Shown: positions 1-64,000, counted from the stretch's first letter. The stretch: DNA of 64,000 nucleotides from Eledone cirrhosa (GCA_964016885.1 CAXHJY010000424.1:1-64000); one strand, 5' to 3'. Program-made: numbers and translations. The notes: generated by a model from the sequence alone, not told the origin.

Positions 1-295
1 CAGTCATCTCTGGCATTTTCCTATACAGTACATTATTAACAAATAATCCAACGAGGTCCGTTACTTGCGCCGAGTCAGATGATCCCATAGTAATATCAAA
101 ATTGTTTTTTCTGTCGGCTCTTGTCCAGAGATGATTATTAAATTCTACTAGTGTTTTACGTGCTGTTAAAATTATATTCATTTCATCACTAGATAAGTCT
201 GTATGTTTAGACGCGTAGATAAGTGCCTTATTAAGTAAACTAAGGGTAATAGAAGAGTAGTAATTTGCAATATCCATTTGAATGAATTTTTTGTT
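1..295 (-). mobile_element. Penelope-like element RT fragment
   Basis: Minus strand reads MDIANYYSSI...ARKTLVEFNNHLWTR...FDITMGSSDSAQVTDLVGLF, homologous to the PLE RT at 54494. Confidence 0.75.
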
Positions 296-924
296 ATGTA
301 ATTTGTTATGTAATTTTTTGTTATATAATTCTAAAATACAATATTATAAATACAATATTATAAAATACAATTTTATAATATATAATTATAAAATACAAAT
401 CAACTTCCTTCGTAACTCATATTAGAAATACAAACAACTAATAACTGTAAATTATTTCTATTTCTATAATACTAATACATATGCAATTATTAATCTATAT
501 AGATATTTATATACATCTAACCTATTGTAATGTAATAAGATAAAAATACTTACAATCATAATTCTTCATATAATCTAATTGATTATATATACAATATTAT
601 AACTCATAATATAGGTAAATAAATTTAAATTTAAACTCTGGAATCATATTCCACCTTTCCCCCAAATTAACGTAAATACAAGCTCTTCTTCCCTTTTCTT
701 CTTTCCTACGCATACAAACACATATCATAATTATTTAAATTCTCCATAACGTCTAAAATAACGTTTTTTCAGCCCTTTACCTCAACCTCGTTTGCATACA
801 CATTTGCATACTCATCTCAACAATTTGAAATATCTGACTTTTCTTCTCTTATCCCTTCACTATCCAAGGAAAACTTGAACCGTTATTTTCCTTGGTTATG
901 TCAAAACTTATAAAACACACTTCG

Positions 925-987
925 TATTTTATCTGATGAAAGCGTACCAAAGTTTTGGTACCCTTGAAATATATATATAATAGAATA
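925..987 (+). ncRNA. Type I hammerhead ribozyme in PLE terminal repeat
   Basis: TATTTTAT-CTGATGA-stem II (aagcgtaccaa/ttggtaccctt)-GAAAT-atatat-ATA-ATAGAATA; same family as 61478. Confidence 0.65.
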
Positions 988-1168
988 AATATGGTTTTAT
1001 AAATATAGTTTCCATTTATTTAACATCATTGTATATATATATAGGAAAATGTTTGACTCCGACGGCAGAGCTCAAGCCGTACCGACGGCTATTACCCACT
1101 CTACTACCCTAAGTATTGAGTACTCTGGTGCGTTATGATGCATTAGGTTCCTTGCCACGCTTTCTTCG

Positions 1169-1222
<54 letters not shown>

Positions 1223-1513
1223 ACCTGTTCTTCAACACCAGTAATTCACCGGTTAGATGAATTGTCTAAAATGCGCTGAAACATCTGTGACCGTAGTAGA
1301 CAATTAATGAAGGGAAAATGTCCATCTCTTGTTTGTGTCCCCTTACACTTGTTATCAGTAACCACACAGCCTCGTGTCTCTCTCAATCCATATTTATGTA
1401 TTTATTGTTGTGATCCCCGCTCGATCCTCTTTATCTATCTCGTTAGGTTTTGTTGTTCCTGATCGAACTTATACCTTACCATTATTTTGGATCAACTCTT
1501 TCCCTTTCTCTCC

Positions 1514-1516
<3 letters not shown>

Positions 1517-1585
<69 letters not shown>
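1517..1585. repeat. (CT)n microsatellite
   Basis: Direct reading. Confidence 0.95.
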
Positions 1586-1588
<3 letters not shown>

Positions 1589-2146
1589 GATCTCGCTTGT
1601 TTGTTAGTCCTGGTCAGACTTATGTTGTGCCACCCTTTTGGACTAACTCCCTTTCCCACCTCACCTCCTCCCCTCTCTCTCTATCCTTCTTACTCATCTC
1701 CTCTGGTTTTCTAACGCCCTCTCTCTGCCACTTCAGTCTCCTGCATCTCCCCGCCCCCCATCTCTCTCTCTGCGGCCACTTTCACTGAGAATAGACATGT
1801 TTCTCTCAGCTCCGCTGTTAATATGGCCCCTGGGCTTAAACCCAACGGCTTTTTTTAAATTTCGTCCTATTTCCTCTCGGTTACTTACTTACACGTGCCC
1901 TGTGTTTCCCCCGTCTATCGCTATGTTTTCTTCCTTTTTCCCTTTTTTCTCTCATTTCGTTCTTTCTTTCTCTCTCTTCGCTATCGCTTCTTTCCCCCAT
2001 GGCTTTTAGATAGATAAAAAGCTATGGGCACACTACGGATAGATGTATTGTCTATAATGCGCTGAAACATCTGTGATCCGTAATAGACAACTAATGAAGG
2101 GAAAATGTCCATCTCCTGTTTTTGTCCTCTTACTTTCTAACATTAT

Positions 2147-2332
2147 CGGTGGATTGGCAGTATCAGTAGAGGGTTGAACGCCATGCTTTGACGCATTGAG
2201 TTACGGCCCTTGCCATTCTGAGTTCAAATCCCGCCGAGGTTAACTTTGCCTTTCATCCTTACGGGGTCGAAAAATAAAGTACCAGTAATACACTGGGTAA
2301 TTGCTGACCTTGTGCTAAAAGTAGAAACAATT
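2147..2332 (+). mobile_element. tRNA-derived SINE with MetaSINE-like core
   Basis: A-box-like TGGCAGTATCAGTAGA, B-box GAGTTCAAATCC, core GCCTTTCATCCTTACGGGGTCGA..AAGTACCAG, tail GTAGAAACAATT; about 20 copies in the window. Confidence 0.85.
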
Positions 2333-2558
2333 ATATATATGTATGTGTGTGTATGTATGTATATGAGTATATATATATGGAATTGGAAAAAATGTCTTTA
2401 GATAAAAATAACATATAATCCCCATTCTCCAATTGCCTCCCCACTGACATCCACCCATCCCTACCAGAAAATGTATAAATACCACCATAACACATTGACA
2501 GTCGGCTTTCGTGATGATTTCCTTCGAACGAAACGGTACTAGTCCCATAGAAGCCATT

Positions 2559-2609
<51 letters not shown>

Positions 2610-3112
2610 ATCGGAGAAAGCTTTTTAGCGATACTCCGGCCAAATTCCAACTCACTCAACAAACATTAGGAAATAAGTAATTATATTTCTAATTAAGCGT
2701 TAGGGGTGCTAACTAAAAGTATTGCGTGAAAAAATTGGCTGTATTATTTCATATGAGACATATCGAATATATCTCTTCCCAGACGGACGTCTCGTTTCAT
2801 TATAGGATTCCTACAATTTGGGTGAAATTATACCAATTTAGGAGCTTGTATACCATCAATAGATATATATTCAAGTGGGCTCCTATAATTCATCAGTGGG
2901 TGCCCCAATAATACTAATATTGATAATCTAATCAACATCAGTATTTAGCGATAATCATCATCAGTGCCTGAGGTATCTGTCAGGTTGCTAGTCCAGCAGT
3001 TCTAAAGAAATGCTCAAACTGATTAAAAAATGAGGAAGTAAATTACCGCCAAAAAAAAAACACTACATGCGCATGACAATGAACTCTAAAAGGAATTTAG
3101 GCCACGTGCTAG

Positions 3113-3148
<36 letters not shown>

Positions 3149-3152
<4 letters not shown>

Positions 3153-3332
3153 AGATTGGCAGTATCAGTAGATAGTCGGACGCCATGCTTTGACACAGAG
3201 TTACGGCCCTTGCCATTCTCAGTTCAAAACCCGCCAAGGTTAACTTTGCCTTTAATCCTTACGGGGTCGATAAAATAAAGTACCAGTAATAGACTGGGTA
3301 ATTGCTGGCCTTGTGCCAAAAGTAGAAACAAT
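3149..3332 (+). mobile_element. SINE copy
   Basis: Near-identical to 2147-2332. Confidence 0.85.
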
Positions 3333-3420
3333 TATATATATATATATATCAAGCGTGAAACTAATATTAACACTTTGTACTGCCTCTGCGCTTAGTCGTT
3401 GTTTTTTGTTTTCTGTTTCA

Positions 3421-3508
<88 letters not shown>

Positions 3509-3736
3509 ATTGTTTCTATATGTATATAATGATTGTTTTCTTGAGGGGATCTAAAAAAAAACCCAGTTAAATAAGGTACTCATTACGTTAGTTGAGAAGT
3601 AGCATATATATTTTATATAGAAATGAATTGTACAGAACTAGAACTTTTTCATTCGTATGAAATCATTAGGAAGTCCATTTAATATACATATATACATAGA
3701 CACACACCCATATATATATATATATATATATATATA

Positions 3737-3922
3737 ATTGTTTCTACTTTTGGCAAAAGGCCAGCAATTATCAGTACATTACTGGTACTTTATTTTATCG
3801 ACCCCCCGTAAGGAGGAAAGTCAAAGTTAACCTCGGCGGGATTTGAACTCAGACCGTAAAGGGACGTAACTATGCTGGAAAGCATGGCGTCTGACTATCT
3901 ACCAATACTGCCAATCCACCGC
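3737..3922 (-). mobile_element. SINE copy
   Basis: Reverse complement of the same SINE family. Confidence 0.85.
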
Positions 3923-4540
3923 TACATATACTATATATATAATACACACTCAAACGCACATATACTTATATATATATTATAATAGTTATGTGACTGTAAA
4001 TTGTAATTACGGTAGAATGAGCCCTAATAGAAACATTTTTCGATCCAAGAGTGAAAAAATATTTTTCTTTTCGAGTATATTTGCATCATTTTTTCTAACA
4101 AAGCTTTTTGGTTCAAAGAAAATTTTCTGTGATTGGTTTCAAATTAAATTGAAATTATCTTTGCTCTTCATTGTTTCGGTGGCGATAAAATAAGTTCCAA
4201 TTCATGACTGTGGGCTGGCGGAATTGTTAGAGCATCTTGTGGTATTTGTTCTGGCTATTTTTGTTCTGAGTTCAAATCTCGCTGTTGCATACATGGATGG
4301 TATACTTAATCCGTTGCCCAGTCTTAAATCACCATCAGGCTCTTTGCTGTCTTTAGTAGAGCCCACTTTGTTGCAAGCATTCAATGGAAGTCTCCGGCTT
4401 CAAGATATCTTCTCTTCTGCCATTAGTTTCGGAGGCCATTAATAGGGTCATGCGCAATGCCATTACCTCCCCGACTAAATAGTAAAAAAATGAATATACA
4501 CACTACCCTCACCTTTCAACAATAATCTACACACACAGGC

Positions 4541-6865
<2,325 letters not shown>

Positions 6866-7015
6866 ATGTATTTTTTGCTTGCAATGCCTACCTTTAATAT
6901 ACAGTAAATTTTTACAACTAAATATATTTTGGAAAAATGAAGCTCTACAAACAATAATTTTTAGCCTATATAATATTTGAGCAATTTAAAGTGTAATATG
7001 ACTGAAATAGTCATA

Positions 7016-7419
7016 TTTTACCACCAGTCCGTAAATATAATTAGCATGTTACGTTTATTTAATTTTACCACCAGTCCGTAAATATAATTAGCATGTTACG
7101 TTTATTTAATTTTACCACCAGTCCGTAAATATAATTAGCATGTTACGTTTATTTAATTTTACCACCAGTCCGTAAATATAATTAGCATGTTACGTTTATT
7201 TAATTTTACCACCAATCCGTAAATATAATTAGCATGTTACGTTTATTTAATTTTACCACCAGTCCGTAAATATAATTAGCATGTTACGTTTATTTAATTT
7301 TACCACCAGTCCGTAAATATAATTAGCATGTTACGTTTATTTAATTTTACCACCAATCCGTAAATATAATTAGCATGTTACGTTTATTTAATTTTACCAC
7401 CAATCCGTAAATATAATTA
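7016..7419. repeat. 47-bp minisatellite, about 8.6 copies, ending about 40 bp before the gene A acceptor
   Basis: Unit ttttaccaccagtccgtaaatataattagcatgttacgtttatttaa; period 7021 to 7068. Confidence 0.95.
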
Positions 7420-7460
7420 ATTACTTAATTATAAAAAACAAACATATGTTCTCTTTTCAG

Positions 7461-10400
7461 ACAAATGTACCTATAATGGAGAGCAACATAAAGGAATGTT
7501 TCTAATTGATTGCAATATATGTGTATGTCGGGAAAATGGCAAAGCACTATGTACAAACAGACGATGCGACTACGGACAACGACCTACATGTTTGTATCAA
7601 GGTAAACGTTACACAGTAGGACAGGCATTCCAACAATCATGTAAAACATGTGTATGCAGATCCAATGGTCAAATGGAATGTAGTACAAAGGATTGTGCTA
7701 AACAATGTACATATAAAGGAAAGCAGTATCAAGTGGGTGAAGAATTTAAAGACAACTGTAACAAATGTAAATGTCTTTCTTCTGGCATCACTGAATGTAC
7801 AAATAATGTGTGCCAGTGTCAATATAAAGGTAATGTCCACAACCATGGACAGACCTTCAAAGATGGATGTAAGTCCTGTACTTGTCAAATTAGCGGAATA
7901 GTGCAGTGTAGCAACCAAGGATGTGAATGTTATCACAAGAACATTCGCTATCAAACAGGACAAACATTCTCAGATGATTGCAATACATGTGAATGTTTAA
8001 ATAACGGCAATGTGAATTGTAGTCAAAATCCATGTACATGTACCTACAAAAATATTGTTTATAGTTTCGGAAAACAATTCAAGGATGGCTGTAACAACTG
8101 TACTTGTCAACAAAATGGACAGGTCAAATGTACAAATAACCTTTGTTCATGTACATATAAAGGAGAGATCTATGCAGTTGGACAGAAATTTAATGACGAC
8201 TGTAACCAATGTGAATGTTTATCTAGTGGTACAGTGCAGTGTTCTAACAAGCCTTGTAAATGTTTTGAAAATGGAAGATCTTACCCCATTGGTGCTACAT
8301 TTAGCAAGGACTGCAATACATGCACATGTCAAATAGATGGTCGTATACAGTGTACAAACAACCCATGTACTTGCACCTACAACAATAGAGTTTATAATTT
8401 CGGACAACAATTCAATGATGACTGCAACACCTGCACTTGTCAACAAAATGGACAGGTCCAATGTACAAATAACCGTTGTCTATGTACATATAAAGGACAG
8501 GTTTATCAGATTAATCAGAGATTTAATGAAGAATGTAACCAATGTGTTTGTCAGTCAAATGGAGATGTTCAATGTACTAGTAACGTCTGTAAATGTACAT
8601 ACAACAACCAGGTCTATAATATTGGTACTACATTTAAACAGGACTGTAACAACTGTACCTGTCAACAAACTGGACAAGTCCAATGTACAAATAAGCAGTG
8701 TCAATGTATATATAAAGGACAGGTTTATCAAATTCGTCAAAGATTTAACGATGATTGTAACCAATGTGAATGTTTATCTAGTGGTACAGTGCAATGCTCT
8801 AACAAGCCATGTAAATGTTTTGAAAATGGAAGATCTTACTCCATTGGTGCTACATTTAGCAAGGACTGTAATACATGCACTTGTCAACAAAATGGACAGG
8901 TCCAATGTTCAAATAACCGTTGTCAATGTACATATAAAGGACAGGTTTATCAAATTAGTCAAAGATTTAATGAAGAATGTAACCAATGTGTTTGTCAGTC
9001 AAATGGAGATGTTCAATGTACCAGTAACGTCTGTAAATGTACATACAACAACCAGGTCTATAATATCGGGGCTACATTTAATCAGGACTGCAACACCTGT
9101 ACCTGTCAACAAACTGGACAGGTCCAATGTACAAATAAGCAGTGTCAATGTACATATAAAGGACAGGTTTATCAAATTGGTCAAAGATTTAATGAAGAAT
9201 GTAACCAATGTGTTTGTCAGTCAAATGGAGATGTTCAATGTACCAGTAACGTCTGTAAATGTACATACAACAACCAGGTCTATAATATTGGTACTACATT
9301 TAAACAGGACTGTAACAACTGTACCTGTCAACAAACTGGACAGGTCCAATGTACAAATAAGCAGTGTCAATGTACATATAAAGGACAGGTTTATCAAATT
9401 GGTCAAAGATTTAATGACGACTGTAACCAATGTGAATGTTTAAATAATGGCAATGTGAATTGTACACAAAACCCATGTAGATGTACCTACACAAATGTGG
9501 TTTATCGTATCGGAACTCAATTTATAGATGGCTGTAACAACTGCACTTGTCAACAAAATGGTCAGATCGAATGTAAAATTAACCCTTGTCAGTGTGCTTA
9601 TCACGGACAGATCTATCAAACTGGTCAAATATTTAATGATGATTGCAACCAATGTGAATGTTTATCAACTGGAACTGTGAATTGTACGAAAAAGACTTGT
9701 AAATGTATTTATAAAAATATGGTTTACAATTTCGGAGCACAGTTGAAAGACGACTGCAACAACTGCACATGTAAAGACAACGGAGTGGTTGAATGTACCA
9801 ATAGAATCTGTCAATGTACATATAAGGGTCAAATTTATCAGCAAGGTCAAATATTTAATGATGATTGTAACCAATGTATATGCATGGCTGGTAAAATTGT
9901 GCAATGTAGCAGACACCAATGTACATGTACCTACAAAAATATCATTTACAAAGTAGGTGCACAGTTCAAAGATGGGTGCAATAGCTGTAATTGCAAAACA
10001 AACGGAAAAGTTGAATGTACAGAAGGTCAATGTCAATGTACATATAAAGGACAGATCTATGTAGTTGGCCAGAAATTTAATGACAGCTGTAACCAATGTG
10101 AATGTTTAAATAACGGCAATGTGAATTGTAGTCAAAACCCATGTAAATGTATTTACAACAACCAGGTTTATAATATAGGAGCGCAATTCATGGTCGGCTG
10201 TAACAACTGCACCTGTCAACAAAATGGACAAGTCCTATGTAAAAATAAACAGTGTCAATGTACATATAAAGGACAAGTTTATCAAATTGGTCAAAGATTT
10301 AACGTTGATTGTAACCAATGTGTTTGTCAGTCAAATGGAGATGTTCAATGTACCAGTAACGTCTGTAAATGTACATACAACAACCAGATCTATAATATCG

Positions 10401-13400
10401 GGGATACATTTAAACAGGACTGCAACACCTGTACCTGTCAACAAAATGGACAGGTCCAATGTACAAATAAGCAATGTCAATGTACATATAAAGGACAGGT
10501 TTATCAAATTGGTCAAAAATTTAATGACGACTGTAACCAATGTGTTTGTCAGTCAAATGGAGATGTTCAATGTACCAGTAACGTCTGTAAATGTACATAC
10601 AACAACCAGATCTATAATATTGGGGCTTCATTTAATCAGGACTGCAACACATGTACCTGTCAACAAAATGGACAAGTCCAATGTACAAATAAGCAGTGTC
10701 AATGTACACATAAAGGACAGGTTTATCAAATTGGTCAAAAATTTAATGATGATTGTAACCAATGTGAATGTTTATCTAGTGTTACAGTGCAGTGTTCTAA
10801 CAAGCCATGTAAATGTTTTGAAAATGGAAGATCTTACCCCATTGGTGCTACATTTAGCAAGGACTGCAATACATGCACATGTCAAATAGATGGTCGTATA
10901 CAGTGTACAAACAACCCATGTACTTGTATCTACAAAAATAGAGTTTATAATTTCGAACAACAATTCAAGGATGGCTGTAACAACTGCACTTGTCAACAAA
11001 ATGGACAAGTACAATGTTCCAGTAACCCATGTCAATGTACATATAAAGGACAGGTTTATCAAATTGGTCAAACATTTAATGACGACTGTAACCAATGTGT
11101 TTGTCAGTCAAATGGAGATGTTCAATGTACCAGTAACGTCTGTAAATGTACATACAACAACCAGATCTATAATATTGGGGCTTCATTTAATCAGGACTGC
11201 AACACATGTACCTGTCAACAAAATGGACAAGTCCAATGTACAAATAAGCAGTGTCAATGTACACATAAAGGACAGGTTTATCAAATTGGTCAAAAATTTA
11301 ATGATGATTGTAACCAATGTGAATGTTTATCTAGTGTTACAGTGCAGTGTTCTAACAAGCCATGTAAATGTTTTGAAAATGGAAGATCTTACCCCATTGG
11401 TGCTACATTTAGCAAGGACTGCAATACATGCACATGTCAAATAGATGGTCGTATACAGTGTACAAACAACCCATGTACTTGTATCTACAAAAATAGAGTT
11501 TATAATTTCGAACAACAATTCAAGGATGGCTGTAACAACTGCACTTGTCAACAAAATGGACAAGTACAATGTTCCAGTAACCCATGTCAATGTACATATA
11601 AAGGACAGGTTTATCAAATTGGTCAAAAATTTAATGACGACTGTAACCAATGTGTTTGTCAGTCAAATGGAGATGTTCAATGTACCAGTAACGTCTGTAA
11701 ATGTACATACAACAACCAGATCTATAATATCGGGGCTACATTTAAACAGGACTGTAACAACTGTACCTGTCAACAAAATGGACAAGTGCAATGTACAAAT
11801 AAGCAGTGTCAATGTACATATAAAGGACAGGTTTATCAAATTGGTCAAAAATTTAATGACGATTGTAACCAATGTGAATGTTTATCTAATTGTACAGTGC
11901 AATGTTCTAACAAGGCATGTCAATGTTTTGCAAATGGAAGATCTTACCCCATTGGTGCTACATTTAGCAAGGACTGCAATACATGCATATGTCAAATAGA
12001 TGGTCGTATAAAGTGTACAAACAACCCATGTACCTGTACCTACAACAATAAAGTTTATAATTTCGGACAACAATTCAAGGATGGTTGTAACAACTGCACT
12101 TGTCAACAAAATGGACAAGTACAATGTTCCAGTAACCCATGTCAATGTACATATAAAGGACAGGTTTATCAAACTGGTCAAACCTTTAAAGAAGAATGTA
12201 ACCAATGTGTTTGTCAGTCAAATGGAGATGTTCAATGTACCAGTAACGTCTGTAAATGTACATACAACAACCAGATCTATAATATCGGGGCTACATTTAA
12301 ACAGGACTGTAACAACTGTACCTGTCAACAAAATGGACAAGTGCAATGTACAAATAAGCAGTGTCAATGTACATATAAAGGACAGGTTTATCAAATTGGT
12401 CAAAAATTTAATGACGATTGTAACCAATGTGAATGTTTATCTAATTGTACAGTGCAATGTTCTAACAAGGCATGTCAATGTTTTGCAAATGGAAGATCTT
12501 ACCCCATTGGTGCTACATTTAGCAAGGACTGCAATACATGCATATGTCAAATAGATGGTCGTATAAAGTGTACAAACAACCCATGTACCTGTACCTACAA
12601 CAATAAAGTTTATAATTTCGGACAACAATTCAAGGATGGTTGTAACAACTGCACTTGTCAACAAAATGGACAAGTACAATGTTCCAGTAACCCATGTCAG
12701 TGTACATATAAAGGACAGGTTTATCAAACTCGTCAAACCTTTAATGAAGAATGTAACCAATGTGTTTGTCAGTCAAATGGAGATGTTCAATGTACCAGTA
12801 ACGTCTGTAAATGTATATACAACAACCAGGTCTATAATATCGGGGCTTCATTTAATCAGGACTGCAACACCTGTACTTGTCAACAAAATGGACAAGTCCA
12901 ATGTAGTAGTAACGTCTGTAAATGTACATATAAGAACCAGGTCTATAATATCGGGGCTTCATTCAAACAGGGCTGTAACAACTGTACCTGTCAACAGAAT
13001 GGACAGGTCCAATGTACAAATAAGCAGTGTCAATGTACATATAAAGGACAGGTTTATCAAATTCGTCAAAGATTTAACGATGATTGTAACCAATGTGAAT
13101 GTTTATCTAGTGGTACAGTGCAATGTTCTAACAAGCCATGTAAATGTTTTGAAAATGGAAGATCTTACCCCATTGGTGCTACATTTAGCAAGGACTGCAA
13201 CACCTGCACTTGTCAACAAACTGGACAGGTCGAATGTACAAATAAGCAGTGTCAATGTACATATAAAGGACATGTTTATCAAATTGGCCAAGCTTTTGTT
13301 GATAGATGTGAGAAATGTAATTGTTCGTCTGGTGGTTTCTTTAAATGTTTTAACTCATCATGTTCCTGTACACATAACGGAATATCATATGAAGCAGGGC

Positions 13401-13834
13401 AATCTTTTCAATACGGTTGTTACACCTGCAACTGTAGCCTTAGCGGTGCTGTCAGCTGTACCAAGGACCAGTGTTTGTCATGCACTTACAAAAATAAGCG
13501 TTATAATAACGGTGATGTTTTCTATGATGCCTGCAATAAGTGTAACTGTTCTGTTGATGGGACTGTGGACTGTGAGAAGAAACAATGTCCAGCTAATTGC
13601 ACGCATAAAGGAAAACAGTATTCCATCGGTGAAACATTTAAAGATTTATGCAATTCTTGTATTTGTGGACAGTTTGGCATTGTAGCCTGTACAAAGAAAG
13701 CTTGCACTCAGTCGTGCCAGTATTATGGAAAATTCTACAAAAACGGAGAAATGTTTATTTCACGAGACAGATGCAATATTTGTGTGTGTGCGTTTGGTTA
13801 CACCCATTGTACTAAGCGTGTTTGTTATTCTTAG
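7461..13834 (+). CDS. Gene A giant coding exon: 57 tandem 37-aa six-Cys pacifastin/VWC-like modules (kielin/chordin-like-type annotation expected); 5' exon not found in window
   Basis: Acceptor ctcttttcAG ends at 7460. Phase-1 start (x)AC-AAA-TGT-ACC reads KCTYNGEQHKG into the 2112-aa ORF. Module consensus CxYxGxxYxxGxxFxxxCNxCxCxxxGxVxCTxxxC. Stop TAG 13832-13834 is immediately followed by donor GTAAGC. Confidence 0.9.
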
Positions 13835-14384
13835 GTAAGCAGTATATATTTTTTGACCTATTGTATTTATTTCAGTTAGTAGTTGTTACATACAATAGAC
13901 ATGTGCAATTAATTACTTTGCAGTATTGAATTTATTTTCTGGTTATAAATATAATATCGCCAATACCGCGTTTCTTTAAAAATGTAAATTAAATAACCAT
14001 TATGAAACACACGAAACTGAATTTACTGTGAAAAGATATATCCGAGAAGATTAAGCAAGGAAGTATTTATTAGAATATACCCTATTCTGCTGGGTCCGAA
14101 GTTGCTTTCATCTCTCCGGAGTCAATAAAATTAAATACTTATCACACATTGAGTTAAATCCAATAGACCTCTCATAAATACAGTATACACGAAAATCTAT
14201 TGACTTTAAAGTTTCCATAATATCAACATCGACGTAGTTTTATATAGCAAATTTTAAATAATTAAATATTTCCATTATAATATTTACAACTTAATGAAAC
14301 TATATTTATTCACATACTCTATAATATAATATAATTGTTTCTACTCTATAATATAATATAATATAATATAATTTTTACTTACAG

Positions 14385-14520
14385 AATGAATGGTACCAAA
14401 TGAAGAACATTTTTTCATGTCGTAATTTCTTAAATTTAATTAAAACACTTTTTTTTTTTTCATTCATGTATATACCATCATATCAATTTATTTAAATTTA
14501 AATATATTAAATAAAAAAAT
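14385..14520 (+). other. Probable non-coding terminal (3' UTR) exon of gene A
   Basis: Acceptor tttttacttacAG ends at 14384, about 550 bp after the donor at 13835, similar to the 544-bp last intron of gene B. ATTAAA at 14439 and AATAAA at 14510. Confidence 0.55.
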
Positions 14521-15877
14521 ATATATTTTCGAAATATTTGTTTTTATCGTATTCTTTACACAAAGTTTGACTGAATATATTTTTGAAACATACAAAGGAA
14601 TCTGTATGAACCTGTCACTCACTTTCTCACTCGCTCGGTTCCTTAACCCCACCTGAAGCAAAGGCCACCGACGATCTTCTTCCACATATCCCTGTAGTGA
14701 GCCTTCATCTCCAGTTCACCATCTTCATCTTTTCAATTTTCGTTTATGAATCTTTGTATATACGCATGGAACCATAGCTCCTGGTGGAGTTGTAGGGGCG
14801 CTGCAGTGACATAAGCAAATCTTGGATATTTTAAAAAACATATCGGAGCCCATCCCCTTTTCAGGCCCGAACATGGCCATTTCTTCTAGAGAAGGAAAGA
14901 CAGAGTGGTAGAGAGGGAATTAGAAAGAGATATAGAGGAAGAATCGAGCCTATGGACTGCTACTTTATTATCGACATCGAAAGGATGAAAGACAAAGTTG
15001 AGCTCGGCGGAATTTGAACTCAAAACGCAGAGAGTTAGAACAAATACCCCAAAGCATTCTTTATGAACCCTTACTTCACTATAAAATATATTTTATTGAC
15101 CCACAGCACTCTTTAACAAATTGATGGACTATTTTGTCATTTCTGTAAAACTTACCGAGAAGAAACAGATATAGTTTACATCTGGATTAACTCACAAACA
15201 CTAAATATTTTACAGCATTCATTTACATAACACTTTCTTTATAACCAAAGCTTATTTTATTATAAAATTAGATTTAATAAAAGGAGAGAAATATTATAGG
15301 AACATTTATAGCAAGATATCATTTAAAAATAATCTATGGCAGACATTTCTTTAAAAAGTAGCGTTTAAGTCCATCACCAACAGCAGTAGTAAACCAGCGA
15401 GAGCCGTTCAATCTGTTTGAAATAACAGCCAAATTCTCCTCAGATCACATAATACCATTCTAAGAATAGAAAAGACTCACTGAATAAGGTAATCCTTGTT
15501 ATATATTACATCTGAATAAAGGTCATGATGTTCACGATTATAATGTGTTCAATCTTGACGGACTTAGATAATGTGGCCCTAAATATATACAAATAAATGA
15601 GATAGTCAAACAAAGAATGCTTTCCGTCATTTGTTCTGCTCAATCACGGCTGACTTAGGGTTAAACAACAACAACAACGAAGTACCTTTCAAGGAAATGT
15701 TTTGTGAACCTTTTAACAAGGCTACATGAGTGAGAGTTAGCATCCTGTGCATGTCTAGTAAGACATCCAGACGGTAGCATTGTCAAGTAACAACTGAAAT
15801 ATTCAAATACATTAAGCTATTTAGTTTTGTTTCACTGTTTAGTCAAGGAAGGAAGGGCAATATCCACGACAGCTTTC

Positions 15878-16270
15878 AGGGCTTCTAGACTGTTGGTGAT
15901 AAGAAGGGAGGGACATACCCTCAAACCGGAATCAAGGCTTCCTAGATTGTTGGTGATAGGAAAGGAGGGACATACCCTCAAACCAGAATCAGGGCCTCCT
16001 AGATTGTTGGTGATAAGAAGGGAGGGACATACCCTCAAGTCGGAATCAGGGCTTCCTCGGCAGTTGGTGATAGGAGGGGGGATATACCCTCAAGCTGGAA
16101 TCAGGGTTTCCTCGGCTGTTGGTGATAGGAGGAGGGGAACATACGCTCAAACCAGAATTAGGGCCTCCAGACTGTTGGTAATTGGAAGGGAGGGACGTAT
16201 CCTCAAACCGGAATCAGGGCTTCCTATACTTTTGGTGATAGGAAGGTAGGAACGTATCCCCAAACCGGAA
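15878..16270. repeat. 57-bp minisatellite, about 7 copies
   Basis: Unit like cagggcttcctagattgttggtgataggaagggagggacataccctcaaaccggaat; period 15914, 15971, 16028. Confidence 0.9.
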
Positions 16271-16977
16271 ATCTAGTCCGAATGCTTGCAGCAGAGTGGA
16301 CTCTGCTAAAAGCATTTAAGTACAACAGATTAAGTCTACCATCATAAATAGATCACCACGGGGTTTGAACTTATAGCGCAAAGAACCGGAACAAATGAGA
16401 TCAGCCCGGTGTTCTAACAATTCAGCCAATTCACTTTCAAAGATGAAGTTTTCGATCAACATCTTCAACTGATACTTTATTTGTCGACCTCGGTAGTCAG
16501 TTAAAGGCCGAGATGACTTTGGCAGGGTTTGTGAGACAAGTGATAAATGTATTCTGTCTTAGTAAGAAATGTTTACCGTTACCATGAACGACACCGTGAA
16601 TCTCCAGGATCGTATATTTGCTGCAGGGTAGAGCAATGTACCACCTTTCACCATCTATCTTAGCGATCCAAAACTTCCTACATTTATACAGATTTCAACT
16701 TGCCCAGCGGTTCGATAATTTATAAAAACTTGTTTAGATCCACACTCTTCAGTATAGTTCCCTAAATTTGACGGAATCTTTGATCAGTTGCCATTTAGCA
16801 TAATGGTTAGAACATTCGCCCGGAGTTCTAGAGATACGGAATTCAATTCTCCGTAGCTCTTGCTGAACACTGAATATTATTAAGTTGCAGTAATGCACTG
16901 GGTAATTGCTGGCCTTGTGCCGAAAGTAGAAACAATTATTAAGTTGCATATTTGTACAAATAGTGATAATAATAATA

Positions 16978-17151
16978 ATTGTTTCTACTTTTGGCACAAG
17001 GCCAGCAAATTACCCAGTGGTACTTTATTTTATCGACCCCGTAAGGATGAAAGACAAAGTTAACCTCGGCGGGATTTGAACTCAGTCCGTAAAGGGACGT
17101 AACTATGCTGCAAAGCATAGCGTCCGACCCTCTACTGATACTGCCAATCCT
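16978..17151 (-). mobile_element. SINE copy
   Basis: Reverse complement of the SINE family. Confidence 0.85.
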
Positions 17152-17775
17152 CTGACAACTATATAATGCAGACCAAGCAACCACATAGAAACACCCAAAT
17201 CAGCTAGCCCTGGAGGACTTCCACGAAGATAATCGGATAAATGGAACCATTCAGGTGTCAAACTAAATTCTTTACATTCCCCTGAATCTGGAAGTTTCTG
17301 CTGAAGATAGAATAAGAATTCCAGTAGCTCTGAATCCCTTTTTGTGGCAACATTTCTCCATTCCCTTAAATCTGAAATTTCTGCTAGCGATGAAATTAGT
17401 ATCTCAATAACTCTTAATTTTCTTTGTCTTGTCGCAAAAAAAACAAGGTCAATGTTGACGGTTTCTTCTAAGAAAAAATACCAAGATAGATATTTTTAGA
17501 AGCAATCACCCCCTCCCCCCTCCCGGTCAACTCTAAGGTCACCCGGCCTTTCAAACCAATCCCAGCTGGAACTTATATCCACTCCTCAAAAGACCTCTCA
17601 CAGCAGTCTGTTAACACCTCTCCTTCTTCTCCTCGCCGCTCCTTCCTCTACTCTCTCCTACTACCTGTCAGAACCAAGCTATAAGCAGAGTAGACTGAAC
17701 AGAGAAATGAACTCTCTTCTCCGAATGAACATGTATGTGAAAATTAATTTTTCTTTTATTTTCATTTTCATCATG

Positions 17776-18135
17776 GGTAATTGTTGGCCTTGTGCCAAAA
17801 GTAGAAACAATCATTATTTTTCTTTCCCCCCTCTCAACTTTGACCCCCGAGGTCAACTTTGCCTTTCATCCTTACGAGGGCGATAAAATAAAGTACCAGT
17901 AATGTACTGGGTAATTGCTGGCCTTGTGCCAAAAGTAGAAACAATTATTATTGTGGATTGGCAGTATCGGTAGAGAGTCGGACGCCATGCTTTCCAGCAT
18001 AGTTACGTCCCTTTACGGTCTGAGTTCAAATCCCGCCGAGGTTTACTTTGCCTTTCATCCTTACGGGGTCGATAAAATAAAGTACCAGTAATGCACTGGG
18101 TAATTGCTGGCCTTGTGCCAAAAGTAGAAACAATT
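17776..18135 (+). mobile_element. SINE cluster (two 5'-truncated copies plus one full copy 17953-18135)
   Basis: Repeated tail gggtaattgctggccttgtgccaaaagtagaaacaa. Confidence 0.8.
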
Positions 18136-18346
18136 ATTATTATCACTATTTGTACAAATATGCAACTTAACAATATTCTGCATATCCGCAATTGACAATG
18201 CATTTAATGCTGAAACCGGTATTATAAATAAATTAATGTTCTGATATCTCACTGAAAAAATCTCTTCAACATTTTCTACTGAAAGAATCTTTTTCCTTTC
18301 TACTATTTATTTTTATATACATCAACTCGGGTGTTACTTTCTACAT

Positions 18347-18390
<44 letters not shown>

Positions 18391-18429
18391 CATACAAAAA
18401 ACAACAAACGATCACGCAGGGGTACTAGT

Positions 18430-18845
18430 TACAAATGATATTAGGTTCACGCTTAGTGAAAGTAGGGGTGTGGGTGTGACGATTTGGGCATAAGCCCTTC
18501 ATCAGGAGAGTGTGTGTGTGTGGGGGGGGTAGCTACTCCGAGAAGGAATGAGGGGGGAGTTAGCAGAAAAAAGGAGAAAAAGATAAAACATGAAGTGGAA
18601 AGTAAAAAGATGAGAGGAGTGTAGGGGTGGTGGTGCGTGAGGGGTAGGTGGAAGGGGAGATAGAGGGGGGAAGGAAAAAAGGGTTTCCGAACGGGGAGGG
18701 CGGAAGATGAGATGTGTGTGTGTGTGTGTGTAGGTGTACATGTGTGTGTGTGTGTGTGTGCGTGGATGTAAATGTGAGTCTGGAGGAGAGCGGGGTACGT
18801 GCTTGTGGGTTTCGAAAAACCATTGTGTATGTTGGGGTGGAGTGT

Positions 18846-18893
<48 letters not shown>

Positions 18894-19392
18894 TGTGTGT
18901 GGATGGAAAAGGGTTGGATGTGGTAGGCGTGATCGTGCGGAATCCGGAGGCAGTGTGGGTGTATGTGAGAATGTGTATGTGAGAAGAGGGTGAAGTGGGA
19001 TCGTGTGGAATGTATGGTTGCGTGTGTGCGAAAATGGTATAAGTGTTTGTGTGTGTCTAAGTTTCTGAATGGTTGTCGATGTGTGTGTATAAAGGATGGC
19101 CCGGTTCCGGGTTGAAATCGCATTGGTATCCAAGGGTGTAAACCTTTGTGGTAGGGTCCGTAGTGGTAGGGTCTGTGGTGAGGAGGAAGTGGAATGTTAT
19201 GGGGCGAGCGCAACAGGAAGTGGTCAAGATGGTCAAGTCAAAGGGTAGAGATGGCAGGGCAATGTGAGACAGAGGGAAGGGAGGAGGTAAGGCTAACAGA
19301 ACAGACTGGTGAGAGGTAGTAGCAGAGCTGTCAGTGGTGGGAAGTAGTAGCTGGGAGGTGTGTGTGGGTGAGAGTGGCATGTGTGAGTTGTG

Positions 19393-19471
<79 letters not shown>

Positions 19472-20572
19472 TTGTGTTGTGTGTATGTGTGTGCGGAGGT
19501 GTAGTGTTCGTGCGAGGAGGTTAGGTCAGTGTGAAAAGGTGAAGGAGAGGGTGGTGGCGGTGTGTGTGTGTGTGTCTGTGGGGGGGGGGGTATATTAGTG
19601 GAGGTGTTAGTAGGATGGGGTGTGTGGAGGTGGTGTTGGTAGTATGGGGGAGAGAGAGGAGGGAGAATGTGCTGTGTACATGTGTATGAGTGAGTGTATA
19701 TATACTGCTGTGTGTGTGTGTGTGTGCGTGTGTGGTAAGGTGGGTGTTAGTATTATTAGTGGTGGGGTCGTCGAATATGGGTGTGGGGTTGGGGTTAGTG
19801 GTGGTAGTATGGGTGTGTACATATGTGTGAGTGTATATATACTGGTGTGTGCGTGTGTGTTGTAAGGGGGGGGGGTATTAGTATTATTAGAGGTGGCCCA
19901 AAATGGGTGTAGGGTGACTGGAAGGTGAGGGAACTGTTAATGTTGGGAGTGTTTTAGTGGTGTTAGTATGGGGGGGGGGGGAGAGGCCGGGAGGGAGGGG
20001 ACCAATCGAAGGCTAAAGGAAGAGGGATGGGCAGTTCAAACCGGGGCGTGTGGGTGGGATGCAGGTCTGTAATAGGAAGATGGCGCGTTGTTCGGCCCTA
20101 AGTTGGGCGTCTGGGGTTCCAGGGCACTCAATCAGGCCGCAGACGGTCAAGTTACGAGCGGAATATCCGGCGGAGCAAAAGTGGCGGGCGATGGGGGAAC
20201 TCCGGCCGAGACGAATGTCTCGGAGGTGTTTGGTGAAGCTGAAGCGATCGGTGACGTCCGGTGACGTCCGGACATAGGTGGCGTCGCACTCCGTGCAACG
20301 GAGACCGCAGACAAAGCTGGAGGAGGTCCAGCGAAAGGTATACCGGGCGGAGAGAGAATGGCCGTTGGGAACCTGGAAAGTGGTGGTGTAGGTAATGTGG
20401 GCGCATATGTGGTAGCGGGGTCTAGGGCAGGGAAGGGAACCGAGGAAGGAACGGGATTTGGGGGTAGAGAGCTCCGGACAAAGTAGTTGCGTGTGCGTTC
20501 AAAAGAGATGGAGGGGTCGGACTGGAGGTGGGTGAAATGGCGGACCAGAGAAAGAGCCTGGGTCTCAAAGTC
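18430..20572 (-). mobile_element. Decayed PLE 3' part: GIY-YIG endonuclease (about 20035-20450), long (CA)-rich 3' region and mutated hammerhead (18478-18510)
   Basis: Minus frame LPCPRPRYHICAH...FVCGLRCTECDATYVRT...KHLRDIR...PIARHF...EQRAIFLLQT...PGLN. CTGATGAAGGGCTTATGCCCaaatCGTC near the 3' end. Flanked by (TA)n. Confidence 0.75.
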
Positions 20573-20574
20573 AG

Positions 20575-20607
<33 letters not shown>

Positions 20608-20668
20608 GTACGTATGTATGTATATACAATCCTTATAGAGCTTTCTTCAGGTTTTCGTCTTTGTATAT

Positions 20669-20733
<65 letters not shown>

Positions 20734-20749
20734 TAACAGATTAAAGTTT

Positions 20750-22003
<1,254 letters not shown>

Positions 22004-22099
22004 CCTAGCAATAATTAATTATATTCATTAATAATTAATTGTATTTATTTAGATATATAGTGCGATTAGTACGGTGAAATACTGGTGTAGGTACCAAAT

Positions 22100-23675
22100 C
22101 AAGTACTCTATGCAGAGACAGAGTGTATATAATAGAAAAAAACGAGGAAGTTTCGTTTACATAAGGAAAATATTTATTGCGCGTCACTTATTACGCGCGT
22201 TTCGCAGACGATTGGCTCAAGGTGACCCATAGGCGTTATGGACCCGATTCCGGTATCGATCTGCTCGTCAGACTAGTGATGTGACAAAAGATATATTTTT
22301 GTAGTGGTATGTGGTCTGAGAAGGTATATATATATATATAAAAAAATTCGAAGTTTGAAAGACATGACAATGCAGGTTTAGACGGAGAATAATTAAATTG
22401 TAAGAAACAGGGCTAGATTTTTTTTTACCTTAATTTATTCATATGCTCTGATATTTCGAGATTTATATCTCTTCTTCCGAGGAAAATAAAGGAACTATTC
22501 CAGTGTCCAATGTGGCTTGCTATACTATACTGGCCGGAAGTGGTTTTATTATTATTATTTTTTTAACCTCTTTTGTTTTAAAACTAAGGTCTGAACAGGT
22601 CAAAGGGACACAGAGTTGCTTCCCTTTAAATCCGCTTAGACGCATATATATTAATACGCGCTGACACACACGTGTATGCATACATGTGTGTGTGTAAGCA
22701 CGCACGCAAATACGTAAACACGCATGCATAGAATCGTGTAAACACATGAATGCATATACACGATTTCTCCCGGATATACTGTGCTCGTAAACGGGACTAT
22801 GTGTGACCTAATGTGTAGAGTCCAGTGGCCTTCTAGGTTCGGTGTTGTGTGCCTAGTTCTATGTTAGGTGTTGTGTGCTTAGTTCTAGTCTATTATTGAT
22901 TTGCGGGTGTGTTCTGGCTATGATTAATGGTTCCTTAATTCTGAGATTGCCGAGGTTTCTTTCTTTTGTTTCAACCTTAACTGTTATTTTGTGTGGTGTT
23001 TTTGTATTTATCTAAGTGTTTCTTGAATGAAGAAGCATTAGTGTTAATGTGTTCCTTAATCCTGATATGTAGGTGTCTGGTGGTGCTACCTATATAGAAG
23101 TTGTCGCATTTATCACACTGGACTTTGTACACGACGTATGCTCGATGGCATTTGTCTGTTATCGATGGGGCAGTTGGCCAGCGTGCAGCGTCTGTTGTGT
23201 TCTCTAGGTCGTCTCCTAGATAGTTGTCCGCGTAGTGAGGGGCCCCGAGTGAGCTAGTTGCAAGTCTAGTCCTTCTCTACGCATGACCCTGCGGATGGCT
23301 GTTGTGCCATCACTGAAATGTGGGAGCTTCAGGAAGCAGGTGTTGGTAGAGTTCGTGCTTCGAATGCGGTGTTTCCTATTTCTAACGTAGTTCACCGTGG
23401 ATGACAGGGAACCGGTTAGCTTAAGCACTTCCAAGAAGTGTGTGCTGTATGTGTCTCGGTCTCCTGTGGTGCTGCATTTATTCCGGATACATGTCAGTTC
23501 ATTCCTTATATATCCGGACTTGACACCAAGGAGGAAGGCCGATTTGAAATGGATGAAAAGGTCCCTGCTGTCGGCTTTTCTGTAGAAGCTGGTGTGGATG
23601 CCACCTTCTTCCGTTACCCTCAGCTGGAAGTCTAGCTGGAAGAGGGATCCAGTGTCATTGGGTGTTCCATGCTGA
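22100..23675 (-). mobile_element. Decayed PLE: RT thumb, GIY-YIG and 3' terminal repeat with hammerhead
   Basis: Minus strand TSFYRKADSRDLFIHFKSA...FLKLPH...VVYKVQCDKCDNFYIGSTTRHLHIRIKEH...LRIKEPLII, with frameshifts. Confidence 0.8.
22184..22279 (-). ncRNA. Type I hammerhead ribozyme with long stem II
   Basis: tcactagt-CTGACGA-gcaga...tctgc-GAAAC-gcgc-GTA-ataagtga. Confidence 0.75.
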
Positions 23676-23700
23676 AACTTATATATACATATATATATAT

Positions 23701-25201
<1,501 letters not shown>

Positions 25202-26732
25202 TGTATGCATCTCACGTTCAATCGGGGGGTAACCACAGTAAGTAAGGTACTCAGTACATAGCAGAGTATAAATATTTAATACAGAAATGACTTCTACAGG
25301 ACTAGAAATGTTTCATTCGAAGAAAATCACCAGGAAAGCCGACTGTCAATGTGATATGGTGGTATTTATACATTTTCTGTTGGTAGGGGCAGGTGGTAAT
25401 TAGGATGGGTGGAGGTCATTGGCTGATGGATTTAAAGAATAGGGATTCTTTTAAAAAACTATATTTCGAGAAAAATACACAGTGATACAGGATGATACAA
25501 ATGCAGGCACTCCCAATATTCAAGGTTCATTTATTCAATCATTTTTAGATGTCCTGTTGAAGGATACCACAGCCTGCTTTAAATTATGAAGTATTTTCGA
25601 CAGTAGAGCTCGATGTTACATAATGCACAGGAGTATGGAAGGGCTCTATATACAATATTCCAGGTTATAGGTGGGAAGACATACTTTGTATCTAAGCTTC
25701 TAAATGAATCGAGACAGGAGAGTGTAGTTTTCCCGTTTACGGACATAAAGGGTTGACAAACCTTGTGTAATGTTTTTTCATACCATTTGGTGATTTGAAA
25801 GTTTGCATGAAATTGTGGAAATTATAACTCGCCTTATTATTATGTGCATTGAAAAACTTATTGCATTTATACGTAATCAGAAGGATGACTACACATGAGA
25901 GATAGAAAGTTTCTAGAGATATTGGTAGGGACGTTTATGTTAAGGGGTGAACTAAACCAGTTGACATCCCACTTCCTGGTTGTCATCGGATTCGGGTGGG
26001 TGGAGGGCCAAGGTCTCCCTATAGACAAACTTTCTATTAAAGCAATTCCTTACTATGGCCTCAATATTTTAGGGCGCTGCCTTGTCAAATATAACCCTAC
26101 CAGAGTATAGATTGGACCTTCTTCTGCTTATTCCTGTTACTACGTATGTAATTATATCTGGGATGATTGAAGTTCTTATGTAAGTACACCGTCTCTTCGT
26201 TTGGTTTACAATAGAGTTAATATTTACCTGTCATAAGATCTAGTGGAATGCTTAGGAAATTAGCTATCGTTATGGAGGTAAAGAGAGTGACATTTATGTC
26301 AAATTCTTTGATTATGTCTTTCAGGGTTTTTCTTTTCTAAATCTATCCATGGTATCATCATTCATATTGTATGATGCAGCTAACCCTTAATTTCTGTACA
26401 AACTCAAGGCGTACGAAGAGGTTCCTTTCTTGTGAGTATCAAGAATAAATGGCTCTGTGTGAACAACCACTTTAACCCATTTATAGTTTTCCATAGAAAC
26501 GTAGAAGGGTGGGACGCTCTATGTTTTACCCAATAGGAATGTTCATGGTATAAAAATGATTTCCTGACTCTATCCCGATTTTGATATCGAGGTTGCTAAT
26601 GAAAGTAAATTGTTTCCTGAATTTCATGGCTTTTCGGAGAAAATGGACGGATAAAAAGCCACAATATCGTATAGTAAATTTTCATGTGTCTTAATTTTCA
26701 ATGCTATAGAATAACTTAATTCGCGCAGTGAT

Positions 26733-26950
26733 GCAGTTGTATTAATCTAATATAACCGTGACCACATCTGATCTTCAGTGAAGCTGTTGTATTGATATAA
26801 CATTGACCATCTCTCATCTTTAGAGAGGCAGTTATATTGATATAACATTGACCATCTCTCATATTCAGTAATGCAGTTGTATTGATATATCCTTGACCAC
26901 TTGTTATCTTCAGTAATGCAGTTGTATTGATATAACTTTGACCATCTCTG
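26733..26950. repeat. 45-bp minisatellite, about 5 copies, inside the PLE RT
   Basis: attgatata recurs at 26791, 26836, 26881, 26926. Confidence 0.85.
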
Positions 26951-27027
26951 ACCTTCCGATTGAGATCATCGAGAATGCTTGTATTGACTATGTTCAATTC
27001 TCTTTCGGAGGGGTTTATTAACTTTTA

Positions 27028-27510
27028 CTAGCAGAAAAACCACCCGTAGGGTGGTTTTCTGCTAGCAGGTGTAGTGTGCATATTGATATTATACGCAAAT
27101 ATATATGTATGTAGATATGATACGTTAAATAAAATCGTAATTGACAATATGCACAGAAATTGAACGAAGTCTGTGTTACACTCTCTTCTGCAATCTGTAA
27201 AGTAATCCATGATACATTTAAAAAAGACGATATTATATATAAACCGCATTAGGAGAAAATTAGCGACGGAAATATATGCGATGTTTTTATAAGTGTTATA
27301 ATATAACCGGAAGTGTTGACATTTGAACATTTTAAAGAAGTGAATCTTTAAATAAGCAATAAAATATATTTAACCAAGAGTTACGAAATTCAGTACATAA
27401 ATTATGTAATATTCATTCATTATTTATTCAAAGTAATCCAACTTATTTTACAAACGGGGTAAAAAAATATATTCTGGACGCAGTCCCGCATTCCTTTCTT
27501 TATTATAGTT
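27028..27510 (-). mobile_element. Non-autonomous Helitron-like element
   Basis: Minus-strand 3' end CCACCC-TAC-GGGTGG hairpin, 8 nt, then CTAG|T; no TSD; splits the PLE RT. The homologous copy at 39650-40395 begins A|TCTAAACTATAATAAA. Confidence 0.65.
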
Positions 27511-28109
27511 AAGTTTTGACGCCGGAGAGTCAGCCAGGCTTGTGATTCTTTAGTGTACTATGGTTTTCTATTTTTAACATAGTAGCTAGTTCTCGTGTTT
27601 ATGGCGTTGTATGTTGTGGGTCAGGATATCTTGTAGGTTTTAGTGATAGTTTTCGTTAAAAGCCTATTAGATACGAGGATATATGTTGGAAGATTGATCG
27701 AAATGTGTCATATAATGTCTTTGAATGGATTGTTACAATGTCGAAATTTTATCTTTTTATCATATTGATAAGATCCAATATATGAGTGTCTATGTGTATA
27801 TATTGTGTTTGTATGGTTCTGTACACTACTACGTACTCGTGTTTCGGTATTTATAATATTTATAATTTAGAAAATATTACGGTGATATGCTTATTCCTAA
27901 GCTCTGTCTTAGAATTAGTGTGATGAGGAGTACACACATAGAATATTCCTCGCTCCCGGACACTAAAGCTTGGCTACAGACCAGCATATGTTTGTATATG
28001 TCAGTGTGGTTTTCTTACACGTGTGGCTATGTCTGTGTGTTTGCATGTATTTTATTGTATATAATCTTATTTATTACCGAAGACAATTTTTTTTTTCTTT
28101 ATTCTAAAG

Positions 28110-28684
28110 CAGAGCTTCTCAAACGTTTTGCCCCCCCCCCCCCTCTCACGGCCACGTAGTACCCTCAGCACCCCAGCCCTATTTCCAGAGAGACCTACCT
28201 ACAAGTAAATTTTTAATGATATATAATAAATAAAATCGTTAGTTTATATATAATAAATAATATACAACCCACAAATACAAGACGGTGTAGGACAGAACAA
28301 AGGAACGACACAAAATAAAAAACCCAATCACCGAGGAGTTCACATAATGTGTGACGAAAGAGCTTTGACAATATATAAACAACCTTCCGGTTATCGAACC
28401 AACCAACCAACCGGAAACTTATGATAAATTGAAGTGAAAACCAACAGGTGCGTGTGTTTTTATTGGCAGCATGACCCTCCCAAAGTATAAAAATTATATA
28501 ATATGTACTATGTATAAATAAATATTTATGCTTTATTTTACTATATTTATATATAATATATATCATTTGATATTTAATATACTATTATATCATCTCTGCT
28601 GTCCCTTAGGCCCCAGCGCCCCTCCCCTCACTGGACCTTCTCAACGCCCCCAGGGGGCGGAAGTGCCCACTTTGAGAACTTCTG
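28110..28684 (+). mobile_element. hAT (Charlie-like) MITE with a nested repeat fragment
   Basis: TIRs CAGAGCTTCTCAAA / TTTGAGAACTTCTG; 8-bp TSD TTCTAAAG / TTCTAAAT. Confidence 0.75.
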
Positions 28685-28777
28685 TTCTAAATTTATTTAA
28701 ATGCTGTACATTTTTTTTTTCAGGATAGAGTTGTTTCCCTTCTTGTTTTTCTCGTTTGTATAATGGTATTTTATTCA

Positions 28778-28950
28778 CCATGCTTTGCAGCATAGAGTCA
28801 TGGCCCTTTAAGTTCTGAATTCAAATGCCGCCGAGGTTATCTTTGCCTTTCATCCTTATGGGGTCGATAAAATAAAGTACAAGTAATGTACTGGGGTCGA
28901 TTTAATCACCTTTCAACTTCCCCAAAATTGCTGGCCTTGTGCCTATAGTA
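28778..28950 (+). mobile_element. SINE copy
   Basis: Same core as 2147-2332, with a longer tail variant. Confidence 0.75.
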
Positions 28951-29161
28951 AGAATCATTATATTACAGCGAATCATGCAAATGTTTTGTTGTCTGGGTGA
29001 ACAAAATAACGAATGTGTTAGCCCGAAGATTATTCTATACAACTAAACATAACGAATTGCATCTGTTCCTATATATATAACGGCTGTTAATATTCGTGAA
29101 TAATTCTTTTGAGATGCCAACATATTTTATGTTAATACTTTGTCTCCAGCTTCGTCTAAAT

Positions 29162-29812
29162 CAGAGGTTCTAAAACTTTTTGGGCCATCACCCCACTCAC
29201 GGCCACTCACGCCCCCAACCCTATTTCCACAGAGACCTGACTATACACAAATTGTAAATAATATATACAATGTATAAATAAATATTGTATATATTTTTAT
29301 TTTACTATATTTATATATAATATATATCATTTGATATTTAATATAGTATTATATATTATTATATCCCGCCAAGGTTAACTTTGCCTTTCATCCTTACGGG
29401 GTCGATAAAATAAAGTACCAGTAATGCACTGGGTAATTGCTGGCCTTGTGCCAAAAGTAGAAACAATTATATTATTATATCATCAATATCGGTAGAGGGT
29501 CGGACACCATGCTTTGACGCATAGAGTTACGGCCCTTGCCATTCTGAGTTCAAATCCCGCCATGGTTAACTTTGCCTTTCATCCTTACGGGGTCGATAAA
29601 ATAAAGTACCAGTAATGTACTGGTTAATTGCTGGCCTTGTGCCAATAGTAGAAAGAATTATTATATCATATATATATAAAATACTATAATAATATTATAA
29701 ATAATAATTTCGTAGCGTCCCCCCCCCATTCCATTAGGCCCCAGCGCACCCCTGAACGTCCCCAACGCTTCCCACCCCCGCAGGGCGGTAGCGCCCACTT
29801 TGAGAACCTCTG
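29162..29812 (+). mobile_element. Second hAT MITE copy containing two nested SINEs (29364-29660)
   Basis: TIRs CAGAGGTTCTAAAA / TTTGAGAACCTCTG; TSD GTCTAAAT / GTCTAACG; internal similarity to 28110-28684. Confidence 0.75.
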
Positions 29813-30159
29813 GTCTAACGTTTTCTCCTTTTTACTTAAACTGTTTACCATGCTTCCTTTTGCTTTGTGTGAGACACTGACTCTTTATACCTACCCTCTT
29901 TTATCGTTTATTACCCCCAATATCACACGTTTCATGATTTTCAAAAAAGATGCGAGTTACAAGTCGGTATAGCCAGACATCTCCCAATCTTTCATAAGTA
30001 GAAAATCATGAAACTGTTAAAGTTATAAGGGTAAAGATTCCATAACTCCTTGTGGAGTCATAGAGGCACCGTCAAACGGCGTGTTTAGGGCACTTTAAAA
30101 CCTGGCGGAGCCCAACCCTCTCCACGTCTAAACGCAGCCAATTTTTTCCTATAGAGGCA

Positions 30160-30313
30160 GAATCGACCCCAGTACTGGACTGGTACTCTTTTATCGACTT
30201 CGAAAGTATGAAAGGCAAAGTTGACCAGAGCGGGATTTGAACTCATAGCGCGCAATGAGGTGGAACGAATACCGTATAGCATTCTATCCGACGTCTTACC
30301 GACTCTGCCAATT
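30160..30313 (-). mobile_element. Diverged SINE copy (older subfamily)
   Basis: Reverse-complement core and B-box. Confidence 0.7.
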
Positions 30314-30390
30314 CTTAAAGACTCCAGTTGTATTTTCAACCTTCTTTATGTTTTTACCCGTGTAAGATATTTAAAAAGAAACTTACTTTC

Positions 30391-30519
<129 letters not shown>

Positions 30520-30538
30520 TACATATATATATACATAT

Positions 30539-30598
<60 letters not shown>

Positions 30599-30795
30599 GT
30601 AAGTATGTATGTATGTATATGTACATAGTATGTATATATATACATACATGCACACATATATATATGCACGTATCGGTTTATCGAACATTTATTATAATGC
30701 TCGGTTTGTTTGTTTGTAAACAAACAAACAGCCCGAATTACGCCGTACAGTGTTTAGGCAACCACGTCACCTTTTTGTTCAACACTGACACAGGA

Positions 30796-30838
30796 ACGAT
30801 GTACTAGTTTCAAGCTTATTAACTATCGTCAGCATCGT
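30796..30838 (-). ncRNA. Type I hammerhead ribozyme
   Basis: ACGATG-CTGACGA-tagttaataagctt-GAAAC-ta-GTA-CATCGT; 6-bp stem I. Confidence 0.75.
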
Positions 30839-31223
30839 ATACCTTCCTGCCAGATAGTTGAACGTCTGAAAGTATATACTTTCCTTATGCATATTAACGG
30901 CTGAGCAGCCTAATTTGCATATCGAGTGAGTTCAGTCGGCTGGGCGCACCGAAAACGATAAATGGAATAGAATGAAACGAAATTTCATTTCTCACTCTTA
31001 GTACGGCACTTACTTAAATGTAAGTATGTATGTATGTATACAGACGTACAGTAATATGTATATATATATACATACATGCACACATATATATATGTACGTA
31101 TCGGTTTACCGAACATTTATTATAATGCCCGGTTTGTTTGTTTGTAAACAAACAAACAGCCTGAATTACGCCGTACAGTGTTTAGGCAACCACGTCACCT
31201 TTTTGTTCAACACTGACACAGGG

Positions 31224-31266
31224 ACGATGTACTAGTTTCAAGCTTATTAGCTATCGTCAGCATCAT
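31224..31266 (-). ncRNA. Type I hammerhead ribozyme (tandem partner)
   Basis: ATGATG-CTGACGA-t-AGCT-aata-AGCT-t-GAAAC-ta-GTA-CATCGT. Confidence 0.75.
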
Positions 31267-31571
31267 ATACCTTCCTACCAGATGGTTGAACGTCTGAAAG
31301 TATATACTTTCCTTATGCATATTAACGGCTGAGCAGCCTAATTTGCATATCGAGTGAGTTCAATTTTTAATTAAACATACGGCATATTACCAAATAAACT
31401 ATACATACATTCATGTATACATTCATGTATACATCGCTATTTCAGAGCACCAATCCTAATACCTAATTTTTGCTGGACCGGCAATCGCTCTGTGTAATCA
31501 GCTCCTGATTATTACTGGAATTCAATAAGAATCCAGCTTCTATAATTTTTGGCGAATGCAGGGGAGTACGT

Positions 31572-31613
31572 GGCTCTGATGAACGCCAACCAGCGTGAAA
31601 CAGACTGTCAGCT
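31572..31613 (+). ncRNA. Type I minimal hammerhead ribozyme
   Basis: GGCT-CTGATGA-ACGC-caacca-GCGT-GAAAC-agact-GTC-AGCT; predicted cleavage after 31609. Confidence 0.8.
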
Positions 31614-31771
31614 TCTCTCCCTTCTTTCACATAGAAGAAGTAAGTGACATAGTCATTATTTTAAAACTGATAACGTATGGTCTTCTAAATGTTTTTAATT
31701 AAACATACGGTATATTGCCAAATATATTATACACACATTCATGTATACATCGCTATTTCAGAGCACCAATC

Positions 31772-31835
<64 letters not shown>

Positions 31836-31854
31836 GATATATACACACACACAG

Positions 31855-31887
<33 letters not shown>

Positions 31888-32035
31888 AACACATACATAC
31901 ATGTGTATACATACAGAAATACACACATATGTATATACACGTACGTATACACAGACATACATATGCTCATACACACGCACGCTTACACATACGTGTGCAC
32001 ACTTTTGATATGAAATCGTGTGTCGAAACAAATAT

Positions 32036-35000
32036 TGTTATACTTGGGGAGGGTCATATTGTTGTAATATTGCCAGAAATAATAACAGAACACACTCACT
32101 GTTTGGTTGGTTTTCGCTTCTGTATCTTTTAAATCTCCATAGTTAATTTATTTGTCAATCAATGTTTATCATTGATTGACCAACAGTTAAAAATACAGAT
32201 ATAAATATATATATATATATAGTCTATCAAAGTTCTTTCGTTACACATCTGCAACATCAGTGATACTATTATGTTTCCTCCTGTTGTATTATGTCTACGC
32301 CATTTATATTTTTATTTATTTATTTATTTATTTATTTATATCTTCTTGTCTCTGACTCTGCGCATGCGTTTGCATGTGTGTAAAGTGTTTGGTGTGTGCG
32401 TTCGCGTTTGAGTGTATGTGTTTTTGTTTTTGTATTTTTTTGTTTTTGTTTTTGTATCTTTGTTCACTAGTGTGTGTTTATATGCATTTGTTGTTATTGT
32501 ACGTGTGTATATATTTATTGTGTATATATTAATTTATTTATTTATATTTCCCTTAAGTCAGTATTGTTTGTTTGGGTATGGTTGTTGTTGTTATTCCATT
32601 CGTTTTTGTCTGTTTAGCTTCGGTCTTCTAAGTTGTATCTCAGTAGCTTCTCTGATTTGCCTACCTATAGAGTTACTTCTATGCTTAGATATTATTTTAA
32701 TTTCTATGTTGTCTATATTACCGTCATGTCTTTGTCTGGCATGTTCGTATAGTACTGAACCGTTTTTTTGTCCTTTTAGTTCCCCACCAGTGTTGGTCTA
32801 TTCTTTTTCCTATGCTACGAGCTGTCCCATCTATATATGTCGTTGTCATGTTTCTACAAGTACGCTCTGTACATCTTATGCTATAGACTACTTTTCTAGT
32901 TTTACAGTTTATCTGGGGGTTCATTTTACATATAATACATTTCTTATTTGTACAGTGGGTTTTCTTAAAGGGATTATCAGGGATTTTATGGTAGTTCCTG
33001 GGTTTTCTACTACTTTAATCTTTAAATGGGTCTTTCTCAGGGCCTTTCTACATTGGTTAGCTAATTTCCCTCCAGGGGTAGCATCCACGAACATGACACT
33101 CTAGTATCTCTGGTTGTCGTACCATGAAGTGGCTTTCCCTATATATGTTTAGTCCTATCTAAGCTATTCCATGATTTGCTCCTGTATAATGGGCAAATTT
33201 CTTTCATGTCCAGTTCTATGAGGGTCTTATATTTCTCCATGGCTCCTTTGTATACACTGATTTTGTCTCTTTGGTTGTAGCCAGAGAACTGCATGCGATT
33301 GATGAATTGTTGGATATGTCTTTCCATTTCAGTTGGGTCGCACATGCCGAACACATTCATCATCAGTCTTACGAAGTCTGTGATCAGAATATTAAACTTA
33401 GCACTATTGGACATTGCTGAGTTTTTGAGTATCGGGTATTTGGAGGCCATTGGTGTAACATAGTGTGAGTGGAGAATTTGGGCCCTCTCGTCTATAGTGT
33501 TTATCCAGAGTTCCGTGTCTAATACAGGTAGTCTATTGTTAGGGTGTTTGGAAGGGTAGTCAACAGTTTCAGTTATACTCTGGTGTATGGAGTTAGCTAT
33601 CAGCTGGATGCTCTCCATTGTGCTATTTTCTAATTTATGTTTATTAGTACTCTCGGGGGGGGGGGGGGGGGGGGGGGGTTATTATTACTATATCAATATT
33701 GTCTACGTAACGAGAGTACATGACTAGGTCTATGGAGTTCTCTTCAAGGAGTTCTCTGAGTCTCCTCTCCCACCATACTATAAATAGATTGGCAACGTAC
33801 CCAGCTATGCTGACGCCAATGGCTGCTCCCTCATTCTGGGTGTAGATCTTTTCGTTAAATTTAAACATATGCCCCTTTAGGGTAGTTTTAATACGAGCCC
33901 CTATTGCATGTGTGACCATTTTTCTCACCTGATCGTGGTTTTGGGGTGTCCGTATGACTTTGGTCCATCCATTCCATCTTCCCATGAGAGTGTTTTTAGC
34001 CATTGAGGTGGGGGTAGGGGTCTACCTCTTATTGGCCTACTGGAGCAGAAACAGCTAAGGTCATGGTTATCTAGCTACTCGGTGTCATAAGTAAGTCCAA
34101 GTACGAGGCTGAGTTCATTTGTGTCGACGTCGCAGAACTCCACTTCGCTTTCACTGATTATTTCCACACATTTTTCCACAGCAAAATCAATGTTAACGGA
34201 TGGGTACAGTGATACCACGTCCATACTGCCCATTATGCAGTTAGTTAAGTTTTTGTTCATATTGTATTCAATGATCCTGCTGAGGAGGTCCTCTGTGCTG
34301 TCACATATATCCGGGGACATTTTAATTATGGGGCGTATAACCATTGAGAGGAAGTAGGAGATCCTGTAGTTGCTAGCAATATTGGCTCCGCATACAGGTC
34401 TTGTTGGTGGTCCTGTCGTCGGGTCGTCGGTTGTCTTATGCTCTTTGCGGAGCCCATACAAGGGTGGTATGTCGTTGTTAGACGCTTGAAAGTTGTTGGC
34501 AGTGCGTCTGCCTGGCTTTAGGAAGTCTGTCCACATCATCATGTGAGCGTTGAGGATCTTCTCTCTCTCCTCATGTGTTTGTTGTGTTGTTTCACTCGTG
34601 TTGGTGATGTGGGTTGCATAGCCTTGATATTGTTCAGCACGCTGTCTATTGACATCCTACCAGATTTATCTGTGGCTAGACACACTACCTCACCATCCCT
34701 TGTGCGCTGCTTGAGGCTAAGTAGGCCTTCTACAGGTTTCCTTCCAAGTTGTTGAATTTCTGGTCTGCTTTGTCTCTTAGTATATTGGTCTACTACATAT
34801 CTAAGTTTATTTCTAGCTAAGGTAAACTATGCCTCTAATTCGTCATCTATTTGTTATGGTATACAAACTCTTTTATTAGAAGGTAACCTAGTGGGATACA
34901 TTTTGTTCATCTTGTATGTTTTGTTAGCTGGATTGAAGAACAGGTTCTCTAAGGGGTTGTCATTAAATCTACCGTTATATTGTGTGTACATTATTGTCAT

Positions 35001-35640
35001 TATGGCTGTTGTTGTTCGTACTGTTAACATTATTATTATTGTTATGATTGTTAAACGTATTGTTGTTGTTGTTCTCTTCATTGTTGTTGTTACTGTTATT
35101 TCTACCATTGTGGGTGTTACCTGTGTTGTTACGTTTTTTTGTTGTTGTTGTTTGTTGTTGTTGTTGTTGTTCTGACTATCGTTAACGTTGCTGCTCCTGC
35201 TATTGCCATTACAACAAACACATATAAACACACATTAGTGAACAAAGATAGAATACAAAAACAAAAAACACATACACTCAAATGCAAACACACACAACAA
35301 ACATTATACACACACGCAAACGCATGCGCAGAGTCAGAGACAAGAAGAAATAAATAAATAAATAAAAATATAAATGGCGTAGACATATAATACAACAGGA
35401 GGAAACATAATAGTATCACTAATGTTGCAGATGTGTAACGAAAGAACTTTGATAGACTATATATATATATATTTATATCTGTATTTTTAACCGCTGGTCA
35501 ATCAATGATAAACATTGATTGACAAATAAATTAACTGTGGAGGTACAAAAATACAGAAGCGAAAACCAGCCAAACAGTGAGTGTGTTCTGTTATTATTTC
35601 TGGCAATATTACAACAATAGGACCCTCCCCAAGTATAACT
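32036..35640 (-). mobile_element. Near full-length decayed PLE (RT plus C-terminal GIY-YIG) bounded by inverted terminal repeats
   Basis: ORF pieces PPLYGLRKEHK..PTRPV..MGSMDVVSLYPSV; YTQNEGAAIG..YSRYVDNI; LPVLDTELW..QFSGY; VVYSIRC..TYIDGTARSIGKRIDQH. 32036-32500 is the reverse complement of about 35210-35640. Confidence 0.85.
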
Positions 35641-36143
35641 ATATATATAGTTATGTATCTTTTATACCAGCGGTTAAAAATACAGATATAAATATATATA
35701 TTGAGTTAAGAACTCAGGGTAGTCCCTTACAATTAAATAGCTCTAAGAGAAAAGCTTTTCCGAGCCGTACAATATAATTGAACAAGAGAGATGAACACTA
35801 ATATAAACATACATGTGTTCGAATCGTAAGGACTAAAAATTTGCTGGAGTGAAAAAATACTAACTACAGCAATATAGAATGTTATCCTTAACTTTAAATA
35901 TTAAATTAAGAAAAATAAAGAAAAATAACAGACCTATATTGGGCAAAAATGCCTGGAAACAACTAGACAGTGTTGGAGACCGTTCGCAACGACTTATTAA
36001 GTGAAGTTTTCACGTTTCTCTGCTCCTCAGTAGTTGTTGAGAAATTTACACATCTGCAAAATTAGTGGTACTATTATGTTTCCTCCTGTTGTATTATATG
36101 TCTACGCCATTTATATTTTGATTAATTTATTTATTACTTACTT

Positions 36144-36766
36144 GTGGAGTTATGTCAAACAGCTACTGTCACGTGTGGAATGAATCCGGCTATCGGCCGA
36201 GTCCATAGTGAAGATCGACCTGCCGCCTTCCTTAGGTCAGGAAGAGCAGGAAATTTTTCTCTGTCTGGTGGCCGTTGCGAAAGAGGTTATATGGTGGACC
36301 AGATTAAAAGGACTGAACACAGATACTTTTCTCTTCGGACAATCCCTCATCAACTTCTTCAAGTTTCACCTGGAAAGGAAGGTGAAGGTGGAGAGAGAAG
36401 TGCTGCCCCCAGTACATTTGCTAAAAGGTGGACGAATGTGGCGAGAATGGCCCGTGTGAATGGGCCTACTCTGACCATGCGTCTATAGGCTAGCTAACTT
36501 GAGGAGAGGGGTGCTCTCTCTGGGTGGCATAGAAGCGCAGGGTGGTTCAGGATTGGTGGGGTACCTGAGTCACCCCAGGGTCGTCCACCCCCTATCGGGA
36601 ATTTATTTTGTTATATTTATGCATAGTTTATTTTATATTTTTTATATCTTCATTGTTAAATTAGTCTTGCCATTGTGCACTTTTACTCGACCTTATTGTA
36701 AACCCCCACTGTCCCTGTCTTTGTATTGTCCCCTACATGTCGGCCCTTGTGGCTAATAAATGAAAT
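36144..36766 (+). mobile_element. 5'-truncated LINE (L1/Tx1-like ORF2 C-terminus plus 3' UTR)
   Basis: FLCLVAVAKEVIWWTRLKG resembles the AKxxIWxxR motif at the end of L1/Tx1 ORF2. Ends AATAAATGAAATC. Sits between two inverted PLE terminal-repeat pieces. Confidence 0.55.
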
Positions 36767-37217
36767 CATTATTGTTATGATTGTTAAAAGTATTGTTGCT
36801 GCTATTCTCTTCATTGTTATTGTTGTTATTACTGCTATTTCTACCATTGTGGGTGTTACCTGTGTTGTTACCTTTTTTTGTTTTTGTTGTTGTTGTTGTT
36901 GTTGTTCTGCCTATCGTTAACGTTGCTGTTCCTGCTATTTCCATTACAACAAACACATATAAACACACATTAGTGAACAAAGATAAAATACAAAAACAAA
37001 AACACATACACTCAAATGCGAACACACACACCAAACATTATACACACACGCAAACGCATGCGCAGAGACAGAGACGAGAAGTAATAAAAAAATTAATCAA
37101 AATATAAATGGCGTAGACATATAATACAACAGGAGGAAACATAATAGTATCACTAATGTTGCAGATGTGTAGATTTCTCAACAACTACTGAGGAGCAGAG
37201 AGACGTGAAAACTTCAT
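36767..37217 (+). mobile_element. Additional copy of the PLE terminal repeat (direct to 35030-35430, inverted to 36002-36143)
   Basis: Visual alignment; includes a degenerate CTGAGGA...GAAA hammerhead-like motif at about 37188-37211. Confidence 0.75.
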
Positions 37218-37221
37218 ATTC

Positions 37222-37260
<39 letters not shown>

Positions 37261-37264
<4 letters not shown>

Positions 37265-37379
37265 AAGTATGAGCCCGACGGCAGAGCTCAAGCCGTTTCG
37301 ACGGCTATTTCTGGACTGAACGATTCCAGAAATAGACGTCGAAACGGCTTGAGCTCTGCCGTCGAGGTCATACTTTCTC
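37261..37379. repeat. Fold-back inverted repeat (about 55-bp arms) of a repeat also seen at 1045-1170 and 51208-51345
   Basis: gagaaagtatga...tatttctgga / tccagaaatag...tcatactttctc. Confidence 0.8.
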
Positions 37380-37459
37380 CTATTACCCCATCTACTACCC
37401 TAAGTATTGAGTACTCTGGTGCGTTATGGTCCATCTGGTTCCTTACCTCAACTCCTTCG

Positions 37460-37521
<62 letters not shown>

Positions 37522-37774
37522 AACCATCTGGTTGTGGAACCAACCAACCAACCGGAAATTTATAAATTTATTATAATAAATTGAAGTGAAACAACTGATG
37601 CGTGTGTTTCTTATTGACAACATGACCCTCCCAAAGTATAACAATATATATATATATGAATAAAAATAGACCGAGAAACATGAATGTCCATCATCAGTAG
37701 TCCGCTGATTATCATTGGTATTTCTTCGCATTAAAGACTAGATACCTAAAATCAGTGCGAGCGATAACTAATTG

Positions 37775-38064
37775 ACCCCCACTCTTACACCCATATTCGA
37801 CGACCCCACCACTAGTAATACTAACACCCATCTTACCACACACGCACTCACACACACACACAGCAGTATATATACACTCACTCATACACATGTACACAGC
37901 ACATTCTCCCTCCTCTCTCTCCCCCATACTACCAACACCACCTCCACACACCTCATCCTACTAACACCTCCACTAATATACCCCCCCCCCACACACACAC
38001 CGCCACCACCCTCTCCTTCACCTTTTCACACTGACCTAACCTCCTCGCACGAACACTACACCTC

Positions 38065-38110
<46 letters not shown>
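37775..38110 (+). mobile_element. Fragment of the 18430-20572 PLE 3' region, opposite orientation
   Basis: Reverse complement of about 19480-19790. Confidence 0.8.
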
Positions 38111-38124
<14 letters not shown>

Positions 38125-39649
38125 GGCTGGTGTGAATGTGTCATGTTAGGAAATAAAATGTAAGAAGAAAGAATTTCCTTAACTAGAAAAATGGTCTGAT
38201 TTACACATGGATAAAAACGTGCTTAAAATATATCTTTTTCCTCTTAAGTGTGAGTCCATTATCGTTACGCTAAGAAGTGACTGAAATTCATTTTTATGAT
38301 GCTACACAATTTGGAGCCAAAAAGTAGCCAGATGTAAAGAAACCTTATACATTATATGGAGCGTTGGCAGTGTTTGAAATTTGAAACTTTGTAAATATGA
38401 ATACATACAATTTGATCAACACAAATCGGACATGTTTAACGAAGACGATTGGCTGCTTTTTAAAAGAATTTGTTAAGAGATTTAACTAATGGGAATAATG
38501 AATAAAAGGTTAAGTTTTTATTTTTGTCCCGTATAGTATATTATCACCAAATTGCCATTCTGAGTTCAAATCCCGCTGAGGTTAACTTTGTCTTTCATCC
38601 TTACGGGGTCGATAAAATAAAGTACCAGTAATGCACTGAGTAATTGCTGGCCTTGTGCCAAAAGTAGAAACAATTATTACTTTTCTATGAATATAATAAT
38701 GCAATGTTTACCAGACCGGTCAACTCGACAGGAAGATAACCCACACACTTTGGGGTGGGTAAAACATGTCTTCTCTTGTGAAAATGTGTATAGCTTTCAT
38801 TATGTCAAAATCTCCCCATCTTGCCTCATTTCTCCTCGTTTTGTGGCACTTTTTTAATGGTACTCCCCGTTTGGGATTTTAAAGGTTGGCAGGTCTGGCT
38901 TACAGAATGAAAATATAAACACAATATATATATGTGAAAATATAAACACGTATAATAAATATAATTAATTATTGCGATGAACCTTACTTTATTATAGTTT
39001 AGATAATATCGTTGATAAGGCACAAAAATATATATAATCAAAGAGAGAGAAAACCCCATCAATTCACCACTAAATGCGTCAATCGGTCACACATCACAAG
39101 GGTCATCGGAACTTTTTTTAGGCAAGCCATCACGCTGGCAACATTACTGCTGGCGAGGGCGAGGCTAAGGTGCTACAACAACTAGGCACCCTCACCTTCA
39201 CAGGCATCAGCTGACACTTCGGTAGGGCGAGCTGCTAATGATGATAAGAACTTCGCTGTCAGTGGCCCAGCTTCATCAAACGTTTCCTACGTAGTATATA
39301 ATATACTATATAGTATAGAGTGTATAATATAGTATGTAGTTTTAAACATATATATATTTATTCTGCGACAAGTAACCACTGATGTTAATTCATTATAATA
39401 AAACATTCGTTCCGTCCGTCCTACAGTGACGACGAAATTTAAGTTGACGATGACGAAATTAAAACTGATGATGACGAGATCGAGATTAACGATAATAAGA
39501 ATAAGGATGATGTTGACGGTTTTGAGGGGAAACGCTAAATGTTGTCTATATAAGAGATTTTTATTCACAGTTCTATAAATAACATTACAAATGAGTAAAT
39601 AACATTATAAATTGTTCGCAATTCGTTCAAAAGAACATTACAAATACTG

Positions 39650-40395
39650 CTAACATGTGTAGTGTGTATATTGATATTATACGCAGGTATATATACATGT
39701 AGATATGATGCATCAAATAAAATCGAAAATGACAATATATAATACATAGTACATAATACAATTGAACGGAGACTGTGTTACACTGCTTTATTTAATCAGT
39801 AACGTAATCCATGATACATTAAAAGAAGACGATATTATACATAAACTGCGGTGGATTGGCAGTATCGGTAGAGGGTCGGACGCCATGCTTTGACGCATAG
39901 AGTTACGGCCCTTGCCATTCTGAGTTCAAATCCCGCCGAGGTTAACTTTGCCTTTCATCCTTACGGGGTCGATAAAATAAAGTACCAGTAATGCGCTGGG
40001 TAATTGCTGGCCTTCTGCCAAAAAGTAGAAACAATTACTATATATAAACTGCATTAGGAGAAAATTAGTGACAGAAAATGAGTATGTTTATTTAAGCGAT
40101 GGCCAACCGGAAGTGTTGACATTTCAGAAATTTTAAAGAAGGGAATCTTTAAATAAACAAAATATATTTAATCAACAGCCACGAAATTTAGTAGATAAAT
40201 TATGTAATATTCATTTGCCTTTCATCCTTACGGGGTCGATAAAATAAAGTACCAGTAATGTACTGGATAATTGATGGCCTTGTGCCTAAAGTAGAAACAA
40301 TTATTTATTCAAAGTAATCCAACTTATTTTACTAATGGGATAAAAAATTATAAACCGTACGCAGTCCCGCGCGCCTTACTTTATTATAGTTTAGA
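39650..40395 (-). mobile_element. Second Helitron-like copy carrying two younger SINE insertions (39849-40036, 40215-40302)
   Basis: Colinear with 27060-27510 once the SINEs are removed; TSD ATAAACTGC flanks the first SINE. Confidence 0.6.
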
Positions 40396-40509
40396 TAATG
40401 TCGTTGATAAACACAAATATAAGCGCAAAAAAAAGAAACAGAAAAAGAAAGAAAAAGAAAAAGGCGGGGGCCAAAAAGATAAACGACTATCAATTCAGCA
40501 CCAAGTGAG

Positions 40510-40880
40510 AAATTACCCCAGTGCATTACTGGTGCATTATTTTATTGACCCCGTAAAGATGAAAGACAAAGTTAACTTCAGCGGGATTTGAACTCAGACC
40601 GTAAAGGGCCATAGCTCTATGCTTCAAAGCATGGCGTCCGACCCTCTACCGATGCTATCAATCCACTGCCCTTTGTATCTATTGTAATAAATAATTGTTT
40701 CTACTATTGGCACACGGACAGCAATTACCCAGTGTATTACTGGTACTTTATTTTATCGACCCCGTAAGGATGAAAGGCAAAGTTTACCTCGGCGGGATTT
40801 GAACTCAGAATGGCAAGGGCCGTAACTCTATGCGTCAAAGAATGGCGTCCGACCCTCTACCGATACTGCCAATCCACCGG
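40510..40880 (-). mobile_element. Two tandem SINE copies
   Basis: Reverse complement of the SINE family, twice. Confidence 0.85.
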
Positions 40881-41124
40881 CTTTGTAATAAATATTGTAA
40901 TAAATTGTAATAAATAATATATGTTGATTATTCACTATTGTAATATGTTGATTATTTACAGGTGTAATGTATAGAATATATGTCTGCCTATATAGTATGG
41001 TTATAAACACTTTAAGTTGTCCGTTTACAATTGTAATGTATATAATATATGTAATTTATCGAAATATGTTAGTATGTATGAAAAATTATTCCTTCGAAGA
41101 GGTAAGATAGTGAAGAAAAGAGTA

Positions 41125-41470
41125 AGATATTTCACTGGACACTGTCCTTATAAATATATATAGTATGGTAGTGAGATAATTCACTGGACACTGTCCTTAT
41201 AAATATATATCGTATCATAGTGGGATATTTCACTGGACACTGTCCTTATAAATATATATAGTATGGTAGTGAGATAATTCACTGGACACTGTCCTTATAA
41301 ATATATATCGTATCATAGTGGGATATTTCACTGGACACTGTCCTTATAAATATATATAGTATGGTATTGAGATAATTCACTGGACACTGTCCTTATAAAT
41401 ATATATCGTATCATAGTGGGATATTTCACTGGACACTGTCCATATAAATATATATCGTAAGATATTGTGA
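41125..41470. repeat. 49-bp minisatellite, 7 copies of two alternating variants, upstream of gene B promoter
   Basis: ttcactggacactgtccttataaatatata followed alternately by tagtatggtagtgagataa or tcgtatcatagtgggatat. Confidence 0.95.
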
Positions 41471-41998
41471 TATATCGGGCGTTAATGTGATTCGCGTAAT
41501 AAAATATATATAAATTTGAGAGTCAGGACTGATGGTAAGGCAAAGTCAAGGCTGGTGTGAATGTGTCATGTTAGGAAATAAAACGTAAGAAAGAATTTCC
41601 TTAACTAGAAAAATGTCTGATTAACACATGGAAAAAAAACGTGCTTAACGTTAGGAAGTGAAATTTTCATGTCCGGAATCATTTACAATTTATTCTCGTG
41701 AATTGTATAAAGATCTGTTTGTAGTAATTTGTATATGTAGTATCAATAAAGATGGTTTAAAGAAATACTTTACTAATAAATTCACTGTTTCTTTACACAT
41801 TATCAAACATGTGATTAAATTTGTGATTATTGAACTAATTTGTGAAACGTTTCTGATATCATTGTTATAACTGCAAGAAAAGTGCTCCACCTGGGAAAGT
41901 TGCCATTTTAAGATATGAAATTAGGAAAAGCTATTAAACTAAATCATTTTATTTCTTCAATTAATTAATTTATGCAGGTGATCACGTTTATTATAGGG

Positions 41999-42007
41999 TA
42001 TATAAAG
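41999..42007 (+). promoter_or_regulatory. TATA box of gene B
   Basis: TATATAAAG about 100 bp upstream of a strong Kozak-context ATG (ACCACCATG, ATG at 42107). Confidence 0.6.
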
Positions 42008-42106
42008 CGTCCTTCTAAGACATTTGTCAAACCTGTCCTTGTTTCGAAGAAGATAACAACCATCACCATTCTACAACAGGAAAATAAGATAAACCAATTG
42101 ACCACC

Positions 42107-42167
42107 ATGTTGTACCAATTGCTACTAATATTAGCAGCATTTTCATTCGTAAACAGCTACAACAACT
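42107..42167 (+). CDS. Gene B exon 1: signal peptide MLYQLLLILAAFSFVNSYNN
   Basis: Kozak ACCACCATG, hydrophobic core and a VNS-Y cleavage-like site. Phase-1 donor GTAAGT at 42168 matches the phase-1 acceptor at 45655 (T+AC = Tyr). Confidence 0.85.
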
Positions 42168-43271
42168 GTAAGTAATTCATATTGCTATATATTGTATATT
42201 TGTTGATGTTTTAAATTAGTTTAGTTGAATTTATCAATTGTACACAAGACGTGTCATAGCTCCAGTGTGACTCTATGAGAGTTGAAGTTTATTAGGACTT
42301 ACCTGTCCACTAAAATATCCCATGACACATTACAGTACCTAGATACATAGGTAATATCAAATATTCCGTATTGTGACACCAAGGAGACGAGAAGCCAATG
42401 ATCAACATGACAAACTTCTCTCTAGTGTTTCATGTTTAAATCTTATGTTATTTATATGGTCAGATGTATAAGGTACCAGTACGGCTTACATCTTCACATT
42501 GTTCACAGTTGTTGAAAAACAAAGTGTAAGGTCTTGTAAGCTCTATCGCGATTGATAGAGAAGTTATCGATCTATATATGTGATCAGTTACATCTAATTG
42601 TTCTTTAGGATGGTGAATTGACAGAGTCGATAGAACATCGGACACAATACTTTGTGGTATTTGTCGTGACTCTTTCCATTCAAATTTCACACCTCATTGT
42701 GGTAAAGTTTGTCTTCCATAATCTAGTGGGGTGTATCCACTCTCAAAGTTCACACTTTATTGTGGTAAAGTTTGTCTTCCATAATCTAGTGTGGTGTATA
42801 GATAGATTTGTTAGAACATCTGATGAGATGTGATATTTCTTACGGTTATTTGCCTTCTATAGTGTCTTCAGTGATGGACTTAATACGTAATCCAGCTTAA
42901 CACTACCGCTTTGGTTGTTTTTTTTTTACCTTTAACGTATTTCACTCTCCTGCAAACGTTCAAGAGAAATCTCTAGTTGGGAGGTAATTTTCTCTTGTTT
43001 TTACACCATTTTCGAAGCGACAGAAAATTAAAGGACCGCGAACGTTAGGTTTCCTTCTTTAACTAATGTGCTTAAAAAAATGTGTTGTTCTTCTTTGGGA
43101 AAAAGTTTAATCATGATATTATTAAAAGTAAAGGTCAAATCTACAAATTAGGGATTTGTATTGTAAAAATGTAATATATACTTAAGTAAAATTTTGTATA
43201 TATATATATATTGTTTTATTTGTTTTGTTTTCTATGATTTTAAATTTAAATGATTATTGTGGTAGACGTAA

Positions 43272-43620
43272 GGGCGGTGGATTGGCAGTATCGGTAGAGG
43301 GTCGGACGCCATGCTTTGACGCATAGAGTTACGGGGTCGATAAAATAAAGTACCAATAATGCACTGGGTAATTGCTGGCCTTGTGCCAAAAGTAGAAACA
43401 ATTATTATTATTGTGGATTGGCAGAATCGGTAGAGAGTCGGACGCCATGCTTTCCAGTATAGTTACGTCCCTTTACGGTCTGAGTTCAAATCCCGCCGAG
43501 GTTAACTTTGCCTTTCATCCTTACGAGGTCGATAAAATAAAGCACCAGTCATGCACTGAAGCCTATTTAATCGACTTTCCCCTCCCCTTCAAATAACTGG
43601 CCTTGTGCCTATACGAGAAA
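43272..43620 (+). mobile_element. Two SINE copies in gene B intron 1 (first internally deleted)
   Basis: The first copy jumps gttacgg|ggtcga (deletion at a ttacgg microhomology); the second is full length. Confidence 0.8.
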
Positions 43621-43760
43621 TCATTATTGTGGTAGACGTAGTATTTCGGTAGGAAGGTCGTATTATGGTCAATGAAAACAAAATTCATTTTCGGATTAAA
43701 AGTATCTCTGAGCGAACTTGCGTCCTCACGAATAAATATCAAATATTTTCCGGCAACGCG

Positions 43761-45086
<1,326 letters not shown>

Positions 45087-45354
45087 AGATGTGTGTGTCA
45101 GATGTGAAACTACAGCTAAAGGTTGCACGCCTTTCGAACCACTCAATGCTGCTACAAAATCCGTCATGTTTAGGTTGTATTCCAGAGTTAAGGCGGTTGT
45201 AGTGCGCAGTGTGTAAATATTCGCATAACTGACGAGATGTCGAATGAGTCGAAGCCCGTTATCTTTATTTTACCCAAAGCTGATCGATATCGATGCCAGT
45301 AACATTTTTACATATGATGCAACACTTACATCGAATCTACTTAATCTCACCCCC

Positions 45355-45387
<33 letters not shown>

Positions 45388-45655
45388 AATATACATATGA
45401 TATACATATGCGTGTGTGTGTATTATTGTTAATTTAAATTGTTAAATTCCGCTAGACACACATCTTTTGTGGATATCTTAATTTCTTACGTATAATAGAA
45501 TATAGATATACAAGGTATTATTAAATGCAAGTATCTCCCTACATACAGGAAATTAAAATCAATAGCTTAATATCTTATGTACAATAGAATATATACCATA
45601 TTGATATTACAGTGTTAGATATAAATATAATTATTGATCATATGATTTTTTACAG

Positions 45656-48249
45656 ACGAATGTACACATAATGGTAAACAATATAACGGAGCATTTAAAA
45701 TCGACTGCAATACATGTGTGTGTACTGAAACGGGCCAAGCACTGTGTACAAGCAAAAGTTGTGGCTATGGACAGCGACGTACATGTTGGTATCAAGGTAA
45801 ACGTTACGCTGTAGGACAGACATCTCAACAATCATGTAATAAATGTGTATGTAAAGCCAATGGTCAAATGGAATGTACGAATAATGTGTGCCAGTGTCAA
45901 TATAAAGGTAATGTCCACAACCATGGACAGACCTTCAAAGATGGATGTAAGTCTTGTACTTGTCAAATTAGCGGAACAGTGCAGTGTAGCAATCAAGGAT
46001 GTGAATGTTATCACAAGAACATTCGCTATCAAACCGGACAAACATTCTCTGATGAATGCAATACATGTGAATGTTTAAGTGATGGAACAGTTAAATGTAC
46101 TCAGAAAATGTGTAAATGTTACTACAGAGGAAAGATATTTAATGTAGGAGAGAAAATTGAAGAAGATTGCAATACTTGCTATTGTCGAGGTAATGGTCAA
46201 GTAGATTGTACAAAGAATACGTGTCAGTGTACATATAAAGGACAGGTTTATCAAATTCGTCAAAGATTTAATGCAGAATGTAACCAATGTGTTTGTCAGT
46301 CAAATGGAAATGTTCAATGTACCGACGAAATTTGTAAATGTACATACAACAACCAGATCTATAATATCGGGGCTTCATTTAATCAGGACTGTAACACATG
46401 CACCTGTCAACAAAATGGACAAGTCCAATGTACAAATAAGCAGTGTCAATGTACATATAAAGGACAGGTTTATCAAATTAGTCAAAGATTTAATGAAGAA
46501 TGTAACCAATGTGTTTGTCAGTCAAATGGAGTTGTTCAATGTACCAGTGACGTCTGTAAATGTACACACAACAACCAGATCTATAATATCGGGGCTTCAT
46601 TTAATCAGGATTGCAACACCTGTACGTGTCAACAAAATGGACAAGTCCAATGTACAAATAAGCAGTGTCAATGTACATATAAAGGACAGGTTTATCAAAT
46701 TCGTCAAAAGTTTAATGAAGATTGTAACCAATGTGAATGTTTATCTAGTGGTACAGTGCAGTGCTCTAACAAGCCATGTAAATGTTTTGAAAATGGAAGA
46801 TCTTACACCATTGGTGCTACATTTAGCAAGGACTGCAACACCTGTACCTGTCAACAAAATGGACAGGTCCAATGTACATATAAGCAATGTCAATGTACAT
46901 ATAAAGGACAGGTTTATCAAATTAGTCAAAGATTTAATGAAGAATGTAACCAATGTGTTTGTCAGTCAAATGGAGATGTTCAATGTACCAGTAACGTCTG
47001 TAAATGTACATACAACAACCAGATCTATAATATCGGGGCTTCATTTAATCAGGACTGTAACACTTGTACCTGTCAACAAAATGGACAGGTCCAATGTACA
47101 TATAAGCAATGTCAATGTACATATAAAGGACAGGTTTATCAAATTAATCAAAGATTTAATGAAGAATGTAACCAATGTGTTTGTCAGTCAAATGGAAATG
47201 TTCAATGTACCGACAATGTTTGTAAATGTACATACAACAACCAGATCTATAATATTGGTACTACATTTAAACAGGACTGTAACACCTGTACCTGTCAACA
47301 AAATAGACAGGTCCAATGTACAAATAAGCAGTGTCAATGTACATATAAAGGACAGGTTTATCAAATTCGTCAAAAGTTTAATGAAGATTGTAACCAGTGT
47401 GAATGTTTATCTAGTGGTACTGTGCACTGTTCTAACAAACCATGTAAATGTTTTGAAAATGGAAGATCTTACCCCATTGGTGCTACATTTAACAAGGACT
47501 GCAATACATGCACATGTCAAATAGATGGTCGTATAAAGTGTACAAGCAACCCATGTACCTGTACCTACAAAAATAGAGTTTATAATTTCGGACAACAATT
47601 CAGTGAGGACTGCAACACCTGCACTTGTCAACAAAATGGACAAGTCCAATGTTCAAATAATCGTTGTCAATGTACATATAAAGGACAGGTTTATCAAATT
47701 AGTCAAAGATTTAATGAAGAATGTAACCAATGTGTTTGTCAGTCAAATGGAGATGTTCAATGCACCAGTAACGTCTGTAAATGTACATACAACAACCAAA
47801 TCTATAATATTGGTACTACATTTAAACAGGGCTGTAACACTTGTACCTGTCAACAAAATGGTGTAGTAAGCTGTACTAAAATGCGATGTTCTTGTACATA
47901 CAATGGTAAACGTTATGATGTTGGTTCTGTATTCTTCAATGATTGCAATAAATGTCAGTGCCATGATGATGGAAGAGTCCAATGTGAACAGAAAAAATGC
48001 CCCAAACCATGCCTATTCAATGGAAAAACCTATTCCGTCGGAGAATCATTTAAAAAGGACTGCAATACATGTACATGTGGACAGTTTGGTCAAGTAGCAT
48101 GTACTAAAATGTACTGTCCTAAATCGAAATGTGAACTTAAAGGAAAAGTTTTCGAAGCCAACCAAACATTTATGTCTGAAGATAAATGCAATGTGTGCCG
48201 GTGTACAGACGGGAAAATCAAGTGTACCAACTATGACTGTGATGATAAG
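45656..48249 (+). CDS. Gene B exon 2: 23 tandem six-Cys pacifastin/VWC-like modules, paralog of gene A
   Basis: Acceptor tttttttacAG at 45655. Reads ECTHNGKQYNGAFKIDCNTCVC into the 850-aa ORF. Phase-0 donor AAG|GTTAGT at 48250. Same module consensus and many near-identical modules to gene A. Confidence 0.9.
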
Positions 48250-48793
48250 GTTAGTAATTTGTTTTATTAGTTTTCTTAGTATCTCAAATGTAATAAATTT
48301 AATCTATTTTGCTTTCCATTGATTTTATTATGTATAATAATAAGAATAACTTAAAGCTGATTAATATTTAGCATAAGGCTTGGGTTGTCATCGATCTACG
48401 GTTTTCATGCAACCAGCAAAATCCTGTCAGCATCTGTTTCAATTCACACTTGGATTATTTCCCTTTATTTACTCGAATATCTTTAAATTTAAAAATCCTG
48501 TGTTTTGTAAATATGAATACTATTAGTAATTAATATGAAAGTAAATAATTAACCTAGAGTATTAGATACATATCGATTTACGTGTCAGAATATATTTCAA
48601 GAAGATTGAATAAAGATTTTAGTCGTTGGGCCAGGTGAATTAATTATCATTAAAATAGATTTATATATATAGATATAATCTGTTATAGTGTATAAATCTG
48701 AACTTGCTCCACGTCATATGTATTCAGTATATAATTCATTTAATATAACAGTTGATAAATATCCTAATACCTTGTAAATCTGTTTCATTGTAG

Positions 48794-48808
48794 ATACGGC
48801 GATACTGA
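48794..48808 (+). CDS. Gene B exon 3 (IRRY-stop); spliced product 889 aa
   Basis: Acceptor tttcattgtAG at 48793, then ATA CGG CGA TAC TGA; AATAAA at 48873-48878. The unspliced alternative ends VSNLFY* at 48270. Confidence 0.65.
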   Translation: MRRY

Positions 48809-48872
48809 GGAAGAACAGAAGATATATTTTGATAATTTTAATACTTGTCAATATTGCAAACACATTATAGTT

Positions 48873-48878
48873 AATAAA
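48873..48878 (+). terminator. Polyadenylation signal of gene B
   Basis: AATAAA about 65 nt after the TGA, with a T/GT-rich tract downstream. Confidence 0.55.
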
Positions 48879-49037
48879 AAAAGATGACATATACCATCTT
48901 TTTTATTGTTGTTTGTTGTTGTTGTTCTTCTTCTTCTTCACCAACTTATCTTTCAGAAGGTGGTGGGGAACAGAATCCTAGTGGAGCCCATCCCTCACCA
49001 GCCTGAGTATAGCATATTTCTTCAAAAGAGAAGAAGA

Positions 49038-49197
49038 ATCGACCTCAGTACTATACTGGTACTTTATTTTATCGACCTCGAAAAGATGAAACGCAAAGTT
49101 GACCTCCGCGGGTTCTGAACTCAGAGAGCTGAGAGCAGGAACCAATGCGATAAAGCATTCTATACGACGTTCTAACGACTCTGCCAATTCGCCGCCA
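49038..49197 (-). mobile_element. Diverged SINE copy
   Basis: Reverse-complement head, B-box and core. Confidence 0.75.
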
Positions 49198-49370
49198 TAT
49201 AAAAACAGTAACAACTTATTAAAGGTAAGCACCAATCCTATAGACCTGAGAGCAAGCAGAAAATAACCAATCTGATTTATAAATTTGATTTAACAAAAAA
49301 AAAAAAAAAAAAAAAAAAATGAACATTTCAATTTCATAAGACCTACTGCAACATTGGCAATAGAAATTCA

Positions 49371-49467
49371 GGTGATCTTACCACACTAAGATGTAGCATT
49401 CCTCAAATTCAGGTCAAATCCAAATCTGAATTTGAGGAATGCTACATCTTAGTGTGGTAAGATCACC
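49371..49467. repeat. Perfect 42-bp inverted repeat with 13-nt spacer
   Basis: ggtgatcttaccacactaagatgtagcattcctcaaattcag at 49371-49412 and its exact reverse complement at 49426-49467. Confidence 0.95.
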
Positions 49468-50978
49468 CTGCGTTCATAGAGATCAATCAATGTAGAAGTA
49501 CTGCGAACAACAGTGGTATATATATGGGTCCCAAAAGGATTGCTCCTATAGCAGACTCTAGTGATTATTAATGTCTCGTGCTATGAGTGAACCCGACATT
49601 AATGCCATAACCGGCCTCAGTGTGAGTGAACAGCTCATACCAGGGGTGTATTTGATATTGCGTTGATTGCCTCTGGCGGGTTTGGTCAAAATGGGTACAA
49701 TCTAGAGTTGTCCCCCTTTTCACGGAATGATTTAATATGTATCCTCGTAAATAGACGGCCAGACTGACCTCCCTTACCCTTCCCCCAAGGGAATGGCCGG
49801 CCTGCTAGGAGCGTTATGATGTCCACTCGAAATGTTTACTACGTCATCATATTCTGAGTGTTGATCTTTGAATGTGGGCAAAGTGAAGAACACAGAAGCG
49901 CCAGAACGCTGTAAACACTGGAATTAAACGGTCAATTGATTTGATTTAATTAATTAAATTTAAGCATATTGGATTACCATTGTACCAGGTCGGAATATAG
50001 TAAGCGATACTGTGGATGCGCCGAATGTACCTTACAGCTTGATATGTATAGTTACATCTATACCTATTTGACTTGGAGAATTTAAGTCATTCGTTACACC
50101 ACGTGGTATGCTGGGAAACTTGGGATTGCATGGATTCACAGCCCCACAGCTATGATGCGGAGGTATTGATCACGGCATGAGACTGGAGTAGATGATATTG
50201 TAATCGTAAGGGATAACACGGACGAGTGGAACACGTTGATACATGTATGTATGTATATATATATATGTGTGTGTGCGTGGGTCTATGTAGACTAACACAC
50301 ACACACACACACGCAAACGTTATGTTTTACTGATATATATGATGATTGCTTTCACCTGCTTCCACTACACTTTGCTTTAGCGACCTGTATGTTCTGTGAA
50401 CCACACAGATAAATTGCATTTGAACGCCACCTATAACACTTGTTGCCATACTGTGATGGATACATGGAGTTCCACTATATGATCGCTTCATCTGGCTCCC
50501 GATATATCTGACTCTGCTTACATTCACTTTGGTTGATACCATTCTTAAACGGTCAGCTCTGGAATCTTCTACTGTCTACAACCATATTTACTTGCATGTA
50601 TTTGCATTGCTTATATAATGTGTTACCTTTTATGTTTCATTTTTATTTTTATTTTTATTACCTCCTATTTTTTATTCTGTTTATTTTTATTTTTATTATT
50701 TTTTTATATTTCCTTATATTATCATCACTTTATTGTTATCTTTATTTTATCCTTACTTCTAGACTCTACCCTTTACGTTTTATCTCTTATCTTTAATTTC
50801 CTTATTTTTCCTTATCTTTAATTATTGTAACTGATTTTGGTCTTAATATGTATCGGCTTCTAGCGGTGACGCGTCGTCCAAGCACCCCACTCTTCTTAGT
50901 CCTCTGTGCTACATATGGATCGTTCTTGTGATATAGGTCGGTAGAGTTTATACTATTGATCTAATTCCTCTTTATAAC

Positions 50979-51023
50979 GCTCTGATGAGTCCTGCAATTA
51001 TCCAAGGACGAAACACTGTCAGC
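50979..51023 (+). ncRNA. Type I minimal hammerhead ribozyme
   Basis: GCT-CTGATGA-GTCCT-gcaattatcca-AGGAC-GAAAC-act-GTC-AGC, followed by AATAAA; predicted cleavage after 51020. Confidence 0.85.
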
Positions 51024-51359
51024 AAATAAAGATTAATTGATGATGTAAGCGCTCTTTGTTTTTGTTCCATATAACGGCCCTGCTTTCAAGCATTGAGCTA
51101 ATTAAATACTCTCATATATTCGACAGGACGCCTGTATCTTATACACACGACTATTGTCTAAACATAATTTATATATATACAATATATATATATGTATATA
51201 TATATATAACGAAGGAAGTGTGGTAAGGAACCAGGAGGACCATAAAGTACCAGAGTACTCGATACTAAGGGTAGTAGAGTGGGTAATAGGAAAAGAGTCA
51301 GGACCCCGACGGCTGAGCTGCGGCCGTTTCGACAGCTATTTCTGAACTCAGTTCAGGAA

Positions 51360-52460
<1,101 letters not shown>

Positions 52461-52579
52461 TACTACATAATTTTCAAATTCGCTAGTCGTTTGTAAATAA
52501 AGCCTGCTTTGTGTCTCCCTATATATATATATAAAGAGAGACGGCTTTATTCCTGCATCTCATTTATTTAATTAATTCG

Positions 52580-52850
52580 TTATACGTATTTCGAAGATGT
52601 AAGGAACTTCAACAGACTAAGAAAATTCTGCTCCACACTGATAAAACTAATAATCTGTAGGGATTAGATAGGGATGAATACAATAAACTAATAATCAGAG
52701 AACTAAAGAAAAGCTATCGTAAAACAACCTCCGAAAATCTCGAATCAATAAATAAGGACGCAAATGAAATAGTCACAAAACTAGGATCGAAACCGCACGG
52801 AACCTTACATACCTAGAACACCGAGGATTTATATTAAAGGCCATAAAATA
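52580..52850 (+). mobile_element. PLE N-terminal RT-region fragment
   Basis: TDKTNNL*GLDRDEYNKLI...ESINKDANEIVTKLG...EPYIPRTPRIYIKGHK. Confidence 0.6.
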
Positions 52851-53134
52851 ATTTATTTAAGTGAATTTATAATATAGAATTCGGTTTAAGTGCATTTCGT
52901 ATTAATCATTACTAAAATCTAATATGAGATATTGAACATTAGCTTAAATAATTATCGTGTCGTCTTGAGTTCGTTATGAGTCTCTTTTTTTATAAAAGGA
53001 TGTCACAGAGTGTACGATAGATAATGATTACAATATTTTTGAGCAATAACTCTAGTCCCACACTTTTGAAGGTTTATTATAACATTCTGTGGCTCTTTTG
53101 AGCTTGCGCATTTTTCAGGTCTAGTATATATACG

Positions 53135-53189
<55 letters not shown>

Positions 53190-53195
<6 letters not shown>

Positions 53196-54073
53196 TAAAA
53201 CATGTCTATAGAATCACAAGATAAAATATATATTATTTCCTCTCCCAATTAGCATAATTAACTATATAAAAAATCGAATAGACCAGGCTATAAGAATGAG
53301 GCTTCTATGAAGAAATCTCCGACAAATAACCAAAAGTAGCCCTTCGCGTCGGCCGTAGCGGAATATTTATCGAATATTTCGACAGCGTAATCGCCCAGAT
53401 ACAGTCAACTAAATAGAATTAGGTGTAAAATAAACTAGGAGAAAATAGAATACATTTAAATACCTCTACCATGGTTTCATCCGTATTTTGAGTCTTCCAA
53501 TAATTATGTAATAATTATATAAACTCGAGCGCCGGATTCATCAGGAAGTTCGCTCTTATCTAGACACTAAATTTTCCAAAGTGATCGCGCCAAGAATTCA
53601 TTAAAAATGGCTAAAAATCGTGACGTAGTCGCGGTCAGGTTGGAAGGGATGTGGTAGTTGCTTACGACTGGTGGCATTTTTGCTAGAAAGCACAGCACAA
53701 TACAGCAAAATTTGTATCTCAACCTAATGGGAGATTATTACATATAAAAGTTTACATATATATATACATATATATACATATACGTGTTTTGCAACTGGTC
53801 ACTTTGTGGCTCAATGAAAAATTAATAAATTAAATAATCAGAGCTATATATCATAAAACATGTCTATAGAATCACAAGATAAAATATATACTATTTCCTC
53901 TCCCAATTAGCATAATTAATTATATAAAAAATCGAATAGACCAGGCTATAAGAATGAGGCTTCTATGAAGAAATCTCCGATAAATAACCAAAACTAACCC
54001 TTCGCGTCGACCGTAGCGGAATATTTATCGAATATTTCGACAGCGTAATCGCCCAGATACAGTCAACTAAACA

Positions 54074-54076
<3 letters not shown>
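53190..54076. repeat. Direct repeat pair (about 225 bp; 53190-53415 and 53848-54076)
   Basis: tcataaaacatgtctatagaatcac...cagatacagtcaactaaa occurs twice. Confidence 0.8.
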
Positions 54077-54126
<50 letters not shown>

Positions 54127-54493
54127 CATATATATATATACATCAGTAGACAACTGATGATGGATAATCCTAATTTCTAATTTTCCATTATACTTAATTG
54201 CAGCAACACACCTCGCCATTTTGATTCATATATGCTTCCCCCTCTGCTGTGACCTGTTTTTTTTCTCTTCCCTTGCTGCTATCCTCTCTCTCTCTCCACT
54301 TCGCTCTCTCCTTCTCCCTCTTACTTTTACTCACCCTCTCTGCTAGTCACCTTCTCTCGGCTAGCCCCGTCCTCGCACTTTCACTCACTCACTCTCTGCT
54401 ACTCACCCTCTCTCTCACTTCCTCCCTGTCTAAACCATCGACAGGGAAATCATCGCTCACTGCCGGAAAACCCTCTTCAACGACGGAGTAGCC

Positions 54494-56116
<1,623 letters not shown>

Positions 56117-56195
56117 GTGTGTGTGTGTATATATATATATGTGTGTATTTGTGTCTGTGACCAGTGCATATAGGTCACAGACACCCATATATATC

Positions 56196-56227
<32 letters not shown>

Positions 56228-56241
56228 TTTATGGGCCTTCC

Positions 56242-56295
<54 letters not shown>

Positions 56296-56625
56296 GTATA
56301 TATATGTATATATATGTATATATATATAAACGTAATCCTGGTATGTGTATATGCCTTTTTTCTTCTAACTTTAATTTTTGTACCAAATTGTGTATGGTTG
56401 ACGGTATATTTAATCGATTTCCACGTGCTATTGAAATGTTGGGTAAATATTCTATAGCGGTTGGTCGCGAATAGATTGCTGTCGTTTATTTATCTACTAT
56501 TTCTTCATAGGTGCCTTTTAATGTTATAGCCTGGTTTAATTGATTTTTTGTGTGGTTAATTATGCTAATTGGGAGAGGAAATGGTGTATATATATTATCA
56601 AATGATTCTATGGACATACTTTATA

Positions 56626-56703
<78 letters not shown>

Positions 56704-56790
56704 ATAGAAGGTAAACAGAAATAACAACACAATCGGTACAGTATATGGAAGGAATATATTAGGTTAACGCTTGAAATAGCAGGAAGAGAG

Positions 56791-56826
56791 TCTTAACGTT
56801 TCGGATGCTAGTCCTTCATCAGAAGA
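56791..56826 (-). ncRNA. Minimal hammerhead-like motif
   Basis: TCTT-CTGATGA-aGGActagcaTCC-GAAACGTT-AAGA. Confidence 0.6.
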
Positions 56827-57998
56827 AAGAATAAGAAATAAGATAGATTGAAGGGACGGGCGGGTGGAATGGGAAAAAATGTCTTTAGATAAAAATAACA
56901 GGTTCATTCATTTTGACATCTTTTGGAAAACTGTTGATGCTGGCGTTTTGTGTATGATATATTTTTTTAGAAAAGTGGATGATGGAGTGCGTCTACCTGA
57001 AATGGAAAAAAAACCGTTTTGTAAAAGGAGCTATACTTGTGCGCGTGCGTATGCGCACGTGTGTGTGTGTGTATGTGTGTATTATTATACGTCCGTACGA
57101 AGCTAAGAAGATATGTGTGTGTATATAAGTAAAAGAGCATGTGTGTGCTTGTAATTACGAAGCTATGAGCAAAAGTATGTTAATATAAGGGTGTGTATGT
57201 GTGTATACAGAGCTGTGAAGGGAAAGGTGGAGTGTTGAATATTTTGTCGGTCTGTATTGGTGTAAGAGTATATGTTTCTGACCATAAGAGAACCATAGGT
57301 GAATGTACAAGCGCGTGTGTGATAATGGATGGGGTATTAAAGAAATTGGGGAGTTGAGTTGAGTCCATGAGGGAAACAGGACCCAATGGTGGTAAATCAG
57401 ACTCTGTTCAGACTTGGTGCGTTTCACACATTTTTTTTTTGTAAGAAAATGATGATTGATTTTAAAACAGTGATATAATTTATGGAGAAAAAATAAAGGG
57501 AAAATGTTAAAAAAGTAATAATTTTTGTTGTCATAATTCTAGTGATGTTTTGCCATAGATAAAATGTTTAATTAACCAAATTTTACTATAAAAGAGAGGT
57601 GCTTTTTTTGTTGATTTACGTTTAATTGATAGAAAAACCCCGTGATAATAGGCGTTCCAATAATCAAGTTACGGGCTTACAACATTTTCACTATAGGGGG
57701 TTTAACCACCATTAGGGTATCTTAATATTATTTAAATTAGCTGAAAGTTTGTAAATAGGCATCATATCTTGTCATTTACCTATGGTTTAAGTTTCATATA
57801 AATCGAAGGGAAAACATTTTCACGGGGGCAAGCGGGGTTTGTGCCTCCGGGGAACCATTTGATTAAAATTAAATATACTTACCCAAGTACCCTGGGCAAT
57901 GTAGTTTCAGAATATATATGGTTATGGGGGTGATCAAACAAACAAACAGACAGGATCTACAACTTTATATATATATATATAACAAAATTGAACCCGGG

Positions 57999-58064
<66 letters not shown>

Positions 58065-58074
58065 GCACGCACGC

Positions 58075-58132
<58 letters not shown>

Positions 58133-58176
58133 CTTATGTATATATATATATATCTTATGTATATATATATATATAT

Positions 58177-58425
58177 ATATATTAATAAGAGGAATTCCAA
58201 CTTTGTCTGATTTACTCGTTTTATTTACAATCCTTTAAATTGCAAACTCGACTGTCACCACATATTATGAACCTGAAGATTGCGAAAGCATGAAAGTACT
58301 TGTTCAATTAACACTTAGAATTTAATATTCTATCATACTATTTCATTATAATACCATTATATATTTTAAAGGATTGTAAATAAAACGAGTAAATCAGACA
58401 AAGTTGGAATTCCTCTTATTAATAT
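58177..58425. repeat. Inverted repeat with about 62-bp arms enclosing a hammerhead
   Basis: tattaataagaggaattcc...tcctttaaa (to 58239) and tttaaaggattg...tcctcttattaata (from 58365). Confidence 0.9.
58268..58306 (+). ncRNA. Type I minimal hammerhead ribozyme
   Basis: TGAAC-CTGAAGA-t-TGC-GAAA-GCA-t-GAAA-gtac-TT-GTTCA; GNRA loop 2 and palindromic stem III. Confidence 0.7.
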
Positions 58426-58468
58426 AATCTTCTATACACAATCATACACACCCGTGTATATTTACCTA

Positions 58469-58522
<54 letters not shown>

Positions 58523-58654
58523 TATAAGTTTATCCCAGGTTCAATCGGGGGTAACCACAGTAAGTAAGGTACTCAATACAAACGCGAGTATAAATATTTA
58601 ATATAGAACAGGCTTCTACAGGACTAGAACTCTTTCATTCGGGAGAAATCATCA

Positions 58655-60395
58655 ATGCTATCACGACTGCCTACAAAAAGGTGAACGAGATGCCTTTGAC
58701 TGGGACCAATGCGGTCGGAAAAAAATTGCAAAGTCCCTTAAACTAGATGACCGAACGGAACCCTTGAGGTGAAAGACCCCGTACTTTACCCTGAAGGACC
58801 ACAAGGGAAACTTCCTCAACAAACCATTAGTCAGACTTCTCAACCCCACACTTTCGGATATCGGTTCTATCAGCAAAAAGATCTTTGATAGAGTTCTACC
58901 ATCACTGCGAGCGGCCTCACCTCTCTTACTCTGGAGCAGAACTTCCGAGGCAATCTCTTGGTTCCAAGAATTGCCCGATAAACGCTACATCCGCTTTCAG
59001 CAACTGGACATAGAAGACTCCTACGCTTCTATCGCAGAGCCTCTATTGAAGGATGCACTTGCTTTTGCCAAGAATTTTACCACCATAACCGACGCTGAGC
59101 AGGATGTGATCCTCCACGCCTGTAAGACCTTTCTACACCTCGAGGGATCCTACTGGATTAACAAGAAGTCTGGGACCCTTTTGACGTCAGCATGGGGGCA
59201 AGTGACTCGGCTGAACTTAGCGACCTCGTGGGCCTGTACATCTTATACCACCTGAAGAACCTCTTCACGGGTCTAGCCGGAGGATTATACCGAGATGATG
59301 GCCTTTTCGCCTTGCACAAAGTTAAACCCCAGAATCACTGATGGGTTTCGGAGAAACTTAAGCTCGTTCTTTCATAATCTAGGATTTAGAGTAACCATAG
59401 AATCAGATATGACTAGGGCCAACTTTTTAGATGTCACTCTCGACTTAGATACTCCCCTATATTACTCGTACCACAAACCTAACGAGTCCCTCAGATATAT
59501 AAATGTTAATTCGAACCACCCCAAAAACATCATCACACATAACTTAGTTAAAAGCGTCTCACTCAGAATTTCCGGTCTCTCGGCCAATGAAGATATTAAC
59601 GACGCCCTCGCCCGCAGTGGCTTTAAAGAAAAGATCTAGAAACCACTCCAAGACTACCTAGGAGAAAGACTGCCTAGGGATAGGCAGATCAGTTGGTACA
59701 ACCCCCCCCTTCAATAGAGAGATTTCTACACCTATAGCTAGGACTTTCTTCAAATTGCTGAATATACACATCCCCACACAACATAGGTACTACACTATCT
59801 TTAATAAAAATACAATAAGACTCTCCTATTCTACTACACCTAACCTAGCTAGGAATATAGCCAATCTCAACACTACAAAATTAAATAAACCTACTACCTC
59901 CGAAACCCATCCGGGGATGTGTTTCGGAGGTAGTAGGCTTATTTAGGTAAAGCCTTGTGCAACTGCCAAAATAAAGAAACTTGCCCACTTGAAAACAAAT
60001 GCCTGTCAAATGACATCATATATAAATGTGATGTTATCTCAGGCACTGGTAACAACAACAAAAAGACTTATATCGGAATGACCTCCAACAATTTTAAGAC
60101 CCGGCGGTATGCCCATACGCACTCTTTCAGAAGACCGGACAAATCCAATCAGACAACATTCGCCTCCTATGTCTGGGACCTCAAGAGGAACTCCACCCCT
60201 TTCACGCTCAAATGGAAATTACTCCAGAAAGCGTGCTCATACATGGGATGACACAAGTGTTGTGACCTTTGTATTTCAGAGAGCTACGAAATACTCTTTG
60301 CCAAGAGCCTGACACTGAACAAACTCTCTGAACATTGCCCGAATTGCATGCACAAAAGCTTTGCAACTTTCAAATATCTTAAGCCCGTGTTGAAG
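58655..60395 (+). mobile_element. Decayed PLE: RT plus GIY-YIG
   Basis: TLKDHKGNF..VRLLNP; QLDIEDSYASI; GLYRDDGL; FLDVTLDL..NSNHP; CNCQNKETCPLENKCLSNDIIYKC..KTYIGMTSNNFKTR; several frameshifts. Confidence 0.9.
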
Positions 60396-61477
60396 TCAGA
60401 TGGATAAAAAAACCCCAAAAAAAACCCCACTCGACAAAATATCTCCTCCACCGCCATCCCACCGTACCCCTACCGCCAACTCGACCCGCCTCATGGTACT
60501 ATGGTTATGTAAGTACTTCTTACCTATCTGCTTTTTCCACATCTATAACATACTTGAATTGTGCATCTATGTGTGTGTGTATATATATATGTGTGTGTGT
60601 GTGTGTGTATGCTGTATGTTTGTAAACGTGTGTGCATTTATATATATAGATAGATAAATATAGATATAGATATATGTGTGAGTAGGTATGTATATGTATA
60701 TGTGTGTATGTATATATATGTATGTGTGTATATATATACACTTCCTTACTGTTTTTATAATATAACTAAGTGGTTATTCCTTTGTAAACTCTCGTAAATT
60801 TTTCATAAATTTAGAATTATTTGCATGTTTAAATTTTGACTTACAACTTTTAATAAAATAAACTATACTAGATTTGCTCTAATGTAAAATACTATATATT
60901 TATTTAAATAATTTATAATCCTTAACATACACATTTAAACTAATTATTAATATTAAATTATTAAATTAAATCTTTAATATTAAGGTAAATTTTAATCTTT
61001 AATTTTGATTTCTAATTTTTAATTTAAATTTAATTTTAATCTAATTTTTCAACCTATCATTATAAGTATTATAATCAAAACGTAATGAACCCTGCATTAT
61101 AAATATTATTCTTCCACGTTAATCTCATTTCTTCTTTCACTTAGATATATTTACGCTGTGTATATTTATCCTTTGAAACTTATTTCTTCATGTACTCTAT
61201 TTTCACTATCAATATATATAATCGTTCTTTCTTTCCTCTTCTATCTTTCTCCTTTCTTTTTTCTTTTTTTCTTTTTTTTTCTCTCTCCCTTACATATCAT
61301 CTTCTTCTAACAGTTTAATTTAAATAAACCGTTATCTTTCCAGCCTTTCGGACACTCATTTGCATACTCACTCATAACTTTGTATCACCCTCAATAAATG
61401 TACTATCTCCACTATCCAGGAAGCTCCAACCGTTTTTTTTTCCGGGTATGTCAATATTTATTTATAAAACAAATCTG

Positions 61478-61543
61478 TATTTTATCTGATGAAAGCGCCT
61501 CGTAATTTGCCTTGGTTGCCCTTGAAATATGTATAATAAAATA
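61478..61543 (+). ncRNA. Type I hammerhead ribozyme in PLE terminal repeat (family shared with 925-987)
   Basis: TATTTTAT-CTGATGA-aag...ctt-GAAAT-atgt-ATA-ATAAAATA; flanks 61320-61580 resemble 760-1030. Confidence 0.6.
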
Positions 61544-61581
61544 AATATGGTTTTATAAATATAGTTTCCATTTATTAATAT

Positions 61582-61649
<68 letters not shown>

Positions 61650-61936
61650 GAAAGAAGATTGACATGGTTTGCTATACAAAAAAGGTTTTTAATCTCATTG
61701 TGACAATTGTTTCTCTGAACTGGTAGGTCTAGAGATCGCTATTCGCTTGTTTTCACGTTACTCGATCGCCAATACAAAATTATAACCAGTCAGTTCTTCG
61801 GAGCATGCGAGAATGAAGCACTATGAAAACGCCTTGTTGAGTCAAACCAAGCCAAGCGTTGATATCATCCACTACACGGAATACCATAACTGGACTATAC
61901 CTAAGTGGACTGCATATAACTATTATTTGTTACCCC

Positions 61937-62006
<70 letters not shown>

Positions 62007-62095
62007 ATAATAATAAATAAGCGATTCTTTGCTTAAACTTTAATCTGTTATTTTAATAAATATATATATATATATATATGGGTGTGTGTGTATAG

Positions 62096-62177
<82 letters not shown>

Positions 62178-62190
62178 ATATGTGTATATG

Positions 62191-62247
<57 letters not shown>

Positions 62248-62269
62248 TATCCAAAATGTTAATAAATGA

Positions 62270-63720
62270 AAAATATTCTCATAATCAAAATATATATTTT
62301 ATTATACATATTTCAAAGGTACAATGGTGTTTAAGTACGTTTTCATCAGACAAAATATAAGATTTGATATGTGACATACCGCTACGGTTTTGATTATTCA
62401 ATTCCAGTATTGGCAGTGATTTATTTCACCAAATCTCAACGTTTTATACCACAAATAATATGATAAACTTAAACAAGAAAAGGACGTAGGGCAAGGTAGA
62501 AATATAGAAGGGGGATGCAAAGAAGAGGAAAATGTAAGAAATAAAATAAACAAATAAATTAATAAATAAATAAATAAATGAATAAATAAATAAATAAATG
62601 AATAAAAGAAGAAAAGAAAAAGGAAAATATGAAATAGAGGGGAGAATAAAAAACCGTTGTATTGAAATGCTAGATAAAATAAGAAATCAAAAATCTATTC
62701 ACATATATCAATGAATATCGCTTGTATTGGATTATAATACTTTTATATTATATCTAGATTATTAGGTATAGATTACTTTCTATAGCAATCAAATATTTAA
62801 GTTAATTACAAATTTATATAATTTAATTTAGCTCATTCTCGATTATTATAATTTTAAATTTTAAGGTAAGATATTCTATAAATATTTTACTACAACTTTA
62901 AAAGAATTAATCTTTAAAGACTAATTAAATAATCATTAAATATGTATTAATATATAATACCTAATACCATGCATATATTCCCATCAATACATATAATATA
63001 TTTTCTTCATTTATTATCCAAATTAATTTAGAAATTCGCTTTATGAAAACTTTGTTATTATTTAATTTTCATTTATTTCTTAGAGTCCAACTGTGGTTAT
63101 ATTTACTCTCTATAATTTTATTTCATTTAATGAATGGTTATATTGACTTCTGTATTTAATTATTCTGATATATATAGTTTCCTTTTAATGATAGTCTATG
63201 TATTATTAAACTATTAATCATTATTTATTAATCCATATTTCATATTTTATATGATTTTTCAAAAAAACATTTTTACGGACAATGTAAACAAAAGGAAGAT
63301 AACTCATTCACAATATACAAGCATTTTTAACTTATAGGGAATCTCCTCTCTCACGTCCAGTGATATTTTAAAAGCCTTAAATTATCTATTGTATATATCC
63401 TAATTGATGCCTAATTAAATATTGAACTATCCTAATCAAAGTATAGGATAAAAAGACTCTTAATGAAATTATTCTATTACATATTCTATTACATATCAAT
63501 AAATTATTACTTCAATTAGGCAAAATTTATATATATTTAAATTATCAATTGTTCTTATTTTTTTAAAACTGGTACATTGCCTGGAAAGTTTTACTAATTT
63601 TATGATGACAACTACTAAATAATTCATTTATTTTGTTGATTAAATTGTCATAGTTTGTGATTATCTGAAGAATCTCTTCATTGCAAAGATAGCAAATTTC
63701 TGAGATTGTTGAGTTCATTA
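62270..63720 (-). mobile_element. PLE 3' end (GIY-YIG C-terminus, AT-rich UTR, hammerhead)
   Basis: ICYLCNEEILQII..LINKINELFSSCHHK at 63600-63710. Confidence 0.6.
62294..62358 (-). ncRNA. Type I hammerhead ribozyme, same family, opposite strand
   Basis: Minus strand TATTTTGT-CTGATGA-aaacgtac...gtaccttt-GAAAT-atgt-ATA-ATAAAATA. Confidence 0.6.
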
Positions 63721-63724
63721 ATAA

Positions 63725-64000
63725 TGAGGCATTCAAAATTATCACCAATCTTGGAATAGAGCAGAAAACAGAACCTTTCATACCAAAACAGCCGCGGATT
63801 AATTTTAAGGAGCATAAAAGAAACTTTGAGGAGGATTTACCAGTTAGACTTATAGCACCGTCTAAATCCGATCTTGGAATAATTAGTAAAAATATAATAA
63901 ATAGCATTTTACCAACACTTAAATTGAAATCCCAGCTAAATCTATGGAAAAGCACACGTGAAGTTATAGATTGGTTCAAAAATATTAAACATAAAAATAA
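63725..64000 (+). mobile_element. PLE RT N-terminal region running off the window, head-to-head with its inverted 3' piece
   Basis: EPFIPKQPRINFKEHKRNFEEDLPVRLIAPSKSDLGIISKNII...NLWKSTREVIDWFKNI. Confidence 0.75.

What the first reader, a model, noticed from the sequence alone, without database searches (positions are those of the whole stretch)
7461..48808. Tandem pair of giant single-exon poly-pacifastin/VWC-like secreted proteins (57 and 23 modules)
Seen: two same-strand paralogs about 28 kb apart. Each is essentially a continuous chain of 37-aa six-Cys modules, mostly joined by a single residue (C-x-C), all within one exon (6.4 kb and 2.6 kb). Gene B has a signal peptide; neither has a TM segment or other domain. 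Known: CNxCxCxxxGxxxCTxxxC is the pacifastin (MEROPS I19) core and also matches the N-terminal half of VWC. Characterised arthropod pacifastin precursors have far fewer domains, often split by dibasic sites, and pacifastin-like transcripts have been reported from coleoid posterior salivary glands. Inference: dibasic processing linkers are absent, so these are probably uncleaved Cys/Gln/Asn-rich rods. They are candidates for an undescribed cephalopod secreted material (mucus, egg capsule, adhesive, venom scaffold) or a multivalent inhibitor.
Basis: partly seen in the sequence, partly recalled or inferred. Interest (0 to 1): 0.8.

Follow-up and report, generated by a model that had tools for sequence, protein, structure and literature searches.

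The report
Octopod disulfide bead-chain matrix protein family
An octopus-type genome holds about two dozen related genes whose products are chains of 8 to 59 tiny disulfide-locked beads, which likely lost their ancestral protease-blocking role, likely serve as a secreted structural scaffold, and may be the same family as the main insoluble proteins of the paper nautilus's shell-like eggcase.

Summary
In detail: two stop-free exons carry 57 and 23 six-cysteine, 37-residue modules. They are not single-exon genes. B has a signal exon, one giant module exon and a tiny last exon, and its last intron is spliced out in one public run. A's first exon was not found. They are also not just a pair: the genome holds 27 such loci with 8-59 modules, and paralogs swap modules. 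The modules are ancestral-type pacifastin/half-VWC units with a predicted fibronectin-type-I-like fold. The inhibitory P1 position is mostly Asn or Ser (308 of 374 tightly linked modules), whereas two other pacifastin arrays in this genome keep inhibitor-like loops. Best reading: uncleaved, length-variable structural chains of a secreted matrix. A lead from the literature: the top insoluble proteins of the argonaut eggcase are clustered VWC-only 'kielin-like' genes numbered near GLG1, and GLG1 lies 2.65 Mb from this family's main array here. No argonaut sequence was seen and the synteny controls were inconclusive. Tissue and function are untested. The scan had no look-alike stretch on other DNA.

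The parts
7461..13834 (+). Gene A module exon: 57 six-Cys modules (about 238 kDa), phase-1 acceptor at the start, stop codon as the last codon directly before a GT donor; two modules carry an extra Cys; 25 N-glycosylation sequons; recent 555-bp (5-module) duplications up to 99.8% alike
14385..14560 (+). Candidate non-coding last exon of gene A (acceptor 550 bases after the donor; the end coordinate is arbitrary); splicing not shown
   Evidence: sequence; inference by analogy with gene B
41996..42009 (+). TATA-like element of gene B; the promoter plus signal exon is found full-length 23 times in the genome at 83-100% identity
42107..42167 (+). Gene B exon 1, coding part: 20 codons with a hydrophobic signal-peptide-like core, phase-1 donor at 42168
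   Evidence: signal peptide judged from hydropathy, no SignalP run
45656..48249 (+). Gene B module exon: 23 six-Cys modules (about 98 kDa), phase-1 acceptor, phase-0 donor at 48250
   Evidence: depth 1,000-34,000 in run X1 against 13-60 in unique intron bins
48794..48808 (+). Gene B last coding exon (four codons and stop; AATAAA near 48873)
   Evidence: GT..AG joint across intron 48250-48793 at depth 6410 in run X1 and absent from X2-X4

Best explanation
These are two members of an expanded octopod gene family encoding chains of 37-residue six-cysteine modules, which are likely secreted uncleaved and likely act as the fibrous, insoluble scaffold of an epithelial secretion rather than as protease inhibitors. 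Shown: the three-exon layout of B, 8-59 modules per gene, one-residue linkers, Asn/Ser at the P1 position, exchange of modules between paralogs, and a spliced B-type sequence in one run. Predicted: each module folds as a beta-hairpin on a three-stranded sheet, like fibronectin type I. Inferred: three disulfides per module and no free Cys in B make a protease- and seawater-resistant bead chain; abutting modules crowd the old reactive loop; chains would pack side by side through exposed strand edges and would be fixed by cross-links using the abundant Gln/Lys or Tyr; unequal crossing-over inside the single giant exon sets chain length without disturbing splicing. Inferred from gene order only: this is the family annotated 'kielin/chordin-like' that dominates the insoluble matrix of the argonaut eggcase.
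For: Anatomy. P1 is Asn in 233 and Ser in 75 of 374 tightly linked modules of 23 intact genes, K/R/L/M/F/Y in 34. In two other pacifastin arrays of this genome P1 is Asn in 0 of 30 sampled modules, and K/R in 16 of 18 in the C2 array. P1 shows no excess of amino-acid change (pN/pS 0.60; non-Cys mean 0.53). Fold: pLDDT 84, 2+3 strands per module; best structural matches are fibronectin type I pairs, Z 7.1, rmsd 7.1 over 72 residues. Run X1 holds the exact GT..AG joint of intron 2. Argonaut: VWC-only 'kielin/chordin-like' proteins are called the most abundant eggcase matrix proteins (bioRxiv 2021.07.10.451900 section 13). Six such gene models of 47-138 kDa are listed, three clustered (Aargo009082, 009083, 009090) with insoluble-fraction scores 9891, 3825 and 5981; Aargo009172 is GLG1 (PMC9635652 Table S5). 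I predicted before searching that GLG1 would lie near this family. It lies at C1:220.40-220.44 Mb, 2.65 Mb from the 14-copy array and 13-14 Mb from the C1:206.8-207.7 copies; 0.75% of the genome lies that close to a placed family locus, 3.3% within 15 Mb. No other VWC- or pacifastin-scoring locus was listed on C1 206-221 Mb.
Against: No tissue, protein or assay data for this genome. No argonaut sequence was seen, so orthology rests on gene numbering. Controls did not confirm that logic: EF1-alpha (Aargo009281, about 195 numbers away) is on C4; calsyntenin is on C22 while cytoplasmic TrpRS, 37 numbers away, is on an unplaced contig; ATP synthase beta on C7 did not place XP_029641298.1, the top hit of five of the six argonaut models. 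No annotated Octopus protein with this tight architecture turned up, although O. sinensis XP_029635552.1 would be expected to be one if the synteny reading is right. One search scored only 150 of 1253 candidates. pTM 0.35 gives no support for a stiff rod, and Z under 8 may mean only a common arrangement. The penultimate module keeps a K-M loop in 14 of 23 genes, so one inhibitory head is possible. The chains are neutral to slightly basic (pI 7.4-8.6), unlike acidic mineral-nucleating proteins (recalled). The exon 1-exon 2 joint was not among the 15 joints shown, and an X1 contig runs unbroken across that boundary.
Confidence: 0.6

Rival explanations
1. Multivalent serine-protease inhibitor: many pacifastin-like heads on one chain guard a secretion (saliva, ink, mucus) against proteases, or a long spacer presents one or a few active end modules.
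For: Pfam Pacifastin_I is the best profile. Solved pacifastins align with one module at rmsd about 2 over 32-35 residues, Z 2.4-2.8. The penultimate module has K-M in 14 of 23 genes and the last four modules of A have Lys at P1. Pacifastins are reported from octopus posterior salivary gland (PMC7693380, passages). PMC13388995 lists N-Q and Q-K pairs among arthropod-type domains.
Against: P1 is K/R/L/M/F/Y in 34 of 374 interior modules and Pro follows C6 in 1 of 374. The K of the penultimate module is lost in 8 of 23 genes. No excess change at P1. The genome has separate arrays with R-M, K-M and L-K loops and long linkers that fit the inhibitor role better.
Confidence: 0.17
2. Soluble or gel-forming adhesive or mucus component (egg-string cement, skin or sucker mucus) that binds collagen, chitin or mucins along its strand edges, rather than an insoluble scaffold.
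For: Fibronectin-type-I-like fold, with collagen-peptide complexes as top matches; sequence matches to the VWC-like units of MUC2, MUC5AC and VWF; A carries 25 N-glycosylation sequons.
Against: No Pro/Thr/Ser mucin blocks, VWD or cystine-knot domains in A or B. The cuttlefish egg-case SepECP motif is absent. A shared fold shows no function.
Confidence: 0.15
3. BMP-binding extracellular regulator, as the automatic name 'kielin/chordin-like' implies.
For: VWC profile matches; the best named database hits carry that name.
Against: Only the N-terminal half of VWC is matched; no CC or CCxxC in A or B. Full-length VWC genes lie elsewhere in the genome, for example C6:18.2 Mb. Two dozen length-variable, module-swapping copies are unlike a dosage-sensitive signalling gene (inference).
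Confidence: 0.04
4. For gene A alone: a 5'-truncated or silent relic kept open by conversion from active paralogs; more widely, part of the copy number reflects uncollapsed alleles on unplaced contigs.
For: No first exon for A found. Its stop sits where B-type genes have a sense codon before the donor. 27 of 55 standard A modules are at least 95% identical to B-type modules. C451, C440 and C157 are unplaced; 3 of 27 loci are broken or cut short.
Against: A keeps 57 of 57 six-Cys modules over 6.4 kb, including divergent end modules (57-71% to any paralog) that cannot have been refreshed. The contig begins 7.4 kb upstream, so exon 1 may lie beyond it. Placed copies on C1 differ in module number (8-18, and 37).
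Confidence: 0.12

Closest known systems
Ancestral-lineage pacifastin-like domains (PF05375; PMC13388995, results section and passages read)
   Same: Six-Cys scaffold, C1-C2 span of 13-20 residues (16 here), Asn after C2, Gly in the C4-C5 loop, few dibasic linkers in molluscs, proposed matrix association.
   Different: One-residue C-x-C linkage over runs of about 50 modules, up to 59 modules in one exon, P1 mostly Asn/Ser rather than Lys/Glu, and a family of two dozen genes. The paper's main text never mentions octopus or cephalopods.
Argonaut eggcase 'kielin/chordin-like' matrix proteins (Aargo009082/083/090, 000067/68, 007096; bioRxiv 2021.07.10.451900 sections 13, 14, 23 and passages; PMC9635652 passages and supplement part 1)
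   Same: Described as made only of VWC domains, many copies, clustered gene numbers, 47-138 kDa (this family: 35-249 kDa), numbered near GLG1.
   Different: This genome (3.0 Gb) is not the 1.1-1.3 Gb A. argo genome; whether its owner makes any mineralised secretion is unknown.
Octopus bimaculoides XP_052827939.1 and O. vulgaris CAI9730160.1 'kielin/chordin-like' poly-module proteins (P0063, P0116)
   Same: Chains of the same half-VWC module (25 in P0063); best named hits.
   Different: Linkers of 12-18 residues, 18-residue C1-C2 span, Lys/Glu at P1, many splice forms, 31% identity. The likely counterpart in this genome is at C2:306.6-306.8 Mb, not this family.
Fibronectin type I tandem modules and the RECK FnI module (PF25028)
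   Same: Predicted hairpin plus three-stranded sheet in tandem; best structural matches; FnI_RECK profile matches 39 stretches in A.
   Different: Three disulfides per module against two in fibronectin (recalled), shorter module, no other fibronectin domains; middling Z only.
Unnamed marine proteins P0001, P0002, P0123 and relatives; oyster XP_062577437.1
   Same: C-x-C-linked modules with Asn-rich loops.
   Different: At most 9 tightly linked modules in a row, different ends, about 40% identity; no name or function on record for the marine set.

Membership tests
Pacifastin-like domain, ancestral class (PF05375) | Six-Cys scaffold with C1-C2 span of 13-20 residues | tested here: met
   Span 16 in 460 of 513 parsed modules, 14 or 18 in the rest; definition from PMC13388995
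Pacifastin-like domain, ancestral class (PF05375) | Asn after C2 and Gly in the C4-C5 loop | tested here: met
   Asn 232 of 242, Gly 228 of 242 unique modules
Conventional arthropod pacifastin inhibitors (MEROPS I19) | Short C1-C2 loop of 9-12 residues | tested here: not met
   14-18 residues in all 513 parsed modules
Conventional arthropod pacifastin inhibitors (MEROPS I19) | Inhibitor-type P1 residue in C5-x-P1-P1'-x-C6 | tested here: not met
   K/R/L/M/F/Y in 34 of 374 tightly linked modules; kept in the penultimate module of 15 of 23 genes. The residue set is my choice, from recalled specificities
Conventional arthropod pacifastin inhibitors (MEROPS I19) | Dibasic processing sites between domains | tested here: not met
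   One RR in the first linker of 5 of 23 genes, none in other linkers
Conventional arthropod pacifastin inhibitors (MEROPS I19) | Measured protease inhibition | not testable with these tools
   Needs an assay
VWC domain (PF00093) / kielin-chordin (KCP) | Ten-Cys domain with the C-terminal CCxxC half | tested here: not met
   Best stretches match profile 1-44 of 57; no CC in A or B
Fibronectin type I-like fold | Two-stranded hairpin plus three-stranded antiparallel sheet | tested here: inconclusive
   Strand pattern fits; VIA Z 7.1, rmsd 7.1 over 72 residues for pairs, rmsd 1.4 over 36 for one module at Z 3.5; below the Z 8 that would stand out
Argonaut eggcase kielin-like matrix proteins | Sequence orthology | not testable with these tools
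   No argonaut or XP_029635552.1/XP_029641298.1 sequence could be fetched; preprint tables are images and its supplements are closed
Argonaut eggcase kielin-like matrix proteins | Linkage to GLG1 | tested here: met
   GLG1 2.65 Mb from the main array; argonaut linkage is inferred from gene numbers 82-90 apart, scaffold not given
Argonaut eggcase kielin-like matrix proteins | Gene numbers predict linkage in this genome (control pairs) | tested here: inconclusive
   EF1-alpha unlinked; calsyntenin/TrpRS not placeable; ATP synthase beta uninformative
Sepia egg case proteins (SepECP) | CX2GX2CCXGCC motif, no repeats | tested here: not met
   Motif absent

The most novel reading that the evidence does not exclude
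Octopods turned a protease-inhibitor-type domain into a structural polymer: the reactive site was lost, linkers shrank to one residue, and a single giant exon became a length dial (8-59 beads) shared between paralogs. This family is what the argonaut eggcase's dominant insoluble 'kielin-like' proteins really are, so the re-invented shell is built on a scaffold that already existed, and expanded, in another octopod lineage.
Probability: 0.5. Interest if true: 0.8.

Novelty: new variant of a known kind. Interest (0 to 1): 0.62.

Why it matters
How the argonaut re-evolved a shell-like eggcase is an old question. Its top insoluble matrix proteins carry only an automatic label, and the two papers read give them a few sentences or a table row while the discussion centres on Pif-like proteins, glypican and tyrosinase. 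If they are this family, the scaffold has a defined architecture and a traceable origin, and one alignment can test that. Apart from the argonaut link, a natural series of all-beta disulfide chains from 8 to 59 identical-length beads is a ready test of how chain length sets material properties, and a clear case of an inhibitor-type domain losing its reactive residue as it became a repeat.

Tried and rejected
No RNA holder listed among public runs; X1's kind is not on record and only contigs were laid, so level, tissue, strand and transcript ends are unknown. Expression of gene A remains unexamined. ESM Atlas gave no usable hit for B and only leads under 0.9 for the divergent paralog. A search among 100-319 aa proteins found nothing. 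No first exon of A by blastn or by a scan for hydrophobic ATG..GT exons. Matching argonaut masses to whole module numbers was rejected: with 4.2 kDa steps any mass fits. An O. vulgaris ink pacifastin peptide (PMC10142993, one passage) matches the C26 array and the divergent paralog equally (13 of 18), so it does not assign the published coleoid pacifastins. The link between one-residue linkers and Asn at P1 in database proteins (19 of 60 against 45 of 1354; 222 of 257 proteins after dropping 35 isoforms and cluster members) rests on one unnamed marine family (16) and one oyster protein (3), so it is three lineages, not a general rule. Zero amino-acid change at Cys columns is circular, as modules were picked by their Cys. 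Foldseek matches to solenoid repeats of bacterial proteins (TM about 0.1) were rejected as shape-only. Oudot et al. 2020 on the argonaut shell matrix (recalled) is not held. Nine paper searches ran; no listing or passage described this architecture in an octopod, but subscription papers and bioRxiv supplements were not visible and may hold the argonaut sequences.
Full report
1. Observation. Six-frame translation shows two long Cys-rich frames, 7421-13831 and 45646-48267. They carry 57 and 23 modules of the form C-x16-C-x2-C-x-C-x7-C-x4-C, with 344 and 138 Cys. In A 51 of 56 linkers and in B 19 of 22 are a single residue. Tandem Repeats Finder sees 111- and 222-base periods. Pfam gives Pacifastin_I, VWC (front part only) and FnI_RECK, and no other credible domain. 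There is no TM segment. This is far beyond chance.

2. Gene structure. Neither frame starts with Met. Both begin at a phase-1 acceptor (7461, 45656) and end at a phase-0 donor (13835, 48250). Upstream of B lie a TATA-like element (41996) and a 20-codon hydrophobic exon (42107-42167); downstream lies a four-codon last exon (48794-48808). Joined, these give an 889-aa frame with one terminal stop. In A the last codon before the donor is a stop, with a candidate acceptor 550 bases on. No first exon for A was found; the contig starts 7.4 kb upstream. So the modules sit in one giant exon of a three-exon gene.

3. Splicing. Four runs of one study hold the B stretch, none on record as RNA. Laid on 41800-49300, run X1 alone shows a GT..AG joint that removes exactly intron 48250-48793, at depth 6410. 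Its depth over the module exon is 1,000-34,000 against 13-60 in unique intron bins, while X2-X4 give 50-630 against 19-49. I read X1 as RNA, but this is inferred, only contigs were laid, and the contigs differ from the window by about 1-2%, so any B-type copy may be the source. The exon 1-2 joint was not among the 15 joints shown (2033 were not shown), and one X1 contig crosses that boundary unbroken.

4. Family. The promoter plus signal exon occurs full-length 23 times among 26 matches. Of 27 stretches fetched, 25 held module exons; with A and B that makes 27 loci: 24 with one open module exon, one frameshifted, one cut short, one broken. They fall into A (57 modules), seven B-type genes (21-59), seventeen C-type loci (8-18 in the intact ones; 14 in an array at C1:217.32-217.75 Mb) plus the cut-short B-like copy, and one divergent gene at C1:431 Mb. 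Copies on unplaced contigs may include alleles. A and B are 78% alike in the first two modules and 62% in the last three, yet 27 of 55 standard A modules are at least 95% identical to a B-type module, which points to module exchange between paralogs. Over 242 unique modules a rough spanning-tree count gives pN/pS 0.53 outside the Cys columns, so the coding is constrained.

5. Inhibitor or not. PMC13388995 (results and passages read) defines an ancestral pacifastin-like class with a 13-20 residue first loop, common in molluscs and poor in dibasic linkers, and places P1 second after C5. The modules meet that class. At P1, the 374 tightly linked modules of 23 intact genes have Asn 233, Ser 75, and K/R/L/M/F/Y 34. 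Two other arrays in this genome, one module per exon, have Asn in 0 of 30 sampled modules and mostly R-M, K-M or L-K loops, nearly all followed within two residues by Pro. P1 shows no excess change. Against this, the penultimate module keeps K-M in 14 of 23 genes, while 8 have lost the Lys.

6. Fold. A six-module model has pLDDT 84 and pTM 0.35, each module a hairpin plus three strands. Fibronectin type I pairs match best (Z 7.1, rmsd 7.1 over 72 residues); VWC domains and mucin units follow; solved pacifastins match one module at Z 2.4-2.8. Sequence matches in the PDB are weak, to MUC2 and pacifastins. The modules' relative orientation is not resolved, so 'rod' stays an inference.

7. Relatives elsewhere. 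Word-indexed searches gave 62 hits among 3838 candidates and 73 among 7988; the full profile search gave 1025, the best 150 listed. The best named hits are Octopus 'kielin/chordin-like' proteins with long linkers, whose likely counterpart here is on C2. Among 222 of 257 proteins kept after dropping isoforms, the longest run of one-residue-linked modules is 9 and the most modules 44. No annotated octopod protein with this architecture was found.

8. The argonaut lead. A preprint reports that the most abundant argonaut eggcase matrix proteins are 'kielin/chordin-like', made only of VWC domains. The genome paper's Table S5 lists six such models; Aargo009082, 009090 and 009083 have insoluble-fraction scores of 9891, 5981 and 3825 (first, second and fourth in that column), and Aargo009172 is GLG1. 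Table S4 shows numbers running along scaffolds. Their O. sinensis top hits XP_029635552.1 and XP_029635449.1 are also close in number. I predicted that GLG1 would lie near this family, then searched: it is at C1:220.40-220.44 Mb, 2.65 Mb from the main array. That closeness covers 0.75% of the genome, or 3.3% for a 15 Mb window. No other VWC- or pacifastin-scoring locus was listed there, though those searches are capped. Three controls did not confirm the numbering logic, and I saw no argonaut sequence. I put the orthology at about 0.6. A 2026 microscopy paper (PMC13103008, passages) describes crystals nucleating on organic sheets and microfibres, which such chains could form; that fit is inference.

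9. Mechanism, marked. Shown: gene layout, module counts, linkers, P1 residues, module exchange, one spliced joint. Predicted: FnI-like beads. Inferred: secretion, three disulfides per bead, no processing, side-by-side packing, Gln/Lys or Tyr cross-links (Gln about 13%, Lys 7%, Tyr 5%), length set by unequal crossing-over, and a role as matrix scaffold. Rivals are a multivalent or end-active inhibitor, a soluble adhesive or mucus binder, a BMP regulator, and, for A, a relic.

10. Verdict. Real and unusual; a new variant of a known domain class. Interest 0.62, rising to about 0.8 if one alignment confirms the eggcase link.

Noticed in passing
G000:C2:217.29-217.38 Mb (L048-L050, L054): A long array of one-module-per-exon pacifastin-like domains, many near-identical, with R-M loops: a candidate true multivalent trypsin-type inhibitor.
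   Followed up: partly
   Followed up: partly
G000:C2:306.57-306.81 Mb and C1469: Multi-exon half-VWC array, likely the counterpart of O. bimaculoides XP_052827939.1.
   Followed up: no
L046:503-2740 (G000:C1:431.09 Mb): Divergent 18-module paralog with mixed short and long linkers, two five-Cys modules and 14 N-glycosylation sequons; looks like an older state of the family. A further module exon lies just upstream.
   Followed up: partly
G000:C451:120.7-125.5 kb (L021): A third copy on the window's contig, B-type, on the opposite strand, with one partial module of two Cys.
   Followed up: partly
G000:C1:217.35-217.69 Mb: Near-identical triples of genes about 100 kb apart (L030/31/33, L036-38, L039-41): a recent segmental triplication or an assembly artefact.
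   Followed up: no
window 33142-34656 (-), 54434-55318, 58773-60248, 63693-63998: Broken reverse-transcriptase-like and GIY-YIG-like frames that look like Penelope-type elements (label recalled; only a weak GIY-YIG hit, E 0.0097).
   Followed up: partly
window 7015-7419, 41121-41473, 4547-6865: A 47-base tandem repeat (8.6 copies, 99% alike) ends 40 bases before A's acceptor; a 49-base repeat lies 0.5 kb before B's TATA element; a 2.3-kb TA-rich microsatellite lies upstream of A.
   Followed up: no
proteins P0001, P0002, P0123, P0145, P0159, P0162, P0176, P0195: An unnamed marine family of C-x-C-linked, Asn-loop modules, several sharing a similar C-terminus; independent or distantly related.
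   Followed up: partly
protein P0117: A Diplonema papillatum protein with 44 such modules in a three-module repeat.
   Followed up: no
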